From a virus: 64,000 bases of DNA. Positions within the stretch are counted from its first letter, which is position 1. The number at the start of each line of letters is the position of its first letter. The stretch is taken from the IMG/VR virus record IMGVR_UViG_3300002026_000003; one strand, 5' to 3'. The notes beneath the pieces were generated by a model. The model saw only the letters and a list, made by a program, of their open reading frames with translations. It searched no databases and was not told the origin of the DNA. Below are positions 1 through 64,000 of the stretch, in pieces. The translations under genes were made by a program, and so were the position numbers.

Positions 1-183
1 CGGGCTGTAGTTAGTTCTATTCGTAGCGAAAGCCGTCTTGCCTATGGCACAAGTGGTCATGGAGTGGTTGGTTCCACTAGCGCACCGCAAGCAATGGCTA
101 AAGATTATTATGCGCCCTATGGTGGGTATCATCAGGGCATGCAGTTACAGACAGGAAAGGGGTTCTACACATGGTACAAGTAG
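1..183 (+). CDS. hypothetical protein, 3' fragment (start lies upstream of window)
   Basis: Frame 1 is open from base 1 to TAG 181-183 (...YYAPYGGYHQGMQLQTGKGFYTWYK*). Co-oriented with all other genes; next ORF start overlaps by 13 nt. Confidence 0.5.
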   Translation, partial: RAVVSSIRSESRLAYGTSGHGVVGSTSAPQAMAKDYYAPYGGYHQGMQLQTGKGFYTWYK

Positions 184-368
184 AGGATGAAGGGTGGGAG
201 TTTGAATGCGACGATGCTGGTTGTAGTTGCCACGAGGATATTGAGCTACAAAAGAAACGGCATTTTGAGCTTATGGTAGCTGCCCTTGTTCGTATCAAAA
301 ATAAGCAGACGGATGATCCGTGTTATGAGGCGTTCGCTGCGCTAAAGGCTGTAGGGAGGTTGCAATGA
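171..368 (+). CDS. hypothetical small acidic Cys-containing protein (65 aa)
   Basis: ORF track. Stop TGA 366-368 overlaps next ATG 365 (ATGA). Contains CDDAGCSCHED. Confidence 0.55.
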   Translation: MVQVEDEGWEFECDDAGCSCHEDIELQKKRHFELMVAALVRIKNKQTDDPCYEAFAALKAVGRLQ

Positions 369-751
369 GCAATCAAGAGGTTGTCTTTGAGCGGCAGGTT
401 CGCTATGTGGTCTTCAAAATCAAGGATATTCTTGAGTTTGGGGAGGAACGTGATCTTGATATCTTGCGGCAGATAGGTGGGGATATTGCGTACAGGCGTA
501 GATTGGCCGGTAAGCCTATTTTCAATGCTGTAGTAGTCGAGCAGGATTGGCCTGAGTTCGATGTAGTTTGGAAACTGATCGAAGAGCGTATGCTTGGCAG
601 GCAGGAGACTTTGATAGGTGGGCTTAAACCACACAAAGTACGTGACATGGTGAATGAATTACGACTTATGGCCGAGTTCTATTATGACCACCAATCGTTA
701 CGTGAGCGTATATCCCATGTAGTGCACGATTACTTGGAGGGCAAGAAGTGA
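365..751 (+). CDS. hypothetical protein (128 aa)
   Basis: ORF track; ATGA coupling to the upstream ORF; tiles the + strand. Confidence 0.6.
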   Translation: MSNQEVVFERQVRYVVFKIKDILEFGEERDLDILRQIGGDIAYRRRLAGKPIFNAVVVEQDWPEFDVVWKLIEERMLGRQETLIGGLKPHKVRDMVNELRLMAEFYYDHQSLRERISHVVHDYLEGKK

Positions 752-852
752 AAGTAGAGCTATTGCGGTGGGTTATCTACTGTGTAGTTATGTTACCTGT
801 ACTTATTTACCGAGGGATAAAGGAGTGTAGAAATGAAAATGGACGAATGTAG
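748..852 (+). CDS. possible small hydrophobic peptide (34 aa, GTG start)
   Basis: Below the track's size cutoff. GTG 748 overlaps the upstream TGA (GTGA). GGAGGG lies about 7 nt upstream. Translates to VKVELLRWVIYCVVMLPVLIYRGIKECRNENGRM with one TM-like stretch. Confidence 0.3.
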   Translation: MKVELLRWVIYCVVMLPVLIYRGIKECRNENGRM

Positions 853-1306
853 GCCTCGTGATGAGATATTTACTCACGTAGAGGATGATGGCTTGGTGAG
901 GCACATCAATGCGTCAGCTATGTTCCGAGAATCGTCTAGGGCTATGATTCAAGGCGATGCGGAGCTAGTATGTTGCCCAATAGATAGTGAGTTTGTGGAG
1001 TACATACGCGCTAAGCGGGGTGTTGAGCAAGCTAAGCTGGATAGGCTATGTGAACCTTATCTGTCTTTACCTATAGTTGGCGTGTGGATGGATGATGGTT
1101 CATGTCTTACCGTAGATGGGCATCATCGCATGGTGAAATTGCACGAACTAGGGGTGAGTACCTACAAGATTATTATCTATTCAGAGCATATGCTTGCACG
1201 ATATTGCATAGAGGATGTGCCTAGCCATTTCTCAGAGTTTATAGTATCGGAAACTAAGGCTCAGAGGAGTGAAATGGAGAGCCTAGCGTACCTATTAGGG
1301 CAATAG
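833..1306 (+). CDS. ParB-like nuclease domain protein (putative)
   Basis: AAGGAG lies 6 nt upstream of the ATG. TVDGHHRMVKLHELG resembles the DGxHR core of the ParB/Srx fold. Confidence 0.45.
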   Translation: MKMDECRPRDEIFTHVEDDGLVRHINASAMFRESSRAMIQGDAELVCCPIDSEFVEYIRAKRGVEQAKLDRLCEPYLSLPIVGVWMDDGSCLTVDGHHRMVKLHELGVSTYKIIIYSEHMLARYCIEDVPSHFSEFIVSETKAQRSEMESLAYLLGQ

Positions 1307-1388
1307 TTACGTGGTACTTGCGCTCATGCCGTTTGAATTGCTATGATACGGTTTCGCGGTTAAGTTAACTCAGGTAAAGGAGAACGTC

Positions 1389-1856
1389 ATGGACGGAAAC
1401 ACAGTTGGTGAAGACGGCCTCAAAAGGGCCAAGTGGGTAGATTGCAGTACTAACCCTAAGAAGCATGGCGAGTTTGAGGGCCATATCAAGGGCGAACCTA
1501 CTAAGGTAAAACGCTATATGTGGACAGGCCGTCAGTGGATGTTCTGTAAGCCTGCTATGGGTCGTAAAAAGGCTCATTGGTTCCCTAGTATCTTCGGTGA
1601 ACCGGGGGATAAATGGCGCGGTCTGGCAGAAGACCCTAACGCTCCTTTGAGCATCGCTGTTCCGTACCCAGACACTTGCCCAGTTACTGATATTGGTACC
1701 CTCTTCTCTGAGGAAGAGCAAAAAGCTATGGACAAGTATCAGGCAGAGAAAGCCTGTGAATGCACTATCGCAACTAAGCTAGTTGGAGATGGTTGCGAGA
1801 CCTGTAACCCAGAGAAGGCGGAAGAGTTAGCTCAGGAAGTCGATAGTGCAACTTGA
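1389..1856 (+). CDS. hypothetical protein (155 aa)
   Basis: AAGGAG upstream; ORF track; Trp/Lys-rich N-terminal half, acidic C-terminus. Confidence 0.6.
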   Translation: MDGNTVGEDGLKRAKWVDCSTNPKKHGEFEGHIKGEPTKVKRYMWTGRQWMFCKPAMGRKKAHWFPSIFGEPGDKWRGLAEDPNAPLSIAVPYPDTCPVTDIGTLFSEEEQKAMDKYQAEKACECTIATKLVGDGCETCNPEKAEELAQEVDSAT

Positions 1857-2226
1857 GTGGTATGAGCGTAGGCGAACACCTATGCCCGATACCCAGCCTA
1901 CTCTACGAATAGGTAAGTGGGACGTAGGTTTCGTAGGGTACGATTGGACTTCTTTAGCCACTCGTGGTCTTAGGCACGTTGCCTATATATCCCTGCCGGG
2001 AATACCTTGCGAACAGGGCCATTATGGTAGTGTTAAAGAGGCTAAAGAGGTTGTCTATAACGCGGTTAGGTACTGGTTTTACCACTTGGAGCTACGAGGC
2101 GACGAAGATAAGCCTGTACCTAAGCGCGTCACTAGGAGTAGGCCTGTAGAGCCAGTAGGTAGAGTTCGTAGGTCTAGGGTAGCTGAGGAAATTGTACGGG
2201 TGCGCAGGGCACCAAGAACTTTATAG
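1846..2226 (+). CDS. hypothetical protein with Arg-rich C-terminus (126 aa)
   Basis: ORF track; GTG start overlaps the previous ORF by 11 nt, so the start is uncertain. C-terminus is RVRRSRVAEEIVRVRRAPRTL. Confidence 0.5.
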   Translation: MQLEWYERRRTPMPDTQPTLRIGKWDVGFVGYDWTSLATRGLRHVAYISLPGIPCEQGHYGSVKEAKEVVYNAVRYWFYHLELRGDEDKPVPKRVTRSRPVEPVGRVRRSRVAEEIVRVRRAPRTL

Positions 2227-2236
2227 GGAGAACATC

Positions 2237-2485
2237 ATGTCAATTACTGCAAGTGAAGCTAAGAAAATTCGTAAGGTATTCGACGGGCTGAAGGCGCATC
2301 GTACCTCTGTGCAGCAGAACCAGCTTACTTTCTGGAAACAGTACGGGGTAACCCAGAGCGGAGGCTCACGCTACGAGAGTGGGCGAGAGATGGACGCTCC
2401 TCTACGTGCATTAGTAGCCCTGCATGTTAGCGGTAAAGTGGATGATGAGACGCTAGCTAACGCTATGCGGCTAGCTAAATCCTAG
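2237..2485 (+). CDS. putative HTH DNA-binding protein (XRE-like, 82 aa)
   Basis: ATG 2237 is preceded by GGGAG. QLTFWKQYGVTQSGGSRYESGREMDAPLRALVAL resembles an XRE-type helix-turn-helix. The track start at 2192 was rejected because it has no RBS and overlaps the upstream gene. Confidence 0.5.
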   Translation: MSITASEAKKIRKVFDGLKAHRTSVQQNQLTFWKQYGVTQSGGSRYESGREMDAPLRALVALHVSGKVDDETLANAMRLAKS

Positions 2486-2716
2486 TATCTAATACGCTGC
2501 CTACACTTCCCCGTAGTTTAACTTAGCAAAGAAAGGCACAGGGCCAGAGCAACAGTGGACAGTTGGTATTGATTGGGAAAGGTCATACCGACAACTTGAA
2601 AAGTGTGGGCGGCGTACCTCTCGTATGGTGTATAATCACCATCCCTAATGGGCGTAATAAGGCTATATTAGGCGCGTCAGCCGGTAGTAAATAAGTACAA
2701 CCTTAAAGGTGCCGAC

Positions 2717-2953
2717 ATGAAAGTGTATTGGGCCATACAGGGCGCTATAAACGCCATAAGCAGGGAGCATACCGTATATAGAGATGCGTTTCTGCACGTA
2801 CAGAAAGAGGTTATAACGCCAAAGCGGGGCATGAAGATGGGTAGGCCACGGTCTAGGTATTACATAGACGGCGACCCCAGAGAATTCCGTACAGAGGATG
2901 ATATGGTAGCTGCTTTAGAAAAAGAAAATTTGCAATCGATTTCAAAGGAGTAA
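2717..2953 (+). CDS. hypothetical protein (78 aa)
   Basis: ORF track; follows a 231-nt non-coding gap; its C-terminal codons carry motif copy 1. Confidence 0.55.
   Translation: MKVYWAIQGAINAISREHTVYRDAFLHVQKEVITPKRGMKMGRPRSRYYIDGDPREFRTEDDMVAALEKENLQSISKE
2930..2945. repeat. 16-bp palindromic motif, copy 1
   Basis: TTGCAATCGATTTCAA (exact). Last codons of ORF 2717 (LQSISK); abuts AGGAG at 2946-2950. Confidence 0.9.
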
Positions 2954-2957
2954 TAAT

Positions 2958-3119
2958 TTGTGGTATGGACTAAAGGAAGGCAACAGACTTATAGCCGTTA
3001 AATATTTTCGCCATCGTGAACCGGATATATTGGACTTCGGTGTACCTATCGGGATCAAAGCCGCGTACGTTGTAGTAGTTGTGCGCATACGAGAAGTAGG
3101 AACCGCAGTATCGTACTGA
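2958..3119 (+). CDS. possible small protein (53 aa, TTG start)
   Basis: Below the track's size cutoff. AAGGAG 2945-2950 lies 7 nt upstream of TTG 2958. The frame is open to TGA 3117-3119 and exactly fills the 2954-3130 gap. Confidence 0.35.
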   Translation: MWYGLKEGNRLIAVKYFRHREPDILDFGVPIGIKAAYVVVVVRIREVGTAVSY

Positions 3120-3130
3120 AGGAGATACAA

Positions 3131-3565
3131 ATGGCCGCATCATTATTATGTATAGCCCTAACTATATTCATGGAAGCGCGAGGGGAGCCTAAAGCTGGGC
3201 AAGAGGCTGTAGCACACGTAGTTCGCAATAGAGCAGAGATTCGTAATATGACTGAGTGCGAAGTACTTATGGAGAAGGGGCAGTTTTCGTGGAAACCACA
3301 CAAGTATATTCGTACTATACGGGATAAGAAGGGCAAAACTACTCACGTTATACGAGTCGAGTCTCTACCTATAACGAAAAAAGAGTGGGGATCATCTATG
3401 GCTGTAGCCCAAGAGGTGCTACTGAGTACGCAAAACATGCAAAATATAGAGTTTTTTCACGCAAAATACGTCGATCCGGGGTGGAAATCTCGCCTAAAAC
3501 TAGTATTTCGTAGAGGAAATCACGTATTTTACGCCAGAAAAGACCCCATTTTGGCCTCTCTGTAG
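3131..3565 (+). CDS. cell wall hydrolase, SleB/CwlJ-like (Hydrolase_2)
   Basis: LTIFMEARGEPKAGQEAVAHVVRNRAE...EKGQFSW matches the remembered SleB-domain signature (EARGE..G..AV..V..NR...QFS). GGAG upstream. Confidence 0.7.
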   Translation: MAASLLCIALTIFMEARGEPKAGQEAVAHVVRNRAEIRNMTECEVLMEKGQFSWKPHKYIRTIRDKKGKTTHVIRVESLPITKKEWGSSMAVAQEVLLSTQNMQNIEFFHAKYVDPGWKSRLKLVFRRGNHVFYARKDPILASL

Positions 3566-3626
3566 CTACATTTTTGGGCCTATAGGACGTAAAATACAGC
3601 ATATTTTCTACAAAAGGAGCGTAAAA

Positions 3627-4085
3627 ATGACTGATTTTAACGAAAAATACGATAAAAATGACCCAAAAATAGCCACAAAACTAGCGTATGTAGAGGAATT
3701 AAACGCCAGAACGGCGGCTAAAATTGCTAGCTGGCAGGATATGTACGATGAACTGCGCAATATGGGGCGTGGTTATATGGATGATCCTACGAAAGAAACG
3801 GCAGATTTAACCATTCTGGCCTTTATGTCATTCATGCTTGCCCTAGAACAGCTACCTGACGAGGGCGACATAGCAGTAATAGCCAGAAAGATGAACGAAA
3901 TAATGGTTATGCGCACTGACCTTACCGGAGCTACTGTATATGTAGGCGAGGAAGCAGACCAACAACGCGCAACTGCGGCTCTTATGGGCGCAGCAGTGAT
4001 GGCTCAAGTAATAACGGCTCTGAGTCAGCAAGAAGAATCACCCAAAGAGGCCAAGGCTACAACAGTCAAGCCGGTGTTGCACTAA
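3627..4085 (+). CDS. hypothetical protein (152 aa)
   Basis: AAGGAG upstream; ORF track; stop overlaps the next start (TAATG). Confidence 0.6.
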   Translation: MTDFNEKYDKNDPKIATKLAYVEELNARTAAKIASWQDMYDELRNMGRGYMDDPTKETADLTILAFMSFMLALEQLPDEGDIAVIARKMNEIMVMRTDLTGATVYVGEEADQQRATAALMGAAVMAQVITALSQQEESPKEAKATTVKPVLH

Positions 4086-5164
4086 TGGCCGGCAGAGTAC
4101 GCAAGACGCAGATTGATCCTACCACTATTCGACTATCTGAGCATTTTCTACTTAGTGATTTCATGGGTTGTAATTCTGTGTACACTAAAGGCCTAAAAAA
4201 TATATGGGATGGTGACGATGGCAAGCTAGCTGAAGGTACACATCTATGCGCCACGCTACTTGAACCCATACTAAGCACCTATGGCCCCGCCTCCGTTTCG
4301 TATGGGTACATATCGCCAGCCTTGAGTAAGCAAATAGTGACGTACCAAGACCCAGATATGCCGTCATACCATAGGTGGGATAAAGGAGCGGCAGCGGATT
4401 TATGCGTCCATGCGTGGGTTAAACGCAAGGCACCCATATTTTTAGCGCACGAAATAGACCAGACACTAGACTATTCTAGGATGATTACGTACTCTGAGAG
4501 TCCGTTTATATGCCTAGCAACACAAATTTCTGAAGGTAGCTCCCCAAGGAAGGCGTTTTATGAAAATAGGTATTGTGGGAAAAAGGGCGCGAAGCCTCAA
4601 TACATTAGGAAATCTAACAGTAGCAAGGTCAAAGCTAAAGAAGCTGAGACGCTTGTACTTGAATTTGACTGGAAAGGGGCGGGTTATCCTACCTATCATG
4701 GGGGAGGGATACGGCAACTACACCATAATCGTGTATCGCGCTATAGCGTTGTATCCGACTTTCTATATTCAACGTACGCAATACGTGAGGGGGTTGCGAA
4801 TGTACCAGACCTACAACGCTTTGCTGAGCAGTTTAGGCAGGCAGGAGCAACCTATGATTCCCTGCTAGAGAAACTAGACGTACCTAAGCTTAGTATTGTT
4901 CGCGGTTTTGAGTCATTCAGATTTAACGACTACCCGCTTTTTAGCTGGAAGGATAATTTTGCAATTGATTTCAAACCTCCAAGCTACTTATCGGCAAATG
5001 ACATAGCCACCGCAGCACAAGGACTACCTCATGTGGTTTCGGTAGGGGTTGATAACACTACGGGCACCGCTCGTATCATAGGAAAGCCTATACAGCGCGA
5101 GGGAACTACTACAGGTAGAGTATCGGGTAGGGCAAGTCATGCTAGCAATAGGCCAAAAGCGTGA
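4085..5164 (+). CDS. putative peptidase M15A-like protein, tandem domains (359 aa)
   Basis: N-terminal half has LSEHFLLSDF ... SYHRWDKGAAADLCVH (SxHxxGxAxD-like zinc peptidase motif). The C-terminal half repeats the pattern in degenerate form (YSVVSDFLYS ... NFAIDF). Confidence 0.4.
   Translation: MAGRVRKTQIDPTTIRLSEHFLLSDFMGCNSVYTKGLKNIWDGDDGKLAEGTHLCATLLEPILSTYGPASVSYGYISPALSKQIVTYQDPDMPSYHRWDKGAAADLCVHAWVKRKAPIFLAHEIDQTLDYSRMITYSESPFICLATQISEGSSPRKAFYENRYCGKKGAKPQYIRKSNSSKVKAKEAETLVLEFDWKGAGYPTYHGGGIRQLHHNRVSRYSVVSDFLYSTYAIREGVANVPDLQRFAEQFRQAGATYDSLLEKLDVPKLSIVRGFESFRFNDYPLFSWKDNFAIDFKPPSYLSANDIATAAQGLPHVVSVGVDNTTGTARIIGKPIQREGTTTGRVSGRASHASNRPKA
4959..4974. repeat. motif copy 2
   Basis: TTGCAATTGATTTCAA (1 mismatch). 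Inside ORF 4085, read as FAIDFK. Confidence 0.75.
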
Positions 5165-5493
5165 AAGCCTTTTATAACAGAGAGAGAAAATCGTATGGGC
5201 TAGCGTCCTCGTATTTTCCACAGTCAGGATTATGGGTATCTGGCGTGGTTAGTTTGGTAGACGAGGAAGGTAAGGGGTACTGCTACGTGAAGTTTAGCGA
5301 CAGCCTAGTAGAAGCTGTAGGAATGTCGATGCCTTACGGTGTAGGCCCTGAGCATCCTTGTTACCTACGTGTAGTTCACAGGAAGGAACGTGAAGTATGG
5401 AGGGTATACGCTGAGTATTTGTCTGGGGATAAAAAAGTATTATTATGGGAGTCGATAGAAAAACCGGTATGGGTTAAACGAGTAAGGAGATAA
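5161..5493 (+). CDS. hypothetical protein (110 aa)
   Basis: ORF track; GTGA overlap with the upstream gene. Start is uncertain; an in-frame ATG at 5196 is an alternative. Confidence 0.5.
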   Translation: MKAFYNRERKSYGLASSYFPQSGLWVSGVVSLVDEEGKGYCYVKFSDSLVEAVGMSMPYGVGPEHPCYLRVVHRKEREVWRVYAEYLSGDKKVLLWESIEKPVWVKRVRR

Positions 5494-5495
5494 TA

Positions 5496-5861
5496 ATGGT
5501 GCGAGTACGCAGGACTAGGGAAGTAGTAGAAGAGCCACCCACAAGACAACGTAGAGTAAGGAGTAGGGTGATGGTAGAAGAGCAGCAGGAACTAGACCTA
5601 GTAGAATCTGAGGAAGATGACGAAGGGTTGGATATGTCAGACACCCCTGATGCGCCTAGGGAAGGTGAAACAGAGTTTGAGGCGGCAGATCGTATTGAGG
5701 ATAAGTATAGGAAACGCGCCAAGTCACCGTTAAAGGCTATCCGCGCCTTTTGCGTTATTTGCGTAGGGTGTTATCCTAGAGAGGTAGCAAAATGTACTGC
5801 ACCAAAATGTGTGCTATTCCCATTTCGCTTTGGTCGTAACCCATTTCAAAAGAGAGGGTAG
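5496..5861 (+). CDS. hypothetical acidic protein with C-terminal Cys-rich (zinc-ribbon-like) motif
   Basis: AAGGAG upstream. C-terminus is FCVICVGCYPREVAKCTAPKCVLFPFRFGRNP. Confidence 0.6.
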   Translation: MVRVRRTREVVEEPPTRQRRVRSRVMVEEQQELDLVESEEDDEGLDMSDTPDAPREGETEFEAADRIEDKYRKRAKSPLKAIRAFCVICVGCYPREVAKCTAPKCVLFPFRFGRNPFQKRG

Positions 5862-5862
5862 T

Positions 5863-6381
5863 ATGGTTCCGGTTATTGCATTTACTGGCAAGGCTCGTAC
5901 GGGCAAAGATACTGCGGCTGATGTTCTACGAAAGACTTGTGACTACGTACGGTACGGTTTTGCAGACCCTATACGCGATATGTTGCAGGCCCTTCGTATA
6001 GACCACCGTGCCATTGACGATAAAGAGGCACCTATACCGCGTATAGGAAAGTCTCTTCGTGAGTGTATGCAAACACTTGGTACGGAATGGGGAAGGGAGC
6101 TAATACACCCCGACTTATGGGTGATAGTCGCTAGGGATAGAATAGGTGCGCACAGGCTGCGCGGACGCAATGTAGTAATCCCTGACGTTAGGTTTGAGAA
6201 TGAAGCTATCATGGTTAAGTCTATGGGAGGCACAATAGTACGCATAACCAGAGAAGATGTAGAGTCTGTTCGTGAGCATAAGTCAGAAGATGGTATACCG
6301 GATAAGTATGTAGACGTAACCCTCGATAACGATTCATCGATAGAGCAGTTTCTATCTAGAGTAGTTGAATTACCGTACTAG
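5863..6381 (+). CDS. deoxynucleoside monophosphate kinase-like P-loop protein
   Basis: ATG 5863 follows GAGAGGG. IAFTGKARTGKDTAADVL P-loop and overall pattern resemble T5/T4-type phage dNMP kinases. The track start at 5809 was rejected because it overlaps the upstream gene. Confidence 0.55.
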   Translation: MVPVIAFTGKARTGKDTAADVLRKTCDYVRYGFADPIRDMLQALRIDHRAIDDKEAPIPRIGKSLRECMQTLGTEWGRELIHPDLWVIVARDRIGAHRLRGRNVVIPDVRFENEAIMVKSMGGTIVRITREDVESVREHKSEDGIPDKYVDVTLDNDSSIEQFLSRVVELPY

Positions 6382-6385
6382 ATTT

Positions 6386-6401
6386 TTGAAATCGATTACA
6401 A
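6386..6401. repeat. motif copy 3
   Basis: TTGAAATCGATTACAA (1 mismatch). Intergenic, directly abutting the terminator hairpin at 6401-6425. Confidence 0.8.
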
Positions 6402-6425
6402 AGCCCGGTTTTCCGGGCTTTTTTA
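6401..6425 (+). terminator. intrinsic terminator after dNMP kinase gene
   Basis: AAGCCCGG-TTTT-CCGGGCTT, a perfect 8-bp stem followed by TTTTTT. Confidence 0.8.
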
Positions 6426-6432
6426 TTGCCTA

Positions 6433-6460
6433 TTGCTTTTTGTGTTTGCCTTTTTGTGTT
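6433..6460 (+). repeat. tandem direct repeat TTGC(C)TTTTTGTGTT x2
   Basis: ttgctttttgtgtt / ttgcctttttgtgtt. The second unit supplies the -35 of the candidate promoter. Confidence 0.6.
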
Positions 6461-6474
6461 AAAGTAGCTATATT
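6446..6474 (+). promoter_or_regulatory. candidate sigma70-type promoter ahead of the structural module
   Basis: TTGCCT-17 nt-TATATT. Lies between terminator 6401-6425 and GTG 6507. Confidence 0.4.
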
Positions 6475-6506
6475 CACAACGGAACATCCTTTGAGGGATA
6501 TACTAA

Positions 6507-6872
6507 GTGAAAAATGGTAGACTATTTGAAGCCAAAGTAGAGGAAGTACACTCTGGCGATGACTTTATCCTCCTAGTCAATATAGGAGTCGACGGTTTGT
6601 TTAAGCGCACCCGCGTACGGTTGCATGGAGTAGATGCGCCTAACGCCTACAAAGCTAAGCCAGAAACAGAGGCTGGTAGGGTACGCGATGAGGTTAAAAA
6701 GCTAATCGGTAGTAGATGCCTAATTGATTTGGTGTCAGAAGGTAAGGGCGGCTGGATAGTTACCATGACGGTATTCGATGATGACAACCAGCCTATGTGC
6801 CTAAACAATATTTTGCGTGATCGTGGCTATGTATACAGTCCGTCAAAACAAAATCAGGAAGTGGCCGCATGA
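6507..6872 (+). CDS. staphylococcal-nuclease-like (thermonuclease) protein
   Basis: GTG start with GAGGGA upstream. VRLHGVDAPNAYK resembles the SNase RLxGIDAPE motif. Confidence 0.55.
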   Translation: MKNGRLFEAKVEEVHSGDDFILLVNIGVDGLFKRTRVRLHGVDAPNAYKAKPETEAGRVRDEVKKLIGSRCLIDLVSEGKGGWIVTMTVFDDDNQPMCLNNILRDRGYVYSPSKQNQEVAA

Positions 6873-8473
6873 CAACTAAGCATATTCGGCGTGTACGCAT
6901 GCCTAAAGTAGAAGCACGAGTGACCTCCCTTACGTCGACTAGGCGCAGGGCTGATGTTACTAGGCAAGTAGACGTTGATTACTCCAGCAGCGCTATGGGG
7001 TCTACTGCCCCAATAACCCCACCGTATGACACGCTCAGTCTAGTAGGTACGTATGACCAGAGTAATATGCTACGGCAGTGTGTAGCAGCATACGTAACGA
7101 ATATTGCTATGTACGGGTGGGAGATAGTTGCGGCCTCGCAGGATACCCCTATTGATGAAGACGAGCGTTTGGAGTTGCAGTCGTTTATAGACAATGCCAA
7201 CTCTGATGAATCGTTGATGACACTACACGCTAAGGTAGTAGAGGACTATGAGAAGGTCGGCTACGCCTTTCTGGAAATAATACGCGACAAGGCAGGTAGA
7301 GTATCCTTGCTGAGACACGCTAGGGCTACAGTAATAGGGGTATGCCCCAAGAACCCAGAACCAGTACCAATACGCTACGATGTAATGCGCGGTAAGCGAG
7401 CGTCCTTTGTTACTGAGTTAAAGACGTTTCGTCTATATGTGCAGATTTGTGGAGGCAAGAGAACGTATTTCAAGGAGTTTGGCGACCCTAGGGTGCTTAA
7501 CTACGAAACTGGTACATTCTCCACTAAAGATAATCCAGTACCCAATGACAAGGAAGCTACTGAGCTTATCCACTTTAGGCAAAATTCTGAGGATGTATAT
7601 GGTGTTCCACGTTGGATCAACCAGCTTCCTTCTATCCTAGGTAGTCGGGAAGCGGAGGAAGTTAACCTACGCTACTTTGAGGATAACACTGTACCTCCGA
7701 TGATTCTGTCAGTAGCTGGAGGTAGGCTAACTGGTGAGTCTTTCCGTGACCTTAAGAAGCTACTGAATAACCAAGGCATAGGCAAAGAGCGGCAAAACCA
7801 GATAATGCTTATAGAGGCTGTACCTGAGCGCGATAGTCTAGAGGATAAGGGTAACGTACAGCTTAAGGTAGATAAGCTAACTGACTCTAGGCCTAGCGAT
7901 GGTCTATTTAAGGATTACGATGAGGCTAACCAAGCGAAAGTACGATCCTCATTTAGGCTTCCGCCTGTAGCTGTTGGCTTATCTCAGGATGTTACATTCG
8001 CTACGGCAAACGTTTCTGCGTTTATAGCGGAAACACAAGTGTTTGCACCGGCAAGGGCTACCTTTGATGAAGTGTATAACAAGAAGTTTGTTAATCACGC
8101 TGATGGTTTGGCCTTAAAGACAGTACTACTACGTAGCAGGGCACCTGCTATTACTAATCCAGAAACCCTTATAAAGAGCCTAACTGCACTTAATGTAATG
8201 GGCGCGGTAACACCACGGTCAGCTTTGGGTGCTGCTAACAAAATCCTACAGGTAGAACTCCCGCAGTATCCAGAAAAAGGTGAGGAGGGCTATGATGCGT
8301 GGATGGATAAACCTATTATTTTCTCCAGTAAAGGACAATCTGGTAATACGGGCATTGACCCTAGCGGAGCGGGTAATACTCATGAAACTCAGGCGCAAAA
8401 AGATGCAGCTACTAAGGCTCTTGAAGCGTCTGGTTCCGTAGAGCCTCAATCACCGGAGAATGGTCAGCAATGA
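6869..8473 (+). CDS. portal protein
   Basis: 534 aa, first large gene of the head module. Central region (YGWEIV...GYAFLEIIRDKAGRVSLLRH) looks like a PBSX/HK97-type portal. Followed by protease, scaffold and capsid genes. Confidence 0.8.
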   Translation: MTTKHIRRVRMPKVEARVTSLTSTRRRADVTRQVDVDYSSSAMGSTAPITPPYDTLSLVGTYDQSNMLRQCVAAYVTNIAMYGWEIVAASQDTPIDEDERLELQSFIDNANSDESLMTLHAKVVEDYEKVGYAFLEIIRDKAGRVSLLRHARATVIGVCPKNPEPVPIRYDVMRGKRASFVTELKTFRLYVQICGGKRTYFKEFGDPRVLNYETGTFSTKDNPVPNDKEATELIHFRQNSEDVYGVPRWINQLPSILGSREAEEVNLRYFEDNTVPPMILSVAGGRLTGESFRDLKKLLNNQGIGKERQNQIMLIEAVPERDSLEDKGNVQLKVDKLTDSRPSDGLFKDYDEANQAKVRSSFRLPPVAVGLSQDVTFATANVSAFIAETQVFAPARATFDEVYNKKFVNHADGLALKTVLLRSRAPAITNPETLIKSLTALNVMGAVTPRSALGAANKILQVELPQYPEKGEEGYDAWMDKPIIFSSKGQSGNTGIDPSGAGNTHETQAQKDAATKALEASGSVEPQSPENGQQ

Positions 8474-8485
8474 AATCGATTGCAA
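8470..8485. repeat. motif copy 4
   Basis: ATGAAATCGATTGCAA (1 mismatch). Position 1-3 is the protease start codon (MKSIAK). Confidence 0.8.
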
Positions 8486-9075
8486 AGGATGTAAGGCTGC
8501 ACACTCGCTCAGCCCCTGAATGGGAGCGTATCGTAATGGCCGAGGTATTGGTGCCTGATACGCCAAACGTATTCAACGATTACTGGACTAAAGAGAATAT
8601 CAAACAAGCCGCGTATGCTTTCATGCAGCGCGGCTTTGGCATTGATATAGAGCATGATAACGTTGATGTTACGGGGGCGGTGCACGTAGTGGAGTCCTTC
8701 ATTGCCCGTTCTGGTGATCCTGATTTTATAGAGGGGTCATGGGTTATCGGCATGTATATAGCTGATGACGTTATATGGCAAGATATCCTAGATGGAAAAA
8801 TTAACGGCTACTCTTACGAGGCTTTGGTATCGTTTATGTCTGCTACACTGCAAGTACTGGACGACGGTATACGGCAAGGCATCACCGAAGAAGACCCTAT
8901 AGACGGCCACAGTCACATATTTATGGTGATGGTTGACGTAAACAATAGACCCATAGATGGCGGAACCTCCGAGGAAAATGGACATGCGCACACGATCAGT
9001 ACGCACACTATTACTGACGAGGCGGCTGGTCATGTACATCGATATAACCTAGTTACCGGAAAGGATGGAAAATGA
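8470..9075 (+). CDS. prohead protease, XkdF-like (putative)
   Basis: VMAEVLVPDTPNVFNDYWTKENIKQAAYAFMQRGFGIDIEHDN resembles the XkdF/S78_2 family. Sits between portal and scaffold. The start codon is part of motif copy 4. Confidence 0.6.
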   Translation: MKSIAKDVRLHTRSAPEWERIVMAEVLVPDTPNVFNDYWTKENIKQAAYAFMQRGFGIDIEHDNVDVTGAVHVVESFIARSGDPDFIEGSWVIGMYIADDVIWQDILDGKINGYSYEALVSFMSATLQVLDDGIRQGITEEDPIDGHSHIFMVMVDVNNRPIDGGTSEENGHAHTISTHTITDEAAGHVHRYNLVTGKDGK

Positions 9076-10532
9076 GTAAGAGTACAAAAAGGCTGGATGG
9101 CGTTGACGAAATAGTGACAAAACAAGTTGAAGTGAGTAAACTTGTGCAACCAAAGTTCTTGACGCTTACTGAAAAGCCAGCAAATCAGGTAGCGTTCAAG
9201 GTTGTTCGTGATGACAAGGGTGAGGAACCTAATATGACCAAGACAAGTGCCGTGGCTACGGAAGGTCGTCGCCACCGTATCCGCTCCACGAAACGCTCAT
9301 CTCTTCTGTACATTGAGTTTCCAGAGGGCACTACCGCTGATGAAGCTAAGGCGGCTATGGAGGAGTATGGCCTTGAGGATTATGAGCTTGTGCAGGATGG
9401 CGATAAAGTAAAGTGCAAGCGTAGCGATCTTGCCGAAATCCCAGCTAACGCTATTACCGTGCAGATTGGCGAGGGACGTAAAGCTGGCATACTTCGTTCA
9501 GAGGTACCAGTAGCTGAAATGCAAGACACTATGCCGAATATTTCGGTTGTTGCAATCGAATTCAAAAATGAGGTATTCGCAACAACTGAGGCCGTCATGG
9601 CATATTTGACGCGCCACGATATTGACTTCCTAGAAAAAGGAGTCGAAAATACCGACTCATGTATTCGTGTTACCCGTAGCGAGTACGCGGAAGACGCAGA
9701 GCTTCGCCGTGTAGAGGTAGAAACTGGCGTAGTTGCGGTAGTTACTCGTGCTGAAATATCTGATATAGTAGACGCTATTCCGTTTATTGAAGTAGTATCG
9801 GAGTCAGCATACGGTCAGTGGGGTTGGGGTCAACTAGATTTCGGCGCTCGTATGGCGGATGTAGAGTTCTGTGAGTCGGCGGAAGAGGCAACATCTACTC
9901 TGCGTCGCGTGGTGGAAGATATTTTGTTTTACAGTCAGTTGCCTGTTTCGGTACGGAAAGAACTGGTAATTCGGGCTGCGTCTCAATTCTCGGCGTACGT
10001 CGGCTCTTTGCTCGATGCACTCCCCGCGAAAGTAGTTTTACTCAACCGTTCCAATTTGGAAAAACTCAAGGAGCATAGTATGACCCAGAAGACCGAAGTT
10101 ACCGGGGCGGAAGGTCAAATTGCTGAGCGTAAGGACGATGCTACGGCTACGCCGGAAGTTAAGACCGAAGCTACGCAAGATGACAACACGCCAGTTACCC
10201 GCTCGGAATTGAAGAGCATTATTGGTGAGGCCGTGTCCGCTGCTCTCGCTGCCCAAGCTACCCCCGCTAAGGCTGAGGAAACGAAGCGTAGCGATGAGGA
10301 AGTAAAAGACAGCAAGGAAGGTGACAAGGCTGATGGTGAAAGCAATACCCTGAAGGCTGTCGAGGAAGTAGTTACTCGTTCTGTCGGTGGGCTTGCTGAT
10401 GCAGTTAAGACGATTGGTGATCGTTTGACAGCAATCGAAGGGGCCACCACTGTTCGCTCCGATGGAGTGGATAGCGCAACGTCCCAGCCGAAAGACCCGT
10501 TTGTTGGGATTTTTTCCCACGGTCGTAAGTAA
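9072..10532 (+). CDS. scaffolding-like / head accessory protein (486 aa, acidic)
   Basis: Lies between protease and major capsid. Has an acidic, low-complexity, Ala/Glu/Lys-rich C-terminal third. Confidence 0.45.
   Translation: MSKSTKRLDGVDEIVTKQVEVSKLVQPKFLTLTEKPANQVAFKVVRDDKGEEPNMTKTSAVATEGRRHRIRSTKRSSLLYIEFPEGTTADEAKAAMEEYGLEDYELVQDGDKVKCKRSDLAEIPANAITVQIGEGRKAGILRSEVPVAEMQDTMPNISVVAIEFKNEVFATTEAVMAYLTRHDIDFLEKGVENTDSCIRVTRSEYAEDAELRRVEVETGVVAVVTRAEISDIVDAIPFIEVVSESAYGQWGWGQLDFGARMADVEFCESAEEATSTLRRVVEDILFYSQLPVSVRKELVIRAASQFSAYVGSLLDALPAKVVLLNRSNLEKLKEHSMTQKTEVTGAEGQIAERKDDATATPEVKTEATQDDNTPVTRSELKSIIGEAVSAALAAQATPAKAEETKRSDEEVKDSKEGDKADGESNTLKAVEEVVTRSVGGLADAVKTIGDRLTAIEGATTVRSDGVDSATSQPKDPFVGIFSHGRK
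9550..9565. repeat. motif copy 5
   Basis: TTGCAATCGAATTCAA (1 mismatch). Inside ORF 9072, read as VAIEFK. Confidence 0.7.
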
Positions 10533-10573
10533 CTAGCAGTAACCACTTAAATTCTTCAGGAGAAATAAACACC

Positions 10574-11521
10574 ATGCCTACTACCAATAAAGACCTCATT
10601 CAACGTACCGACCTAGCCCTTGCTGATCTGTCAGCTAACGGCGGTTTGCTACAACCGGAACAGTCCAGTGCTTTTATCGACATGATTCTGGATCAACCCA
10701 CGATTCTGAAGCAAGTTCGTCAAGTCCGTATGGGCGCACCGGAGAAGAAGATCAACAAGATCGGCTTCGCTGCCCGCATCCTGAAGGCTGCTACGCAAGT
10801 TGGCGGCGCTAACGATGATGGTACCAATGATCGTTACCTTGCCAAGGCTGACCGTTCCAAGCCGACAACCATGCAGATTACCTTGAACACCAAGGAAGTC
10901 ATTGCTGAAGTTCGTCTGCCGTACGAAGCTCTGGAAGACAACATCGAAGGCCAATCCCTTGAGTCGCACATCATGCGTCTTATCGCGGAACGTGCTGCTA
11001 TCGACTTGGAAGAACTGGCTCTGGCCGGCGATACTGCTTCTCTTGATCCGTACCTTGCCTTGCAAGACGGCTACATGAAGCGTATGACTTCGCATATCGT
11101 GGCTAACGCTGCCGCTGGTTGCAACCCCGCGCTCTTCACCAATGGCCTGCTGGCTATGCCGCAGAAGTACCTGCGTAACCTAAACCAGCTTAAGCACTTT
11201 GTCACCATCGCCAATACCATCAAGTACCGCCAGAACGTTTCGGCTCGTGCTACCGGCTACGGCGATAGCGCTTTGACCCAAAACATCCCGATCTACGCGG
11301 CTGGTGTTTCGGTTGAGGCGGCTCCGATGTTGGCAATTCTGGATAGCGGTAAGCAAGGCTTCCTGACCTTCCCGCAAAACCTGCTCTTCGGCATCCAGCG
11401 TGATATCCGCGTCGAAACCGACAAAGACATTCGCAGCCGTGAGTACATCATCGTTCTGACCGCTCGTGTGGCGCTACAGATCGAAGATGAAGCTGCAACT
11501 GTGAAGTACACCAACATCTAA
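10574..11521 (+). CDS. major capsid protein (HK97 fold family)
   Basis: 315 aa. GGLLQPEQSSAFIDMILDQPTILKQVRQVRM ... EVRLPYEALEDNIEG ... LALAGD is typical of HK97-type capsid proteins. Strong RBS; followed by an intrinsic terminator. Confidence 0.85.
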   Translation: MPTTNKDLIQRTDLALADLSANGGLLQPEQSSAFIDMILDQPTILKQVRQVRMGAPEKKINKIGFAARILKAATQVGGANDDGTNDRYLAKADRSKPTTMQITLNTKEVIAEVRLPYEALEDNIEGQSLESHIMRLIAERAAIDLEELALAGDTASLDPYLALQDGYMKRMTSHIVANAAAGCNPALFTNGLLAMPQKYLRNLNQLKHFVTIANTIKYRQNVSARATGYGDSALTQNIPIYAAGVSVEAAPMLAILDSGKQGFLTFPQNLLFGIQRDIRVETDKDIRSREYIIVLTARVALQIEDEAATVKYTNI

Positions 11522-11532
11522 AGTTGGTCGGT

Positions 11533-11565
11533 AAGGGGAGGGGCTTAACTGCTCCTCCCTTTTTG
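11533..11565 (+). terminator. intrinsic terminator after major capsid gene
   Basis: GGGAGGGGC-TTAACT-GCTCCTCCC (1 mismatch) followed by TTTTT. Confidence 0.75.
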
Positions 11566-11571
11566 GTTTAA

Positions 11572-11587
11572 TTGCAATCGATTTCAA
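11572..11587. repeat. motif copy 6
   Basis: TTGCAATCGATTTCAA (exact). Lies 6 nt after the capsid terminator and 19 nt before ATG 11606. Confidence 0.9.
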
Positions 11588-11605
11588 ACGGTAAAGGAGC
11601 AGTAA

Positions 11606-11863
11606 ATGAAACTAAAGCTAGTAGGTGCTGAGCGCTATATCTCCCCGATGACAGATCATAACCTTGTCGAGAAAGGCAATGTTGTAGAAGTCACTGACGC
11701 TAACGCGGAAGAGATGCTACAAGAAAACTGGAAGGATGCTTTGAACAACGAGCATCCTTTGTGGGTTGAAGCTACTGATGAAGACATGAAGCCTAAAGCT
11801 GCGGCTCGCGTAGCTCGCACCAAGGGCGGCAAGAAGTCTGAAGATAGCGATACCGAAGAGTAA
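11606..11863 (+). CDS. hypothetical small acidic head-module protein (85 aa)
   Basis: AAGGAG upstream; ORF track. Confidence 0.6.
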   Translation: MKLKLVGAERYISPMTDHNLVEKGNVVEVTDANAEEMLQENWKDALNNEHPLWVEATDEDMKPKAAARVARTKGGKKSEDSDTEE

Positions 11864-11885
11864 TTGACGTACTGAAAGGTCTAGC

Positions 11886-12497
11886 ATGCGCTTAGCCACT
11901 CCCGATAACGTACTACTAGCAATGGGTATTGGTAGCAATGCCGGTTCCCTTGAAGGGGCTAGTCGTGCGTTAGACCTTTCGTTTCCTATCATTGAGAATA
12001 CCCTAGAGACTAAGCTAGTAGCAGGCTCAGTGGTAGACTTCTTCAGTGATGTTGGTAAGGCTACTCAGTTTCGCCTATCCAATACTTTTGTAGATACAGA
12101 CTCTCTAGTTATACGACTGTCCGCCACAGGCGATCCTCTCATGGATGAGACCGAAGGCACGATAGTCCCAGAGACTGACTACTTCATAAATACTAATACT
12201 GGTGTGCTAGTTCTACGCAAGCCTATCGTACTAGGGGATCATGTGCTATCCGCCATGTACGATTACGGGTTGCCAGAAACTAACGGTATCCTTGAGGCCC
12301 CTTACTGGCTGCAAGAGACGGCTGTTAGCATGGCTATACTAGTACTTAACACTCACCCATCGTCTCCCGCTAACCGTAAGGACAAGACGGTAGCTAATGT
12401 AGCGGAGGCTTTACTGTCTCTAGCTAGTAAGCTACTTAATGCCTATCGTAGGCCTAGGTTGACGGTAGAGTTTCCAGTACGGTCTATAGCACTGTGA
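11886..12497 (+). CDS. putative head-tail adaptor / head completion protein
   Basis: Assigned by position between the capsid and tail genes only. Confidence 0.3.
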   Translation: MRLATPDNVLLAMGIGSNAGSLEGASRALDLSFPIIENTLETKLVAGSVVDFFSDVGKATQFRLSNTFVDTDSLVIRLSATGDPLMDETEGTIVPETDYFINTNTGVLVLRKPIVLGDHVLSAMYDYGLPETNGILEAPYWLQETAVSMAILVLNTHPSSPANRKDKTVANVAEALLSLASKLLNAYRRPRLTVEFPVRSIAL

Positions 12498-12967
12498 CCA
12501 CAGTAGTAGGTACGCGGGAGCTTGTAAAAAAGCTACAGCGAGTAAATCAAGCTGCCTTAGGGGTAGTAACCTCATCGCAGTTGCAGGATTTACTAGTAGC
12601 TCGCGTACGTGCCAGATTCGATGCAGGGGTTGCTCCTGACGGAAGTCCTTGGCCCGGACTCATGGAAGAGACTATTAAGCGTAAGCGGCGCTCACACTAT
12701 GGCAAGCCGCAAGCACCATTACAGGCTACCGGAAGACTGCGTAAGTCTATAGGCGTAACACAGTCTAATATTGGTATATTAGCCTCTGCTACAGGTTTAG
12801 GTTTTCGTATAGGCATACGAGACGCTAAGGCAGCTAGTTACGGTAGGTTGCATAACTACGGTCTGGGTGGTCAAGAGAAGCGGCAGTTTATAGGTTTGGG
12901 TGCGCTAGACGTACGGTCTGTGCGCGATTTCCTAAACCGAAATTTGAAATCGATTGCAGAGGCGTAA
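12494..12967 (+). CDS. virion morphogenesis protein (Phage_tail_S / Mu G-like, putative)
   Basis: DGSPWPGL...TIKRKRRS...LQATGRLRKSI resembles the phage virion morphogenesis family. C-terminus carries motif copy 7. Confidence 0.5.
   Translation: MTTVVGTRELVKKLQRVNQAALGVVTSSQLQDLLVARVRARFDAGVAPDGSPWPGLMEETIKRKRRSHYGKPQAPLQATGRLRKSIGVTQSNIGILASATGLGFRIGIRDAKAASYGRLHNYGLGGQEKRQFIGLGALDVRSVRDFLNRNLKSIAEA
12944..12959. repeat. motif copy 7
   Basis: TTGAAATCGATTGCAG (1 mismatch). C-terminus of ORF 12494 (LKSIAE), 10 nt before ATG 12969. Confidence 0.8.
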
Positions 12968-12968
12968 T

Positions 12969-13448
12969 ATGCCGACTATTGTTGAATTACAGGATGAACT
13001 TAGTAGCCTAGTGCGGCAGGTTCCGGCGTTCACTGATAGCGGATTCAGTGTATTCGACCTAGTGGACTTCGCAAGTAAGACAGAGCTACAACCTTTCCCT
13101 TTGGTAGGGGTGGGGTACGATGGGTGCGAACCCGTAGACAATAGTAAGGGTAACGCGGCTAATGCAGTAGCTACCGGATCAGGCTCTACTGTATTAGTCA
13201 ATTTTCAGTTTACAATAGTGATAGCTGTACAGTATCATTACGCAAGTCAGGACGATACCAAACCACAGGCATTGAATTTACTTGACGATGTACGTAAACT
13301 GGTATTAGGTTACAAAGGTGTAAATGCAAGGCCGTGGAGGTACGTAGGTGAAAGACCGGATTTATCAGCATCTGATGATGGTCTAGTGTTTTACACACAG
13401 GTATGGCAGACGGCTGTTCCAGTTGTAGGTTCTCTCAATAACCCTTAA
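12969..13448 (+). CDS. putative tail completion / terminator protein
   Basis: ATG 12969 lies just after the upstream TAA, so the track start at 12954 was rejected. Lies directly upstream of the tail tube gene. Confidence 0.35.
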   Translation: MPTIVELQDELSSLVRQVPAFTDSGFSVFDLVDFASKTELQPFPLVGVGYDGCEPVDNSKGNAANAVATGSGSTVLVNFQFTIVIAVQYHYASQDDTKPQALNLLDDVRKLVLGYKGVNARPWRYVGERPDLSASDDGLVFYTQVWQTAVPVVGSLNNP

Positions 13449-13460
13449 GGAGTTTTAAGA

Positions 13461-14210
13461 ATGGCTAACTATTACTATTCCGGCCAAGGTAGCCTGTACA
13501 TCGCTGAGCGTGATGCTACTACTGGTAAGCCGAAAGGTTTTATCCCGGTCGGTAACGTGCCCGAACTTAGCATCGATATCGAAATCACCAAGTTTGAACA
13601 TAAGGAATCGGAGAGCGGCAACCGCCTGCTTGACCTTTCCATCGTCAAAGAGAAAAAAGGTAAATTCAAGTTCAAGCTTGAGAACCTAACTCTGGATAAC
13701 CTAGCTCTTGGCCTGTACGGCGAGAAGGCTACCGTGGCTTTGGGTAACGTTACTGGCGAAAACGTCATTGCGTACAAGGGTAAGAAGCTAGCCCTAGCGC
13801 ATCCTGATGTTTCCTCCATAGTTGTTAAGGATGATGGCGACATCACCACGTACGTACTCGATACTGACTACACTGTTGATGCCAAGAACGGTACCATTAC
13901 CGTTCTAGCTACTTCAGCTATCGTAGAGTTGGATGTACTGCATGTTGCATACTCACATGCTGCCTACACCAATCTGGAAGCCTTTACGTCCGCCGCTTCG
14001 CCTGAGCGCTTCCTGCGCTTTGAAGGCCTTAACACTGTCGATAACAGTACTGTTATTATCGATATGTACCGCGCCTCTTTCGATCCTCTGACCAACTACG
14101 GTCTGATTAACGAAGAACTTGCGGCTGTGGATATGGCTGGTTCGTTGCTTGCCGATTCGCTAGTTACCTCTGGTAGCCAGTTCTTCCGCCAGCGCAACGT
14201 GGCTGCGTAA
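13461..14210 (+). CDS. major tail tube protein
   Basis: 249 aa. AAGGAG upstream; followed by a strong terminator and then the chaperone/tape-measure genes. N-terminus YSGQGSLYIAERD...VGNVPELSIDIE is tube-protein-like. Confidence 0.65.
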   Translation: MANYYYSGQGSLYIAERDATTGKPKGFIPVGNVPELSIDIEITKFEHKESESGNRLLDLSIVKEKKGKFKFKLENLTLDNLALGLYGEKATVALGNVTGENVIAYKGKKLALAHPDVSSIVVKDDGDITTYVLDTDYTVDAKNGTITVLATSAIVELDVLHVAYSHAAYTNLEAFTSAASPERFLRFEGLNTVDNSTVIIDMYRASFDPLTNYGLINEELAAVDMAGSLLADSLVTSGSQFFRQRNVAA

Positions 14211-14233
14211 GCTAGGCTGTAGAAACCAAACCA

Positions 14234-14262
14234 AGAGGCTCCTTTCGAGGGGCCTCTTTTTA
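14234..14262 (+). terminator. intrinsic terminator after major tail tube gene
   Basis: AGAGGCTCC-TTTCGA-GGGGCCTCT (9-bp stem including one G-T pair) followed by TTTTT. Confidence 0.7.
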
Positions 14263-14277
14263 CTTGTGGAGGCTATA

Positions 14278-14469
14278 ATGAAAGTAACGCTCCTTGTCAA
14301 TACTACGATCAATGGTGTATTCTACGAGTCTGGTACTGATGTAGAGGTAACGCCAGAGCAGCACGTAGAGCTAGTAATGCTAGGCTCATGCCGTAGCGAG
14401 ATACAAAGTACCAAGGTGGAAAGTAAACACTCGTCTTCTGGTAACAAATTTTTCAAACAGAAAAGGTGA
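14278..14469 (+). CDS. hypothetical protein (63 aa)
   Basis: ATG 14278 follows GGAGG; the track's GTG start at 14266 is less likely. Confidence 0.5.
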   Translation: MKVTLLVNTTINGVFYESGTDVEVTPEQHVELVMLGSCRSEIQSTKVESKHSSSGNKFFKQKR

Positions 14470-14473
14470 AATA

Positions 14474-14902
14474 ATGAATACGAATCCAGTGGTAGACGCG
14501 CTCGACACAATGGCAGAGCGTGGCAGTATTGTTACGTTGTCGAACGGTAGTGAAGTATCTGTACGAGTATGTAGTGGCCGCGTACTTCCTAAGATACTAC
14601 GCTTTGTATCTACGGTATCTACTGATCTTGGTCTATCGATTAGCGATGCCGAGGGTGTTAAAGAAAAGCTACTGGATAAGGTAGATAACATTGGTTTTAT
14701 TTTGCAATTGATTTCAAAATACACAGACGATATCTTTTGCATAGTGGCAGACCTTACTAGCTTAGGTAAAGTTGACGCAGTTGAAGATTTACCTTTGGAT
14801 GACCTAGCTAAGGTATGTCTACGGGTTGTAGAGGTGAACAAGAATTTTTTTACTCAGAGAGTCCTTCCGGTAGTGCAAGCAGCAGGCGGGACGGCTCTTT
14901 AA
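14474..14902 (+). CDS. tail assembly chaperone (G-like)
   Basis: Lies immediately upstream of the tape measure and contains the slippery run T_TTT_TTT. Confidence 0.7.
   Translation: MNTNPVVDALDTMAERGSIVTLSNGSEVSVRVCSGRVLPKILRFVSTVSTDLGLSISDAEGVKEKLLDKVDNIGFILQLISKYTDDIFCIVADLTSLGKVDAVEDLPLDDLAKVCLRVVEVNKNFFTQRVLPVVQAAGGTAL
14702..14717. repeat. motif copy 8
   Basis: TTGCAATTGATTTCAA (1 mismatch). Inside chaperone G (LQLISK). Confidence 0.75.
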
Positions 14903-15135
14903 GTGGGGATGAAATAGTTGATTCGATATTGGGTCTAGTAGCTGGAGGATTTAATGAGCAAGAGGCCCTAGACATGCCGCTAGACAAAGTTACGCTGTAC
15001 TTAGATGGAGTGACTAGATATAACGCCTATAGACGACAAGAGGCTTTTGCCGACCTTGTAAACGCTATAGGCGTTGCTCTTTCTGGTAAGGGTTTTGACA
15101 AGTACGTAAACGATTTAGGAGTTAAAGATGGCTGA
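14815..15135 (+). CDS. tail assembly chaperone -1 frameshift extension (GT-like; expressed as fusion 14474..14851,14851..15135)
   Basis: Its frame is -1 relative to 14474-14902. The overlap contains T TTT TTT at 14845-14851, positioned as X_XXY_YYZ in the zero frame. Ends with overlap onto the tape measure start. Confidence 0.65.
   Translation: MSTGCRGEQEFFYSESPSGSASSRRDGSLSGDEIVDSILGLVAGGFNEQEALDMPLDKVTLYLDGVTRYNAYRRQEAFADLVNAIGVALSGKGFDKYVNDLGVKDG
14845..14851 (+). other. programmed -1 ribosomal frameshift slippery heptamer
   Basis: TTTTTTT read as AA(T TTT TTT) in the G frame. The -1 frame continues open for 94 further codons. Confidence 0.65.
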
Positions 15136-18100
15136 TCCCGCGACCAGTCTACAGATTACCGTAGAGGCTAAAGACCAAACTACTCACGTACTGAAAGGTA
15201 TTGAGTCTAGTATCATCAGGTTTGTGGGCGCAGTATCGGCTACGCTAGCCTCCATTAGCGTAGTACTATTCCCCATAAAGCAAGCTGCCGACTTCCAGAA
15301 GGAATTGCTGGACGTAGGTAAGACAACTGAATTCTCTACGGAGAAGTTGGATAAGCTTGCCGAAGGGCTGAAGCAAATGTCTTACCGTCTTAATGTATCG
15401 GCGGTGGACTTAGCAAAAGTAGCAGCAGCCGGTGGTCAGTTAGGTCTAGGTAAAGAAGGCGTAGAGGGGCTTCTGCTATACACAGAGGCTACCTCTCGTT
15501 TCTCTTCTGTACTTAACGTAAGTGTGGAAGAGGCCGGCACCGCGATAGGTAAGCTCAGTAACCTATTCGGTATTTCTATACGCGATGCTGAGCGTATCTC
15601 ATCGACCATCAACGAGATATCAAACAACTCTACCGCTAGTGGCGCGGAGCTATTAGACATTATCCAGCGTATAGGTACAGCCGGTGGAACACTTACTCTA
15701 CAGCAATCTGCCGCGCTAGCTGCATACGGTAAGGATTTGGGCCTAACGTCAGAAACCGTAGGCACAACGCTAAACAAGATTTTCCTAGACCTACAGACTA
15801 AAGCCGCTCAGGTGGCCCCGCTAGTAGGCCTACCAGTAAGAGAGTTTGCTGATCTAGTCAAGACAGATGGGGTAGCTGCATTCAAGCTATACATCAACGC
15901 TCTTGAGAAGATGGACAACATAACCCGTAGTACATTGTCTGAGCAGATTACTGGCGGTGGGCGTATTGCTGCGTTTGTTACAGCTACACTTAACGATGCC
16001 TCTACAGGGTTTACGTTGTTGGATAAAGAGCTAGCCAAGACTAATGACGGCTGGCGTACAGGAACCTCCGCTATAAACGAGCAGGCACGAGTATTGTCTG
16101 GACTATGGGCGCAGGTAGAGATTGTAAAGAACGTCTTTCTTGGTATTGCTGAGACAGTAGGTAAGCAGGCCCTTCCGTACCTTACTAAGTTAGCGGAGCA
16201 GATACAGGCATTCGGTAAAGACCCTACAGTTATAGCGTGGTTTGTTGACCTAGGTAATTCAATAGGCGCGTCCATAGCTGGCTTCCTAGAGTTCGCTAAA
16301 TCGCTATCCTCCATGAGTGCCGTAATGGGGCCTGTACTACAGATACTGAGAGTATGGCTGGGTCTCAAGGTTCTAGAGACGCTAATGGGCTGGGGTAAGT
16401 CGCTATACGCCACAGCACAGGCTACAGCCGCTGCTACTACTGGTTGGCTAAACCTAATAACAGTAAATAAGCAGGCCATTCTTACTATGGCCGAGGCCGC
16501 AGCACAGGCCCGTAAAACCAATGCAGAGATAGCTGCGTCAGGAAAGACACCAGATACTAAGGTAAGCGTACTGGGCCAAGCAGCTACTGGGCTATCCGCT
16601 CTATTTAAGCCCTATTGGGATGCTCAAGCCGAGTCATTGAAGACAGAGAAACTACTGAATGATCGTATAGCACAGCGCGATACTATCCTGAAGGGTATAA
16701 CTACTCGCATGCAGGAGATTCAGAGTACTACTAAGGCTCTGGCCCAGCAGGCGTACGATGATGCTATAGCGGCGGGGTCTAGCAAGAAAGCTGCTAATAC
16801 TATAAAGAGAGATGTATCTGTAGCGCTTAAGAAGGAATACGATAGCCTAGACGTTCGTGGAGCTAATCTATTTAACAGCTACGAGACTTCCATAAACAGA
16901 TTAGGTGCCGCGCACCAGAGAGCAGCCGCTAGTGCAGTTGCTATGTCTGGCACTATAGGCGGTATGCTCGCCAGAATAGCGGCGGGAGCTAGGGCAGCGG
17001 CAGTGGCCGTATTTGCCATAGGCGAGTCTTTCTTAGCAGTAGCTTCCCGTATTCTTGGCGTAGTATTTATAGTACAGTTTCTACTAGACATACTTGGTCT
17101 ACTAGACCCAGTACTGAAAGGCCTCAGGTATATCCTAGGAATTCGCACGGAGGAAGAGGCCGCAGCTACTAGGGCAGCGGCTGCTAGGGATAAGGCTTTG
17201 GTGGATGAGCGTAATAGGGCCAAGGAACTAGCTGCGGAGTACGATAAAGTAGCGGTAACGTGGGGTAAAGCGCTCCCTAACGATAGAAGTACTGGACTAG
17301 CAGCAACGGCAGCTAAGCTAGAGATAATCACAGGCAAGATGGCTGATATGGCTTTCTCTGCCGGCGAGTTTACGGCAGGTATCGCTTACTCTGCGTCAGC
17401 AGTACAGACCCTTACGGCGCAACTAGAGCAGGCTAAACGTAAGTACGCGGAGCTACAGAAGAGTAGAGAGACCACCCAAGCAGTCGGTGTGGTTAAGGAG
17501 ACTGTTCTACCTGCCTTGTTTAGCGACATATCTTCCGATAAAGCTAACCGTGAAATAGAAAAAGCGCGGCAAGAAGTCGATAAGCTGGCTACCTCGCTAG
17601 ACTTGGCTAAGAAAGCACAGCAGTACTACACTACTGAGCTAAGCAAAGTCTCTGGCGTAAATACCACTTTGGCTAAGCAGGAGCAGGAGGTTATCGCTCA
17701 GTTAGCAAACGCGTACGATGCTGAGGGCTACTCTATGGTTAAGGCGCTACAGCTAGTAGTGACTAAGCGCAAAGAGTTGGCTGATGCAGAGAAAGAGGAG
17801 GCAGATGCTAGAAGGGCCTCAGAGGCTACTGGGGCTAGCAATGACCAGATTACCGCCTACACCATAGCTGCGTCTAAGGTACGTACGCTTAAGGCCGAGG
17901 TAGATACTCTTGATGCAGCGTACGCCAATATGAAAGGGGAAGCTTCCCTAGCGGCGCTAGCCTTTACCCGTTCTTTAGGAATTGACGAGACTACTGCATC
18001 TATCGAGAAACTGAATAATGTTATCTCTATTTTTGGTGGCATATCAGGTACTACAATACGTGGTATAGAACAGCGTCTAGCGGACGTTACCAAAGAAGCA

Positions 18101-20146
18101 AATACTAGCCAGAAAGCGCTATCTAGTCTGGAACTAGCTAGGACACAGCGTATAAACAACCTGAAGGCTGCGGTACCAGACCCTAATGCTGATAATATAA
18201 AAATAGCAGAGCAGGCCATAACTGCGGAGTTTAATGCGCAGGCGGCGGCTATACGGGCTAAGCTTCAGGCTCAACTAGCTATAAAGTCTAATACGGAACG
18301 TGAGCTAGCTTCCGCAAAATCTCTTGCAGCAGCATACGATAGGGGAGGCACCGCTGTAGCAAAGGCGAAGCAGCAAAGCGCCGCGCTAATGTCTTCTTTC
18401 CTGTCGGATACCGCCACTGTTACCTTCGTTAATAAGCAACTTGAGGCACAGAAGCGGATAGTGGACGGAGCTACATTCCACGCTAAACAGGTAAAGGACG
18501 CGTACGAAGCTGCCACCAAGGAAGTAGCTAAGTCTGTAGAGCAAGTAGCCACTGACATGCAGAGCCTTGTGTCGTACTTTGCTGGACGTAAGCTAACGCT
18601 AAAGCTTGCTGCGTTTGATTCAAACTATGAGCAGGCTAACAAGTTCTTTAACGATATACAGCAAGACCAGCTAGCCGCTGAGAAGAAGCGTCTTGAGACT
18701 CTTGGCCTATCGTCTCAGGAACTTAAGGATCAGACTCGTGCCCTTGAGCAGATGTACGAATGGGCTACAAAGATGCGTCAGTCTGCCCAAGATGAGCAAA
18801 GACAGACTCTAATCCTTAACGATATCCGGGCGCAGATAAATAGCAGCTACAGGGATTCAGTTACTGCACAAGAGAAAGCTACTCAGTTAGCTAAGGAAGC
18901 TAAGGCAGCGGCAACGGCTGGCAATAAAGACCAAGCTATAAGCCTAGGTGAACAGGCTGCTATCGAAGCAGAGAAAGCTAAGGGCGCTACGGAAGAGCTT
19001 ACTGCTAAGGTAAAAGAGTTTAAGGCTGAGGCAGCTAAGCCTGTGAATATACTTGGTGGGGCCAAGTTCTTAGTGGCAGATCAAGAGATTACAGACCTTA
19101 CACAGAAAGCAGCGGAAGCTAGGGTAACTGCGGCTAAAGCAGTATCAAATGCACTAGAGCAAGCATACCAATCAGCTTCTGATGGCCTACAGCGTGAAAA
19201 TGCAGTTATGGCCGCTATGAATACTAAGGTAGAGCAGGCGCAGCAACGTATAGCCTCAGTAATTCAACTAGTGCCAGAGTTGGCTAGGGTACAGGGCTTA
19301 GTAGGCGAGGCTTTACTTAAGCAAGTATCGGGTATCGATGCGGTGTCTTCCAGTTTGCAATCGATTGCAACTCAGGATTTCCGTGGTCTGACAGAGTTCG
19401 GTCAAGTATCTGCGCAGGCTCCAGCGTTCAAGGAGATAGAGCAGTCTATACACAATATGGCGCAAGGTGCGGCTGGTAACTTGGCAGAGATAGCTACTAA
19501 GGCTAAGGAGCTACCGGCAGCACTTAGGGAGATGTATCAAATAACCACAGATCAGCTAGCTAAGGCTGACGCAGCGGCAGCGGCTGATGCGATGCGTAAG
19601 TCAGTGGCAAGCGCCGCTCCTATGACCGGTAAAGTGGAGTTTCCGGGGGCTAGGGACTCTCTTCAACAGTCGTTAGACAATGGCCCACCGCTTAAGGCCA
19701 AGGTTGAGGTCTCATCTACAGGAACTGCTAGCGCCAAGGGCTACGCCACAGGCGGTCATATACAAGGCCCCGGTACTGGCACTAGCGATTCGATATTGGC
19801 ATGGCTATCTAATGGTGAGTTTGTAAATGATGCAAAAACCACTAGCTTCTTTGGCCCAGCATTTTTCTCACTTTTGAAATCGATTGCACACGGCGGTAGA
19901 TCAGCCATGTCAAACTTAGTAGCCTCTTTTGGTGGAGGGCCTAGGATACCGGCGTTTGCTACTGGAGGATATGTAGGTATGGTATCGCAATTCGACCCAG
20001 CTACGGTATCCGGTTCTGGTAAGGAGTTGGACTCTGTTAGAGTAGACCTAGGCGTTGGTGACAGTAGGTATCAGTTAACCACTGAGCGAGATACAGCCAA
20101 GAGTCTAGTTAAAGCGTTGCATAACATAGGCAGGAGCGTACTATGA
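15128..20146 (+). CDS. tape measure protein (1672 aa)
   Basis: Largest ORF; Ala/Gln/Lys-rich coiled-coil character with hydrophobic segments; follows the G/GT pair. Carries motif copies 9 and 10. Confidence 0.85.
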   Translation: MADPATSLQITVEAKDQTTHVLKGIESSIIRFVGAVSATLASISVVLFPIKQAADFQKELLDVGKTTEFSTEKLDKLAEGLKQMSYRLNVSAVDLAKVAAAGGQLGLGKEGVEGLLLYTEATSRFSSVLNVSVEEAGTAIGKLSNLFGISIRDAERISSTINEISNNSTASGAELLDIIQRIGTAGGTLTLQQSAALAAYGKDLGLTSETVGTTLNKIFLDLQTKAAQVAPLVGLPVREFADLVKTDGVAAFKLYINALEKMDNITRSTLSEQITGGGRIAAFVTATLNDASTGFTLLDKELAKTNDGWRTGTSAINEQARVLSGLWAQVEIVKNVFLGIAETVGKQALPYLTKLAEQIQAFGKDPTVIAWFVDLGNSIGASIAGFLEFAKSLSSMSAVMGPVLQILRVWLGLKVLETLMGWGKSLYATAQATAAATTGWLNLITVNKQAILTMAEAAAQARKTNAEIAASGKTPDTKVSVLGQAATGLSALFKPYWDAQAESLKTEKLLNDRIAQRDTILKGITTRMQEIQSTTKALAQQAYDDAIAAGSSKKAANTIKRDVSVALKKEYDSLDVRGANLFNSYETSINRLGAAHQRAAASAVAMSGTIGGMLARIAAGARAAAVAVFAIGESFLAVASRILGVVFIVQFLLDILGLLDPVLKGLRYILGIRTEEEAAATRAAAARDKALVDERNRAKELAAEYDKVAVTWGKALPNDRSTGLAATAAKLEIITGKMADMAFSAGEFTAGIAYSASAVQTLTAQLEQAKRKYAELQKSRETTQAVGVVKETVLPALFSDISSDKANREIEKARQEVDKLATSLDLAKKAQQYYTTELSKVSGVNTTLAKQEQEVIAQLANAYDAEGYSMVKALQLVVTKRKELADAEKEEADARRASEATGASNDQITAYTIAASKVRTLKAEVDTLDAAYANMKGEASLAALAFTRSLGIDETTASIEKLNNVISIFGGISGTTIRGIEQRLADVTKEANTSQKALSSLELARTQRINNLKAAVPDPNADNIKIAEQAITAEFNAQAAAIRAKLQAQLAIKSNTERELASAKSLAAAYDRGGTAVAKAKQQSAALMSSFLSDTATVTFVNKQLEAQKRIVDGATFHAKQVKDAYEAATKEVAKSVEQVATDMQSLVSYFAGRKLTLKLAAFDSNYEQANKFFNDIQQDQLAAEKKRLETLGLSSQELKDQTRALEQMYEWATKMRQSAQDEQRQTLILNDIRAQINSSYRDSVTAQEKATQLAKEAKAAATAGNKDQAISLGEQAAIEAEKAKGATEELTAKVKEFKAEAAKPVNILGGAKFLVADQEITDLTQKAAEARVTAAKAVSNALEQAYQSASDGLQRENAVMAAMNTKVEQAQQRIASVIQLVPELARVQGLVGEALLKQVSGIDAVSSSLQSIATQDFRGLTEFGQVSAQAPAFKEIEQSIHNMAQGAAGNLAEIATKAKELPAALREMYQITTDQLAKADAAAAADAMRKSVASAAPMTGKVEFPGARDSLQQSLDNGPPLKAKVEVSSTGTASAKGYATGGHIQGPGTGTSDSILAWLSNGEFVNDAKTTSFFGPAFFSLLKSIAHGGRSAMSNLVASFGGGPRIPAFATGGYVGMVSQFDPATVSGSGKELDSVRVDLGVGDSRYQLTTERDTAKSLVKALHNIGRSVL
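19355..19370. repeat. motif copy 9
   Basis: TTGCAATCGATTGCAA (exact, perfect palindrome). Inside the tape measure (LQSIAT). Confidence 0.9.
19874..19889. repeat. motif copy 10
   Basis: TTGAAATCGATTGCAC (1 mismatch). Inside the tape measure (LKSIAH). Confidence 0.8.
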
Positions 20147-20526
20147 GTATCGTACTTGATGGGGTTGTGCTTAGTGGCTCTATGCAGTGGGCTGATCGCT
20201 ACGAGCATGCGCCGGTAGAGCAGTCGGTTAAGAGGACTCTAGGCGGCTCTTTGGTAGTGTTCCATGCACCTCTTATCGCGGGAAGGCCCATAACTCTAAT
20301 AGCTACGGAGGATACTGGCTGGCTCACTCTAGAGATGGTGGAGGCTTTGATGAGTAGAGCCTCCGCTCCGGGCGCTTCATATGTATTGACCATACATGAC
20401 TTCACGGCTACTGTTATGTTTAGACATGACGATCCGCCTGCTGTATCATTTGTGCCTCTAACACCTAAAGCGTTAGCGGAACAGACGGACTACTTCACTG
20501 GCACGGCTAAATTTTTTACCATATAA
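20143..20526 (+). CDS. minor tail protein (127 aa)
   Basis: ATGA overlap with the tape measure stop; assigned by position. Confidence 0.5.
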   Translation: MSIVLDGVVLSGSMQWADRYEHAPVEQSVKRTLGGSLVVFHAPLIAGRPITLIATEDTGWLTLEMVEALMSRASAPGASYVLTIHDFTATVMFRHDDPPAVSFVPLTPKALAEQTDYFTGTAKFFTI

Positions 20527-20537
20527 GGAGTAACAAC

Positions 20538-21539
20538 ATGGCTATCACAGCTTCCGAACTAAAGCTATACAAAAGTCAGGGAGTTAGCGCGTCTCCTGCT
20601 GCTAACGGCGGTAGGATATCCGCCACTGAGATTATTAGCTCCGTTGCTAATAACCTATTCCCTGATGTACCGCAGGCCGAGCGTCTTGCCGGCTCCACTA
20701 CGTTACGTAAGTTCTTTTTCAAAAATGCCAATAACGCTAATCTGGCATTGTATAACTCAAAAGTTTTCATCGAGAACTACACCCCCGGTGACGATGCCGT
20801 GTATATGCTTGAGGGAACGCCTGCCGGAATGGAAAGCGAACTTACCGGCACCGAGAAGGTATATGGCGCTAGCAAGCTAGACGCTAGCGTATCTGTGGGC
20901 GCTACTGTTATTACTGTTTTGCTAGAGTCTGCGTCGGTGCAGTTCTTCAAAGCTGGAGACAGTATCCGTATATCCGATAAAGTATCTGTAGATGCGGCTG
21001 GTAATGAAGAGTTCCGCACAATCTCTGGCGCTCCGGGGTATGCTGGTAGTATTGCCACCATAACGCTTAACGCTCCCCTTACGTATGGTTTTGCTGCCGC
21101 AGCTACACGCGTAGCAAACATACTGGCTTTTGGCGATTTGGCCGGAACGGTATCTAACCTAGTAGCTACATCGGCAGGCGGCGGAACGTACGATAACACT
21201 GCACAACCTATTACGGTGCCTAACGTCGCGGGTGTGTACGAGGATTGGACAGTATCATTTACGTCTGCCACTACGTTTTCCGTAGTAGGGGCTAGAGAGG
21301 GGGCTGTCGGGTCAGGCTCCACGCTATCTGACTTCTCGCCTGTCAATCCAGCCACTAGTACTCCGTTCTTTACTATCAAGGCACTAGGCTTTACTGGCTC
21401 TTGGGCTACTGGCAACACGCTAGCTTTCAGAACTACGCCGGCTTCTATACCACTATGGGCTAAGCGTGTAATACCGCCTAATGCCGGGGCTATAACAGGC
21501 AACCGTGCTGTCTTTGGTATAACGGGCGAGACTGCGTAA
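20538..21539 (+). CDS. tail-tip structural protein (333 aa)
   Basis: AAGGAG upstream; ORF track; Ala/Gly/Thr-rich. Confidence 0.5.
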   Translation: MAITASELKLYKSQGVSASPAANGGRISATEIISSVANNLFPDVPQAERLAGSTTLRKFFFKNANNANLALYNSKVFIENYTPGDDAVYMLEGTPAGMESELTGTEKVYGASKLDASVSVGATVITVLLESASVQFFKAGDSIRISDKVSVDAAGNEEFRTISGAPGYAGSIATITLNAPLTYGFAAAATRVANILAFGDLAGTVSNLVATSAGGGTYDNTAQPITVPNVAGVYEDWTVSFTSATTFSVVGAREGAVGSGSTLSDFSPVNPATSTPFFTIKALGFTGSWATGNTLAFRTTPASIPLWAKRVIPPNAGAITGNRAVFGITGETA

Positions 21540-21541
21540 AC

Positions 21542-23077
21542 ATGGTCGATAAGTCTGTACTAACGGCGCAAACTTCAGTAGAGTTTACGCCTGCGGATGG
21601 GGGAGGTAGCGGTTACTCCCCCATCAAGCTAGTGATTGAGATGGATGATAGAAAACATCCAGACCAGACTATGCACGGTACTATGCGGATTCGCCTATAC
21701 CCTGCCGCACCGTATAAAGACCCTTACAATTTCATAGAGTACCTATCTGACGGTACTACGGTTATCCATCAGGCTTCTGGTATGGGCCTGCCACAAGTCG
21801 GCATAGTGGAAACTGTATTTGTGCACCCGTTTGAGCATTGTGGGTATTCGTTTAGGGTAACACAGGGAACGCTAACCAAAACTACAGAGATTCGCTATAG
21901 GTATGTAGAGGGTACGCTTGTGTTTACTGGAGGGCGCGAGTTTGACCTTCCATATCCTGTAGTAGCTGGCCCAGCACCCACCCTAGGATACGCTCCGAGT
22001 ATTGCTGACTCTATAGAGCTTATTAGGGTAGGGCAGTACTTTAACGGCAACGGAGACGATATAACAGCTAGCTTAGTTTTACAGTTTGATGCAGATAAAC
22101 AAAAGCTATTAGCTAGTGACCATGTGTACGGAGAGGTTCACTATAGATTCAGAACTGAGTACGTAATTGCAGACTATGTTCCGTACCAGTATAGCGATAT
22201 GCTAGCCTACTACATACCGAATGACTCAGACTACGGCAGCTTGATAGGCTACCCACCTACTACTACGGTAGACGGTATGAAGAACGGTACTGTGGTATTC
22301 CAAGTACAGATGCCGCCGGCCATAGGGGCTGACTTTGAACTATACAGGGTAGAGTCGGTAGCTATAGTAAATGAGAAGGGTGTATGGGAAAAGCCTAAGG
22401 CTTGGCCTAACGATGGTGTGTATGGAGACATACCGGACAAGATACTAGACACTGCTAGCTCGTATCTTGAGACCTCTAGGGTACATGAAATAGCTACTGT
22501 GTCTATGGTTAATCGCCAGCGCAGTAACGAGTCTACTGCCTCTGTGAAGCTAGAAGCACTACCGACTAATTTTTCTTACGAAGAGAAGAAAAGCAATAAT
22601 GCTAAGGTAGCAGACAGCTACTTGAGGAACGTAAAGAATTTTCCTCTAACCACGATGCGTACTGTACGCTACATAGTACCTGTGGCTATGCCGTATGACG
22701 GCTACCCGCCAAAACAATACGAAGAGAAAGCTTGGATTAAGGCTTTAGTTACACTTCCTAACGGCGACGTAACTAAACAGGCACTATCGCATACCGTATG
22801 GACTAAGTATAAGATAAAGCTCGTAGTAAAAGCTGGCTCTATGCCAACCCCTGCACAGTCAACTCTTGAGCGTAATGCAAAGATAGACCCAGTTACCGGA
22901 ATGCCTGACACTACTTATGATTTTCAAGCCGCATATATAAATGCGGTATTCAGAAGAATGTGGGATGCTATAGATTGGGATACTATCAAAAAGCAGATAG
23001 TTAGCAGATATGATCCTGACGTATACGAAGTCACTTTTGACACTAGTATGCCTACGTCTAATGCCCCTACTTCCTAA
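21542..23077 (+). CDS. tail-tip structural protein (511 aa)
   Basis: ORF track; tightly packed in the tail module. Confidence 0.5.
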   Translation: MVDKSVLTAQTSVEFTPADGGGSGYSPIKLVIEMDDRKHPDQTMHGTMRIRLYPAAPYKDPYNFIEYLSDGTTVIHQASGMGLPQVGIVETVFVHPFEHCGYSFRVTQGTLTKTTEIRYRYVEGTLVFTGGREFDLPYPVVAGPAPTLGYAPSIADSIELIRVGQYFNGNGDDITASLVLQFDADKQKLLASDHVYGEVHYRFRTEYVIADYVPYQYSDMLAYYIPNDSDYGSLIGYPPTTTVDGMKNGTVVFQVQMPPAIGADFELYRVESVAIVNEKGVWEKPKAWPNDGVYGDIPDKILDTASSYLETSRVHEIATVSMVNRQRSNESTASVKLEALPTNFSYEEKKSNNAKVADSYLRNVKNFPLTTMRTVRYIVPVAMPYDGYPPKQYEEKAWIKALVTLPNGDVTKQALSHTVWTKYKIKLVVKAGSMPTPAQSTLERNAKIDPVTGMPDTTYDFQAAYINAVFRRMWDAIDWDTIKKQIVSRYDPDVYEVTFDTSMPTSNAPTS

Positions 23078-23079
23078 TT

Positions 23080-23095
23080 TTGAAATCAATTACAA
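23080..23095. repeat. motif copy 11 (degenerate)
   Basis: TTGAAATCAATTACAA (2 mismatches). Fills the 21-nt intergenic gap before ATG 23099. Confidence 0.6.
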
Positions 23096-23098
23096 ATA

Positions 23099-25204
23099 AT
23101 GCAAAATGCTCTTCTATTTGGCCTCCCTATGGAGAAGGTCAATAAGGCTACTTTAGGAAGTAAAGTATATTATTCAGCTAAGCTAGATGTGCAGATGTAC
23201 GGGGCTGCGTACCCAATAGTGTTTGACTACACTAACTCTACCTACATATCGTTAGAGTTCTACGATGACGATAAAGGGTTTAGGTACTCAAGAATGTATA
23301 TTACTGCATACGCCAAGTATCCAGTAATACCAAAAAAGCCTGTACCTTGGGTAAGTAAACCTAATGACGAAAACGGTACAGGTGGAGACGCGCTAGGCGT
23401 ACACACTAAAGTAGTTATTGGGGAGCCTACGGGTAGTGTAGTTAATCACCCATCTGTAGCCAACGTATTAGTTACCGTAGACGATCCTAACCCTACGTCA
23501 CTATCAGAAACGGGAGGTGATAACCTTACTCAGGCTATATACCTAGCTATACATCCTTGGCTTACCGTAGCTGAATATAATCTAATATCACCACCAGCCA
23601 GAGAGGGTATGGTGGCATTGTTTGGTGATATATCGGGCGGTAATAAAGTTCCGGCTAGGATGTACCGCTCTAGCACCGCGCAGTACCAGACGGTTGTATA
23701 TTCCGGCATATTTTATATGGGCGCTGCCGGTATGAATACCATACTTGAGTCTTCGCTAACCAATTACTTAGTGCCTAAGCGGTACCCTAACGATAGTGAT
23801 ATTCCGCAAGAGATTCCTCCTTTTTACTTCGTCGGTAGCCCAGTGGATGCTGCTAACTATAAGAGCATATGGATTGCTGGTAGGGCAGCGGCTACGGAGC
23901 GAGAGCGCGAGATTGCTTTACTTAACTCCGATAGGGTAGTAGCTGCTATGCAGGCCGGCATGTTGCCTATGGAAGTGGTTAATTCCATATACGACACTAA
24001 GCCATTCTTTTTCGAGGGCGAGCCGTCTAGAAAGCTAACTATAACGGTAAGCGAGCTATCTGTAGAAAATGATCCAGCGGTTACGGGTAATCCTAACCCT
24101 GCGCTTAATCACCCAGCTAGGCCTTATTTCTATACCAGACCCACCATAGTTAAATACATAACGCCGGGTACGTCCGGGTATAACTGGTCTACCGGAGCTA
24201 GGGAAAAGCTAAGTTCCGAGCTTGTAGTTATGGCGAAGATAAAACGTACAGTAACTATTGCTTTTTCTTACGTAGACGGGGTAAACGAAGACACTGGCGA
24301 GGATATAGTAGTCGATAGATCGTATAGCTATGAAGGCTATTTATCTATTGAGCAGTATTTTACTTATTCTGACCAGCGTAATGCGATGCGTACGTCTTAC
24401 CTCTTCGATAATTGGCCTGCCATTGACGAAGACGGCATGTTTCCGTACTTCGGGGATATGGCTTATATAGTCGACTTAATGTACGAACTCAATAGCGTAA
24501 CTGTAGTGCCTACCAACCTATTGTATATTCTGGACATGGCTAGTAAAGCCAAGGCTACGCTTACTGAGGAAAAGGCTATTGCCGATAATGCGCTAGAGGT
24601 AGCTAACGCTAGAGTGCCACAGAACCCATCTGAAATAGCTACGGCGCAAGCTGCCGCTACTCTAGCCCAGACTGCGCTAGATAAAGCCATAGATGTGCAC
24701 TCTACCGTAGTATCTAAACTCCCTGACGCACTAGACGTAGTGGCTAGGGATAAGCTGCTAGTTTCATATAAGTTTGAGCGGTCATTAAATAAAGTAGAGG
24801 ATGCAAGCTACGAGGGCTGCATACTTAATGGTCGCGCTGGTATGGACTACTCGCTAATGAGTGCCAGATTCGTAGATACAACTACGCCGCATACTACAGT
24901 GCAGTTAACGCTTGCTTTAGGTAAGTATCTTGACGTAGCTAGTAGAGACCTAGAGCTTAAGGCTAGGCTAGCCGTAGAGGCGGCTAAAGGTACAGATAAT
25001 GATAGGATAGCTGCCGCCAATGAGGCTAGGGACACGGCGGCTGCGCATAAGACAGACGTAGAGGTACTGATAGCTAAGGCTATAGAATCCCAGAACGCAA
25101 AGGGCGTAGTGAAAGCTACCTACTTACGCGCATCTAAGTTTCCTGCCATACGTGAGTTTTTAGATAGGGTACCGCTGGTGGAGAGGAGTCAGTATGATAT
25201 TTAG
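23099..25204 (+). CDS. tail-tip structural protein (701 aa)
   Basis: ORF track; C-terminal Ala-rich helical region. Confidence 0.5.
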   Translation: MQNALLFGLPMEKVNKATLGSKVYYSAKLDVQMYGAAYPIVFDYTNSTYISLEFYDDDKGFRYSRMYITAYAKYPVIPKKPVPWVSKPNDENGTGGDALGVHTKVVIGEPTGSVVNHPSVANVLVTVDDPNPTSLSETGGDNLTQAIYLAIHPWLTVAEYNLISPPAREGMVALFGDISGGNKVPARMYRSSTAQYQTVVYSGIFYMGAAGMNTILESSLTNYLVPKRYPNDSDIPQEIPPFYFVGSPVDAANYKSIWIAGRAAATEREREIALLNSDRVVAAMQAGMLPMEVVNSIYDTKPFFFEGEPSRKLTITVSELSVENDPAVTGNPNPALNHPARPYFYTRPTIVKYITPGTSGYNWSTGAREKLSSELVVMAKIKRTVTIAFSYVDGVNEDTGEDIVVDRSYSYEGYLSIEQYFTYSDQRNAMRTSYLFDNWPAIDEDGMFPYFGDMAYIVDLMYELNSVTVVPTNLLYILDMASKAKATLTEEKAIADNALEVANARVPQNPSEIATAQAAATLAQTALDKAIDVHSTVVSKLPDALDVVARDKLLVSYKFERSLNKVEDASYEGCILNGRAGMDYSLMSARFVDTTTPHTTVQLTLALGKYLDVASRDLELKARLAVEAAKGTDNDRIAAANEARDTAAAHKTDVEVLIAKAIESQNAKGVVKATYLRASKFPAIREFLDRVPLVERSQYDI

Positions 25205-28200
25205 TCTTAGTCCTAGGATATCAGCGCTTAGTAGCCTGTCTAGGGATGAGTTGTTGGGTATGCTAGCCTCTCTAGACGCAACTATAGCTAGACTACGCAA
25301 CTCCATCGTTGAGGATATCGATCTACCTGCCCTGAAAGCACAGGTGTACGAAACTTTATCTGAGATTACTGGGTACTCCACAGTAACTCTACATGGACTC
25401 TTGGATGGTGATACTTCTTACTCTATACAGCATGCCGTAATAGAGAGTAGGTACAGAAGTGTTCCGTCTATTTTTACTGGTACGTGGGCGGCAAACTTAT
25501 ATATGTTTGCTAACTTTTGCTACTATGCAGAGAAGCCTGAAGCTATAACCACACATATTAAAGATTTGCAGTATGCTTTTTTATCCATATACCTTAGTGG
25601 AGGGTACCCTAGTAGCCTGCTAAATAAAGCTATAGCTGCTAAAAGAGCGTATGAGCGGTACAAACTACAGGTTGGCCCTATCCGGTACGCCTATGTTAGC
25701 TATACGCAACGATCATATACGCTAGAGGGTATTTCGTTTGTAGCCTACAATAGCGGTTACGTTACATCGTACTACAAGGATGGTAGCTACTGGCATAGCA
25801 ATGAGTACTACTCGTATAGCGGAGCTAGAAGTAGCAAGACTATATATTGGTGGGTAAGGAATAGACGATATTTTGAATACAATACTGGCGCTCAAATAGT
25901 ATTCGGGCCATACAACCAGCTAATATACGAGCGTAAGGTAGCCAATGTGTATGACTTGCCTAGCGTATACGACGATTTTGTAGCGGTTTTAGATCAGGGT
26001 TGGCCTGCTTTACCAGCTACGTGTGTACAAGTAGCCATGCACACCGTATCTATAAAGATGTTTGCCTTATCTTGTGTAGGTGACTTTTTTAAGAAGGTAC
26101 TACCAATAAGTAGTGAGTACACTGGCTTAGACGAGGGCACTACTACAGTTACGCGCCAGTTAGTAAATAGGCTGAGCGGTATAGTAGGTAACGTTTACAA
26201 AAGGAAGGTAGGGGAGCAAATTGTATTTGATGTACCTACGGGTAAGTATAGACGGATACACCCAAACGGCACGGTTATATCGAAATACAGCAGGTTAGGA
26301 TATCGTAATATAGCACTCGTGCCTAATGTAGGCCCTACCGGCTACATGCCGTCTACGCCCGGAACACACTGGGAGCTAGACAAATATACCGATTTCAGGG
26401 ATGCCGTAGATTTTATGATTGCCTACCCTACGGTAGCTTATGTGAGCGGCTACTCAAATGTACTAGAGGTTATGGTTCTAAGCAATACCTTAGGTACAGT
26501 AAGCTGCAATGAACATCTTAATGTGCCTAGAGTAGGAACTCTACCTGACGAGAAGTGGTTTTACACTATCGATGCAGGCGTTACTTGGGTAGCTGGTGAC
26601 AGTACGCGACTTATACCTTTACCTTCTGGCAGTTACCCCGTTAAAAGTATCTGGGTGGCGCTAGACTCCTCGTACCTTGAGACTGGAGTAACCATAGGGT
26701 TTAGCCGATACTCCATTGCGTATAACGTTGGTATTGTCACTGCCGGTAATACTAGCATAACTACCCCTCCATCTCTGCCTTACCCACCGTCTACTGGCTA
26801 CACTTCGTTTAGGGATTGGCGGTACGACACGTTTAACGAAGACACTGGTATCTACGAGAGGCTTACTATAGATTCAGCCGGAAGGAATTATTACGACGGT
26901 CTTGAGGCTAGAGGCCTTTTGTGGATGGCTCGCAATACACTATTGCCGTATAAAGCATCTCTAGATAGGTCGATATTAGCCGTGCAGAACCAAGATACTA
27001 GTGTATCTTTCTACGCAGACCATGTGATATATGGAGGGGTGTCTAATGAGTTGCTTGTGGCTATGCAGAACTCAAGTCAGGCTATTGGTAGTCTGATAGC
27101 AGCATCTGATGCGCTAACTAATTCACCCGCATTCCTATCGGTATGGCAGGGGCTTATTGATATAGTAGATAAGTACCATGCGGATAACGTATTTGCAGAA
27201 CCGTCTACCTCAGGTATAACTAACGAAGAGATAATAGCTGCCCTATCTACGGTGGATAGGACGCATACTCACCTATCTGTACTAGCTACGGAGTTTGCTG
27301 CGCTTGACGCTACCACATACGCTCTTAATGTAGCTAGGAATATCGGCTCAGGCCCTTATATTGTAGGCCCACTGACTACCGGTAATTACCCTTACTGGGA
27401 TATACCTACATCCACTAGACTACTCGTTTTTTACGAGTTTCCGTACATATTTGCTAATATGTTTAGTAAATACCTTATGAATGTGCGGGATATACCGGCT
27501 AGGGGTACGATGTTGGAGTACGACTATCTTATAGCTATAGAGAACTTCTCTGCGCTGTATGCCGCCCCGCAGTATTACGAAACTGTGCGAGATATACTAG
27601 ACATTACGGAAGAAGCCAACCCTATAGAGGCTTTGGACGCGGCGCATAGGCAGCTTTTAACTTATGAGTGGATTAAGATCAGGAATACTCTTACCCTTGA
27701 TAGCCCAGAGTACATTATGCACAACGCGTTAGGTACTGTGTTGGAATGTAAGACCTACTCAGTATTGCCCACTAGTGGTCTATATAACCCAATTGACTAC
27801 GCGTTATACGGGCAGTTAGCACAAGGCGATATTGCCGTATGTACTGACTGTATAGCAGACACAGCCAAGGTTATAGCATCGGTAGAGGGGCTAAAGGCAG
27901 CTATGCTAGACCCAGAGCTATATCCAGTGCTACGACAGCATAGGCCGGGAACAGACGGGCTTAACAAGTACATAAACATATACGCTACCTTCGCCTCTAC
28001 CCTAGCCTCTGCTATTTTCTGTAACGATGCTGCTATGGAGGAGGCTGTAGCACACGGTAATATGGTACGTGCCTTGGTTGAGCGGTTTCCTCCAGAGGCC
28101 GTGGCTGCATGGAACCCTATGGGGGACATTGGTACTAAAAGTGGCGTACCTAGGTATCTTGAGTTTTTTAATATATCGTCCATGCTAGAGGCAGTGGCAG

Positions 28201-28751
28201 GTGCGACCTCCTTAGTTAAAGGTAGGCTGACTACGCTACTGGACGCGTATGCTTTATTAGGGATAGACCCATACACGCTACTTCATACTAGCCTACCTAC
28301 TGGCACCATAACTGTGTCTGAGGAGGGTGATGAGATTATGACAGGCATACCTACTATAGACCCAAGTAGCCCATACTACCCATTAGTATTATGGTATACC
28401 GTAGATTGTGTAGCGGTACTCGGAGTAAACTCGTACACAGCTAATGATCCTGACTGCTACTTTGCTTTCTCTAGGGCTGGCGATGCGTACCCTTGCCCTA
28501 CATGGTGGGGGTATAGGTGGGTTGGATTCGGCACACCGTACGTCTACCACTACGGGGATTCAGCTAACTACTTTTACTATATGCTGGTTAGGCCGTACGA
28601 GTACGGATACTTCAAGAAGAGCGCTGCCTACTGGACAGAAAGTGCTTGCTACTACACGTACTTCGTACCTCAGGCTATTGCCTCTGCCAAAGCTAAATTG
28701 CCTGAGCTACTTGCGTCTAGAGCTAGCTTAGCTACGTTTTTAGGGGTATAG
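25194..28751 (+). CDS. large tail-tip / central fibre-like structural protein (1185 aa)
   Basis: ORF track; AGGAG upstream. Second-largest ORF; Tyr-rich. Confidence 0.55.
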   Translation: MIFSLSPRISALSSLSRDELLGMLASLDATIARLRNSIVEDIDLPALKAQVYETLSEITGYSTVTLHGLLDGDTSYSIQHAVIESRYRSVPSIFTGTWAANLYMFANFCYYAEKPEAITTHIKDLQYAFLSIYLSGGYPSSLLNKAIAAKRAYERYKLQVGPIRYAYVSYTQRSYTLEGISFVAYNSGYVTSYYKDGSYWHSNEYYSYSGARSSKTIYWWVRNRRYFEYNTGAQIVFGPYNQLIYERKVANVYDLPSVYDDFVAVLDQGWPALPATCVQVAMHTVSIKMFALSCVGDFFKKVLPISSEYTGLDEGTTTVTRQLVNRLSGIVGNVYKRKVGEQIVFDVPTGKYRRIHPNGTVISKYSRLGYRNIALVPNVGPTGYMPSTPGTHWELDKYTDFRDAVDFMIAYPTVAYVSGYSNVLEVMVLSNTLGTVSCNEHLNVPRVGTLPDEKWFYTIDAGVTWVAGDSTRLIPLPSGSYPVKSIWVALDSSYLETGVTIGFSRYSIAYNVGIVTAGNTSITTPPSLPYPPSTGYTSFRDWRYDTFNEDTGIYERLTIDSAGRNYYDGLEARGLLWMARNTLLPYKASLDRSILAVQNQDTSVSFYADHVIYGGVSNELLVAMQNSSQAIGSLIAASDALTNSPAFLSVWQGLIDIVDKYHADNVFAEPSTSGITNEEIIAALSTVDRTHTHLSVLATEFAALDATTYALNVARNIGSGPYIVGPLTTGNYPYWDIPTSTRLLVFYEFPYIFANMFSKYLMNVRDIPARGTMLEYDYLIAIENFSALYAAPQYYETVRDILDITEEANPIEALDAAHRQLLTYEWIKIRNTLTLDSPEYIMHNALGTVLECKTYSVLPTSGLYNPIDYALYGQLAQGDIAVCTDCIADTAKVIASVEGLKAAMLDPELYPVLRQHRPGTDGLNKYINIYATFASTLASAIFCNDAAMEEAVAHGNMVRALVERFPPEAVAAWNPMGDIGTKSGVPRYLEFFNISSMLEAVAGATSLVKGRLTTLLDAYALLGIDPYTLLHTSLPTGTITVSEEGDEIMTGIPTIDPSSPYYPLVLWYTVDCVAVLGVNSYTANDPDCYFAFSRAGDAYPCPTWWGYRWVGFGTPYVYHYGDSANYFYYMLVRPYEYGYFKKSAAYWTESACYYTYFVPQAIASAKAKLPELLASRASLATFLGV

Positions 28752-28752
28752 A

Positions 28753-30360
28753 ATGGCTACCAACTACCAAGAGCTAGAACAAGAAATACGTGATGCTAAG
28801 TCTTTTGTATCTGCTAGCCAAGCTACGGCTACTGCACTTAAATCTTCTCTTGCTACAACCAGTGCTAGCGTAGCAGAAAGTTTGGTGACTAGTGAGGCTA
28901 GTATATTGTCTGCATACTCTAGTGAAAATGTAGCAAGAGACGCTGTTAAGAATAAGTTTATAGCCTACAAAGAGACTAGTGTATTTGCGGCTACGCTACT
29001 AGACAACATATTTGCCGAAGCTGGAGTACTAATAGATACGCTAGCAGGAAAAGTAGCAGACTCGCTAGTGGGTAGGTATAGGCTCCACGAGCAACGCAAT
29101 AAGCAGGTAAAAACACTTAGCAGGTTAGCTAGAGCTACCTACATCGTAGACCTGTACGCTAAACTACTAGAACAGTACGATAGGTTACTGAGTGCTATGA
29201 GCGAGCATTCGTCTATGGTAGGTAGCGAGTTCGCTAATAAACTTAGTGAGGAGGTCATTAAGTCAGATAACCTAATAGTGGCGTGGAATGATACCAAAAA
29301 GAACGAATACGATAGTGCTACCTTAGTATATAAGTCAGGAATGGTGGCGTACGTATTAGGATTACGTAAGGATACGTTTTACTGGCCTAGACCTACTGAC
29401 GAGAGGGTACGTAGCAGGGAGGATAATATAGCTAACCTTCACAATGCACAAAAAACATACGCTCCTGCTTGCGGATTGCTTAACTATAAAAGATTTCCGT
29501 ATAAGCGTTTTGTCGATGGAGAGACAGTAACGTTCACCCCTATATTTACTAAGCAAAAAGCATTACCTGACGCAGTTCCTCCTGTACTGGAGAAGGATTG
29601 GGGTATATGCGTACGCACTGTAACTCCGTATATAAACCCACTAGAGAGTACTCTAGAGTCTGAGGCTAAGTATATATTTAACATAAAGTACGATGGGTAC
29701 CTAGACGCATTTAGTATAACGTCGTGGGATGATATAGGTATTCCAGCTACCGATAGCGAACCTGCTCAGTACCCTAAACTAACCTATAGCAGGCACGTAC
29801 CTAGAGCTATGGTTAGCTATTCAAAGGCCCCATTTAGTAAAGTAGGACAGGCTTTTAGCATTCAAAAAACTGGAATACCTATACCAGAGACAGTACTTCC
29901 TGCCGATATTAACGCTCCTGTGTACGGTGAGTACACTAACGATATAGTACTGAGCTACATGCAGCAGTCAATGCTAGAGGAGGTGCCTAATCCGCCCACT
30001 AACGTAGTTGGTACGGTAGTTGGTAGTGGTCAAGTATCGGTAGCATTTACGCCTCCAGCGGTAAACGTGGGCGGTAGAATACCTGTCGGATATAAAGTTA
30101 TTTCGTACCCTGAGGGAATAGAGGCCACAGGCCTTAGAAGCCCTGTATTGGTTAGGGAGCTTCCCAATGGAAAAACATACGTATTCAGGGTAATGACTGA
30201 CAACAATAGATGGTACAGCCGAGCCTCAGACCCTAGTGAGCCAGTTCTTCTACTGTCTACACAAACGGACGAATCTAAGGCACTTGAAGATAATAAGAGT
30301 AAGTTAGATGTATTTCGGGCTACTAGGTCTACTGAGCTAGCCAGAAGGGCAGCTTTGTAG
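28753..30360 (+). CDS. structural protein with C-terminal fibronectin type III-like domain (535 aa)
   Basis: PPTNVVGTVVGSGQVSVAFTPP...GYKVISYPEG...GKTYVFRVMTDNNRWYSRASDPSEPV (about nt 29986-30250) fits the FN3 pattern. Confidence 0.55.
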   Translation: MATNYQELEQEIRDAKSFVSASQATATALKSSLATTSASVAESLVTSEASILSAYSSENVARDAVKNKFIAYKETSVFAATLLDNIFAEAGVLIDTLAGKVADSLVGRYRLHEQRNKQVKTLSRLARATYIVDLYAKLLEQYDRLLSAMSEHSSMVGSEFANKLSEEVIKSDNLIVAWNDTKKNEYDSATLVYKSGMVAYVLGLRKDTFYWPRPTDERVRSREDNIANLHNAQKTYAPACGLLNYKRFPYKRFVDGETVTFTPIFTKQKALPDAVPPVLEKDWGICVRTVTPYINPLESTLESEAKYIFNIKYDGYLDAFSITSWDDIGIPATDSEPAQYPKLTYSRHVPRAMVSYSKAPFSKVGQAFSIQKTGIPIPETVLPADINAPVYGEYTNDIVLSYMQQSMLEEVPNPPTNVVGTVVGSGQVSVAFTPPAVNVGGRIPVGYKVISYPEGIEATGLRSPVLVRELPNGKTYVFRVMTDNNRWYSRASDPSEPVLLLSTQTDESKALEDNKSKLDVFRATRSTELARRAAL

Positions 30361-30361
30361 T

Positions 30362-30377
30362 TTGCAATCGATTGCAA
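30362..30377. repeat. motif copy 12
   Basis: TTGCAATCGATTGCAA (exact). Starts 2 nt after stop 30360; followed by an extra half-site TTGCAA at 30382-30387. Confidence 0.9.
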
Positions 30378-30381
30378 TTTG

Positions 30382-30410
30382 TTGCAAATACCCAGATGCT
30401 GCTGTATAGT
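30382..30410 (+). promoter_or_regulatory. candidate sigma70-type promoter
   Basis: TTGCAA-17 nt-TATAGT. The -35 is an extra half-site of the palindromic motif immediately after copy 12. Confidence 0.4.
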
Positions 30411-30433
30411 TTATCAACCTAAAGGAGAGACTT

Positions 30434-30898
30434 ATGACCACCTCTATTTCCCTGTATAACCACACACGTAGGCTAGTTGCTTCTGGCGCAGTAGATTTAG
30501 ATAGCGATAGCATAAAGGCAATTCTAGTAACTTCGGCGTATGTCTTCGACGCTAACCACGTTATGTACACTACACCGAAAGCTTTTGAGCTTCCTTCCGG
30601 CGCAGGCTACACAGCCGGTGGCCTAGACCTTACTGGACTATCTACTATCGGGGTTGGGGCTAACGCTAAGCTAGTAGCGGATAACCTAGTATGGCCGCTA
30701 CTCACTGGTACATTTAGGGCGGCAATATTGTATGACGATACTTACGACAGACCAGAGCCTGTCTATGGATCACCTGTATCCGATTACAGGGCCATACTAG
30801 CGTACATACTGCTAGACACAACGCCAGCAGATGTTGTTGTTAATAATACGGACTACAGCATACAGTGGAATCCTGCCGGCATACTTACGTTTAGTTAA
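30434..30898 (+). CDS. hypothetical virion protein (154 aa)
   Basis: AAGGAG upstream; a candidate sigma70-type promoter lies upstream. Confidence 0.55.
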   Translation: MTTSISLYNHTRRLVASGAVDLDSDSIKAILVTSAYVFDANHVMYTTPKAFELPSGAGYTAGGLDLTGLSTIGVGANAKLVADNLVWPLLTGTFRAAILYDDTYDRPEPVYGSPVSDYRAILAYILLDTTPADVVVNNTDYSIQWNPAGILTFS

Positions 30899-30903
30899 CG
30901 GCC

Positions 30904-33084
30904 ATGCCTTACCTAGTTCCGTTTGGTGGGTCAGTAAACGTAGAAGTATCAGAGGGTGGTGTATATGCGCCACCTAACGGAGGCTCAGTTGGTGTAGAGC
31001 TAGCCGACTCTGGATTAAATGTAGTAGCCTACGTTTCTGACTTACCAAATATATACATAAGTGCCAAGACACCTAAGGTAGTCGTAGGGCACACGTTACC
31101 GGCTGCGCTAGTCACCATAACGCCGCAGGTACCGTTTGCTGGTAGGGTATTGGCGGTATCAGGCCCCGCAGAGGTTCTGATAGGCACATTACCGGCCACC
31201 ACACGTAAGGCAAATACGGCGGATAGTGCTAGCGTACTAGTAGGTACCGTAGCCCCGGTAACACTATCAGGCAAGATAACCTCTGTAAAAGAGTCGCCGG
31301 TAGTAAGCGTAGAGGCCCATAACCCTACGCACATGATACTGTTGCGGGTAGCTAGGTCTATCAAGTACACGGCGCATACGAATACCGTAGATTCCGTAAT
31401 AGACACGGTAATAGCTGCACATGCACCAACCCAATTGATACCCATAAAGCTGTCTTTTAGTACCAAGTACACTATATGGGCGGTGGCCTACGGTCAAGGG
31501 GTTATCAGATACTCCTTCTCGTTAGCAAAGAGCCTTAGTACTAGGTACGATATACGTAGAAGTATTTATGGATCGCTTGGAGTTGTGTATTCTGTATCTA
31601 CTACGGATAGCATAAGCAGAGGCATTGCCGTAGTTTATTCTGTGCAACTATGCGTAGGTTTTTCTACACCGTATAACGTACTTACCAATCAGCCTGTATC
31701 ATCAGCTACCAGAGTAGTGTACTCGCTACGCGACTCAGTTAGCGCTGGTATATCTGCGGCTTACTCGGTGGTAGATAGTGCCATCGTAGTACGTCAGTCT
31801 GTGTCTACACCGTACTCGTACTTGAGTCATGTAGGGGCGCAGTACGCAGCTACATATTCTTATGCCTCAGAGATACGCACTAGCAAAGCTATCAACTACC
31901 GGTTAGCCTCTGATGTAGCCCAAGGAATAGCTGTAGACTACGCAGTGCTAGACCACAATAAGGTAGCCAAGCAGTTTAGGGCAATATGGTCTGCACCAGC
32001 CAACGGTAGCGTAGCTATATCATCCTCCGTGTATATAGATATTCGTGGCAGCAGAGTTGATATTCTTGAGGGTGATATATCCGTAGCCGAAGGCGAGTAT
32101 GCGTGGTCTGGCAACTTTGTACTATCCGGTGTAGAGGACTACGCCAAGTTTAGGAAGCTTGATGAAATATCTGTGGTCTTCTACGCAGAGACATTCAAAA
32201 TGGTAGTAGTAGGCAAGGAGATGTCTAGAACCTCGCCAGCCTCTATTTCCTGTAGGTTGATATGCTCTAGCCCCACGGTATTACTAGCAGCACCCTCAGC
32301 GAAGACTGTAGATATTTTGTGGGAAGAGGATGTACTGGCTACTGACGCTGTAGCAGACGTAGTAGGTGGATATCCTGTACCGGTAGTGTGGGACGCTATT
32401 GATTGGCTAATACCAAAATTTAGGTTAGCCTTTTCTAAGACAAGCCCAATAGACGTTATAGACACACTATCGTCCGCCATTGGGTGTATGCCAGTACCTG
32501 AGCCGGATGGCTCCTTAGTAGTGCGTAAGAAGTATCCTATTTCCGTACCAGACTACGCATCTGCTACTCCTGTGCATGTCCTTGGTGAGGCGTTTGATAT
32601 ATTCACTGCCTCTGAGGATTTCGCCATACCTGAGGTATATAACAAATTTAGAATACGTGATGCGGATAATACTGACAGCGATATACTTGAGTGGATACCT
32701 GATGAGGGTAATACCTATTCTGGAATAATTCGTGCGTATCCCTTCCCTTGGCGTGAAGTCAACCTTGTACACACAGGGGCAATAAGCGTATCGATAGTCT
32801 ACCCGCCAACAGAAACTATTGAGGAATACACAGAGCTAGTGGAGATATATGAGGGTAAGGGTAGTACCCAGCACCCCATATTTGACCTACTTGGTGTTAC
32901 GTGGGAGGCTACCGATCTGCATGGGTTAGCCTTTACTCAGTACTCTTCTGATGTATCTGTAACAGGCGATGTGTATAATGGTCTTGTGTATCTACGCTAT
33001 GCTTCCAAGAGTGTAGATTTTAGGGTTAGTTCTTCTGAGGGCAAACCCGTACAATTCCTATTAGAGTCAAGCCCAATAACGTAA
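30904..33084 (+). CDS. large structural protein with internal short repeats (726 aa)
   Basis: ORF track. Region of about aa 190-345 carries reiterated ...VVYS / AAYS / ATYS units. Confidence 0.55.
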   Translation: MPYLVPFGGSVNVEVSEGGVYAPPNGGSVGVELADSGLNVVAYVSDLPNIYISAKTPKVVVGHTLPAALVTITPQVPFAGRVLAVSGPAEVLIGTLPATTRKANTADSASVLVGTVAPVTLSGKITSVKESPVVSVEAHNPTHMILLRVARSIKYTAHTNTVDSVIDTVIAAHAPTQLIPIKLSFSTKYTIWAVAYGQGVIRYSFSLAKSLSTRYDIRRSIYGSLGVVYSVSTTDSISRGIAVVYSVQLCVGFSTPYNVLTNQPVSSATRVVYSLRDSVSAGISAAYSVVDSAIVVRQSVSTPYSYLSHVGAQYAATYSYASEIRTSKAINYRLASDVAQGIAVDYAVLDHNKVAKQFRAIWSAPANGSVAISSSVYIDIRGSRVDILEGDISVAEGEYAWSGNFVLSGVEDYAKFRKLDEISVVFYAETFKMVVVGKEMSRTSPASISCRLICSSPTVLLAAPSAKTVDILWEEDVLATDAVADVVGGYPVPVVWDAIDWLIPKFRLAFSKTSPIDVIDTLSSAIGCMPVPEPDGSLVVRKKYPISVPDYASATPVHVLGEAFDIFTASEDFAIPEVYNKFRIRDADNTDSDILEWIPDEGNTYSGIIRAYPFPWREVNLVHTGAISVSIVYPPTETIEEYTELVEIYEGKGSTQHPIFDLLGVTWEATDLHGLAFTQYSSDVSVTGDVYNGLVYLRYASKSVDFRVSSSEGKPVQFLLESSPIT

Positions 33085-33099
33085 TTAGGAGCAGCTATT

Positions 33100-33648
33100 A
33101 TGGCAACACCGTCTATCATAACGTCACACGTTGTTGTTGAGTTTGGTGATCCCTCAGCCGCAGCAAATGCCATTTTAGAGGTAGATGATCGACCGGCAGG
33201 GCTTAATGGCGGTAAGACTTCTTTCTATCCGGGCGATAACGTAGGCCTGCTGCTTTTCATACCTGAAGGGTACGCAGTTACTGGATACTACACTACCGCA
33301 GGCAGCATAGCCCCGCTAGGTTCTTCCACGAAAGACGTAGAGCTTTTCCCTGAATTCCCTAACGAGGATACGGCTACGTTAAACTACCCAATGCCTCTGG
33401 CTATCACTAGTTCTTTCATAGGTAACGTACCTAGCGGAACTACCCTTTCTAGGACTAGTGAGAATACTGTACAACTATCCGCTAGGCCTATAGACGCTAT
33501 TACCGGAAAACCAATACCGGAATATAGACTAGCTGTAGCTAAAGTGAACTATGCTTCCGTATGCGGACAGTATCGACTAGAGAGCGTACCTGTCGGCGTT
33601 AGTAAAGTAATGGTTCTATTTGTCATCAGTAAGGTAATTACTCCGTGA
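33100..33648 (+). CDS. hypothetical structural protein (182 aa)
   Basis: AGGAG upstream; ORF track. Confidence 0.55.
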   Translation: MATPSIITSHVVVEFGDPSAAANAILEVDDRPAGLNGGKTSFYPGDNVGLLLFIPEGYAVTGYYTTAGSIAPLGSSTKDVELFPEFPNEDTATLNYPMPLAITSSFIGNVPSGTTLSRTSENTVQLSARPIDAITGKPIPEYRLAVAKVNYASVCGQYRLESVPVGVSKVMVLFVISKVITP

Positions 33649-33956
33649 TAGACATAATCGTACTCCGCCATGCTGGAGATAAGCCGGGGGAGGATATAGT
33701 AGACTCCCTCCTATCTACACTAGAGGCTGCTCTAGCTAGGGGAGCGTACGAGTTGGATAAGTACGATGATGGTCAACAGCCTGTCACGCTATCCATAACA
33801 TACCGTCCTAATGTGCGCCTTGGTCAGCTAGTAGAAGTACACGATTCTTTACAAGGACGTAGTTACCGTGGCAAGATAACTAGTGTGTCACACCGCATAA
33901 GTCGCGGAGAGGCTACTACCACAGTAGATATTCTAAAAGGTGCGGAGTACTTCTAA
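33645..33956 (+). CDS. hypothetical protein (103 aa)
   Basis: GTGA overlap with the upstream stop. Confidence 0.5.
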   Translation: MIDIIVLRHAGDKPGEDIVDSLLSTLEAALARGAYELDKYDDGQQPVTLSITYRPNVRLGQLVEVHDSLQGRSYRGKITSVSHRISRGEATTTVDILKGAEYF

Positions 33957-34189
33957 TGGGAAGCCATCTTATAGAGCTTAAAAAGCTACTTAACACCCGT
34001 AGGGTAAGCGAGGGTAGGGTAGTTGGTAGTACCGCGTCAACTGTATCACTAGCTACGTCTAGGGGTGTTGTTTCTGTGCCGAATGCGTCAGGCGGCAAGT
34101 ACACGGAAGGGCAAGCTGTTACTTTACGTAATGGGTCTATATCTGTGGCTAGGGCAGAGCCTTACGATATACCTACTTTTATAATTTGA
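33956..34189 (+). CDS. hypothetical protein (77 aa)
   Basis: TAATG coupling to the upstream ORF. Its TGA stop (34187-34189) lies inside motif copy 13. Confidence 0.5.
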   Translation: MGSHLIELKKLLNTRRVSEGRVVGSTASTVSLATSRGVVSVPNASGGKYTEGQAVTLRNGSISVARAEPYDIPTFII

Positions 34190-34201
34190 AATCGATTGCA
34201 A
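34186..34201. repeat. motif copy 13
   Basis: TTGAAATCGATTGCAA (exact). Positions 2-4 form the TGA stop of ORF 33956. AGGAG and ATG 34214 follow. Confidence 0.9.
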
Positions 34202-34213
34202 TAGGAGAATAGC

Positions 34214-35449
34214 ATGACCGTACATCTATATCGCTCTACACAAAAAGACGCTCCCGTTCTAGCGGGTCAGGCGGGTAGCTTGATAGCCTTGCTAAAAGCT
34301 TGCCTAGTTAACGGGTATGGGTCTACATCTGTAGCATCCATTACGCGTAACGCTACCGTAGCTACTGTAGAGTGTCTAGATCATGGGTTCTCCGAGGGAG
34401 ACGTAGCGGTTATTGCAGGGGCAGACCAGAGCGGTTTTAACGGTACTGTTGTAGTAGCTACCGTACCAAACACACACAGTTTTACTTATGCTGTAGTGGA
34501 TACGCTACCTGCGGCGGCTACTGGCGTTGCTATTACCGCTAAACGCGCACCGGCAGGTTGGATTAACATAGCCAATAGCACTAATAGAGAATACTTCCGT
34601 ATAGCGGGTGGGGCCTACATGGATGTAGACGATAGCGGTGTTAGTACGGGCCTCTATACCGTAGCCGATGTAAAAGGCTGGAGGGAACTAGGAACCCAGT
34701 ACGGCTCGTATATGGATTTTCCGCGCACTACCAAAGTAGGCTTTATTAAGTCAGCTACGGAAGATGCTACTGCTAGAGAATGGGTGATTGTAGCCAGCGA
34801 TACGATGCTGTATTTCTGGGTTAACTATAACAGTGACGCTAACGGACTAGGCGGTAAGTTGCATACTTTTGGGTACACTAAAGGTGATGCACTAGTTACT
34901 CCCTCCACAGGCCTACACCCTTGCATAATTGCTGGTAACGCGTGGAATGGCGTAGCTTTCTTACCTAACGACGCAACGTATAACTACAGTGGAGACCTAT
35001 ACGAAAATATATACCAGACGCTAGGTGAAGGAAAGCACCTAGATGTTGTAGTAGCGCTGAATACTATGACTGTAGCTACTGGTAAGTGTGGCCTAATTAG
35101 TGATTGGTCTAAGACCAATAACCAGCGTAGCTTAGGTTTTCCTTCTGGTGGATACCCACAAGAACCCGTTACTGGTAACTGGATGAAGCAACGACTAGCT
35201 CCGGTATTTGTGTATGACATAAACGATACTGGAGTATGGACTAACATACGCGGTGTACTTCCGGGATTCTGGAACCCAATAACTAACATAGATATAACTA
35301 ACGGCTCTGTATTCGGGGAAAGTATCGGTGGAGTACCGACAGTTCCTGCGCGTAGGTTTATCTTCCTACGTCTATCCCCGTCATCCAATGAGCCTACGCG
35401 TGTTGGCGGCGTAGTTCTAGAGTATAGCGATACGTGGCCTACAGTCTGA
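34214..35449 (+). CDS. paralog family member 1 (YRS..APVL..GSLI.LL.ACLVNGYG ... SDTW), putative receptor-binding/tail protein
   Basis: N-terminus MTVHLYRSTQKDAPVLAGQAGSLIALLKACLVNGYG and C-terminus LEYSDTWPTV are shared with ORFs 45418, 46583 and 47547. Confidence 0.6.
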   Translation: MTVHLYRSTQKDAPVLAGQAGSLIALLKACLVNGYGSTSVASITRNATVATVECLDHGFSEGDVAVIAGADQSGFNGTVVVATVPNTHSFTYAVVDTLPAAATGVAITAKRAPAGWINIANSTNREYFRIAGGAYMDVDDSGVSTGLYTVADVKGWRELGTQYGSYMDFPRTTKVGFIKSATEDATAREWVIVASDTMLYFWVNYNSDANGLGGKLHTFGYTKGDALVTPSTGLHPCIIAGNAWNGVAFLPNDATYNYSGDLYENIYQTLGEGKHLDVVVALNTMTVATGKCGLISDWSKTNNQRSLGFPSGGYPQEPVTGNWMKQRLAPVFVYDINDTGVWTNIRGVLPGFWNPITNIDITNGSVFGESIGGVPTVPARRFIFLRLSPSSNEPTRVGGVVLEYSDTWPTV

Positions 35450-35462
35450 TAGGTAGATAGAC

Positions 35463-36599
35463 ATGACGGTACTAGTCTTACTACATGGCGATAGCCTAGC
35501 GGATGATGGGCCGCAGGTACATACGGTAACATCCACCCGCGACGAGGCTACTACGTGCTCCTCAGCGCAATCTGTATTCGCGGGTGGAAAGTCTTTCTAC
35601 TTTCCTACCCCTACACATACTCACTATGTTGAGGTAGACACTAGTGAGGATAACGATCACGATCTATACCACCAAGACGGCACTCTACTTACGCTAGAGT
35701 GCCGCATATACCCTATAGCTTTTTCCTCTACTAGGTCTTCTATAATTGACTTAGGGTACGCCCCTGTTGCTGATGGGTGGGCACTATTCCTAGACCCTGC
35801 CGGTCAGGTAATGGCTATAGCTAGCGGATACGAAGCTTACACCGGGGTATACGTAACCCTTAATGAATGGACAGCCATAAAAGTTAGTTTTGGTACGGGT
35901 GATGGCGCTATATCGGTAGCTGTTGGCGGCAACCTAGTGGCGTTTAGCCCCGGTGCTAACTACTACGAGGTGGTATCTGACGCATACGACCCTTATAAGC
36001 TGCGTATAGGTAACTCAAGATCAGCGGGTACGTCTACGTGCTTCCAAGGGTACATTGACGAGATACGCATATCGTTAGATGAAAATGCTATAGATGAGTC
36101 AGACCCCGCTACATGGGCGGTGGCTACTGAGCCTTTTGCTGCGGTATCGCCCTCCGCGCTATTCCCTATATTAGATTTTATATGGCAGCCGGTATTTTTT
36201 GATACAGAGTTTCCGCCGGTATCCGCAGCTAGAGATATATCTGCATTGGTTACTACTGACATACCCAGCTACGATGCTACGCCCCTACACGATGCTACTT
36301 TGCGTAGGCGTATAGTATTAGGTATGGATGGCCTACCTGATGTAACAATACCCGTAAATGGAGTAATTAGTGGGGTAGTCACCAAGCAGGCCGCGCCAGT
36401 GCCTAATGCCGTAGTGCAGCTATATAGTATGCGTAATAGACAGTTAGAGGCAGTAGTAACAGCGGACACATACGGCGCATACACGTTCCTAGAGTTAAAT
36501 ACTCAGGATAAGTACATGGTAGTGGTTATCGATCCAGACGTTACTGCTACTGGATACGGAGCAAAGGCGCTACCTGACATACAACCAATAACCCTATAA
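35463..36599 (+). CDS. LamG-like (concanavalin-type) protein with C-terminal carboxypeptidase-regulatory-like beta-sandwich
   Basis: GYIDEIRISLDE is typical of Laminin_G_3. C-terminus VISGVVTKQAAPVPNAVVQLYSMRN...YGAYTFLEL...YMVVVID resembles the C-termini of ORFs 44917 and 48568. Confidence 0.45.
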   Translation: MTVLVLLHGDSLADDGPQVHTVTSTRDEATTCSSAQSVFAGGKSFYFPTPTHTHYVEVDTSEDNDHDLYHQDGTLLTLECRIYPIAFSSTRSSIIDLGYAPVADGWALFLDPAGQVMAIASGYEAYTGVYVTLNEWTAIKVSFGTGDGAISVAVGGNLVAFSPGANYYEVVSDAYDPYKLRIGNSRSAGTSTCFQGYIDEIRISLDENAIDESDPATWAVATEPFAAVSPSALFPILDFIWQPVFFDTEFPPVSAARDISALVTTDIPSYDATPLHDATLRRRIVLGMDGLPDVTIPVNGVISGVVTKQAAPVPNAVVQLYSMRNRQLEAVVTADTYGAYTFLELNTQDKYMVVVIDPDVTATGYGAKALPDIQPITL

Positions 36600-36610
36600 A
36601 GGATTGCATA

Positions 36611-36862
36611 ATGGATACGTGCGACACTTGTAAATACTCAGCTATGGAGAATATAGCTACCGTACCCTCACAGTTTCGTGAGTCTCCTATCGAGGTAGTA
36701 CGCGTGTGTAGAAAGAACCCTCCACAGTTACCCCCTGCCATATTTAGCGATCAGCGAGTAACTAGTATGCAGTCACTTAGCCCTAGCATATTCTCCGTAC
36801 ATAGAGCCACTTTTCCTGTAGTACGTAACGATATGTCGTGCGGTAGTTACGAAAAGGCATAG
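36611..36862 (+). CDS. small Cys-motif protein (83 aa)
   Basis: CDTCKY...VCRKNPP...FPVVRNDMSCGSYE resembles a recurring small phage/alphaproteobacterial Cys-motif family, recalled from memory. Confidence 0.45.
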   Translation: MDTCDTCKYSAMENIATVPSQFRESPIEVVRVCRKNPPQLPPAIFSDQRVTSMQSLSPSIFSVHRATFPVVRNDMSCGSYEKA

Positions 36863-36868
36863 CTAGCC

Positions 36869-36897
36869 TTGATCTGTGTTATGTAGTTCTGTATCAT
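36869..36897 (+). promoter_or_regulatory. candidate sigma70-type promoter
   Basis: TTGATC-17 nt-TATCAT, in the 59-nt gap before ATG 36922. Confidence 0.3.
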
Positions 36898-36921
36898 CCA
36901 CGTATATATAGAGGCATAGAG

Positions 36922-37521
36922 ATGGCTACCAAAAAAGCAAACATAGAGATACGCAAGGGCGAGACGTACACAAATACCCTACGGTGGGAGGCACCGCCGT
37001 ATCTGTATCGTCCTATTACTGCGATACTACAGTCTGCGCCTATCCGCATAACAGCGCCCGTACATGGCTTATTGCAGGGTTGGCGAGTAGCTATTGAGTC
37101 TGTCAAAGGGACGGTGCAGGCTAACACCAAGGATGTAAATAACCTAGACGCATGGCCTCGTGTAACGGTAATAGATGCAGATACGGTAGAGCTAAACGAG
37201 ATTAACTCTCTTGAGTACTCCCCGTATATCTCTGGCGGCGTAATTAAATTTAATACCCCGGTAGACCTAGCCGGTTTCACTGCTAGGATGTCAATACGTG
37301 ATAAGCTAGATGGAGTAGAGATAATACTACTAACTACGGCTAACGGTAGGATCATCATAGATAATGCCACCAAGTCCATAGCCCTAGCTATACCCGCCGA
37401 CGTAACGGCGGCAGTTACCCAGAAAAAAGGTGTATACGACATAGAGTTAATATCAAGTGGCGGTCTTGTCTACAGGCTGGCCGAAGGCAGCGTATCTTTC
37501 AGTAAAGAAGTTACTACATAA
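36922..37521 (+). CDS. hypothetical structural protein (199 aa), possibly BppU-N/Ig-like
   Basis: ORF track; a candidate promoter lies upstream. The family guess is weak. Confidence 0.45.
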   Translation: MATKKANIEIRKGETYTNTLRWEAPPYLYRPITAILQSAPIRITAPVHGLLQGWRVAIESVKGTVQANTKDVNNLDAWPRVTVIDADTVELNEINSLEYSPYISGGVIKFNTPVDLAGFTARMSIRDKLDGVEIILLTTANGRIIIDNATKSIALAIPADVTAAVTQKKGVYDIELISSGGLVYRLAEGSVSFSKEVTT

Positions 37522-37531
37522 GGAAATAATC

Positions 37532-37945
37532 ATGGCTATCATGCGTACCTCAGTTGCAGTAAAAAACGCTGCTTTGCAATCGATTGCAACTTTGATTGAT
37601 GCCGGCACAGGCCCCGGCTATATGGAGTTCTATACTGCTCCTATGCCAGCCACTGTGGCTACTGCCGTTAGTACCCAGACTAAGCTAGGCACGTTGACGT
37701 TTGCTGATCCCTGCGGAGCCGTAGCCTCAGGTGTGCTTACATTTTCACCTATTACTCGTGATGATTCAGCGGACGTAAGCGGAGCAGCGGCTTGGGTTCG
37801 GTGCTTCGATAGCGCGGGTGTTGCTCATACCGATCTAGACGTTACCGTTACCGGTGGAGGCGGTTCCGTGCAGCTAAACGCTGTGGACATAGTAGCGGGT
37901 GGCCCGATTGAAATATCTGCGATGACCATTGGCGTAGCGGCGTAA
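37532..37945 (+). CDS. hypothetical structural protein (137 aa)
   Basis: ATG 37532 follows AAGGAA and comes after the upstream TAA, so the track start at 37457 was rejected. Codons 15-19 carry motif copy 14. Confidence 0.5.
   Translation: MAIMRTSVAVKNAALQSIATLIDAGTGPGYMEFYTAPMPATVATAVSTQTKLGTLTFADPCGAVASGVLTFSPITRDDSADVSGAAAWVRCFDSAGVAHTDLDVTVTGGGGSVQLNAVDIVAGGPIEISAMTIGVAA
37574..37589. repeat. motif copy 14
   Basis: TTGCAATCGATTGCAA (exact). Codons 15-19 of ORF 37532 (LQSIAT). Confidence 0.9.
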
Positions 37946-37946
37946 C

Positions 37947-39515
37947 ATGGCCTATAACGCTCCCTCAGCTAATGAGGTAGCGTTACGACTAACCAACGGG
38001 GGCTATACAGCACCCAGCAGCGACTCAGTGCAGCTAGTAATATCGGACGATGCTTCGTCTGGTATATCTGGCATGTGTGCTGCGTCGCTGCAATTTACTT
38101 GCGGGGCTACGGGCAAGCTCGCAGTAACTGGCTACAGTAGCGCTACACTGAGTCTATCCGGTACAACTCACGCTAATCGTGGGCTTGTAGGGCAGGTAGC
38201 CTCTAGTCTATTGCTATTCGCTAACGCGGAGGGGCTATCCCTACCTGCTTCGTTTGATGTATTCGGTACAGCTTCCTACTATCTGGAGTTCATAGCTACA
38301 GCTATGGGTCGCGTAGTAAGAGTGGCAGATGTAGTACTAAATTTCACTAGTCCGTATGTAGTGCCAGATAGTGCAGGGTTAGTATTGAACTTCGGTACCG
38401 GAGTAGTTACTACAACGGCCTTAGCTACTGCATCCTTTGAATTTATTGCCACGGCTACTGGGTACTTACCACCTACAGCACAAGTAGTAGGCGGAATAGA
38501 TTTTTCAGCTAGCGCTACTGGTCGTATTGTATCTAGAGGCGCTGTATCCTGCGCGTTGGCTATATCTTCTAGTGCTCTAGGCAAAGTAGTATATAAAGGC
38601 GCAGCATCTTCGCTAGTATCTTTGTACGCAACTGCCTATGGGGCAGAGGTATACGCGGCTAGTGCAGACCCAAGTATAGCGTTTACTGCGCAAGCTACTG
38701 GTAGCTCCATCCGCGCAGGGGCTGTGGCTGCTAGTATGCTACTACAGGCTAGCGTTACTGCCACTCATGGCTACTCAAGCCACGCTGCGCCTAACCTTTC
38801 TTTCTACGCTAATGCAGCAGGGCATAGCTCCAGACCGGCTATAGTAGGCTCTTCGTTAGGTAGCCTATCCTTCTTCGCAACCTCTGCCGGTAAAGTAGCT
38901 AGTAAGGGCACTGTAGCAGGTACTTTATCGCTAGTATCGCTAGTCGTTGGCGGATCAGCAGGGGCCGCTAGGGTAGTTGGTAGTCTATCATTCTATGCTG
39001 TAGCTAGCGGACGTAAGGTAATAGCCGGCGTAGTAGCACCGACGATACGCTTTGTGTCAGCGGCAGCAGGCATAGGCAGGGCCGGCGCGGTAGGTGGAGG
39101 TGTAGTAGCATACATATCGTTGTACGCTCAATCTCAAGCTAGAGTAGCTACTACAGGCTCAGCTTCTGCTACTTTAGCTTTTGGTAGTCAGGCTTCTGGA
39201 GAGATGGCTGTATCGGGTCTAATACATGCCAATCTAGTTTTGCAATCGATTGCATTCTCTACGCATGCTAGGGTATGTACTGCTCAGGCAGCAATCTCTT
39301 TATATAGCAATGTAGTTGGTGTGTTGCCTCCTTATTGGGCTATTGACCTAGATAGGTCTATGCCTATTTTCATTAGTAACCCTGAGCTACTAGTGTATAG
39401 AAATGACGATATAGAATACTTCTACACTCTGGAGAATAGTGAGTCGTTCGAGTACACTACGCCTAGAGTGATGTTTATACGAAGTGCGTTAGAGGATTTG
39501 TATGTCATCAATTAG
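37947..39515 (+). CDS. repeat-rich Ala/Ser/Gly structural protein (522 aa), beta-helix/fibre-like
   Basis: More than a dozen reiterations of an approximately 20-aa unit (...F.A.A.G...R.GAV...L...). Confidence 0.55.
   Translation: MAYNAPSANEVALRLTNGGYTAPSSDSVQLVISDDASSGISGMCAASLQFTCGATGKLAVTGYSSATLSLSGTTHANRGLVGQVASSLLLFANAEGLSLPASFDVFGTASYYLEFIATAMGRVVRVADVVLNFTSPYVVPDSAGLVLNFGTGVVTTTALATASFEFIATATGYLPPTAQVVGGIDFSASATGRIVSRGAVSCALAISSSALGKVVYKGAASSLVSLYATAYGAEVYAASADPSIAFTAQATGSSIRAGAVAASMLLQASVTATHGYSSHAAPNLSFYANAAGHSSRPAIVGSSLGSLSFFATSAGKVASKGTVAGTLSLVSLVVGGSAGAARVVGSLSFYAVASGRKVIAGVVAPTIRFVSAAAGIGRAGAVGGGVVAYISLYAQSQARVATTGSASATLAFGSQASGEMAVSGLIHANLVLQSIAFSTHARVCTAQAAISLYSNVVGVLPPYWAIDLDRSMPIFISNPELLVYRNDDIEYFYTLENSESFEYTTPRVMFIRSALEDLYVIN
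39240..39255. repeat. motif copy 15
   Basis: TTGCAATCGATTGCAT (1 mismatch). Inside ORF 37947 (LQSIAF). Confidence 0.8.
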
Positions 39516-39924
39516 GCCGGATATCGTTGTATTTAACGGTACCACACACATAATCTCCGCAGGTGCTATAGGGCCTCCCGGCCCCAAGGGAGACCCCGGA
39601 GAGGCTGGCGTACACGTACGCCAGAGCGCAGCTTTGCTAGCGGCGGGTCAAGCGTACAGTATAGACTCTATTCCAGCCAATACCATACGTGCGGTTAAGT
39701 GGCTAGTGTCTATGGAGTCTGTGGACGGTAGGACACACCAATACGAAGTAGCGGCGCATATGGGTATAGCAGAGCCTGCCTACGTAAAGTATGCTGTGCT
39801 AGGGCAGAAGCTTGCTGTATCCATTACGGTAGCCTCGGTTGCTGGTGATATGCACTTATCGGTACAGAATAATGAACCGGTATCTGTATCTATTTCGGTA
39901 CTACGTTTTGGTATGACTAGATGA
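39502..39924 (+). CDS. short collagen-like-motif protein (140 aa)
   Basis: GPPGPKGDPGEAG Gly-X-Y run near the N-terminus. Confidence 0.5.
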   Translation: MSSIRPDIVVFNGTTHIISAGAIGPPGPKGDPGEAGVHVRQSAALLAAGQAYSIDSIPANTIRAVKWLVSMESVDGRTHQYEVAAHMGIAEPAYVKYAVLGQKLAVSITVASVAGDMHLSVQNNEPVSVSISVLRFGMTR

Positions 39925-40118
39925 ACGTAATAGAGGTTAAACAGCTAGGTCTAGCTGCGTACATAAAGGTTAGCGGTGCGGAACTTGTGGGTGTACATGA
40001 GGGTGTATTCACTTTCCTTTCGCTGAAAAGTGTGTCAGAATGGCGCATAGATTACGTCAATTCTTGCTGCCAGAAACACGACTCAGCGGTATGCGAGCTT
40101 CGTAGGTACTTAAAGTAG
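39921..40118 (+). CDS. hypothetical protein (65 aa)
   Basis: ATGA overlap; ORF track. Confidence 0.45.
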   Translation: MNVIEVKQLGLAAYIKVSGAELVGVHEGVFTFLSLKSVSEWRIDYVNSCCQKHDSAVCELRRYLK

Positions 40119-40146
40119 TAACGAAACCTGTGCTTTGGGATTATTT

Positions 40147-40162
40147 TTGAAATCGATTGCAA
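40147..40162. repeat. motif copy 16
   Basis: TTGAAATCGATTGCAA (exact). Intergenic, 23 nt before fibre ATG 40185. Confidence 0.9.
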
Positions 40163-40184
40163 CTAACCATAAAGGATTTATATC

Positions 40185-41750
40185 ATGGCACAAGACCTAT
40201 TCCGCGTAGAAGTTGGCTTTGCTGACGACAACGTTCACTACCTATCTGGCGCTGGCGCACCGTCTGGCGGTCGCGCTGATGACGCGCCAATCGGATCGCG
40301 TTGGAGTAATACCACTAACGGCGATGCTTACACTAAGACAGGCGCAACCGCTTGGACGAAGCTTGCAGTTGGTGGCGATATGTCCTCGCTGCAAACTCAG
40401 GTCAATGACCTATCCACAGAAGTAGATAACATCGAAGCCGGTGTTGGTCTAAATACGGACGGTACGTATACCGCCCCTGTTGGCTCAAACTACCTAGGCG
40501 CGGCTACTACGGTAAAGGCTGGTCTTGTTGCTCTGGATGGGCAGCTAAAGACAACCACCGACAACCTCGGCACGTTGACTACTGACTTTGGTAACTACCA
40601 GACCTCGCAAGACTTGCGTGATGATGGTCAAGATATAGCCATAGCGGGTAAGGTATCGAAGACAGGCGACACTCTATCCGGTAGCTTGGCCTTTGGCGGT
40701 ACTGGTACTGTTACAGGCCTAGCCGCGCCAGTTAACCCCGATGACGCCGCCACTAAGAACTACGTAGATAACAAAGTAGTTGGCCTATCTTGGCAACCGC
40801 CTGTTGGTGGCATTGGCGCAACCAATCCGGCTACCTGCGCTATTGGTGATCGTTTCATCAATACCACGGATGACAAGGTTTACACCGCTACTGGTGTAAA
40901 TGATTGGGGTGCCGGCGTAGCTCCCGATGATGGCTGGGCTACATTCGATAAGTCTACCGAAACTGGGTATAACTTTAACGGCACTGACTGGGTTCAATTT
41001 ACGGGTGGCGGTGCCATAGCTGCCGGTATTGGCCTAGCAATGACGGGCAACCAGCTAGATATTAACCTTGGTGCTGGTATTGCGCAGTTGCCGTCTGACG
41101 AAGTTGGTATTGACGTTCATGTGAATGGCGCGTTGATGCTTACTGTCGATAACGCCAGTGAGTCTACGGATACCGCCGCTCAATTGTCTGTTCGACTTGA
41201 TGGCACTACGCTAACCAAAGGCCCCGGCGGTCTTAAGCTAAGCGCTCCGTGGCAGCTAGCAATCACCGACAATACGGCAGCTATCGCACAAGAGACTATT
41301 GATCGTGGTATTTCGGAAGGCGTATTGGTAGGTCGCCTAGACAACCACGATACTGATATTCTCCTACTGCAAGATACCGTTAATAACTTCGCTCATGTCA
41401 AGAAGAACGGTACAGTAGCTGGCGGGGCCACTGGAGTTATAGACCATCAGCTTCTTGATAACGTGTATGTTGTCAATTATCTGGTATACGTCCGTGATAC
41501 TACCAATGGTCGTGTAACGGTAATGGAGATTCTGGCAACCCATAACGGTACTGAAACTACTGCCGCTACCCAGTGTGACTTCACTAGTTTTGCTAAGCTG
41601 AAAGTTGGCGGCACCTTGGCAGGCCTATCGGTGTCCGTAGCTTTGGTGGGTAGTACTTTGGGCGCTCAGCATCTTGACGTTGTAATCGGCGCAACTAACA
41701 ACATTGTTACCCGCATTGTTGGTAAGTTTGTTGAGACTGAGTACGCATAA
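40185..41750 (+). CDS. tail fibre protein (521 aa)
   Basis: N-terminus FRVEVGFADDNVHYLSGAGAPSG...WSNTTNGDAYTKTG and LVALDGQL are fibre-like. Motif copy 16 and an RBS lie upstream. Confidence 0.6.
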   Translation: MAQDLFRVEVGFADDNVHYLSGAGAPSGGRADDAPIGSRWSNTTNGDAYTKTGATAWTKLAVGGDMSSLQTQVNDLSTEVDNIEAGVGLNTDGTYTAPVGSNYLGAATTVKAGLVALDGQLKTTTDNLGTLTTDFGNYQTSQDLRDDGQDIAIAGKVSKTGDTLSGSLAFGGTGTVTGLAAPVNPDDAATKNYVDNKVVGLSWQPPVGGIGATNPATCAIGDRFINTTDDKVYTATGVNDWGAGVAPDDGWATFDKSTETGYNFNGTDWVQFTGGGAIAAGIGLAMTGNQLDINLGAGIAQLPSDEVGIDVHVNGALMLTVDNASESTDTAAQLSVRLDGTTLTKGPGGLKLSAPWQLAITDNTAAIAQETIDRGISEGVLVGRLDNHDTDILLLQDTVNNFAHVKKNGTVAGGATGVIDHQLLDNVYVVNYLVYVRDTTNGRVTVMEILATHNGTETTAATQCDFTSFAKLKVGGTLAGLSVSVALVGSTLGAQHLDVVIGATNNIVTRIVGKFVETEYA

Positions 41751-42031
41751 TGTTTGTACTACAGGATGCCTTTGAGGTTGATGGCCTCCTGCTGGGAGGG
41801 GTGGCGGCTATATTCACCGCTACCTCTACCCCACAAACAAATGACTATCCTGAGGCTCCTGTGGGGTCTCAGTGCATAGTGCCTGAGGAAGGTGTATATA
41901 CAAAATACTCAGACGGCACATGGAGACGGTCAGTTGATTCAGCAGTAGAGCTTGAAGAACTCGTGCTATACCGTAACGGGGAGCCTGAGTGCTGCTTCTT
42001 TGCGGATAGTGTTGCCAAAGTGAGGGTATGA
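41750..42031 (+). CDS. hypothetical protein (93 aa), possible fibre accessory
   Basis: TAATG coupling between the two fibre genes. Confidence 0.45.
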   Translation: MFVLQDAFEVDGLLLGGVAAIFTATSTPQTNDYPEAPVGSQCIVPEEGVYTKYSDGTWRRSVDSAVELEELVLYRNGEPECCFFADSVAKVRV

Positions 42032-44094
42032 TGCTCCATCAAAATGCGCCTTTAGGTCAGATTCACGTTCCTTATAACTGGAAGTTCGCAGATGCGGCAA
42101 CGCGTTTAGCCTACACGTTTGTTCCTGCGGATGCTGGTAAGTTTGCATTGCAAGATAGCGATGCCTCTCTGTGGCTAGTAACAGATGCCTTGAATACCAC
42201 CCGCATGAGTGGAATGCCTACGGCTGGTGACGTTGGGGCAGAGCCTGCCGGTGCGGTAGCTGCTCATGAGGCGTTGCTTGATCCCCACCCACAATACACG
42301 ACGGCAGGGGAAGTAACTACTATTGTTGAGTGGCCTATCGCCCAGCATACTGCTTTGCCTAACCCGCACAATACCGGAATCTCAAATATTGCTGGACTAC
42401 AAACAGCTTTGGATGGAAAAGCGCCAACATCACATTTCCATAACCAAAGTGAAGTAACTGGGTTAGTAGCCGCTCTTGGTACAAAAGCAAACGCCACTGA
42501 CGTATATACCAAAGCACAGGTTGATACTTCGTTATCCACTAAGGCCAATGTGGGCGCATCCTACACTAAGGCTGAAGAGGATGTATTGTTAGGCGGAAAA
42601 ACAGATACAGGGCATTTGCACACAATTGCAAATGTAACCGGACTCCAAACGTCACTTGACGCGAAGGCCAATGCCTCTGAGGTATATACCCAGACGCAAA
42701 CAGACACTCTACTAGGTACGAAGGCGAACACCTCCCATACCCATTCAATTGCCAATGTCACAGGTCTTCAAACGGCTCTTGATGGTAAGACAGATACTGG
42801 TCACGGTCATGCAATTACTGATGTAACCAACCTGCAAACAACTCTTGATGGGAAGGCGAATACGGCTGATGTCTATACACAGACTCAAGTCAATACCGCG
42901 CTGGCATTAAAGGCAGATGCGACGGCTGTATATACAAAGAGTGAGACGGACACCCGTATTCAAGCAGTGATTGATTTGGCTCCTGCTGCTCTGGATACCT
43001 TGAATGAAATCGCGGCTGCATTGGGAGATGATCCGAACTTTGCCACCACGATGACCACGCAGTTTGGTTTGAAGGCAGACAAGTCGGATACCTATACCAA
43101 AGCTCAAGTAGATACAAGTCTTGCTGGTAAGGCTGACTCATCACACGTGCATTCAATTGCAAATGTGACTAACCTACAAACGTCATTGGATGCCAAGGCA
43201 AATCAGGCTACGACTTATACCAAGCCAGAAGTTGATACAGCACTGACAGCCAAGGCAAACCAAGCAACTACCTATACCAAAACGGAGGTAGATACTGCTC
43301 TGTCTGGTAAGGCTGCTACGGTGCATACTCACACCATTGCAAACGTAACGGGTCTCCAGACAGCCTTGGACGGTAAAGCAGCAACTGCCCACTCCCATGC
43401 AATTGCTGATACCACCGGACTACAAACTGCCCTAGACGGCAAGGCAGCTACGAGCCATGTGCATACAATTGCAAACGTCACAGGCTTGCAAACTGCTCTG
43501 GATGGAAAGACCAATACAGGCCACACGCATACTCCAGCAGAGGCAGGAGCAGACCCAGTAGGTACGGCAGCGGCGGCTGTAGCAGCACACGTAGCCGCAG
43601 CAGACCCTCACCCTACTTACCTGACCCAAGCTGAAGGTGATGCAAGGTATGCTCAGTCAAGTGGGGAGTTGGCCGTATTAGCTTCTAACTTTACTACGAC
43701 CTCCAACACCCTTCAAAGCACTGGTCTTGCTGTAGCACTTGCAGCTAATACACACTATGAGATTGATGGATTTTTCATTTGCCAATCGTCAGCTACCAAT
43801 AACGGTCTTGGTGTGGGATTCAATGGCCCTGCTGGGTACCTCCATGCCGCGTTTAGCATGACTGTGCCCACCTCAGCCACTGCTGCTATTACGATGAATA
43901 GTGAGGGGTACTTGGATAGCTTGTCTTCAACTTCTTCGATGGCAGCGAACACAGACTTCTTAGTACAGGTAAAAGGTATCGTAGTCACTGGGGCTACTGC
44001 CGGTAATCTCACTGCTTACCTACGTTCTGAGTTGAGCGGTAGCACAGCGCGTATGATGGATCATTCAATGTTGAAGGCGAGGGAAGTAGCATGA
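42028..44094 (+). CDS. tail fibre protein with HxH / IANVTGLQTALDGKA tandem repeats (688 aa)
   Basis: About 13 reiterations of YTK.EVDT.L..KA.....H.H.IANVTGLQTALDGK, flanked by AAH....DPHPQY motifs. Confidence 0.75.
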   Translation: MMLHQNAPLGQIHVPYNWKFADAATRLAYTFVPADAGKFALQDSDASLWLVTDALNTTRMSGMPTAGDVGAEPAGAVAAHEALLDPHPQYTTAGEVTTIVEWPIAQHTALPNPHNTGISNIAGLQTALDGKAPTSHFHNQSEVTGLVAALGTKANATDVYTKAQVDTSLSTKANVGASYTKAEEDVLLGGKTDTGHLHTIANVTGLQTSLDAKANASEVYTQTQTDTLLGTKANTSHTHSIANVTGLQTALDGKTDTGHGHAITDVTNLQTTLDGKANTADVYTQTQVNTALALKADATAVYTKSETDTRIQAVIDLAPAALDTLNEIAAALGDDPNFATTMTTQFGLKADKSDTYTKAQVDTSLAGKADSSHVHSIANVTNLQTSLDAKANQATTYTKPEVDTALTAKANQATTYTKTEVDTALSGKAATVHTHTIANVTGLQTALDGKAATAHSHAIADTTGLQTALDGKAATSHVHTIANVTGLQTALDGKTNTGHTHTPAEAGADPVGTAAAAVAAHVAAADPHPTYLTQAEGDARYAQSSGELAVLASNFTTTSNTLQSTGLAVALAANTHYEIDGFFICQSSATNNGLGVGFNGPAGYLHAAFSMTVPTSATAAITMNSEGYLDSLSSTSSMAANTDFLVQVKGIVVTGATAGNLTAYLRSELSGSTARMMDHSMLKAREVA
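42376..43536 (+). repeat. in-frame tandem peptide repeats within the fibre gene
   Basis: Repeated DNA such as cacacaattgcaaatgtaaccggactccaaacg and catacaattgcaaacgtcacaggcttgcaaact encodes the H.H.IANVTGLQT units. Confidence 0.8.
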
Positions 44095-44468
44095 AACTAG
44101 ATAACATGCTGGCTCATATTGATGCCAAGGCTGGTGCAGTACGTGGATGCTATATCACGATTGCCCCCGGACAGGAGGCTACGTACATTATGAAGGCTAC
44201 TCAAGCAAGAGCGTTTTCGATGGCGGGTTTCGTTGGTATTATTCCCGGCCTTATACAAGCGGAGATGAGTGCTACTAACCAAGGGGCTGAAGTAGTTGTA
44301 GCCCGTATTCTTGGGGAGGAGGCACAGTGGGCAAAGTTGGCAGGAGCTATAGAGAATATTCGTAGGTCTGCCAAACAATCGTTGCTGTCTTCTACTCTTG
44401 ACGAAGCTGCCAAGGACGAAGTATACGATCAGGCTATTAGACAACTAACTGCGTTGATGCCTAAATGA
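44091..44468 (+). CDS. hypothetical protein (125 aa), possible fibre assembly factor
   Basis: ATGA overlap with the fibre gene stop. Confidence 0.45.
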   Translation: MKLDNMLAHIDAKAGAVRGCYITIAPGQEATYIMKATQARAFSMAGFVGIIPGLIQAEMSATNQGAEVVVARILGEEAQWAKLAGAIENIRRSAKQSLLSSTLDEAAKDEVYDQAIRQLTALMPK

Positions 44469-44890
44469 GACTAGCTTTCTACAAGGGCCGTACTCGGCTA
44501 TTCAATAGGGCCGTGTCTTGGTGGACGCATGGCCCGTACTCTCATACAGAGCTAATACTTGGCAATGAGATGGACGGCACTCTGGTATGTGCGTCATCTA
44601 GCTGTGTGGATGGAGGTGTGCGCTTTAAGAACATGGCGCTAGATGACAACCATTGGGATGTTATGGAAATACGCGGAGATTCCTTAGCTGCGTATAACTG
44701 GTTTATGGCTCATACAGGCTTACCTTACGATGTTCTAGGCTTAGCTGGTTTTGTAGGTCGTAGAGGTCTTGACGATAAGAATAAATGGTTTTGTTCTGAG
44801 GCTTGCGCAGCCGCTTTAGGTATGGAAGAGCCGTGGCGGTATGATCCTAATACGCTGTATGTAGTCGCTAAGCAGTTTTTGCAGATTTGA
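44465..44890 (+). CDS. putative permuted papain-like (YiiX/C92, NlpC/P60-related) hydrolase
   Basis: GPYSHTELIL ... KWFCSEACAAALG gives His-then-Cys order, as in permuted NlpC/P60 enzymes. Its TGA stop lies inside motif copy 17. Confidence 0.4.
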   Translation: MRLAFYKGRTRLFNRAVSWWTHGPYSHTELILGNEMDGTLVCASSSCVDGGVRFKNMALDDNHWDVMEIRGDSLAAYNWFMAHTGLPYDVLGLAGFVGRRGLDDKNKWFCSEACAAALGMEEPWRYDPNTLYVVAKQFLQI

Positions 44891-44902
44891 AATCGATTGC
44901 AA
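44887..44902. repeat. motif copy 17
   Basis: TTGAAATCGATTGCAA (exact). Positions 2-4 form the TGA stop of ORF 44465. GGAGG and ATG 44917 follow. Confidence 0.9.
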
Positions 44903-44916
44903 ACCGGAGGTAGCTC

Positions 44917-45408
44917 ATGGCTGATCTAGGTAACATAGGCGTAGGTTCTACCTCTACAGGAAAAGCCGCCACCATAGTAGCTACTGGCGGGGTAAAGAAG
45001 ATACGGGACATGCTTAGGTCTGTCCTATACGTAGGAGGCGCTACTAACCGTACTAGACACCACTCGTATGTAGTAAGCAACTCTGGGGTAATTAACCGCG
45101 CAATACTTGGTTTACGTAAGCTTCCAGACTACTTACCTGCCGGGGTTAGTACCTTATCAGCGGACTTAAGTGGTAGCATTTTTGGGGTAGTTAAAGTAGA
45201 GGGCGTAGCTACTGCCGGAAGAATAGTTAGACTATATGCCAGACCGAATGGTAAACTGGTAAAAGAAACAGTGTCAGAGGTTAATGGAGAATTTACTGTA
45301 ATAGACTTATACGTAGGTATGACCTACTACGTTATTGCTTTAGACGATGACGGCGGCGCAGACTATAACGCTGTTATATTCGATAAACTTGTACCAACAG
45401 TTAGCTAA
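44917..45408 (+). CDS. small protein with carboxypeptidase-regulatory-like beta-sandwich (163 aa)
   Basis: SGSIFGVVKVEGVATAGRIVRLYARPNGKLVKE...GEFTVIDL...YYVIALDDDGGADYNAVIFDKLVP parallels the C-termini of ORFs 35463 and 48568. Confidence 0.5.
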   Translation: MADLGNIGVGSTSTGKAATIVATGGVKKIRDMLRSVLYVGGATNRTRHHSYVVSNSGVINRAILGLRKLPDYLPAGVSTLSADLSGSIFGVVKVEGVATAGRIVRLYARPNGKLVKETVSEVNGEFTVIDLYVGMTYYVIALDDDGGADYNAVIFDKLVPTVS

Positions 45409-45417
45409 GGAGTAGCC

Positions 45418-46572
45418 ATGACTAGTGTCAAAATATACCGTTCCTCTGACGTAGGGGCACCTGTACTAGGTAACATAGCAGGGTCGCTCATCGGAGTATT
45501 GGATGCCTGCTTGGTTAACGGCTTTGCTGACAGGCAGGTAACCAGCATATCTAGGATTGGCTCAGTGGCTACCGCTACACTAGCGGGTCATGGCTACCAT
45601 AAATTCGATACTGTATTGGTATCCGGGGCCACGCAGACTGAGTATAACGGCACAGTGAAGGTAACAGAAGCTACTGCCGATACTTTCTCCTACGCTATAG
45701 TAGGTACGCCAACTACTCCGGCTACAGGCACGATCAACGCTAAAAAACCCGGCGCTGGTTGGACTAAAGAATTTACCGGAACCAATAAAGCTGCTTATCG
45801 AATGGGGCCGGGATCGAACCTACATTACCTCCGCGTAGATGATACTGGACTAACATCGGCAGAATGTAGAGGCTACGAATCTATGAGTAGTGTCGACGCA
45901 GGCACTGCCGCATTCCCTACTACAACGCAAATGAATGTTAGCTATTGGTGGAAGGCTGATGCAGCGGCGCGTGATTGGATGGTAATAGCGACAGATCGTA
46001 TCCTTTACTATTGGCATGACTACAGTAATACGCAATCCTCTAGGTATCTGTGGATGTTTGGTCAGATACGCGCATACAAAGCGGATGATGCTTTTGGTTC
46101 TGTTATGTTCTCCACTAACCAGCCAAACGCTAGCTATAGTTACTACTACCCTTGTACCGTAGAGTCGCATGTAGGCACCACTGGCAGCTTTAGGTTTTTG
46201 GCTAGGACATATAACCAGAGCGGTAGCTCTGTGCCCCTAGGGTTTATGGGAGACTACAGTAAAATGCGTGGTACGACGTACATAGGTCACGATTCACCTA
46301 CGACCTATGGCATACAGTACCCTCACGGCCCTGACGCAGGATTGTACGTTACCCCACTGTACATTACCGAGAACCCCGGCACTCCTGTAATACGCGGGGA
46401 GATGCCCGGACTATGGTGCCCACTACACTATGCCTCTGCTTTTAACCACGGTGATGTTTTCGGCGGCACAGGGGATATGGCAGGTAAGTACTTTATGATT
46501 GCGCACGTATTCACTACGTCTAGCCAAAAGGGCGCGTTTGCCATTGAGCTTTCGGATACTTGGGCTACTTAA
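45418..46572 (+). CDS. paralog family member 2
   Basis: N-terminus VKIYRSSDVGAPVLGNIAGSLIGVLDACLVNGFA; C-terminus IELSDTWAT. Confidence 0.6.
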   Translation: MTSVKIYRSSDVGAPVLGNIAGSLIGVLDACLVNGFADRQVTSISRIGSVATATLAGHGYHKFDTVLVSGATQTEYNGTVKVTEATADTFSYAIVGTPTTPATGTINAKKPGAGWTKEFTGTNKAAYRMGPGSNLHYLRVDDTGLTSAECRGYESMSSVDAGTAAFPTTTQMNVSYWWKADAAARDWMVIATDRILYYWHDYSNTQSSRYLWMFGQIRAYKADDAFGSVMFSTNQPNASYSYYYPCTVESHVGTTGSFRFLARTYNQSGSSVPLGFMGDYSKMRGTTYIGHDSPTTYGIQYPHGPDAGLYVTPLYITENPGTPVIRGEMPGLWCPLHYASAFNHGDVFGGTGDMAGKYFMIAHVFTTSSQKGAFAIELSDTWAT

Positions 46573-46582
46573 TAGGTGACGT

Positions 46583-47545
46583 ATGGCTAAGACAGTTCGT
46601 GTATTGCGCAGCACAGACGCTAGCGCCCCAGTTCTTACCGGTACTACTGGGTCGCTAATAGCGCTTCTTGATGCTTGCTTAGTGAATGGGTACGGTAGTT
46701 CTACGCCTCTTGGGTGGACTAAGCCGTATAGCGGCACAAACCTCGCGGCCTACCGTATGAGTACCGTAGAGGGCAGTGGAGCATATCTACGCGTTGATGA
46801 CTCCTTAACCTCTACTAATGCTGTGTATACTAGGCTAGCTGGCTACACCACCATGACGGCTATATCTACTGGTTCTGATATGTTTCCAGTAATGGCAAAC
46901 TACATGGGCTTGCGCAAGTCTAATAGCGCAGATAGTGTAGCTAGGCCTTGGGTAGTGATAGGTGACGAAGCTAGGTTCTATCTGCTGATACAGAACGGAG
47001 ACTCGGCGGGGGCTACTATATGGGATTGCTCTTTCTTTGGTGATATTGAATCTTACATAGCTAATGATGCCTACAAAGCTATGCTGGTTTGTAGGTATAG
47101 CACTAGTGGAACTTTCCCTACCTATACTGATAACCAGATACACTACATGCAGCACTATACGTGGAATAGTGTATCGTCTAGGCAAATGGCTCGCAACCAC
47201 GCGGGAGCCGCCACACCAATATATGTGGGTGCGCACACAGACTCGTTTAAGTGCGGCGCTAGTAACTACAACGCATGGTATGCTGGAGCAGGCGGGTACT
47301 TAGCGTACCCTAACGTAGCTGGTAATAGCCTATTCATGGCCCCTGTATGGATACACCAAAGTACAACTACTCCGTATGTAGTTAGAGGTCACCAACCCGG
47401 AATGTGGTGCCCCGGCCATAATAGGCCTTTGGCTAATAACGAGACCTTTACTGGGTCTGGCGCTTTAGCAGGCAAGACTTTTGAAGCATTCCACTTACAC
47501 TCCAGCGGCGAGATAATTCTAGAAACTTCTAATACGTGGGGCTAA
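46583..47545 (+). CDS. paralog family member 3
   Basis: N-terminus VRVLRSTDASAPVLTGTTGSLIALLDACLVNGYGS; C-terminus LETSNTWG. Confidence 0.6.
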   Translation: MAKTVRVLRSTDASAPVLTGTTGSLIALLDACLVNGYGSSTPLGWTKPYSGTNLAAYRMSTVEGSGAYLRVDDSLTSTNAVYTRLAGYTTMTAISTGSDMFPVMANYMGLRKSNSADSVARPWVVIGDEARFYLLIQNGDSAGATIWDCSFFGDIESYIANDAYKAMLVCRYSTSGTFPTYTDNQIHYMQHYTWNSVSSRQMARNHAGAATPIYVGAHTDSFKCGASNYNAWYAGAGGYLAYPNVAGNSLFMAPVWIHQSTTTPYVVRGHQPGMWCPGHNRPLANNETFTGSGALAGKTFEAFHLHSSGEIILETSNTWG

Positions 47546-47546
47546 T

Positions 47547-48563
47547 ATGACTGTACGAGTCTATCGATCTACTGACGTAGGCGCTCCGTCAATTGACCTA
47601 TCCATAGGGTCAATAATAACGCTATTGGATGCCTGCTTAGTTAATGGTTACGGAAGTAAGGCTGCTCTTGGCTGGACTAAGCAATTCTCCGGTACCAACA
47701 AGGCAGTATACTTGCAAGGTACTGGCGGTGCAGGTAACGCTCTTAGAGTAGTTGACGATGTAGTTAATCAGGTAGGTGGGGGAGTAACTACTGCATGTAA
47801 GCTGCATGGCGTACGTGGCGCATTGACAGTAGATACCTACAAGGGTAGGTTTGGCGATAGCGTAGGCTGCTTCATCACGAAGCCGGAGACTACGGGAGGT
47901 GGAGGATGGGTTCTAATCGGTAACGAATACTCGTTCTACCTATGCACTAAACGTGCTGGTTGGGGCAATGGATGGAGCATAGGCTATTTTGGTGATTGTT
48001 CCTCTTATGCTAGTGATCCCGCTACTGATATAGGGAAGACTATATTCTCTTTCCCTACAGCGCAGACTACTGTAGGTAGTCCACCTCCGTCTAACTATGA
48101 TGGGGTTATCGGCTTTATAAGCAGTGGCTCAGGTAACTCAGGCAGCCCCGGCACTAGACTAGCTGGTGACGTAGGCGGTATATATACAGACGCTAACGGG
48201 TACGGCGGGGTAATGATTAACTTCGCGCTAGCTATGGGGTACCTTAAAGACACTATACTGTACCCAAGTCGTGTAAGTAATGGGCTAGTATGCTCGCCAG
48301 TAATGGTAGTAATTCCTAGTAGCAGCGTACTAACTCAACCTGCTGGCTACCAAGGAGATACAGAAATACGTGGAGTTATCCCCGGAAGGTATATCCCACT
48401 GCACCACTCGTCTAAGTTTACCCCAGAGCCGCAAAAGCAGTTTACCTTTACCTCTGGGGAGATGGCGGGTAAGACTCTAGAAGCTTTTTACTCATGGGAT
48501 TACTCTACCTCTGCGCAGGGTAATACTAACTTAGTGCTATTAGAAGTATCAGATACTTGGTGA
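47547..48563 (+). CDS. paralog family member 4
   Basis: N-terminus VRVYRSTDVGAPSIDLSIGSIITLLDACLVNGYGS; C-terminus LLEVSDTW. Confidence 0.6.
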   Translation: MTVRVYRSTDVGAPSIDLSIGSIITLLDACLVNGYGSKAALGWTKQFSGTNKAVYLQGTGGAGNALRVVDDVVNQVGGGVTTACKLHGVRGALTVDTYKGRFGDSVGCFITKPETTGGGGWVLIGNEYSFYLCTKRAGWGNGWSIGYFGDCSSYASDPATDIGKTIFSFPTAQTTVGSPPPSNYDGVIGFISSGSGNSGSPGTRLAGDVGGIYTDANGYGGVMINFALAMGYLKDTILYPSRVSNGLVCSPVMVVIPSSSVLTQPAGYQGDTEIRGVIPGRYIPLHHSSKFTPEPQKQFTFTSGEMAGKTLEAFYSWDYSTSAQGNTNLVLLEVSDTW

Positions 48564-48567
48564 TGCT

Positions 48568-48987
48568 ATGCCTCAAGTCTACCCGCTGCAAAACGCACAG
48601 CGATACCTAGGTAATTCTCTAGCCGATGACACGACTGCTATATGTGTTTTGCAATCGATTGCAACTAGAGACAGCCAGCACGGCCTAGAGACTCGTGGGT
48701 TACTATTACCTTCTCCACAAAAGGTAGGAGGCTCTGCTTTACCGGGGCTAGTAGTTAACCACATTAGCGGTACCGTATCCGAAGGGTTATCGCCAGTAGC
48801 TAGGGTTGTAAGGGCGTACCGCCGTAGTGATGGTGCTTTGGTAGGTACTACAGTAAGTGTGGCCGGCACAGGGGCGTTTAGTATGCCTATCTACGGTACG
48901 CCTGAAGAGGTTACAGTGGTAGCTTTTGACGACGCCTCTGGCTTATCGTACAATGCTGCCATAGCTGATAAAGTGATACCCGCATAA
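48568..48987 (+). CDS. small protein with carboxypeptidase-regulatory-like beta-sandwich (139 aa)
   Basis: ISGTVSEGLSPVARVVRAYRRSDGALVG...GAFSMPIYG...VTVVAFDDASGLSYNAAIADKVIPA. Carries motif copy 18. Confidence 0.5.
   Translation: MPQVYPLQNAQRYLGNSLADDTTAICVLQSIATRDSQHGLETRGLLLPSPQKVGGSALPGLVVNHISGTVSEGLSPVARVVRAYRRSDGALVGTTVSVAGTGAFSMPIYGTPEEVTVVAFDDASGLSYNAAIADKVIPA
48649..48664. repeat. motif copy 18
   Basis: TTGCAATCGATTGCAA (exact). Codons 28-32 of ORF 48568 (LQSIAT). Confidence 0.9.
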
Positions 48988-49003
48988 CTACTTTGGATAA
49001 ATC

Positions 49004-49372
49004 ATGGCGCAACCTAACGATACAGTATGGAATGGAGTAGACCGTAGGGATAGTGGAATTCCTGTGCACGATACGTCACCCATGCCAAAGACAGTAACTA
49101 TAGAGATGGTGTACGGATTACTACGTGACCATATCAAGCAGGAGCGTGAATGGCGCGACGATATATCGAAAGCTTTTCCGGTAGACCGGCATGGAGAGCC
49201 TGATTACTCAGGGCATGGTGATTACCATACAAAGCTTATTGACCGCGCAGCAAAGGCTGAAGGTGCAAAAGAGCGGCTAATCGAAAAAGTAGCAGGAGGC
49301 TCTATATGGGCTTTACTAATTTTCATAGGCACAGCGGCACTAGCCTACCTGAAAGACCACATACTGAAATGA
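49004..49372 (+). CDS. membrane-anchored protein with a single C-terminal TM (122 aa), lysis-cassette associated
   Basis: C-terminal GGSIWALLIFIGTAALAYL is a TM segment. First gene of the lysis region. Confidence 0.45.
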   Translation: MAQPNDTVWNGVDRRDSGIPVHDTSPMPKTVTIEMVYGLLRDHIKQEREWRDDISKAFPVDRHGEPDYSGHGDYHTKLIDRAAKAEGAKERLIEKVAGGSIWALLIFIGTAALAYLKDHILK

Positions 49373-49851
49373 AATACGTATGCTCTCATTTTTCTTTGCG
49401 CAGGGCACTACTTAGATGGGATAGCGTAACTGCTCTACTTACGCTAGCCATACTAGTTACCCTAACCCTTGGGTACAGAACCAAGTACCCGCCAGAGGTT
49501 CCTTTCCACGACATATATGCACAGGCTACCGCCTACAGAATAGATGATGTTACAGTCGTAGAGTACGACAGAACCTTCTCTGTAGATTATGACTTTACTG
49601 GAATAGTAACTAGGTTGGTGGAGTGTGAAGGTATTCGTACATTCGATATAGCTGGTATATCCCGCATATTTAAGCAGGGGCAGCACACGACACAACGCAC
49701 CTTCTCTGTTCCGTTTAGGTACCCAGAGGATACTGAATGTAAACTACGCACATTCATAGCATGGCAACCGATGGGTTCATTTAGGGAATCTGTGCACGAG
49801 ATAGTTGCAGTAGATTTCAAAGTTATAGTAGCACCAACCGAGAGGAAGTAA
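49369..49851 (+). CDS. N-terminally anchored membrane protein (160 aa)
   Basis: ATGA overlap at 49369-49372, so the track start at 49306 was rejected. TM segment SVTALLTLAILVTLTLGY. Confidence 0.5.
   Translation: MKYVCSHFSLRRALLRWDSVTALLTLAILVTLTLGYRTKYPPEVPFHDIYAQATAYRIDDVTVVEYDRTFSVDYDFTGIVTRLVECEGIRTFDIAGISRIFKQGQHTTQRTFSVPFRYPEDTECKLRTFIAWQPMGSFRESVHEIVAVDFKVIVAPTERK
49805..49820. repeat. motif copy 19 (degenerate)
   Basis: TTGCAGTAGATTTCAA (2 mismatches). Read as VAVDFK, 34 nt upstream of the holin-like start. Confidence 0.5.
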
Positions 49852-49853
49852 AA

Positions 49854-50141
49854 ATGAAACGCATGTATCGTGACCTTATAGTTATAGCCATTCTACTAGG
49901 CATGGGTGGTTATTTGCTTTGGGTTGACTCCGCTAATATAGTGATTATACAGGCTTTGGTTATAGGTATGTTTATGGTGGCCGGTACCCACTTGACAAGG
50001 CGTTTGCTGCTACCGCAAATAGATTTGCAATTGGTTGCAAATAAAGCATCGATAGAGCCTATCGGGGCAGCAATAGTATTCGCGGCTATCTTGCTGTTCC
50101 TTGTTTCGGTTATGTGGCTTGGCATATCAGTGTTAAAGTAA
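49854..50141 (+). CDS. holin-like protein (95 aa, about 3 TM segments)
   Basis: Three hydrophobic stretches (VIAILLGMGGYLLWV; IIQALVIGMFMVAG; AAIVFAAILLFLVSVMWLGI). Lies upstream of the endolysin. Confidence 0.55.
   Translation: MKRMYRDLIVIAILLGMGGYLLWVDSANIVIIQALVIGMFMVAGTHLTRRLLLPQIDLQLVANKASIEPIGAAIVFAAILLFLVSVMWLGISVLK
50025..50040. repeat. motif copy 20 (degenerate)
   Basis: TTGCAATTGGTTGCAA (2 mismatches). Inside the holin-like ORF (LQLVAN). Confidence 0.55.
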
Positions 50142-50329
50142 TGGAACGATATGCCTCCCGCAAGTTCATACTTGCGTTAATAACATTGCTAGTAAGTACA
50201 TGGGTGCTATTTGAGCATCTATTAGATGCTTCTGCATTTAAGGCAATTGTTATCGGTACGGTAGGTGCTTACATTATGGGCAACGTGACACAGAAGGTAG
50301 TAGATAAGAAAGACCAAAGTGACAGTTGA
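50141..50329 (+). CDS. second small membrane protein (62 aa, 2 TM), holin/antiholin-like
   Basis: TAATG overlap, so the track start at 50114 was rejected. TM segments FILALITLLVSTWVLF and AIVIGTVGAYIMG. Confidence 0.5.
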   Translation: MERYASRKFILALITLLVSTWVLFEHLLDASAFKAIVIGTVGAYIMGNVTQKVVDKKDQSDS

Positions 50330-50942
50330 TCTACCACCAAACGCGCAGATACATTTACCCGTACTAGTAGCTGAGGTTAAGCAGTATTGGCCTACGGCTC
50401 CGTTGAAGTCTTCCTTTGCTGGTCAAGTGGAGCAAGAAACGTGTATATCGCTAAAGCACAAAAAGTGTTGGTCGCCTTATGCGGAGTTGAAAACGGCAAG
50501 GGAATACGGATTCGGGTTAGGCCAGATAACTGTGACTGCATCTTTCGACAACTTCAAAGGGGCCAGAAAGTTAGATTCTTCTCTGAAGGATTGGACATGG
50601 GGGAACAGATACAACGCACAGTATCAGCTACGAACTTTAGTTTTGATGGATAGATTTAATTATGCAAAATTCAATTGGGCACTGGATAACCATGAACGAA
50701 TGGCTTTTTCTCTTGCTGCCTATAACGGCGGCATTGGGGGCGTACTGTCTGATCGTAGGGTATGTTCTACTGTCGAAGGATGCGATACGTCGAGATGGTT
50801 CGGCAACGTCGAACATACTTCCAAGAAATTAAAGAAACCTGTAAGCGGGTATGGTAAGAGCTTCTTTGAGATAAATAGGGAGTACGTATTCAATATACTG
50901 AATGTACGCCGCGCAAAATACGAGACCTACTTACATGATTAG
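50319..50942 (+). CDS. endolysin, lytic transglycosylase (SLT-like)
   Basis: QVEQETC (catalytic Glu region), GFGLGQIT and SLAAYNGGIGGV (AYNxG) match the SLT-domain signature. Confidence 0.65.
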   Translation: MTVDLPPNAQIHLPVLVAEVKQYWPTAPLKSSFAGQVEQETCISLKHKKCWSPYAELKTAREYGFGLGQITVTASFDNFKGARKLDSSLKDWTWGNRYNAQYQLRTLVLMDRFNYAKFNWALDNHERMAFSLAAYNGGIGGVLSDRRVCSTVEGCDTSRWFGNVEHTSKKLKKPVSGYGKSFFEINREYVFNILNVRRAKYETYLHD

Positions 50943-51324
50943 CAAAGATCAGTTTAGCCACTACCTTATTGGTGATAGTGCTATAGATAACAGTCACTGG
51001 GCATTACTTACGTTACTGGACTCTATTGCGCAGATAACTAACAGAGAAGCGCTTGTACTAGCGTCAGAGTCAGTATTGGCTGATTGGGCGATGCACATGG
51101 TTTATGAAGAAATACTTATGCGTAAAGTGCGCTTTCCTTACGCGCATGTGCATGCTGAGGAACATAATAGGATGCTTGATAACCTACGAGACTTACACGA
51201 GGAAGCCCTAGTGAAGTCAGAATACACAGCTACTACTCACGCTAAGAGAATGCTTGATATGGTGCTTGCCCACATAGACCATTACGACATGCAGTTTCGT
51301 CCTTATCTAATCGGGGGTACATAA
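50935..51324 (+). CDS. hemerythrin-like metal-binding protein (129 aa)
   Basis: AIDNSHWALLTLLDSI; MHMVYEEILMRKVRFPYAHVHAEEHNRMLDNL; LAHIDHYD. These reproduce the H / HxxxE / HxxxH / HxxxxD spacing of bacteriohemerythrins. ATG 50935 overlaps the endolysin stop. Confidence 0.6.
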   Translation: MISKDQFSHYLIGDSAIDNSHWALLTLLDSIAQITNREALVLASESVLADWAMHMVYEEILMRKVRFPYAHVHAEEHNRMLDNLRDLHEEALVKSEYTATTHAKRMLDMVLAHIDHYDMQFRPYLIGGT

Positions 51325-51325
51325 T

Positions 51326-51754
51326 ATGTTTGGTTTGCTCAGCATTAAGGAAAAGGTATTGGCAGGCTCCACGGCAGTACTACTCATACTGCTAGCTGGT
51401 ATGTGGCTATACCACACGACAACAATACACCTACTCAATTCGCAGCTAGAGGAAGTGCAGCAAGAGGCTGGTACCCTACGCGTAGATAAGGCATCTCTGG
51501 AGGCACAGAAAGCCCAATTAACGGCTACGTTAACCGCGCAGAATAAGGCTATTAGCGACTTGCTTACTGCGCAGGAAGCCTCGTCTAGGCAAGCACAAGC
51601 AGCAGTAGAGAAAGCCAAGCTTGAGGCGGCAAAGTGGAAGAAGCTATACGACGATATCTTCAACTCCCCTAAACCAGTAGCCGATGACTGCCAAGCCTTC
51701 AGCATACAACTTGATAAATACATCAGCGTACGTAAATCGGAGAGTATGAAATGA
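51326..51754 (+). CDS. i-spanin (Rz-like)
   Basis: N-terminal TM (STAVLLILLAGMWLY) followed by a long coiled-coil. Lies immediately upstream of a lipoprotein ORF. Confidence 0.7.
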   Translation: MFGLLSIKEKVLAGSTAVLLILLAGMWLYHTTTIHLLNSQLEEVQQEAGTLRVDKASLEAQKAQLTATLTAQNKAISDLLTAQEASSRQAQAAVEKAKLEAAKWKKLYDDIFNSPKPVADDCQAFSIQLDKYISVRKSESMK

Positions 51755-52044
51755 GACAGATACTGCTTGCCGTGTTAGCTTTCTTCATCGCCACTGGGTT
51801 TACAGCCTGCGAAAAGAAATGCGATCCTATTACTGTAGTGCAGGAGGTTAAGATTCCTGTGCCGGTTAAGTGCAAAATGACCTTACCAGTTGCGCCTATT
51901 AGCCCCATCAGCAATATACAACTAGGTGATACTTACTACCTTAAAGCTATGGCTCTTATGAAGGAGAACGAGCAGTACCGTAGATACTCTGAAGAGCTAG
52001 AAGCTGCGGCCACTGCATGTATTGAATCGCCCTTAGTACCTTGA
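51751..52044 (+). CDS. o-spanin (Rz1-like lipoprotein)
   Basis: Signal peptide plus lipobox-like FTAC (MRQILLAVLAFFIATGFTAC). ATGA overlap with the i-spanin. Confidence 0.6.
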   Translation: MRQILLAVLAFFIATGFTACEKKCDPITVVQEVKIPVPVKCKMTLPVAPISPISNIQLGDTYYLKAMALMKENEQYRRYSEELEAAATACIESPLVP

Positions 52045-52050
52045 TATAAT
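52022..52050 (+). promoter_or_regulatory. candidate sigma70-type promoter at the end of the o-spanin gene
   Basis: TTGAAT-17 nt-TATAAT (perfect -10). Confidence 0.45.
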
Positions 52051-52092
52051 ACTAGCGCAGTACCCTTTAACTCTACGAAAGGATGGTGATCT

Positions 52093-52149
52093 GTGGCTTG
52101 TAAGACCGGCGGTAAAGGTAAAGGAAAAGGCGGGGGCGGAAAGAAGTAA
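52093..52149 (+). CDS. possible 18-aa Gly/Lys-rich micropeptide (GTG start)
   Basis: gtg gct tgt aag acc ggc ggt aaa ggt aaa gga aaa ggc ggg ggc gga aag aag taa. AAGGATGG upstream. Lies inside the promoter-to-terminator unit. Confidence 0.2.
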   Translation: MACKTGGKGKGKGGGGKK

Positions 52150-52196
52150 AGCTAACGCTGACTGAACCTTGCTAGTTCACGTTCTGAAGTAAGATA

Positions 52197-52234
52197 ATAG
52201 CCCTAGGGATTAGTCTCTAGGGCTATTTGTTTTT
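52197..52234 (+). terminator. intrinsic terminator upstream of ligase gene
   Basis: ATAGCCCTAG-GGATTAGTCT-CTAGGGCTAT, a perfect 10-bp stem followed by TTGTTTTT. Confidence 0.8.
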
Positions 52235-52248
52235 GCAATCGATTTCAA
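52233..52248. repeat. motif copy 21
   Basis: TTGCAATCGATTTCAA (exact). Its first TT is the end of the terminator T-run. AGGAGG and GTG 52263 follow. Confidence 0.9.
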
Positions 52249-52262
52249 TTTAGGAGGTACCG

Positions 52263-53189
52263 GTGAAACCTATAAAAGAAGTAGTAATTAGGCCGATGCT
52301 TGCGCACTCTGAGCCTATAAATCCAGCAACGTACCCAATTCCGCCTAGCGGCGTATGGGTATCCCCAAAATTAGATGGGGTGCGGTGCATGCAGATGGCT
52401 TGCGAATCAAAGAGCAGGAAGCTGCTTAACATCCCAAATTTATTTGTGCAGAAAATGCTAGCTAATCCTGATCTGGATGGATTAGACGGAGAGTTAGTTG
52501 TAGGGCTACCAACGGCCCCTAACTGCATAAACGTAACTACGTCAGGAGTTATGACCATAGCAGGCTATCCTGACTTTACCTACTATGTATTTGATATATG
52601 GGATAAGCCTAGTCTAGGGTTTCGTAGGAGATACGCAGAGATAAAGCACAGGGTTGCAAACCTTAAGCGTCGTGGTTTTCCTGTAGCTCTAGTGCCTCAA
52701 ACACTTTGTTTTACTAACGAGGAAGCTGAGGCCGCCATAGGTGCCTTCTATGAGGCTGGCTACGAGGGTGGTATTGTACGTAGCTACAATGATCGTTATA
52801 AGTACAATCGATCAACACTCAATGAAGGGTATCTACTGAAGGTAAAGGAGTCGGTAGATGCAGAGGCACGTATCGTGGACTTCATAGAGATGAACCATAA
52901 CGACAATGAGGCCACAGTAAATGAACTTGGCCTAACCAAACGATCTACCCATAAGGATAATAAGCGTGGGGCAGGTACTCTAGGTCGTATGGTGGGTATT
53001 GACCTAGTTACAGGTGATGAGATAAAAATAGGCCCCGGCAAGATGACGGCAGAGGAAAAGCTGCACGTATGGATGAACAAAGAACTGTATCGAAATAAGA
53101 TATCGAAGTATCGGTACGGTAAGCATGGAGTAAAGGATAAGCCGCGTTTCCCAAGACATATTGTGTGGCGCGACCCTATCGACGTGTGA
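52263..53189 (+). CDS. ATP-dependent DNA ligase
   Basis: GTG start after AGGAGG. Motif I SPKLDGVRC (KxDG), LDGELV, YYVFDI, EGGIVR and LLKVK match nucleotidyltransferase motifs I, III, IIIa, IV and V. Confidence 0.85.
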   Translation: MKPIKEVVIRPMLAHSEPINPATYPIPPSGVWVSPKLDGVRCMQMACESKSRKLLNIPNLFVQKMLANPDLDGLDGELVVGLPTAPNCINVTTSGVMTIAGYPDFTYYVFDIWDKPSLGFRRRYAEIKHRVANLKRRGFPVALVPQTLCFTNEEAEAAIGAFYEAGYEGGIVRSYNDRYKYNRSTLNEGYLLKVKESVDAEARIVDFIEMNHNDNEATVNELGLTKRSTHKDNKRGAGTLGRMVGIDLVTGDEIKIGPGKMTAEEKLHVWMNKELYRNKISKYRYGKHGVKDKPRFPRHIVWRDPIDV

Positions 53190-53195
53190 TATAGT
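53187..53195 (+). promoter_or_regulatory. candidate extended -10 promoter element
   Basis: TGATATAGT (TGnTATAgT) overlapping the ligase stop codon. No convincing -35. Confidence 0.25.
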
Positions 53196-53276
53196 ACTAC
53201 CAGTTTCACAGGGCGCAAGACGGAAAGACAACACCCTGTACTTAGCCCGCAAGGGTATTTTTACAGGAGCGATACC

Positions 53277-53528
53277 ATGAGTGAATTAGGTGCAGTTGTA
53301 GCAAAGATGGTGTGTAACACGATGGAGACTCACGAGTATTCCCACAACTACTCGCAGCGCAAAGTAAGGCTAGGAGCAGTGTGCGGTAATAGTGGTGAGA
53401 ACGCAGCCTTTACTAAGGCTACCCCTTCGGGTGAATGCTGGATGCAGATTGACGCAAGCGCCCCGGCAGCGGCCTTCTTCATACCGGGAAAGAAGTACTA
53501 TGTAACTTTTACTGAAGCACCTGACTGA
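53277..53528 (+). CDS. hypothetical protein (83 aa)
   Basis: AGGAG upstream; followed by a terminator. Confidence 0.55.
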   Translation: MSELGAVVAKMVCNTMETHEYSHNYSQRKVRLGAVCGNSGENAAFTKATPSGECWMQIDASAPAAAFFIPGKKYYVTFTEAPD

Positions 53529-53561
53529 CGGTTGACCCGTAGTAACCTGAAGTAGCACAAT

Positions 53562-53600
53562 GGCCCTTGGAATTCGTTTCGAGGGCCTTTTTGTTTTTTT
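53562..53600 (+). terminator. intrinsic terminator upstream of AAA+ gene cluster
   Basis: GGCCCTTG...CGAGGGCC stem followed by TTTTTGTTTTTTT. Confidence 0.75.
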
Positions 53601-53614
53601 GCAATCGATTTCAA
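53599..53614. repeat. motif copy 22
   Basis: TTGCAATCGATTTCAA (exact). Its first TT is the end of the terminator T-run; 71 nt before ATG 53685. Confidence 0.9.
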
Positions 53615-53684
53615 ATACGTAGCTGGTTCTTTCGCCCGACAGGTAGCGGCGTTAGAATGGTCGAAATTTCAAAAGGAGTAAAAC

Positions 53685-55340
53685 ATGGACATAACTAGCA
53701 GTCACGCACAACGCCATTCTGAAAGAGACTTTTCAGTGAAGTTCTCCACGTACGTAGATTCGGGGGCAGGGATCATCCATGTGCGCACCAATGAGATAAT
53801 CCGCGCATCTATTGCCGTACGTACTCAGGCCATTCTGGATAACGGAACGGTCAAGGAGTGGGATGTAGTTAATGGTTTCCGTACCTACACCAAGGATAAT
53901 GTAGATAACGTACTGATTGCAGGCGATGCCAATATTGACATTGGCTCTGCCTTCTCTTCCCCGTTGGATCAGTTGCGCAATTCATCCAGCGAGGATGGTG
54001 TGTTTTACTTCGTCTATGTAAATCCCCATGTATTCATGGAGAACAACCCGACACTGACACAATTGCTTATTACCTATAGCCATGCACTACCATCCAAGAA
54101 TGTAATTGTGGTATTGATTACTCCAGATGCACCATTACCTACTGAGGTAGATGCGAATATCCTCTCTATCCATTTTGAGCCACCCGGACTAGGTGAGTTG
54201 AAGGACGCGCTCAGCGGTATCCTAGACGGGGTTAGCGGAGACTTTGAGGATGGAGTGGACATGGACGAAGCTGCCGTAGAGAAAGTATGCTACGTTGGCG
54301 CAGGTATGACTAAGAACCACTTTGAGATGTATGCTGCTTTGTCTATAGTAGAGGCGGGTCGCGCTGGCAAGGATTCAGTCAATGTCGATGACCTTATCAA
54401 AGGCGTATCGATAGGCAAGACTGATGTAGTCAACTCCAACGATATCTTAGAACTGTATCCCTCCACCGATATCAATAACGTAGGCGGTCTGGAGAACTTG
54501 AAGGATTGGGTACAGAAACGGCGTAGCTGCTACTCGGATGCGGCTAAGGACTTTGGTATTGAGCCACCTAAGGGAGTGGTCTTGGTAGGCCCTCCCGGTA
54601 CTGGCAAGAGTCTTATCGCCAAGGCTATCTCATCTGAGCTTGGGGTTCCTCTAGTACGTCTAGACTTTGGGCGGGTATTCAACTCGCTGGTAGGGGCCTC
54701 AGAGCAACGCATGAGAACGGCGCTGAAGATGGTAGAGATGATGAGTCCTTGCGTACTATTCTGCGACGAGATAGACAAGGGTCTAGGCGGCATTGGCGGT
54801 AGCGGGGATAGCGGTACCAGCAACAGGGTACTAGGCTCGTTCCTTACTTGGCTACAGGACTGCCAGCATCCAGTATTTGTCATGGTAACTGCCAACAACG
54901 TAACAGGACTTCCGCCAGAGATGCTTCGCCGTGGCCGCTTTGATGCTATCTTCTCTACGTCTTTGCCTAACTCTAAAGACAGGCGCGAGGTACTACGCAT
55001 CCATCTGAAGTTGCGTAAGCGTAAGCTGGAGAGCTTTAATAAGGACGACGTTAATGAGATTGTTAATCTCTCTGAAGGATATGTACCCGCAGAGATTGAA
55101 TCTGCCGTAAAGGATGCTCTGGTTGACGCGTACAATGCGGACGAAGAGATGGGTATGCAGCATGTCAAGAAAGCATTACTGTCTATGGTTCCGTTGTCTA
55201 AGGCCTTCGCTAGACAGATTCAGGAAATGAATGAGTGGGCAAAAGCAAACGCAACGCCGGCAGGCATCGACTCAAGTTCTGCTACAGAGACAAAGGTAGC
55301 AAATGCTCGGCGTGTCAGTACTAGGAGCAGGGCGAGATAA
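53685..55340 (+). CDS. AAA+ ATPase (classic AAA, Ycf46/FtsH-like module)
   Basis: GVVLVGPPGTGKSLIAKA (Walker A), VLFCDEIDK (Walker B), TANNVTGLPPEMLRRGRFD (SRH/Arg fingers). Confidence 0.85.
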   Translation: MDITSSHAQRHSERDFSVKFSTYVDSGAGIIHVRTNEIIRASIAVRTQAILDNGTVKEWDVVNGFRTYTKDNVDNVLIAGDANIDIGSAFSSPLDQLRNSSSEDGVFYFVYVNPHVFMENNPTLTQLLITYSHALPSKNVIVVLITPDAPLPTEVDANILSIHFEPPGLGELKDALSGILDGVSGDFEDGVDMDEAAVEKVCYVGAGMTKNHFEMYAALSIVEAGRAGKDSVNVDDLIKGVSIGKTDVVNSNDILELYPSTDINNVGGLENLKDWVQKRRSCYSDAAKDFGIEPPKGVVLVGPPGTGKSLIAKAISSELGVPLVRLDFGRVFNSLVGASEQRMRTALKMVEMMSPCVLFCDEIDKGLGGIGGSGDSGTSNRVLGSFLTWLQDCQHPVFVMVTANNVTGLPPEMLRRGRFDAIFSTSLPNSKDRREVLRIHLKLRKRKLESFNKDDVNEIVNLSEGYVPAEIESAVKDALVDAYNADEEMGMQHVKKALLSMVPLSKAFARQIQEMNEWAKANATPAGIDSSSATETKVANARRVSTRSRAR

Positions 55341-55350
55341 GGAGGCAAAA

Positions 55351-55366
55351 ATGCAATCGATTGCAA
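55351..55366. repeat. motif copy 23
   Basis: ATGCAATCGATTGCAA (1 mismatch). Position 1-3 is the start codon (MQSIAI). Confidence 0.8.
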
Positions 55367-55959
55367 TTGGTTATGGCAAAGTGACTTTCTCTACGGCATC
55401 CGCGACACTCGCGGGTTTCGTAGTGGAGGCCCCTTTCATCCGCACACTAACGTCAAAGAAGCTGCCTAAGATAGGCGGCACTATGCGTATCCCGGTAAGC
55501 AGCCATCCTGAGATTGATGGTTGGTTGTTTCAGGACACGGTACATGCACCTGACGGCACTATCGTTATGGTGCAGATGCAGTACAAGTACAGAGGTTCTG
55601 GTTTGCGGGATGGGGCTATATTCGTACGTACCCGTACTGAGGGTAGCGGATTGTTGATTGCGGCTAAACTACCAAGTGATCCGCGCTCTACTATGGGTAC
55701 TAATAGGCATCCGCTATTCGCAGGGTGGGGCGATATTATGACGGTAGAAGAACTAGCTAAGTGCGGTATTGAGCCTCCCAAGAATTTTATCAGCGCATTC
55801 ATGGAGCCTGAGGAAATCGATGAGTGCTTTGACATAACGGTTACCAGACCCCCAGTATCACTACCTCCCTTGGAAGAGACCAGAGTTTCATCAAGTGGGG
55901 AAGAAGTGACGATACGGATAACCCGTACTCAGCGTAGAATGCGTATTCGTAGGACGTAG
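55351..55959 (+). CDS. hypothetical protein (202 aa)
   Basis: ATG 55351 follows AAGGAGG, so the track start at 55303 was rejected. The start codon and first 5 codons (MQSIAI) are motif copy 23. Confidence 0.6.
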   Translation: MQSIAIGYGKVTFSTASATLAGFVVEAPFIRTLTSKKLPKIGGTMRIPVSSHPEIDGWLFQDTVHAPDGTIVMVQMQYKYRGSGLRDGAIFVRTRTEGSGLLIAAKLPSDPRSTMGTNRHPLFAGWGDIMTVEELAKCGIEPPKNFISAFMEPEEIDECFDITVTRPPVSLPPLEETRVSSSGEEVTIRITRTQRRMRIRRT

Positions 55960-55960
55960 A

Positions 55961-55998
55961 CATACAGATTTGACAAAGAAATCTATATGTGCGATAAT
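55961..55998 (+). promoter_or_regulatory. strong sigma70-type promoter upstream of DUF1257/DUF2997 genes
   Basis: TTGACA (55970-55975)-17 nt-GATAAT (55993-55998). About 28 nt are near-identical to the element at 63344-63381. Confidence 0.6.
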
Positions 55999-56028
55999 AC
56001 CTAGTGCGGTAATTTTAAGGAGAGGCAT

Positions 56029-56475
56029 ATGAGCCATACTACAGAAGTGAATGATATCGTATTCTCTGATATCGAAGCGTTGAAAGCAGCAGTGAATGAA
56101 CTTAACACTAGAGGAGTTAAGTGCAGTCTAGTTAAGGGCGGCACCCCACGCGCTTACTACCAGAACCAGCAAGGTATGGGCGCTGCGGATTACACGCTTC
56201 AGTTGGCTGACTCCCCGTACGATATTGGTTTCTATCGGGACAACGCTAAGAAAGGCCTTGTAGCCCGTACTGATCTTTTCATGGGTCACGTATCACGGTT
56301 ACTTGGTGCGCAAGGCCAGACCGGGGAGAAAGCAGAACAGGCAGCACTAGGTAAGCTTTACCAGACCTACGCAATTCATGCCGCTACGCGTAAAGCAGTG
56401 CAGCAGGGTATGTCAGTAAAGCGGGTGAATAATTCGGACGGTAGCGTACGTCTTGTGGTTGGGGGTATTCGATAA
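56029..56475 (+). CDS. DUF1257-like protein
   Basis: MSHTTEVNDIVFSDIEALKAAVNELN...YDIGFYRD follows the remembered DUF1257 pattern (MSH..I...I.D...L..AL..L ... YDIGF). Confidence 0.55.
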   Translation: MSHTTEVNDIVFSDIEALKAAVNELNTRGVKCSLVKGGTPRAYYQNQQGMGAADYTLQLADSPYDIGFYRDNAKKGLVARTDLFMGHVSRLLGAQGQTGEKAEQAALGKLYQTYAIHAATRKAVQQGMSVKRVNNSDGSVRLVVGGIR

Positions 56476-56675
56476 TGGCTAAGCAGATCGTAATTGATAT
56501 TACCCCTGCCGGATCGGTAAAGGTAGATGCTCAGGGGTTCAATGGAGTTGGGTGTGACAAGGCCACTGAGATGATCGAGATTGCCATCGGTGGGGCTGGC
56601 GTAAAGAAGAAGACTAAGAAGCCTGAGTACTACGCACCGGCAGGACAAAAGGCATCCAATAAACTAGCGTTTTAA
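56475..56675 (+). CDS. DUF2997-like protein
   Basis: KQIVIDITPAGSVKVDAQGFNGVGCDKATEMIEIAIG follows the remembered DUF2997 pattern. TAATG coupling to the DUF1257-like gene. Confidence 0.55.
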   Translation: MAKQIVIDITPAGSVKVDAQGFNGVGCDKATEMIEIAIGGAGVKKKTKKPEYYAPAGQKASNKLAF

Positions 56676-56685
56676 GGGGTATAAC

Positions 56686-57081
56686 ATGGGCGAACTGGTC
56701 ATAGCTTTTGAGGTTGATGGTAGGCTGGAGGCGTTGCACTTAGACAAGTTTGATCTTGGCTTCCTTGGTGCTAAAAGTATTGCTAGGCAGTCAAGCATTG
56801 TCTGGAATGAGATGGCCCAGAATTGGGCTATACATTACCACGCTGGCGAGGAACGGGTTATGCACGAAAACCTAGACGGCTTCTCTGGGTATGATGAAGC
56901 GCGTGAGTTTGAGGTGCTATGGCTTAACAACTGTAGGCTGTATCAAGTAACCCCGGAAAGCTACCTAGGCCTTATGTACGCCGGCTACCTACGGTATGGT
57001 GATAAAACAGAGTGCTTCACCCTACCTGACGGTTCTTGTATAGGCGAAGCTTGCATGCACTGCGTTACCCATAAGACGTAG
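56686..57081 (+). CDS. hypothetical protein with C-terminal Cys cluster (131 aa)
   Basis: ORF track. C-terminus is CFTLPDGSCIGEACMHCVTHK. Confidence 0.55.
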   Translation: MGELVIAFEVDGRLEALHLDKFDLGFLGAKSIARQSSIVWNEMAQNWAIHYHAGEERVMHENLDGFSGYDEAREFEVLWLNNCRLYQVTPESYLGLMYAGYLRYGDKTECFTLPDGSCIGEACMHCVTHKT

Positions 57082-57084
57082 TGC

Positions 57085-57120
57085 AAAAAAATCCCCACCG
57101 AGATTTCTCTCAAGGTGGGG
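57085..57120 (-). terminator. hairpin that reads as an intrinsic terminator only on the minus strand
   Basis: AAAAAAAT-CCCCACC-(14 nt)-GGTGGGG. On the minus strand the 7-bp GC stem is followed by ATTTTTTT. No T-run follows it on the + strand. Confidence 0.3.
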
Positions 57121-57177
57121 TAATAGGGAGGAGGACTTGCAAGCAGTAGTGTATAACATAACCGGGGTACTTGCAAC

Positions 57178-58614
57178 ATGGCATCATTTGCGTATCAGGT
57201 AGAAGAAAAGAAAAAACGTGGTAGACCAGCAAAACGAATAGATAAACGGGTACGTAGCTATAAAGACATAGTAGCGGCACTGCCGCCAGAAGTAGGGAGC
57301 AAGCTGGTATTCAGTAGGGAAGTATTCGTCAAGTCATATGATCTGACGAAATGGTTGCGCGTATATGGCTTAGGGGTACTGAACCCGCAGGAGTTCTTGC
57401 TATTGCACTTCATATTCTCCCGCACTCTGCATTACGGAAAGCTAGCAGAGATGATTACGAAGGATCATTTTCTTCGTGGAGTATGGAGCGGCGATGAAGT
57501 TGTCTGCATGCCAATACGCACAAACCCAAACACACTGTACAAAACCATACGCAGTCTAGAAGAAAAAGGACTGATAACGGTAACCCCGATCCACCTACAG
57601 GGCCGTGACTTGCCCACTTTGTACGAAATTGCAATCGATTTCATTTTAGGTTTGCGTCCTAGTGAGGAATATATGAGCAAGCTTCGACAGCCCAAAGTAA
57701 AGAAAACTGCCGATGTTGTAGATTTTGAGGCCTTTAGGGCAGCAAAAATGGGCCTAATTGGTGGTACCAATTCGTACCACCTAGACGACAAACAGGTGGT
57801 ACCAATTCGTACCACAAATATAAGTAATATAAAAACAGAAGATAATAAAGTATTAGTTGCGTCGGCTTCGCCTAGCAACGAAGTCGCTTTGCGAGTGCGT
57901 AGAAAACCAAGAGCATCAAGCGGTTTTGAAATTGATTGCAATGCAAGTGCGCGAGATGTAATCAATCTTACTATCGAACGCAGTACTGCGAAGCGAGAGG
58001 CTAAGGTAGTACGGGCAGCGCAGGGAAGCGCGGTAGCGCTAGCTGATCTTAACGCTACTTGGAAGAAAGCCATGATTGCTGAATTCGGTACATGCACCGT
58101 TGCGGGGCTTACAGTTAAAGAGTTTGGCATGTTCAAGAGAATAGTAAAGACGCACGAGATAGCTTGCACATGGCTGGAGTTCTTTACTTGGGTAATTGGT
58201 AACTGGACACGCATAAACCGCGAGAGTCGTGAGTTCAACGAGTACAGGAAGAAAAAGAGTGGAGAATGGTCTATGAAGCAGGAGGACATGGTATTTCTAG
58301 GGAGCGAAGTACCTGACCTATTTATGACCATCAAAAACTTTGGAAAGCTTATTAAGCGCTATTCACAGCATTCGCTAGGTGTAGTAGTAGCTGGTAAGCG
58401 CGAAGATACTGAGGAAGTTAAACAGCTACGGCAGGAGCTAGCCTCTGCGCGTAAGGAGGCATCAACTAGCCAGCACCTACTAAGAAAGGCTATGACTGCG
58501 CGAGAGGAAAAGCCTGTAGCTAGAGTTGCGCCTAAGGTAAAGGCTAGAATAGTAAATCCAGACGTAGATACGTTCTTTGATGAACCTACGGAAACTTTGC
58601 CGAGGTGGAAATGA
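57178..58614 (+). CDS. putative replication initiator (winged-helix, O/DnaD-like)
   Basis: Basic N-terminus KKKRGRPAKR. LLLHFIFSRTLHYGK...NTLYKTIRSLEEKGLITV is winged-helix-like. Lies upstream of the helicase and contains iterons, an AT-rich tract and two motif copies. No obvious SD before the ATG. Confidence 0.5.
   Translation: MASFAYQVEEKKKRGRPAKRIDKRVRSYKDIVAALPPEVGSKLVFSREVFVKSYDLTKWLRVYGLGVLNPQEFLLLHFIFSRTLHYGKLAEMITKDHFLRGVWSGDEVVCMPIRTNPNTLYKTIRSLEEKGLITVTPIHLQGRDLPTLYEIAIDFILGLRPSEEYMSKLRQPKVKKTADVVDFEAFRAAKMGLIGGTNSYHLDDKQVVPIRTTNISNIKTEDNKVLVASASPSNEVALRVRRKPRASSGFEIDCNASARDVINLTIERSTAKREAKVVRAAQGSAVALADLNATWKKAMIAEFGTCTVAGLTVKEFGMFKRIVKTHEIACTWLEFFTWVIGNWTRINRESREFNEYRKKKSGEWSMKQEDMVFLGSEVPDLFMTIKNFGKLIKRYSQHSLGVVVAGKREDTEEVKQLRQELASARKEASTSQHLLRKAMTAREEKPVARVAPKVKARIVNPDVDTFFDEPTETLPRWK
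57629..57644. repeat. motif copy 24
   Basis: TTGCAATCGATTTCAT (1 mismatch). Inside the initiator gene (EIAIDFI), 116 nt upstream of iteron 1. Confidence 0.8.
57760..57780 (+). repeat. iteron 1 (21-bp perfect direct repeat)
   Basis: GGTGGTACCAATTCGTACCAC, containing GGTAC-N6-GTACC inverted arms. Confidence 0.85.
57795..57815 (+). repeat. iteron 2 (21-bp perfect direct repeat)
   Basis: Identical GGTGGTACCAATTCGTACCAC 35 nt downstream of iteron 1, so it is translated in a different frame. Confidence 0.85.
57816..57856 (+). other. AT-rich tract adjacent to iterons (candidate DNA-unwinding element)
   Basis: aaatataagtaatataaaaacagaagataataaagtattag. Much more AT-rich than the surrounding coding sequence. 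Confidence 0.5.
57926..57941. repeat. motif copy 25
   Basis: TTGAAATTGATTGCAA (1 mismatch). Inside the initiator gene (FEIDCN), about 70 nt downstream of the AT-rich tract. Confidence 0.75.
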
Positions 58615-59174
58615 GCAACGATCTTATAGTACAGCAACTCCGCAATGCGGGGATACCTAGCGAAGCTCTAAAGACCACGCTTCCTAAAGAGGGGCTGGTA
58701 GAGATGCGTGAGTACGTAGACACTGAGGCGTACAAAGAGAAGAGGATTGTGCATATACATGCTTCTTCTACTAGGACTACCCAGTACGTCGAGAAAGCTG
58801 AGCTTGCTTTCTATCTGCTAGCTAAGGAACTTGCCCTCATGGGTGAGGACGTATATTGCTGCGACCTAGTGGATATACACACCGCACTATTTAAGGAGAC
58901 TGACGAGGCGTACGCTATTGCTAGTAGGGTGTATGACAAGTCTTCTGGCTTTATAGCGATAAGGCATTTCCATGATAGGGGAGGTAGGGTGGATCAGTTT
59001 ATGACACCCTACGAGATTGCTTACTTTACCTCGTGGCTGATTAGGCGCTATCAAGACGGGGCAGGGTTCATACTACTAGGTGCATCACCAATAATGGATG
59101 CTATTGATTGGTGGCCGGCATCCTTCATGGGGTACTTGCGTAGTAGGTCATTAGCTTTTGAGGTGAGAAAATGA
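58611..59174 (+). CDS. hypothetical replication-module protein (187 aa), possible helicase loader
   Basis: ATGA overlap at 58611-58614, so the track's GTG start at 58605 is less likely. Assigned by position between initiator and helicase only. Confidence 0.45.
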   Translation: MSNDLIVQQLRNAGIPSEALKTTLPKEGLVEMREYVDTEAYKEKRIVHIHASSTRTTQYVEKAELAFYLLAKELALMGEDVYCCDLVDIHTALFKETDEAYAIASRVYDKSSGFIAIRHFHDRGGRVDQFMTPYEIAYFTSWLIRRYQDGAGFILLGASPIMDAIDWWPASFMGYLRSRSLAFEVRK

Positions 59175-60451
59175 GCGATGGGTTAAAGCTACTAGGGGCG
59201 ATAATAGATACAGGCAGCGTACATACGCTACGTGATCTACAGGAAGAAATATTCATCGAAGAGGAAGTAGCGCTGTATGCGATGATGCGTAGGCACTATC
59301 GCAGATACGGGCAGATACCTGCCATAGCGACGGTAGAAGAGGAACTAGGTATTACGATACCTGAGGCCCCAGAGACCGTAGATTATTACATAAAGAGGGT
59401 ACATGACCGGCGTCTATACAGTGTCATAAGAGAGAAGTTTAATTCACTGAAAGAAAGCCTGCGAGACTTCGACATGGATAGGTCGAAGGATTTGATTGAC
59501 GAGATGCGCCTAGCTACTCGTGTAAATCACAGTAACTCAGACATACGTTCCTTAAGCGAGGCCTCTGTAGACGTACTACGCGAGTACGACTATGCCCACG
59601 AAAACCCCGGTGTGTCTGGCGTACCTACGGGATGGGTTAGATTCGATAACCGAGTAGGTGGGTACCAGCCGGGGGATTTAGTATCGTGGGTGGCTAGACC
59701 TAACATGGGTAAGACGTACATCATGCTGAAGCAGGCATCGGCGGCTTGGCAGTTTGGGTATAGTGTATTGGTAGTAACTATGGAGATGACTATCGAACAG
59801 ATAGCTAGACGAGTGAATGCCATACAGGCTGGTCTTAATCCAGACTTTATCAGGAAGGGTACTCTATCGCAGTATGCCCGTAACCGCTTACAAAACTATG
59901 TCGATACGATGGTGGGGGCTGAAAGATTCAAGATGTTCTCAGGTGGCCTACGTAAGAAGGTTAGCGACATAGAGGTACTTATTCAGGAGTACAACCCAGA
60001 CATAGTATTTATTGATGGCGTGTACATGATGCAACCTGAGTCGAAGAGAGCAACGTCGAAGGTAGAGAAGGTCTCTGAAGTCTATGACGAGCTTAAGAAG
60101 CTAACGCTAGCGCACAACATACCTGTAGTAGTAACCACACAGTTTAACCGTACGGCAGGAAAGAAAGGTAAGGAAGGGTCACTAGAGAACATAGCCTTCA
60201 GTGACGCTATCTCTACACACAGTTCACTAGTAATATCGCTCAGAGAAGGGGAAGGATCAGACCTCATAAAGAAAACTCAGCGCATAGCTACGTTTCTTAA
60301 AGGACGCGAGGGTGAGGAGGGAGACTTCAAGCTGCACTATAGTTTCTCGCCTATCAACTTCGATGAGGTATTCAATCCAGAAACTGATAGCGAAAACGGA
60401 GATGGGATAATAATACAGCAGACACAAAGAAACGTAGACTTCACTGTTTAA
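59171..60451 (+). CDS. replicative DNA helicase (DnaB-like)
   Basis: SGVPTGW..FD...GG..PGDLV.W.ARPNMGKTYIMLKQA (Walker A), IVFIDGVYMM (Walker B-like), VVTTQFNR. Confidence 0.8.
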   Translation: MSDGLKLLGAIIDTGSVHTLRDLQEEIFIEEEVALYAMMRRHYRRYGQIPAIATVEEELGITIPEAPETVDYYIKRVHDRRLYSVIREKFNSLKESLRDFDMDRSKDLIDEMRLATRVNHSNSDIRSLSEASVDVLREYDYAHENPGVSGVPTGWVRFDNRVGGYQPGDLVSWVARPNMGKTYIMLKQASAAWQFGYSVLVVTMEMTIEQIARRVNAIQAGLNPDFIRKGTLSQYARNRLQNYVDTMVGAERFKMFSGGLRKKVSDIEVLIQEYNPDIVFIDGVYMMQPESKRATSKVEKVSEVYDELKKLTLAHNIPVVVTTQFNRTAGKKGKEGSLENIAFSDAISTHSSLVISLREGEGSDLIKKTQRIATFLKGREGEEGDFKLHYSFSPINFDEVFNPETDSENGDGIIIQQTQRNVDFTV

Positions 60452-60467
60452 TTGAAATCGATTTCAA
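60452..60467. repeat. motif copy 26
   Basis: TTGAAATCGATTTCAA (exact, perfect palindrome of the A/T type). Intergenic; AAGGAG and ATG 60480 follow. Confidence 0.9.
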
Positions 60468-60479
60468 AAAGGAGCTTGT

Positions 60480-60668
60480 ATGTCTTTTAACACACACTTA
60501 CTCAGCATGGAAGAGGTATGGTTTGCTAGAGAGCATCCATACGATATCAAGGTAGTTGGTGTAAAAAAGTTGGTTGCTGAAATAGAGGATATGGAAGACG
60601 CGCTGAAGGATAAGCATGACCAGCTTAAGGTGGCAGTAGGTGAAATGACTACAAGGATGAAAAAATGA
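60480..60668 (+). CDS. hypothetical protein (62 aa)
   Basis: AAGGAG upstream, preceded by motif copy 26. ATGA overlap with the polymerase start. Confidence 0.5.
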   Translation: MSFNTHLLSMEEVWFAREHPYDIKVVGVKKLVAEIEDMEDALKDKHDQLKVAVGEMTTRMKK

Positions 60669-63343
60669 TAGACAAGAAACACTGTCTTGGTTGCCCGTTA
60701 GATGGGATATCGGCACCATCTGCTACAAAAGGCAATACCAAGGCTAAGTTTATGGTGGTTGTTGATACACCAAGTAGTTTTAACGCGGCCAAAGGTAGAT
60801 TACTGTCGGAGCGGTCTAGCGGGGTGTTTGCAGAACACATGGACGCCGCTGGTTTTGATACTAGTGAGTTTTCGTTTGTGCCACAAGTCAGATGCCCACA
60901 CGACGCAGACCAGATTACTACCAAGGAAGTACGTGAGATTCAGAAACATTGTCGTGAGCATTTCTTGGACGATGTTTTTGAGCAGAAGCCTGAAATGATT
61001 ATCCCTATCGGTGCAGAGCCAGCTAGGCAGGTATTCGGTAGGGCAGTAAAGATAACCAAAGTTCGCGGAGTGGCTGAGTTCAACGAAGAACACTCGTGCA
61101 TGGTGATGGCTTTACTAAACCCCGGACAGGTGGTTATGTACCCACAGCATGCGCCTATATTCGCGGCAGACTGCCAGACCCTACGTAGAGTAGTTGATAG
61201 TGGTTATGACGTACTGGCTGCGGGTAATGCGCTACTAGGTGACTACGAGTACATAGACGATCTAGAGTTTCTGATAGAGCAAGAACCTTCCCTACTATTC
61301 TTCGATACTGAGAATACTAGTCTTGAGTATTTCAAGAAAGGCCCAGACGATGCTAGGGAATACGACCCTAAGAGACATGGTAAGGAATTCAACCCAAGTG
61401 CAGCTATTCTTACTATGCAGTTCTGTATTGAGCCGGGGAAGGCATACATGCTGGTATGGGATCACCCAGAGAAACCTATAGCCATGCGCAAGAAGCGTAA
61501 GCTGGTAGAGCAGTTAGGTAGGCTATTGTGCAATCCTAAAACTAGAGTTCTTGGGCAGAACCTGAAATACGATAACAACTACCTGTTTGAGCAAACCGGT
61601 GTGCGCTTCAAGATAGGTGGCGATACTCTTATGCTCGCTGCCCTCCTAGACGAGAACATGATAAGCAAGAGTCAGGATGTACTGGTTAAGCATTACGTAC
61701 CGGAGATGGCTGGGTATGCAGATGCGTTCAACGCTTCTGTAGATAAGTCTAGAATGTGGGAGGTTCCTCTAGCCAAGCTTATAGGCTACGGCTGCGGCGA
61801 CGTAGACTCAGGCTACATGCTGTATAAGGCAATGTTCAAGGAGATGCGTAAGGATGACCGGCTTATTGAACACTACCGCAGGGTATCACTGCCGGGGCTT
61901 AACACATTCGCGGCGGTAGAGACTAGCGGCATACATATTGACCAGCAGGCCTTATCTGACTTTGAAGCACTCATGGAAGTATCTGTTGCTCAGCAAGAGG
62001 CAGACCTACTAGAGCAGGTACCTAAATCAATCAAGCGTAAGCACATAGATAAGGGACTGAAGTTTAGTCGGTCAGACTTTGTACTGGATATATTATTCAG
62101 GCACAAGGATGGATTCAGGCTACGCCCGAAGGTATATACAGCCAAGACGGCAAAGCTGCCTGCGGATAAGCGGGTGCCTAGTACATCGTCTAAAGACCAC
62201 CTACCGTACTTTTTCGATGACTGTCCTTTTACCTTGCAGCTTTCCCAGTATGTGAAAGACTCTAGGTTGCTTGGTACCAACATCAAGGGATTCCAGAACA
62301 AGTATATCCATGATGGTTTGGTGAGGCCCGTATATAGCCTATGGACTACCGTTACCGGCAGGTCATCATCTGAGAACCCTAACGGGCAGAACTTCCCCAA
62401 GAGAGGCCCTAACGCTACTGCATACCGGAGAATCTTCGTACCACCTCCGGGTTATTACGTACTGGAGGCGGACTTGTCTCAAGCAGAGCTACGTATTGCG
62501 GCGGATATGGCTAGTGATAGGACTATGCTTGGTATCTACCAGCAAAAGGGCGATATCCATACAGCCACGGCATTGATTACGATGGGTACTGATATGGAGC
62601 ATTTTAAGTTGTTGCCCAAGGCTGAGCAAAAATCTGCGAGACAGAAGGCCAAGGCTGTTAACTTTGGTTTCATTTACGGCATGGGCTGGAGAAAGTTTAT
62701 CGGCTATGCTAAGACGCAGTATGGCGTGGAGTTTACGGAGCTAGAGGCGCAACGGATACGCACTGCGTTCTTTGAGAAGTACCACGGATTGCCTGCATGG
62801 CACGATTCAACTAGAGAGGCGGCACACAGGGACGGTATGGTTCGTTCCTACTCTGGGCGGATACGTCACCTACCTATGATTCATTCTGAGGATCAAGGCG
62901 TAGAGTCGGAAGCAGGCCGGCAGGCTATCAATAGCCCTGTGCAGGAGTTTGCTTCATCGCTAGGCATCATGGCTATCGGTAGGCTGCATGACGAGATAGA
63001 CCCTGAGTACCTAGCACCCATAGCGTTCGTACATGACGCTATCTACTGCTACGTACCAGCTAAGTACCTTGAGTGGGGAGCCAAGACGTTGAAGCGATAC
63101 ATGGAGAGTAACCCCCTAGAAGAGTGGTTTAACCTACGCATGAAATGCCCCATCATTGCTGATGTTAGCTTTGGTCTTAACTTTGGTGACACTAACGAGA
63201 TGGAGGGGTTATCTCTGGATGAGCCTTATGACTTCGGCAGGTTCTATGATGTTGAGCAGCAGACCGGTGTAGAGGTACCTAAGCAGAGAACACCACCCAA
63301 TAGGGGCTTACGCAAGACAGACCCGTATGGGCTACCTGTTTAG
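60665..63343 (+). CDS. family A DNA polymerase with N-terminal uracil-DNA-glycosylase-like domain and 3'-5' exonuclease
   Basis: N-terminus CLGCPL...AKFMVVVDTPS resembles a UDG family-4 fold. Exo motifs: FFDTENTSLE, NLKYDNNYL, YGCGDVD. Pol motifs: A LEADLSQAELRIAA, B RQKAKAVNFGFIYGMG, C FVHDAIY. Confidence 0.85.
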   Translation: MIDKKHCLGCPLDGISAPSATKGNTKAKFMVVVDTPSSFNAAKGRLLSERSSGVFAEHMDAAGFDTSEFSFVPQVRCPHDADQITTKEVREIQKHCREHFLDDVFEQKPEMIIPIGAEPARQVFGRAVKITKVRGVAEFNEEHSCMVMALLNPGQVVMYPQHAPIFAADCQTLRRVVDSGYDVLAAGNALLGDYEYIDDLEFLIEQEPSLLFFDTENTSLEYFKKGPDDAREYDPKRHGKEFNPSAAILTMQFCIEPGKAYMLVWDHPEKPIAMRKKRKLVEQLGRLLCNPKTRVLGQNLKYDNNYLFEQTGVRFKIGGDTLMLAALLDENMISKSQDVLVKHYVPEMAGYADAFNASVDKSRMWEVPLAKLIGYGCGDVDSGYMLYKAMFKEMRKDDRLIEHYRRVSLPGLNTFAAVETSGIHIDQQALSDFEALMEVSVAQQEADLLEQVPKSIKRKHIDKGLKFSRSDFVLDILFRHKDGFRLRPKVYTAKTAKLPADKRVPSTSSKDHLPYFFDDCPFTLQLSQYVKDSRLLGTNIKGFQNKYIHDGLVRPVYSLWTTVTGRSSSENPNGQNFPKRGPNATAYRRIFVPPPGYYVLEADLSQAELRIAADMASDRTMLGIYQQKGDIHTATALITMGTDMEHFKLLPKAEQKSARQKAKAVNFGFIYGMGWRKFIGYAKTQYGVEFTELEAQRIRTAFFEKYHGLPAWHDSTREAAHRDGMVRSYSGRIRHLPMIHSEDQGVESEAGRQAINSPVQEFASSLGIMAIGRLHDEIDPEYLAPIAFVHDAIYCYVPAKYLEWGAKTLKRYMESNPLEEWFNLRMKCPIIADVSFGLNFGDTNEMEGLSLDEPYDFGRFYDVEQQTGVEVPKQRTPPNRGLRKTDPYGLPV

Positions 63344-63381
63344 GCATAAAGCTTGACAAAGAAAGCTATAGGGCGTAAGAT
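63344..63381 (+). promoter_or_regulatory. sigma70-type promoter, paralog of 55961-55998
   Basis: TTGACA (63353-63358)-17 nt-TAAGAT. Shares CATAnAGnTTGACAAAGAAAnCTATAnG with the other copy. Confidence 0.5.
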
Positions 63382-63422
63382 GTTCTTAGTTTATATCGTC
63401 GCATATACGAAAGGAGACAGCT

Positions 63423-63869
63423 ATGGCTGATCGCATTAGGCGGGTACGTACCGCAATACCAGAAACAAAAAAAGGGCCAACAGTGGCTCAGACAAAAGTC
63501 ATGCAAGAGAATTTGAAATCGATTGCACAATGGCAACGTGAAGCGGAGCAGCTTCGTAAGAATATGGCCGAGGCGGAAGCAGACCTGTTCGCAGATATGA
63601 TTCGGTTTGATGTGATTCATCTGAATGGGGCAGACGGAGATTGCTGGGCTGACATTACACAGTCGGCTGGCAAAGCCACAAACCTGATCGACCCTAAGGG
63701 GTTGCGCGGGTTGCTTAAGAACGATGCCGACTACTACGCTTGTGTTAGCGTATCGGTCACCAAAACAAAAGAGTTTCTTTCTGGTAAAGAACTTGAGTCA
63801 ATCACCACGCATATCCCCGGAAAGGTGGGAGATAAGAAGCTGAAAATCACTAAGGATGATGAAAAGTAA
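63423..63869 (+). CDS. hypothetical protein (148 aa)
   Basis: AAGGAG upstream; a sigma70-like promoter lies upstream. Carries motif copy 27. Confidence 0.55.
   Translation: MADRIRRVRTAIPETKKGPTVAQTKVMQENLKSIAQWQREAEQLRKNMAEAEADLFADMIRFDVIHLNGADGDCWADITQSAGKATNLIDPKGLRGLLKNDADYYACVSVSVTKTKEFLSGKELESITTHIPGKVGDKKLKITKDDEK
63513..63528. repeat. motif copy 27
   Basis: TTGAAATCGATTGCAC (1 mismatch). Codons 31-35 of ORF 63423 (LKSIAQ). Confidence 0.8.
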
Positions 63870-64000
63870 TGGATCGTCAGGCTATCAAGGAGATGCTGCG
63901 TGAGGTGCTTGGGCCTAACGTAGAGCTAGTAGATCACCCTAAGTGGGTTGGTCTACGGTGCCCATTAGCCCCTTGGACGCACGAGCATGGAGCGGATACT
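63869..64000 (+). CDS. hypothetical protein, 5' fragment (possibly primase-type zinc-binding N-terminus)
   Basis: TAATG coupling; open to the window end. CPLAPWTHEHGADT is loosely reminiscent of primase zinc-finger N-termini; this is a weak call. Confidence 0.4.
   Translation, partial: MDRQAIKEMLREVLGPNVELVDHPKWVGLRCPLAPWTHEHGADT

Follow-up and report, generated by a model that had tools for sequence, protein, structure and literature searches.

The window, a 64,000-nucleotide stretch of phage DNA, carries 27 copies of a short dyad. We tentatively favor the view that these copies are binding sites, arrayed genome-wide, for a dimeric, sequence-specific protein, the most likely reader being the phage ParB-fold protein, or proteins, of a cassette beside the terminase genes. 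Twelve copies match TTGMAATCGATTKCAA exactly, twelve carry one mismatch and three carry two, and recounting returned both this division and all 27 coordinates and sequences listed in an earlier, sequence-only reading of the window. The element is in fact an 18-bp palindrome, t-TTGMAATCGATTKCAA-a, as the symmetry continues for a further base both ways: position -1 is T in 76 of 121 sites, and position +17 is A in 83 of them. Three extra dyads with three mismatches lie at 30372, 42616, and 43147, and a de novo scan gave no second dyad family. The sites, in window coordinates, are as follows.

2930..2945, unstranded, exact dyad: final codons of ORF 2717-2953, SD AGGAG directly 3', next start 2958/2961
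4959..4974, unstranded, one mismatch (center TG): within endolysin-like gene 4085-5164; kept in L001
6386..6401, unstranded, one mismatch: begins 4 nt past the stop of 5809-6381 and adjoins the foot of terminator hairpin 6401-6420
8470..8485, unstranded, position 1 = A: this A belongs to the ATG of protease gene 8470-9075, overlapping the portal stop codon; kept in 4/5 relatives, and DLP5 and L338C likewise have a site ahead of the protease gene
9550..9565, unstranded, one mismatch: within gene 9072-10532; kept in 3/5 relatives
11572..11587, unstranded, exact: 9 nt past the terminator of the major capsid gene, 18 nt from its end to start 11606; DLP5 has the same layout (post-capsid terminator, dyad, start)
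12944..12959, unstranded, one mismatch: 3' end of gene 12494-12967, just ahead of the next start; kept in L001
14702..14717, unstranded, one mismatch (center TG): within gene 14474-14902; survives as a DNA island in L002, L003, and L007 but has decayed in L005 and is missing from L008, the genome without the ParB cassette
19355..19370, unstranded, exact: within tape-measure gene 15128-20146
19874..19889, unstranded, one mismatch: within the same tape-measure gene, 15128-20146
23080..23095, unstranded, two mismatches: occupies the 21-nt gap from stop 23077 to start 23099
30362..30377, unstranded, exact: 1 nt past stop 30360, followed by a sigma70-like promoter, TTGCAA-N17-TATAGT
30372-30387, degenerate dyad, three mismatches: overlaps dyad 30362
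34186..34201, unstranded, exact: includes the TGA stop of 33956-34189, 12 nt from its end to start 34214
37574..37589, unstranded, exact: ~42 nt inside an ORF starting near 37532
39240..39255, unstranded, one mismatch: within gene 37947-39515
40147..40162, unstranded, exact: intergenic, 22 nt from its end to start 40185
42616..42631, unstranded, degenerate, three mismatches: within gene 42028-44094, in the long 40147-44887 gap
43147..43162, unstranded, degenerate, three mismatches: same gene (42028-44094) and same gap (40147-44887)
44887..44902, unstranded, exact: includes the TGA stop of 44465-44890, 14 nt from its end to start 44917
48649..48664, unstranded, exact: within gene 48568-48987, 81 nt in
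49805..49820, unstranded, two mismatches: close to the 3' end of gene 49306-49851
50025..50040, unstranded, two mismatches: within gene 49854-50141
52233..52248, unstranded, exact: directly 3' of terminator 52196-52227, 14 nt from its end to ligase start 52263
53599..53614, unstranded, exact: directly 3' of a hairpin and T-run, 70 nt from its end to AAA ATPase start 53685; kept in L172 and L159
55351..55366, unstranded, position 1 = A: this A is the first base of an ATG start, with SD AAGGAGG ahead
57629..57644, unstranded, one mismatch: within gene 57178-58614
57926..57941, unstranded, one mismatch (center TG): within gene 57178-58614; kept in 3/5 relatives
60452..60467, unstranded, exact: begins at the next base after helicase stop 60451, 12 nt from its end to start 60480; kept in 5/5 relatives
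63513..63528, unstranded, one mismatch: within gene 63423-63869, 90 nt in; kept in 5/5 relatives as a near-identical island (TTG MAA TCG ATT GCA) within otherwise unalignable coding DNA

Against the 27 dyads observed, dinucleotide shuffles give an expectation of 0.00 exact copies and 0.02 at two or fewer mismatches, while Markov models give 0.07 at order 3 and 0.33 at order 5. Shuffling synonymous codons, a null that leaves all protein sequences intact, yields 1.9 fully intragenic dyads (maximum 4) where 17 are found. In both dyads that have A at position 1 (8470 and 55351; n = 2), that base is the A of an ATG start codon.

The dyad almost certainly serves as double-stranded DNA on which a dimeric, symmetric protein docks, and not as a hairpin. 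Each copy contains two half-sites, TTGMAAT, that vary independently. The exact copies in the window combine the two variable positions as 4 C/G, 1 A/T, 4 C/T, and 3 A/G, as had been tallied before, and across 118 sites of the window lineage positions 4 and 13 occur as 27 C/G, 25 C/T, 34 A/G, and 32 A/T (odds ratio 1.02), with complementary and non-complementary pairs at 59 each. The center is CG in 73 pooled sites, TG in 25, and CA in 24. Neither strand nor orientation bias was found among the pooled sites of the lineage, and the asymmetric center of DLP5 sites points about equally in both directions, though that genome is coded on one strand. The hairpin energy of the dyad, -1.6 kcal/mol against -1.05 for shuffled sequence, represents no useful gain. 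The sequence-only reading had argued for independent half-sites, a dimeric reader, and no stem-loop, and roughly tenfold more data bear this out in pairing, strand bias, and folding energy.

These properties also bear on the suggestion that a phage RNA polymerase or sigma factor reads the dyad as a promoter, or else that it acts in the transcript as a hairpin, processing site, or translational signal. In many cases 12-22 nt separate the end of the dyad from a downstream start codon, three dyads lie directly 3' of terminators with no space for another promoter, and TTGCAA is similar to a -35 hexamer. However, a promoter would sit poorly with the missing orientation bias in a genome transcribed in one direction, with half of the copies lying within genes and some overlapping the start codon, and with the ordinary sigma70-like promoters found downstream of the dyad in L338C. 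No conserved element occurs up- or downstream at a fixed distance; within +/-50 nt of 121 pooled sites nothing conserved was found beyond the perfect 18-bp symmetry, a flanking promoter element included, and no RNA polymerase gene was seen. Base-pair covariation is absent, the folding energy is negligible, and no Rfam family matches, which leaves a promoter or RNA function exceedingly improbable and, on the sequence evidence, close to refuted.

Across the genomes compared, the dyad array has passed down through an entire family of Proteobacteria-infecting siphophages with genomes of ~80-110 kb. A constant 14-bp frame, TG.A-N6-T.CA, runs through this family, with inner bases that are specific to each lineage, and many uncultivated relatives carry the frame at 0.3-0.5 copies per kb. 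Among cultured phages, there are 30 dyads in SM1 (Pseudomonas), 43 in L338C (Rhizobium), 35 in DLP5 (Stenotrophomonas), and 16 in 50 kb of HJ05 (Aeromonas); we found no published description of the dyad. The center varies by lineage, being free (NN) in L338C, only CA/TG in DLP5, and YR in HJ05, while SM1 and the relative L010 share the variant TGCAARCGYTTGCA. Dyad positions are kept across relatives whose proteins are 57-69% identical. At the orthologous positions of 63513 and 14702, identical codons form islands within divergent proteins, and selection at the DNA level holds the intragenic dyads in place. The sequence-only reading was silent on the family-wide spread, as it was on the even tiling and the match to LacI/GalR operators described below.

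The dyads tile the genome at roughly one per 2-3 kb, and in 4/4 genomes tested they are spaced more evenly than chance, with gap coefficients of variation (CV) of 0.67, 0.57, 0.46, and 0.66 where the null gives ~0.96 (P = 0.024, 0.0006, <5e-5, and 0.001, also with a null honoring the gene-boundary preference). Gene boundaries are favored: dyads fill the short gaps from a stop codon or terminator to the next ribosome-binding site, 16-33% of sites have a start codon 0-40 nt 3' of their center where 5-7% is expected, and 14 of 22 conserved promoters in L338C have 7-12 nt between the end of a dyad and the -35 box that follows it. Where a gap is missing, dyads lie within genes. From this placement, the dyads occupy the cheapest available DNA, with even tiling as the result. 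Even spacing would also suit cis-signals for a DNA transaction rather than for regulation, such as site-specific nicks like those of T5-like virion DNA, hot spots of recombination, or sites for priming or packaging. Genes for a ligase, RuvC, a RecA-type recombinase, and an exonuclease are all present in the phage, nucleases occur among ParB-fold proteins, and gene boundaries are where module exchange harms least. We nevertheless consider such a role very unlikely: the phage nick sites known so far are asymmetric and strand-specific, while the dyads are symmetric and without strand bias; 16 bp alone is too short for homologous exchange; and nothing links the dyads to the terminase.

A constant frame combined with lineage-specific inner bases suggests a reader that co-evolves with its sites and would therefore be phage-encoded. 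The putative reader is a conserved ParB-fold protein, or two such proteins, from a cassette that also encodes a SAM methyltransferase and directly precedes the terminase genes; it would dock at each palindrome and act on the flanking 1-3 kb, as with the KorB operators of RK2 or parS/Noc-binding sites. The outcome might be global transcription control, or coating or marking of the phage chromosome. The ParB-fold gene is strongly conserved, with 614 homologues at 58-77% identity, and its product has an N-terminal domain of the ParB/Noc/KorB fold. Among 32 TerL loci long enough to judge, a ParB_N gene 1-5 kb upstream of TerL was matched in 26 and in none of the other 6. The genome of the window (L196) contains the cassette outside the window, with an exact dyad spanning the ParB stop codon. 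The suggestion that the binder may be encoded outside the window looks right, with this cassette as the best candidate.

One collinear relative is without exactly the ParB-small/ParB-large/methyltransferase block, and the cassette-less relative has ~0.18 degenerate sites per kb (59/94 kb of genome covered) versus 0.42 in the window phage, the loss of the cassette being a single event. Frame enrichment is 4.6-fold at ParB-positive loci versus 2.1-fold at ParB-negative ones (p = 0.003, phylogeny ignored), a cruder association test was not significant, and the ParB-negative loci L107 and L119 show some enrichment nonetheless; statistically, the association between cassette and dyad is weak. ParB-small is an imperfect candidate for the reader. 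It has no recognizable helix-turn-helix DNA-binding domain, its C-terminal half is non-homologous between sublineages with a near-identical dyad (window type versus DLP5 type), and its N-terminal domain belongs to a type that is mostly joined to DNA methyltransferases of phages (PMC12704722).

An alternative, which we regard as unlikely, is that the dyads are operators for a conventional small phage repressor or activator (HTH, ribbon-helix-helix, or MerR-like) that blocks read-through or tunes promoters at operon boundaries in the manner of stoperators. In the window phage the specific candidate would be the XRE/RsaL-like HTH protein (2237-2485), which the sequence-only reading had named as a possible binder; it matches Pfam HTH_92 at 1e-18, and the RsaL operator, TATGnAAnTTnCATA, is suggestive in sharing the TGnAA half-site of the dyad, its third base likewise free. 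The preference for gene boundaries and the dyads adjoining promoters in L338C would suit such a regulator, small DNA-binding proteins easily escape detection, and the part of the genome covered, ~80 kb, falls ~20 kb short of the whole. The HTH gene, however, is an accessory gene with only three close phage homologues, the others being bacterial; BLAST gave no hit to it in the dyad-bearing genomes L001, SM1, and L338C, and RsaL half-sites are 3 bp closer together than those of the dyad. By these comparisons it is unlikely to be the reader. No DNA-binding domain was found elsewhere in the 40+ window ORFs, and a gene-specific operator would need neither even tiling nor conserved intragenic sites. 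The other binder proposed earlier, the 'initiator' (57178-58614), is not supported, having no detectable DNA-binding domain and nothing that links it to the dyads.

A host LacI/GalR-family repressor stays a rival because the dyad is a perfect operator of that type: the window motif fits the family consensus TGnAAnCGnTTnCA (cre, PurR box, GalR) at every position, including the central CG and the free third half-site base, and the SM1 and L010 variants fit it too. In four Undibacterium genomes the same 18-mer is a conserved single-copy intergenic site adjoining a LacI-family regulator gene. Through such a protein, the phage could sense host sugar or nucleotide status or titrate the repressor off host operons. 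We find this decidedly unlikely, as the central CG is dropped in several phage lineages (L338C, DLP5, and HJ05), the inner bases differ by lineage as for a co-evolving phage partner, and site quality follows a phage gene cassette. Bacterial regulons have 1-3 such operators, whereas the phages have ~40, and 30-50 evenly spaced copies, part of them intragenic, have no counterpart among known LacI regulons. In bacterial genomes only scattered single dyad copies occur, and no gene of LacI type turned up in the ~80 kb of phage genome covered.

The closest analogues are the KorB operators and the palindromes of cluster O mycobacteriophages. KorB of the IncP plasmid RK2 is a ParB-fold reader whose action reaches well beyond its OB site (PMC11790492). 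OB, parS, and Noc sites are, like the dyads, 13-16-bp palindromes scattered over a whole replicon, and some OB sites lie directly upstream of -35 boxes, others far from promoters or within genes. The likeness extends to a conserved ParB-fold gene in the dyad phages, the presence of which tracks site quality. RK2, however, has 12 sites where the phages have 30-50, evenly tiled, and the OB sequence is unrelated to the dyad. The phage protein, of the methyltransferase-associated ParB_N type, is without the canonical HTH domain, and neither a ParA nor a KorA partner was seen.

Corndog and other cluster O phages carry a 17-bp palindrome, TGTTCGGNNNCCGAACA, with more than 30 short dyads across a ~70-kb siphophage genome, about one third intergenic, one third near gene 5' ends, and one third intragenic, and with a central asymmetry that has no preferred orientation (PMC4351075), all as in the dyad phages. 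These phages are unrelated and infect a different host phylum, the repeat sequence is unrelated and its geometry is 7-3-7 versus 7-4-7 (core 5-4-5), and cluster O repeats are denser toward one genome end whereas the dyads are evenly tiled. As an independent case of a dispersed palindrome, Corndog counts against the ParB reading, since its first 50 kb gave no ParB gene. The stoperators of cluster A (L5 gp71) and the start-associated sequences of cluster K also occur in many copies, mostly in short intergenic gaps, and at stoperators one phage protein binds and acts genome-wide on transcription. This analogy, drawn in the sequence-only reading, is fair in functional terms, and the asymmetry of those elements was rightly named as a difference: they are oriented with transcription or fixed to the start codon, whereas the dyads are symmetric and orientation-free, ranging from 70 nt upstream of a start, through overlap with the ATG, to mid-gene.

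The 16-bp palindrome TTGMAATCGATTKCAA has 27 matches in the 64-kb window, 12 of them exact, 12 with one mismatch and three with two, and a pattern search reproduced exactly the coordinates and mismatch classes listed in the sequence-only reading that first drew attention to it. Three further copies (30372, 42616 and 43147) carry three mismatches. Far fewer copies are expected by chance: the Markov comparison which that reading proposed gives 0.07 at order 3 and 0.33 at order 5, and dinucleotide shuffles give 0.02 with up to two mismatches allowed. Its proposed codon-preserving comparison was made with synonymous-codon shuffles under which each gene retains both its protein product and its codon usage, and here 17 fully intragenic copies were observed against 1.9 expected (maximum 4), an excess which argues that codon choice is held in place to keep the DNA word. 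The long ORFs of the window all lie on the + strand, and no tRNA genes or Rfam families were found in it. The longest stretch without a dyad, the large tail genes excepted, is about 4.7 kb of small genes on the 5' side of the window (window 1-2929 together with 1-2127 of sequence L074).

A pool of 121 non-redundant sites, drawn from the window phage and the uncultivated phages closest to it, defines the element as an 18-bp perfect palindrome, t-TTGMAATCGATTKCAA-a, with a 14-bp core. The flanks of the pooled sites are uninformative out to 50 nt in both directions, showing neither a partner -10 or -35 box nor a constant distance to a ribosome-binding site. The degenerate positions 4 (C/A) and 13 (G/T) vary independently of each other (27 C/G, 25 C/T, 34 A/G and 32 A/T; odds ratio 1.02), giving 59 pairable against 59 non-pairable combinations at the variable pair. 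The two asymmetric arm variants (25 versus 34 sites) are without strand bias, as are the centres in which CG is replaced by TG (25 sites) or CA (24 sites), and in folding energy the sites do not differ from shuffled sequence (MFE -1.6 versus -1.05 kcal/mol). Taken together, the independent half-sites, the lack of strand bias and the unremarkable folding energy exclude hairpins, cruciforms and RNA signals; a REP-like repeat and an RNA stem-loop were likewise rejected for want of compensatory arm variation and of any gain in folding energy. The earlier argument for a symmetric protein on half-sites agrees with the even pairing count, the lack of strand bias and the folding result. As read from sequence, there is good support for these elements being bound as duplex DNA by a dimeric protein.

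No close DNA relatives were found by megablast against 50,697 phage records, and the portal protein of the nearest cultured phages is only about 50% identical. It had been suggested that the motif be sought in related phages: relatives found in viral metagenomes have this word at a comparable density, and in more distant ones the 14-bp frame TG.A-N6-T.CA stays constant while the bases within it vary.

Dyad variants in cultured phages and in metagenomic lineages
SM1, Pseudomonas: (G)TGCAA[A/G]CG[C/T]TTGCA(C), 30 copies
DLP5, Stenotrophomonas: TGCAAT[CA/TG]ATTGCA, 35 copies
L338C, Rhizobium: TGCAAC-NN-GTTGCA, 43-49 copies in 100 kb
HJ05, Aeromonas: TTG[C/A]AAC[C/T][G/A]GTTGCAA, 16 copies in 50 kb
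Metagenomic lineages, not cultured: TGAAAT..ATTTCA, TGAACC..GGTTCA, TGCACTTAAGTGCA and TTGCAGG..CCTGCAA, copy number varying

In DLP5, whose genome is coded on one strand, the asymmetric centre lies either way about equally. A distant locus of the large terminase gene (TerL) with no ParB hit, L152, has six copies of a GC-rich dyad, CGACG-N4-CGTCG, with the same 5-4-5 geometry, which may be due to chance in a 64% GC genome or belong to a different system. The genome to which the window belongs was recovered over about 80 of its 102 kb from fragmented public assemblies. Full-text literature searches with the 16-mer and its halves returned nothing relevant, and the papers on SM1-like and DLP phages are silent on these repeats. 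The array is family-wide, evenly tiled and dyad-symmetric and, with no earlier description found in the literature searched, we take it to be previously undescribed. The finding is real and robust, and broader than the sequence-only account of it.

Genes take up about 95% of the window in the gene model, yet roughly half of the copies abut or overlap a gene boundary. Those at 34186, 44887, 60452, 30362 and 23080 begin inside the preceding gene's stop codon or right at it, and a typical boundary copy ends 12-22 nt ahead of the next start, filling the gap before the Shine-Dalgarno sequence.

Window dyads with particular neighbours
11572, 52233 and 53599: directly after intrinsic terminators
6386: preceding a terminator
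8470 and 55351: supplying the ATG of the downstream gene
30362-30387: three TTGCAA hexamers with a 10-bp period, equivalent to two overlapping dyads

The remaining copies are intragenic and use two of the three reading frames; in the third, a TGA stop would arise whenever position 4 is A. A start codon follows within 40 nt at only about a third of sites, the rest overlapping an ATG, preceding terminators or lying mid-gene. Such placement looks like use of the cheapest available DNA rather than a constant relation to translation signals. A promoter, whether for sigma70, sigma54 or a phage RNA polymerase, was rejected on the lack of orientation bias and of any conserved flank within 50 nt. The -24/-12 boxes of sigma54 promoters have a GC-to-GC spacing of 11 and an essential GG, whereas the dyad, set against this textbook consensus, has a spacing of 10 and no GG. 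The dyad at 30362 is the only one in the window with a clear sigma70-like promoter adjoining, TTGCAA-N17-TATAGT, which follows the hexamers at 30362-30387 and lies 56 nt ahead of the start at 30434. In the Rhizobium phage L338C (L068 and L070) a conserved sigma70-like promoter, TTGACAAAGGATCGGTTC...GTTAGATTA, occurs in 22 copies as a cassette of about 30 nt, TTGACAAAGGATCGGTTC-N-GTTAGATTA, often preceded by a dyad and a semi-conserved linker, cTTAGGTG. In 14 of the 22 the -35 box lies 7-12 nt (mode 8-9) downstream of the end of a dyad, while 35 of the 49 dyads are not beside such a promoter. This layout indicates that the dyad is not the promoter itself, though it can occupy the place of a regulator site.

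The window sites were mapped onto relatives with 57-69% protein identity. The sequence-only reading had made its case depend on conservation at syntenic positions; many sites are retained in relatives and some are not.

Retention of window sites at orthologous positions in relatives
63513: 5 of 5
60452: 5 of 5
8470: 4 of 5
14702: 3 of 4
57926: 3 of 5
9550: 3 of 5
53599: 2 of 3
11572: 0 of 5
55351: 0 of 5
Other mappable sites: one relative each

So mixed a record indicates turnover beside retention. At the orthologue of 63513, followed through six genomes, the flanking protein sequence is essentially unalignable and the codon choices TTG-MAA-TCG-ATT-GCA are identical in five, the sixth (L164) having two substitutions. 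Even tiling is an addition to the earlier account: the coefficient of variation of the gaps, about 0.96 for random placement, is 0.67 in the window (P = 0.024), 0.57 in SM1 (P = 0.0006), 0.46 in DLP5 (P < 5e-5) and 0.66 in L338C (P = 0.001), and the evenness persists under a null that places the observed number of sites at random gene starts. Close pairs and long gaps are both avoided, leaving 3-5 sites per 10 kb almost everywhere. Taken with DNA-level conservation in fast-evolving genes, even tiling implies a continuing cost paid for a site every few kb, and taken with intragenic conservation it points to a genome-wide process or chromosome coverage rather than control of a few genes.

The helix-turn-helix (HTH) protein encoded at 2237-2485 had been put forward as a candidate binder. 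This product has a Pfam HTH_92 match, an RsaL-like HTH, and the RsaL operator, TATGnAAnTTnCATA, has the same half-site as the dyad, set 3 bp closer (PMC5314801). The gene has three close phage homologues, the remainder being bacterial, which suggests acquisition from a host, and BLAST gives no match in the sequence L001, in SM1 or in L338C. The candidacy does not hold up, as a sporadic accessory gene is unlikely to encode the reader of a family-wide site. The bacterial homologues are 72-aa YiaG-like proteins, for example in Sterolibacterium and Sulfuritalea, and there is a weak hint that the host of the window phage may be betaproteobacterial. Pfam and PHROG scans of about 45 window ORFs found no DNA-binding domain besides this HTH. 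The genes common to SM1, L338C and the window are structural genes, replication genes and an AAA ATPase/DUF1257/DUF2997 block, which in the window (53685-57081) comprises an AAA ATPase, a DUF1257 protein, a DUF2997 protein and a 131-aa ORF and is conserved in both cultured phages.

The reader is likely to be phage-encoded, and our best current guess from comparative sequence evidence is a product of a ParB-fold cassette outside the window. ParB-small, a ParB_N protein with a length of about 230-290 aa, is encoded 1-5 kb upstream of TerL; 32 TerL loci extend far enough to cover the region, and 26 of them have a ParB_N match. ParB-small is usually followed by a larger second ParB_N protein, ParB-large, and then by a class-I SAM methyltransferase. 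Both ParB proteins are present in L196, a fragment of the window's own genome from the same sample, where an exact dyad spans the ParB-small stop codon. ParB-small is highly conserved, with more than 600 metagenome relatives; the N-terminal domain has matches to Noc, ParB and KorB, both by sequence and by predicted fold, and its GxxRxxA nucleotide-binding motif reads GHTRVEAA. The C-terminal half is non-homologous between sublineages with nearly the same dyad, and no canonical HTH domain was found in the protein, by Pfam (ParB_N only) or in the predicted model. A ribbon-helix-helix C-terminus was considered and rejected: the model is beta-beta-alpha-alpha with no specific structural match, in a region not conserved across sublineages. 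Domains of the ParB-small type are usually fused to phage DNA methyltransferases (PMC12704722). In L338C a PAPS-reductase-like protein takes the enzyme position beside the ParB_N module, the enzymes differing between lineages. The ParB-large of L196 (4164-5654; phrog_5475) apparently contains two ParB_N-like repeats, at residues of about 3-90 and about 154-203.

One 94-kb relative (L008, L103 and L175) is collinear with the relative L094 upstream of TerL, minus exactly the ParB/methyltransferase block. It has about 10-11 degenerate sites in the 59 kb seen (0.18 per kb) and none at the orthologue of 14702, an association of cassette loss with weak sites that is a single case covering 59 of 94 kb. 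Across loci the frame is enriched 4.6-fold where ParB is present versus 2.1-fold where it is absent (p = 0.003, kinship ignored). The number of exact-match dyads showed no significant association with ParB presence (Fisher p = 0.38); composition noise overwhelmed a family detector that tolerated mismatches, and frame enrichment is the usable version of the test. Among several relatives TerL is about 2.8 kb long in L088-L095, L098 and L103 versus 1.9 kb in SM1 and L196, and the PolA gene is 3.4-3.9 kb in L157, L172, L173, L177 and L180 versus 2.7 kb here; the long forms look like intein or homing-endonuclease insertions.

A host repressor of the LacI/GalR family might bind the sites instead, since the window motif is a perfect operator of that type, TGnAAnCGnTTnCA, and a copy of the 18-mer, intergenic and orthologous in four Undibacterium genomes, adjoins a LacI-family regulator gene. 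The invariant central CG is kept in the window, SM1 and L010 but lost in L338C (NN), DLP5 (CA/TG) and HJ05 (YR), the inner bases of the dyad differ by phage lineage, and site quality follows a phage gene cassette. Furthermore, even tiling is not known for any LacI regulon, and a phage genome has about 40 copies where LacI regulons have few operators; a host repressor of this kind therefore seems to us quite improbable. None of the scanned phage ORFs showed a LacI domain, and a scan of bacterial genomes for the 18-mer gave mostly single scattered copies among the matches listed, each count standing for at least that many. In Undibacterium luofuense (L246), positions 1500-1900 carry three LacI-type operators, TTGCAATCGATTGCAA, TCGCAAACGATTGCAG and TTGCAATCGTTTGCAA, in an apparently non-coding stretch (no ORF of at least 90 aa in 842-1891) that adjoins a LacI-family gene and is conserved in four Undibacterium genomes.

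If a product of the ParB-fold cassette is the reader, the palindromes could serve to load a nucleotide-switched clamp of the ParB fold, encoded by the phage and acting jointly with the adjacent ParB_N protein and SAM methyltransferase, a specific scheme that we offer tentatively and rate as unlikely. The clamp complex would spread from sites every 2-3 kb over the whole phage chromosome, which would thereby be coated or chemically marked. Were this true, it would be a sequence-addressed discrimination of the phage's own DNA from that of its host, which might shield the phage DNA against nucleases or defence systems, or switch transcription across the genome. Phage ParB-fold proteins are widespread, and the element itself is common to a large, environmentally common family of siphophages of about 80-110 kb, in which it is strongly selected. 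Some of its members have been studied as therapeutic agents for Pseudomonas aeruginosa and Stenotrophomonas maltophilia, and five cultured phage-host pairs open both the ParB-fold and the dispersed-palindrome questions to direct test.

Among known dispersed-site systems, cluster A stoperators are asymmetric 13-bp sites whose orientation follows transcription, while the window dyad is a perfect palindrome without strand bias; cluster K start-associated sequences hold a constant spot a few bases upstream of starts, while the position of the dyad is variable. The sequence-only reading was right to set both apart, as they fail as models on symmetry, orientation and constant position. Stoperators are bound by the immunity repressor of a temperate phage; no repressor or integrase was recognised in about 80 kb of the window genome, DLP5 is reported to be a phagemid-forming temperate phage (PMC5834331), and UF_RH6, a Samunavirus relative of SM1, is reported to be lytic (PMC10281142). 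Closest in appearance are the cluster O palindromes, 34 copies of TGTTCGGNNNCCGAACA with no orientation preference, a third each in intergenic DNA, close to 5' ends and at mid-gene positions, unexplained since 2015 (PMC4351075). The dyad is likewise of the type with invariant arms and more than 30 copies, intergenic and coding, and free of orientation, but the likeness is one of kind only, the sequences and phages being unrelated. Corndog was rejected as a case of ParB with palindromes, having no ParB match in the first 50 of its roughly 70 kb. The sites of the ParB family (parS, Noc NBS and KorB OB) are palindromes of 13-16 bp dispersed on a replicon, as the dyad is, with 27 copies in 64 kb here and 30-49 in SM1, DLP5 and L338C, although the central HTH of ParB-family readers was not detected in the phage ParB-small. 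On plasmid RK2 the ParB-fold protein KorB recognises palindromes scattered over the replicon, of which some lie immediately ahead of -35 boxes and others well away from promoters, and it works at a distance as a CTP-dependent clamp (PMC11790492). We regard KorB on RK2 as the closest mechanistic model for the dyad array.

Follow-up and report, generated by a model that had tools for sequence, protein, structure and literature searches.

A dispersed 16-bp palindrome at transcription-unit boundaries of a phage genome: a possible operator for a dimeric regulator

Introduction

Stoperators, the Cluster O repeats, the C1 operators of P1, and the KorB operators are known elements of like kind to the palindrome described here, and the Bacillus chromosome has about 25 scattered palindromes to which RacA binds. 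The window, i.e., the whole 64-kb stretch of phage DNA that was analyzed, carries a palindrome that stands an even chance of being an operator, through which a dimeric regulator encoded by the phage would act as a repressor, roadblock, or insulator where transcription units meet. We infer from the sequence that a protein binds to the motif, and likewise the identity of the binder and the sign of regulation. Among the functions offered in the original prediction, a roadblock operator or regulator site gave the best fit. Terminator-motif fusion was also seen in four other lineages.

Motif definition and symmetry

The motif, TTGMAATCGATTKCAA, is a dyad-symmetric 16-mer of the form TTGCAA-TCGA-TTGCAA, defined from the copies located in the original prediction. 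Rescanning of the window with ≤2 mismatches per site returned 27 sites, the same number as counted before, versus a chance expectation for a 16-mer of 0.22 per window with ≤3 mismatches allowed. The two TTGCAA arms are 10 bp apart and thus lie on the same helix face. Comparison of the 60-nt flanks of 47 intergenic copies, drawn from related loci as well as the window, yielded no conserved asymmetric element.

Motif positions 4 and 13 vary independently and are non-complementary in 19 of the 27 window copies, for which the predicted RNA hairpin energy is 0; perfectly palindromic copies reach only −1.3 to −3.5 kcal/mol. The independence of the two positions and the zero hairpin energy argue that the symmetry is that of duplex DNA read by a dimer and not that of a hairpin. 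An RNA-level element, either a transcribed hairpin or a protein-bound mRNA site for processing, downstream stability, or translation initiation, would suit the copies located between a stop codon and the SD or over a start codon, as well as some relatives in which almost every copy is a perfect palindrome. It is nevertheless very unlikely given the mispaired stems and the weakness of the perfect copies, the conservation in place of mid-gene copies, and an Rfam search of the window without a match. Moreover, the supposed stem is invariant and the supposed loop changes over five lineages, the reverse of structural covariation.

Position of the motif relative to genes

For 19 of the 27 copies, a start codon is no more than 110 nt away, versus 7.5 ± 2.3 copies expected; the enrichment claimed earlier (18 of 27 versus 7 to 8) stands, with one copy more. 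A start codon at −16 to +30 nt from the motif end was found for 11 copies (1.5 expected), and 10 copies fall in non-coding DNA, 4.3% of the window (1.2 expected). Enrichment at starts, in non-coding DNA, and at terminators bears out the motif as a marker of transcription-unit and gene boundaries. Often, in relatives as in the window, only 1 to 6 nt separate the motif end from the SD that follows.

The copies, to which no strand is assigned, take various positions at gene junctions. TTGCAATCGATTTCAA at 2930 to 2945 lies within the last codons of ORF 2717-2953, with AGGAG directly 3′ and 12 nt to a possible TTG start at 2958. TTGAAATCGATTGCAG (12944 to 12959) is found where ORF 12494-12967 gives way to ORF 12969-13448, with 9 nt to the ATG, and the degenerate TTGAAATCAATTACAA (23080 to 23095) takes up the space separating ORF 21542-23077 from ORF 23099-25204. 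TTGAAATCGATTGCAA contains the TGA stop of ORF 33956-34189 (copy at 34186 to 34201, 12 nt to ATG 34214) and that of ORF 44465-44890 (44887 to 44902, 14 nt to ATG 44917), and it is intergenic at 40147 to 40162, 22 nt from ATG 40185. The weak TTGCAGTAGATTTCAA, with 2 mismatches (49805 to 49820), is 33 nt from ATG 49854. Directly 3′ of the DnaB-like gene stop at 60451, TTGAAATCGATTTCAA (60452 to 60467) lies 12 nt from ATG 60480, and the related loci L045, L088, and L098 carry a copy at the orthologous junction. Two copies include a start codon: the ATG of ATGAAATCGATTGCAA (8470 to 8485) starts the protease gene 8470-9075, and TGA 8471-8473 within the same copy is the portal gene stop; the ATG of ATGCAATCGATTGCAA (55351 to 55366) starts ORF 55351-55959, with GGAGG upstream. 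In SM1, start codons lie inside the motif at 3840 and 80846.

Thirteen of the 27 window copies are intragenic. Intragenic sites include TTGCAATTGATTTCAA at 4959 to 4974 (ORF 4085-5164), TTGCAATCGAATTCAA at 9550 to 9565 (ORF 9072-10532), TTGCAATCGATTGCAA at 37574 to 37589, 42 nt past ATG 37532, TTGCAATCGATTGCAT at 39240 to 39255 (ORF 37947-39515), TTGCAATCGATTGCAA at 48649 to 48664 (ORF 48568-48987), and the weak TTGCAATTGGTTGCAA with 2 mismatches at 50025 to 50040. TTGCAATCGATTTCAT (57629 to 57644) and TTGAAATTGATTGCAA (57926 to 57941) both lie in ORF 57178-58614, and TTGCAATCGATTGCAA (19355 to 19370) and TTGAAATCGATTGCAC (19874 to 19889, about 260 nt from the gene end) in the tape measure gene. 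The latter is conserved in place in relatives, as is TTGCAATTGATTTCAA at 14702 to 14717, which encodes LQLIS in the tail-chaperone-like ORF 14474-14902. A copy equivalent to 9550 is found at the same place in six relatives with unalignable flanks, and L098 and L082 carry a copy at the place orthologous to TTGAAATCGATTGCAC at 63513 to 63528 (ORF 63423-63869). Several intragenic copies kept at orthologous places have a nucleotide identity of 0.84 to 0.89 versus 0.32 to 0.45 in the flanks, and at one conserved copy, the orthologous sites have no common reading frame. Judging from such sequence comparisons, several intragenic copies are held in place by selection at the DNA level.

Terminators and promoters

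Scans for strong intrinsic terminators on the + strand returned exactly the five named in the original prediction, at 6400 to 6421, 11533 to 11562, 14233 to 14258, 52196 to 52227, and 53562 to 53587, and the motif does adjoin four of them. The probability of at least four of five having an adjoining motif is 0.007 when 10 sites are placed in non-coding DNA only and <5e-5 with free placement. The terminators with T-runs at 52196 to 52234 (14-bp stem) and 53562 to 53600 (11-bp stem) are fused to TTGCAATCGATTTCAA at 52233 to 52248 and 53599 to 53614, and direct reading shows that the T-run ends with two T residues that are also the first two motif bases. The former copy lies 14 nt before GTG 52263 of the ATP-dependent DNA ligase gene and the latter 70 nt before ATG 53685 of the AAA+ ATPase gene, a spacing identical in L067 and SM1. 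The terminator 3′ of the major capsid gene (11533 to 11564, 12-bp stem) is followed by TTGCAATCGATTTCAA at 11572 to 11587, 18 nt before ATG 11606; its order is as described earlier, with a distance of 7 nt from the first T-run instead of 6 nt. The reversed order reported for 6386 was also recovered: TTGAAATCGATTACAA (6386 to 6401), 4 nt past the stop of ORF 5863-6381, precedes the terminator at 6400 to 6429 (9-bp stem, 6 GC pairs, T-run), and the end of the motif overlaps the beginning of the hairpin. The same order recurs at this locus in SM1 and in no fewer than 10 related loci. The fifth terminator, at 14233 to 14258 in the terminator scan, has no adjoining motif.

Sigma70-like matches in the window were no commoner than in shuffles. 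Putative + strand promoters, as matches to the consensus, are TTGCCT-17-TATATT (6446 to 6474) 5′ of the nuclease and portal genes, TTGCAA-17-TATAGT (30382 to 30410) upstream of ORF 30434, and TTGAAT-17-TATAAT with TG (52022 to 52050; 10/12), some 150 nt 5′ of the terminator at 52196. Three loci had been described as free of sigma70 elements between motif and start. This holds at 11572 and 52233, with gaps of 18 and 14 nt that are too short for a sigma70-like −35/−10 pair, but not at 53599, where the 70-nt leader contains a TAGAAT −10-like hexamer (53653 to 53658) with a weak −35 and its L067 orthologue reads TTGAGA-17-TAGAAT, so that the locus is not promoter-free. Terminator read-through can serve the genes after 11572 and 52233; as far as the consensus match goes, transcripts of the DNA ligase gene could be fed from the 52022 to 52050 promoter.

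The original idea of a transcription-restarting, phage-specific promoter is not supported, in view of the symmetry, the lack of a conserved flank, the start codons inside copies, and the 13 intragenic sites. In its explicit form, the motif's 3′ edge would be the initiation point for an RNA polymerase that is either encoded or modified by the phage, and short leaders with an SD would result, which would explain the order of terminator, motif, SD, and start without room for sigma70 elements at 11572 and 52233, the 1 to 6 nt to the SD, and the lack of excess sigma70-like matches. We regard it as unlikely, since dyad symmetry gives no direction, initiation downstream of copies that include a start codon (8470 and 55351, and 3840 and 80846 in SM1) would truncate the gene, the motif comes before the terminator at 6386, as it does there in many relatives, and several intragenic copies are kept at orthologous sites. 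Complete sigma70-like promoters follow the motif in L338C and HJ05 and are not replaced by it. Neither an RNA polymerase nor a sigma factor was found among the proteins scanned, which represent part of the genes in 64 kb of the contig of about 102 kb.

The motif in related phages

Relatives of Pseudomonas phage SM1, Stenotrophomonas phage DLP5, Aeromonas phage HJ05, and Rhizobium phage L338C carry 21 to 37 copies each of TGCAA-N4-TTGCA. The arms are invariant across lineages and the 4-bp center is lineage-specific, namely, TCGA in the window clade, TCAA/TTGA in DLP5 (35 copies), RCGY in SM1 (32 copies), CYRG in HJ05 (21 copies), and CNNG in L338C (34 copies in 80 kb). By its sequence, the element is common to a wide, little-studied phage group. 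The terminator hairpin and the motif start are 4 to 8 nt apart in the window, DLP5, HJ05, and L338C, and 18 nt in the single case of a hairpin followed by the motif in SM1. A motif 6 to 11 nt upstream of a sigma70-like −35 was found for 10 copies in L338C (0.23 expected) and 3 in HJ05 (0.16 expected). In the window, one copy is located shortly upstream of such a −35, TTGCAATCGATTGCAA at 30362 to 30377, 1 nt past the stop at 30360, with the promoter −35 starting 4 nt downstream.

Extra genes of relatives are inserted at motif-bearing junctions, e.g., portal/protease in L061 and L100, and relatives encode RecA/UvsX-like, RuvC-like, and exonuclease genes. Both would accord with a recombination linker, in which short identical boundary sequences aid the exchange of gene cassettes among related phages via phage recombination proteins. 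This is the least probable of the explanations, because homology-driven exchange needs neither strict dyad symmetry nor arms that are invariant across lineages with about 30% protein identity, and because it accounts neither for the constant spacing from terminators and promoters nor for the conserved intragenic copies.

Proposed mode of action

In the operator model, each TTGCAA arm would be contacted by one subunit of the dimer, and the 4-bp center would be read indirectly and drift among phage lineages. Operators would mark the starts and ends of transcription units and genes at T-runs, in stop-to-SD gaps, and near promoter −35 elements, with further operators about every 2 to 3 kb inside long genes. 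The bound protein would gate transcription along the genome of about 100 kb, transcribed in one direction, by repression of nearby promoters and, in a stoperator-like manner, by stopping read-through or insulating against it. The terminator-motif fusion has no simple explanation, as a roadblock starting within the T-run would stall the polymerase before the terminator has been transcribed. A site center near −50 is unusual for a repressor, and activation is therefore equally possible there.

If this is true, the operator would be of use in temporal control or in keeping an episomal prophage silent. Both DLP3 and DLP5 are temperate phages, the latter persisting as a phagemid (PMC7326821, PMC5834331). 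In such a state, the phage would benefit from silencing of its whole genome. The description of SM1-type phages as lytic counts against the operator model.

Candidate binding protein

The leading candidate for the binder is a MerR-like protein with a winged helix, which is conserved and has its gene outside the window. A MerR_1-type protein was found in SM1, L338C, HJ05, and window-clade contigs, and weakly in DLP5. In relatives, its gene has a constant position, flanked by those for the SF2 helicase and RecA, and the protein is encoded neither in the 64-kb window nor in the 3.5 kb added. The AlphaFold model of the protein is confident (pLDDT 85), and its top PDB fold matches, all with weak E-values (≥0.08), are nearly all of the MerR-type winged-helix and include RacA.

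The presence of RacA among these matches also fits genome-organizing or segregation sites, where a protein loaded on the palindromes compacts, partitions, or positions phage or phagemid DNA and effects on transcription are secondary, in parallel with ParB-parS, the KorB OB sites, and the RacA ram sites. The probability of this explanation is small, though appreciable. The form matches, with a dispersed 16-bp palindrome, a conserved density of 0.27 to 0.43 copies per kb, and spacing evener than random in all lineages (CV 0.43 to 0.67; P from 0.02 to <2e-4), as do the intragenic copies kept in place, the phagemid maintenance of DLP5, and the ParB_N-domain proteins encoded by relatives. Against it, the fixed distances of 1 to 6 nt to the SD, 4 to 8 nt from terminators, and 6 to 11 bp to the −35 are unexplained, and no ParA was seen. 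The ParB_N proteins resemble methyltransferase partners, show no evident HTH domain in sequences read by eye, and are 50% identical between lineages with different motif centers. The even spacing and the conserved intragenic copies suit a structural or segregation role as well as that of an operator.

Motif sequence and symmetry

The sequence shared at the four places where the motif adjoins a terminator is TTGCAATCGATTTCAA or its near reverse complement, and it generalises to a dyad-symmetric 16-mer, TTGMAATCGATTKCAA, in which TCGA is flanked by two TTGCAA arms. The 27 copies counted in the original prediction were re-found in the window with at most two mismatches; the chance expectation for the 16-mer in shuffled sequences was 0.22 at up to three mismatches. 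The only variable positions, 4 (C/A) and 13 (G/T), varied independently of each other and were non-complementary in 19 of the 27 copies, for which the predicted RNA hairpin energy was 0, and the perfectly palindromic copies reached merely -1.3 to -3.5 kcal/mol. At the boundary copies in the window, these asymmetric positions were found in both orientations. Symmetry kept without base pairing points to duplex DNA that would be read by a symmetric dimer. A structured RNA element, such as an RNase III site or a boxB-like hairpin, was rejected owing to the mismatched stem in 19 of the 27 copies, the invariant arms around a variable centre across phage lineages, and the absence of covariation. No Rfam match was obtained in the window, and a tRNA scan of it was likewise empty.

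Sequences flanking the motif were analyzed in 131 non-redundant copies pooled from the window and related contigs and oriented by gene direction. The only conserved flanking bases in these copies were T at -1 together with A at +17, by which the palindrome is lengthened, and, faintly, the Shine-Dalgarno (SD) G. Neither a -10 or -35 hexamer nor any other directional element therefore accompanies the motif.

Motif copies at terminators and gene boundaries

The window, with a G+C content of 47.5% and all credible genes on the + strand, is part of a large siphovirus. The portal, protease, capsid, tail, tape measure, and fibre genes are located at 6.5 to 49 kb, and the lysis genes near 50 kb are followed by genes for ligase, AAA+ ATPase, DnaB-like helicase, and DNA polymerase I. 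Terminator scans returned exactly the five strong + strand intrinsic terminators described originally, namely, 6400-6421, 11533-11562, 14233-14258, 52196-52227, and 53562-53587, and the motif does adjoin four of the five (P = 0.007 in permutations with the sites confined to non-coding DNA). The copies starting at 52233 and 53599 share their first two bases with the T-run, of which these are the final two T residues, as had been noticed. The copy at 11572 also follows the T-run, with a gap of 7 nt in place of the 6 nt given at first, and at 6386 the reversed order of motif then terminator was found again, the motif overlapping the foot of the hairpin.

A start codon was present within 110 nt of 19 copies, compared to 7.5 ± 2.3 expected, in line with the earlier estimate of 18 against 7-8. 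In permutations, the start codon lying -16 to +30 nt after the motif in 11 copies compared with 1.5 expected, and the 10 copies held by the non-coding DNA (4.3% of the window) compared with 1.2 expected. Thirteen of the 27 copies were intragenic. SD sequences and start codons were located 9-22 nt downstream of the motif, the TGA stop of the preceding gene was inside the motif in three copies, and at 8470 and 55351 the motif starts with the start codon (beginning ATGAAATCG and ATGCAATCG, respectively).

Start-overlapping copies were observed not only at 8470 and 55351 but also at 9209 in the related sequence L035, at 16210 in L125, a relative from the window clade, and at 3840 and 80846 in Pseudomonas phage SM1. 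The N terminus encoded by them is M-(Q/K)-S-I-(A/S) in the window clade (e.g., MQSIA, MKSIA, and MKSIS) and MQTLA in SM1, so that otherwise unrelated proteins have their first five, motif-encoded residues in common.

Motif family in isolated phages and uncultivated relatives

Isolated phages showed no DNA-level match to the window, and relatives were detected at the protein level only. By portal protein, the closest isolates were phage SM1 and its kin (50% identity), followed at greater distance by Rhizobium, Aeromonas, and Stenotrophomonas phages. The motif was found as TGCAA-RCGY-TTGCA in SM1 (32 copies), TGCAA-TCAA/TTGA-TTGCA in Stenotrophomonas phage DLP5 (35 copies), TTGCAA-CYRG-TTGCAA in Aeromonas phage HJ05 (21 copies), and TGCAA-CNNG-TTGCA in Rhizobium phage L338C (34 copies in 80 kb). 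The arms are identical in all lineages, and the 4-bp centre is constant within a lineage and different between lineages. In the window, SM1, DLP5, and HJ05, the variation of the centre consists nearly entirely of C-to-T transitions from palindromic tetramers (TCGA to TTGA/TCAA, CCGG to CTGG/CCAG, and GCGC to GCGT/ACGC), with the TCGA centre entirely lost in DLP5. Since phages of the motif family encode ParB_N-methyltransferase fusions, methylation of the motif centre is conceivable. Such invariant arms around a lineage-specific centre are the pattern of a classical helix-turn-helix (HTH) dimer operator, in which the arms are contacted in successive major grooves and the centre is read indirectly.

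When IMG/VR was scanned with the exact motif, more than 115 stretches were obtained. Many of them have the gene order of the window, with 40-76% protein identity to it, and lie on contigs with 46-64% G+C. In at least 10 related loci the order motif then terminator was present some 110 nt before the nuclease and portal genes, and further shared junction positions were found after the capsid gene, at the portal/protease junction, and after the DnaB-like gene. As in the window, the relatives carry the motif about 70 nt upstream of the AAA+ ATPase gene. Intragenic positions are also shared, namely, in orthologues of ORF 9072-10532, in the tail chaperone gene, and in the tape measure gene. At these three places the 16 motif bases were 84-89% identical between relatives, compared to 32-45% in the flanks, and in the orthologues of ORF 9072-10532 not even the reading frame is shared, which argues that the intragenic copies are held by selection at the DNA level. 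The search for prophage relatives in bacterial genomes with the capsid protein gave a single distant match, in a MAG, which provides no evidence on the host or on lysogeny of the window clade.

The density of the motif was 0.27-0.43 copies per kb across all five lineages, and its spacing was more even than random in each genome according to the coefficient of variation (CV) of the gaps: 0.67 in the window (P = 0.02), 0.57 in SM1 (P = 6e-4), 0.43 in DLP5 (P < 2e-4), 0.60 in HJ05 (P = 0.01), and 0.67 in L338C (P = 0.008). Together with the conserved intragenic copies, this even spacing also fits a structural or segregation role of the motif array, and likewise the titration of a regulator by replicating DNA.

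Relation of the motif to transcription signals

The gap between the terminator hairpin and the motif was near-constant at 4-8 nt in the window, DLP5, HJ05, and L338C, so that the U-tract runs into the motif. In SM1, a single case of hairpin then motif was found, at 18 nt, and the reverse order, as at 6386 in the window, was present too. A bound roadblock that aids termination is one reading of this arrangement, but the beginning of the site inside the U-tract is an unobvious position for it.

In L338C, 10 copies are followed after 6-11 nt by the -35 of a near-consensus promoter (TTGACA-17-TAGATT), versus 0.23 expected, and several of these copies come after a terminator, giving the full order terminator, motif, promoter. 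Three copies in HJ05 precede a promoter -35 at the same 6-11 nt, and the window has one promoter-linked copy, 30362, with TTGCAA-17-TATAGT 4 nt downstream. The presence of complete host-type promoters beside the motif indicates that it accompanies such promoters and does not replace them. With the motif centre near -50, the promoter-linked copies could equally serve activation.

A second repeat was detected in L338C in about 10-13 copies (e.g., 42329, 50652, 59719, 77327, and 79757), TTGACAAAGGATCGGTTC-N5-TAGATT, which is a promoter consensus with a conserved spacer; the palindromic motif is located 6-11 nt before almost every copy. The region 30362-30387 of the window comprises three consecutive TTGCAA hexamers (TTGCAATCGATTGCAATTTGTTGCAA), the third of which is the -35 of the promoter-like TTGCAA-17-TATAGT.

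The original prediction had considered the motif a possible phage-specific promoter and the sole conserved element that could restart transcription past the terminators, and neither proposal was upheld. A promoter of the T7 or T4-late class was not supported, as the motif is symmetric, no directional conserved sequence was found in the flanks, some copies contain a start codon, the motif precedes the terminator at 6386, and 13 copies are intragenic. No phage RNA polymerase or sigma factor was found among the scanned window proteins, which represent part of the genes in the 64 kb covered of a 102-kb source contig. The geometry of MerR-type promoters, with the dyad between a -35 and a -10 that are 19-20 bp apart, was likewise dismissed, as no conserved -10 lies downstream and SD sequences and start codons follow within 9-22 nt; the promoter-adjacent copies sit 4-11 bp upstream of the -35 and not between -35 and -10. 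A sigma54 promoter (TGGCAC-N5-TTGCW with GG/GC at -24/-12) did not agree with TTGCAA arms lacking GG and a spacing shorter by 1 bp.

In the window cases 11572 and 52233, there is no space for a promoter between the motif and the start, and read-through would be sufficient to explain expression of the downstream genes. Siphoviruses commonly have a partial terminator behind the capsid gene. Upstream of 52233, a promoter match was also found at 52022-52050. Of the boundary role proposed originally, the placement at transcription-unit boundaries stands and the promoter option is not supported, the sequence evidence favouring a roadblock-type operator.

The promoter match at 52022-52050 is a good sigma70-like one (TTGAAT-17-TATAAT with TG) about 150 nt upstream of the 52196 terminator. 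In the region 52022-52235, upstream of the ligase gene, about 150 untranslated nt separate the promoter match from this terminator, which has a 14-bp stem and is the strongest in the window; the region had no Rfam match and could be a leader/attenuator or a small RNA.

Candidate binding proteins

Among the genes common to SM1 and DLP5, just one has a recognised sequence-specific DNA-binding domain. Its product is a MerR-like protein 95-180 aa long that matches MerR_1 close to the Pfam threshold (20-28 bits), and the gene is located between those for the SF2 helicase and RecA. The profile search placed it at that position in SM1, L338C, HJ05, and the window-clade contigs with the TCGA motif, and weakly in DLP5. 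The AlphaFold model was confident (pLDDT 85), and its top PDB fold matches were nearly all MerR-type winged-helix proteins (NmlR, RacA, BldC, and CvkR), with weak E-values. In the phage studied here, the gene is expected about 1 kb beyond the recovered sequence (the window with 1.8 kb upstream and 3.5 kb downstream), and we therefore infer its presence from the clade relatives. The co-occurrence of motif and gene is suggestive only, and together with the modelled fold it makes the MerR-like protein a candidate binder of the motif.

In SM1, the MerR-like ORF 39853-40362 encodes 169 aa by homology, and its annotation is limited to a hypothetical protein of 62 aa, gp044 (40174-40362). Among the database homologues, too, many have been called at 95-110 aa. 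The MerR-like proteins of DLP5 and HJ05 are gp059 and gp82, respectively.

An RsaL-like HTH protein of 82 aa is encoded at 2237-2485 in the window (PF22495, E = 1.7e-17). The RsaL operator of Pseudomonas aeruginosa, the 15-bp TATGnAAnTTnCATA, is bound by an RsaL dimer (PMC5314801) and resembles the motif in its half-site TGnAA, whose free third base recurs in TTGMAA, but it has 1 bp between the arms compared to 4 in the motif. The nearest homologues of the RsaL-like protein are cellular proteins of 72 aa, of which only two have an organism name, coming from Sterolibacterium and Sulfuritalea MAGs (Betaproteobacteria). Searches with the family HMM found the gene absent from SM1 and all related loci compared and present in this phage only. 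Since these carry the motif, the RsaL-like protein cannot be the binder of the family and was rejected despite its similar half-site; it may be a clue to the host or to interference with host quorum sensing.

PHROGs and Pfam searches of the small window proteins yielded no further DNA-binding candidate. The palindromic form of the motif would fit a ParB-parS or KorB-OB system, and ParB_N proteins are present in the relatives, none being recognised in the window. They are about 50% identical between lineages with different motif centres, look from their sequence like methyltransferase partners with no evident HTH, and are less likely as binders.

Close to two genes with ParB_N domains and a MarR-like gene lies the gene for a conserved 385-aa protein (13660-14817 in L125) with homologues in HJ05 and in SM1 (gp050) and DLP5 (gp066). 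It contains a long lysine/alanine/proline-rich stretch resembling histone H1 or AlgP (beginning KKAAKAAPKKTAAKAAKK) and may be a phage nucleoid-associated protein.

Comparison with known dispersed sites and proposed role

Phages of about 100 kb with all genes on one strand need means to split the genome into timed units. We know of nothing on regulation in Samunavirus, Delepquintavirus, L338C-like phages, and their many uncultivated relatives, and the motif family was undescribed in exact-string literature searches and in papers mentioning SM1, DLP3, or DLP5.

The stoperators of Cluster A mycobacteriophages L5 and Bxb1 are 13-14 bp sites, with about 24-36 per genome, to which the immunity repressor of these temperate, integrating phages binds; they are thought to act on elongating polymerase, not at promoters. 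The motif resembles them in having tens of copies across the genome, placed mainly next to stop and start codons in short gaps between genes (cf. PMC4351075), with 10 of 27 copies in the non-coding 4.3% and 11 beside start codons. It differs in being a palindrome, in the Proteobacteria hosts, and in the many copies fused to intrinsic terminators, and the window phage, unlike Cluster A phages, has no known immunity repressor. The asymmetry of stoperators, whose orientation with respect to transcription is described as important to their proposed function (PMC4351075), is a defining feature that the palindrome lacks. The asymmetric centre of DLP5 showed an 8:1 orientation bias among intergenic copies, only a hint of stoperator-like orientation.

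Of the elements described so far, the closest is TGTTCGGNNNCCGAACA, the 17-bp dyad repeat of Cluster O mycobacteriophages, with more than 30 copies per genome and a variable centre, distributed in about equal thirds between intergenic positions, gene starts, and intragenic positions (PMC4351075). A dimeric binder has been predicted for it, its function is unknown, and the phages are not obviously temperate (PMC4351075). The motif shares the tens of dyad-symmetric copies, the variable centre, and both intergenic and intragenic locations. The sequences, TGTTCGGNNNCCGAACA versus TTGCAA-N4-TTGCAA, and the phage groups are unrelated, the likeness being one of kind and not of descent. Cluster O repeats are reported to be not closely linked to translation starts and mostly not associated with predicted promoters (PMC4351075), whereas a strong statistical association of the motif was found with terminators and SD sequences and, in the relatives, with the -35 hexamers of promoters. 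The motif family may illuminate the function of the Cluster O repeats, unknown since 2015.

Phage P1 has 17-bp C1 operators scattered over its plasmid-prophage genome of about 94 kb, and plasmid RK2 has 12 copies of the 13-bp palindromic KorB operator OB, some just upstream of a -35 and others remote from promoters. With P1 the motif shares many operators for one regulator over about 100 kb, some adjoining promoters, and plasmid persistence as in DLP5; the P1 operators differ in being asymmetric, fewer, and at promoters, and no C1-like gene was seen here. The likeness to KorB consists in a dispersed palindrome directly upstream of a -35 or remote from promoters and in a single protein proposed to combine global repression with DNA organisation. 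KorB itself is a ParB-family protein with a partner ATPase, compared with the MerR-like candidate here.

DLP5 and DLP3 are temperate, and DLP5 is kept as a phagemid (PMC5834331, PMC7326821), in which state about 100 kb must be silenced. Site placement, the likeness to stoperators, P1 C1 operators, and KorB sites, and the temperate DLP5 and DLP3 led us to favour a global regulator, probably a dimer, that would repress promoters adjacent to the motif and, when bound, would block or insulate read-through at unit and gene boundaries. Such a predicted 16-bp operator family would mark terminators, junctions, and promoters in Pseudomonas, Stenotrophomonas, Aeromonas, and Rhizobium phages. Its conservation across phages of several proteobacterial classes offers a testable handle on their regulation, with one motif, one candidate protein, and the cultivable models SM1, DLP5, and HJ05. 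SM1-like and DLP-like phages are considered for therapy, and whether the system silences the genome, as in a phagemid state, is of practical weight.

A more far-reaching proposal, which we consider improbable, is a protein-gated boundary system of an undescribed kind conserved in phages of Alpha- and Gammaproteobacteria. The MerR-like dimer would dock at the U-tract end, 4-8 nt past the hairpin in the window, DLP5, HJ05, and L338C, and at about 30 evenly spaced sites per genome, and so would set the efficiency of every terminator and junction together along a 100-kb genome transcribed in one direction. Replication would supply about 30 further binding sites with each genome copy, titrate the protein, and thereby time the switch to late expression.

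Other features of the locus

Three adjacent paralogous tail genes, encoding 384, 320, and 338 aa and all matching phrog_9600 and phrog_9998, are located at 45418-48563, with motif copy 44887 just upstream of the gene preceding them and copy 48649 within the gene following them. In L119, the sequence upstream of the window start, a tandem repeat of the CAACCACCAAAG type was found within an ORF at the contig end (1-60), and a degenerate motif copy, TTGTAATTGATTACAA, lies at 930-960 immediately 5' of an SD sequence and start codon.
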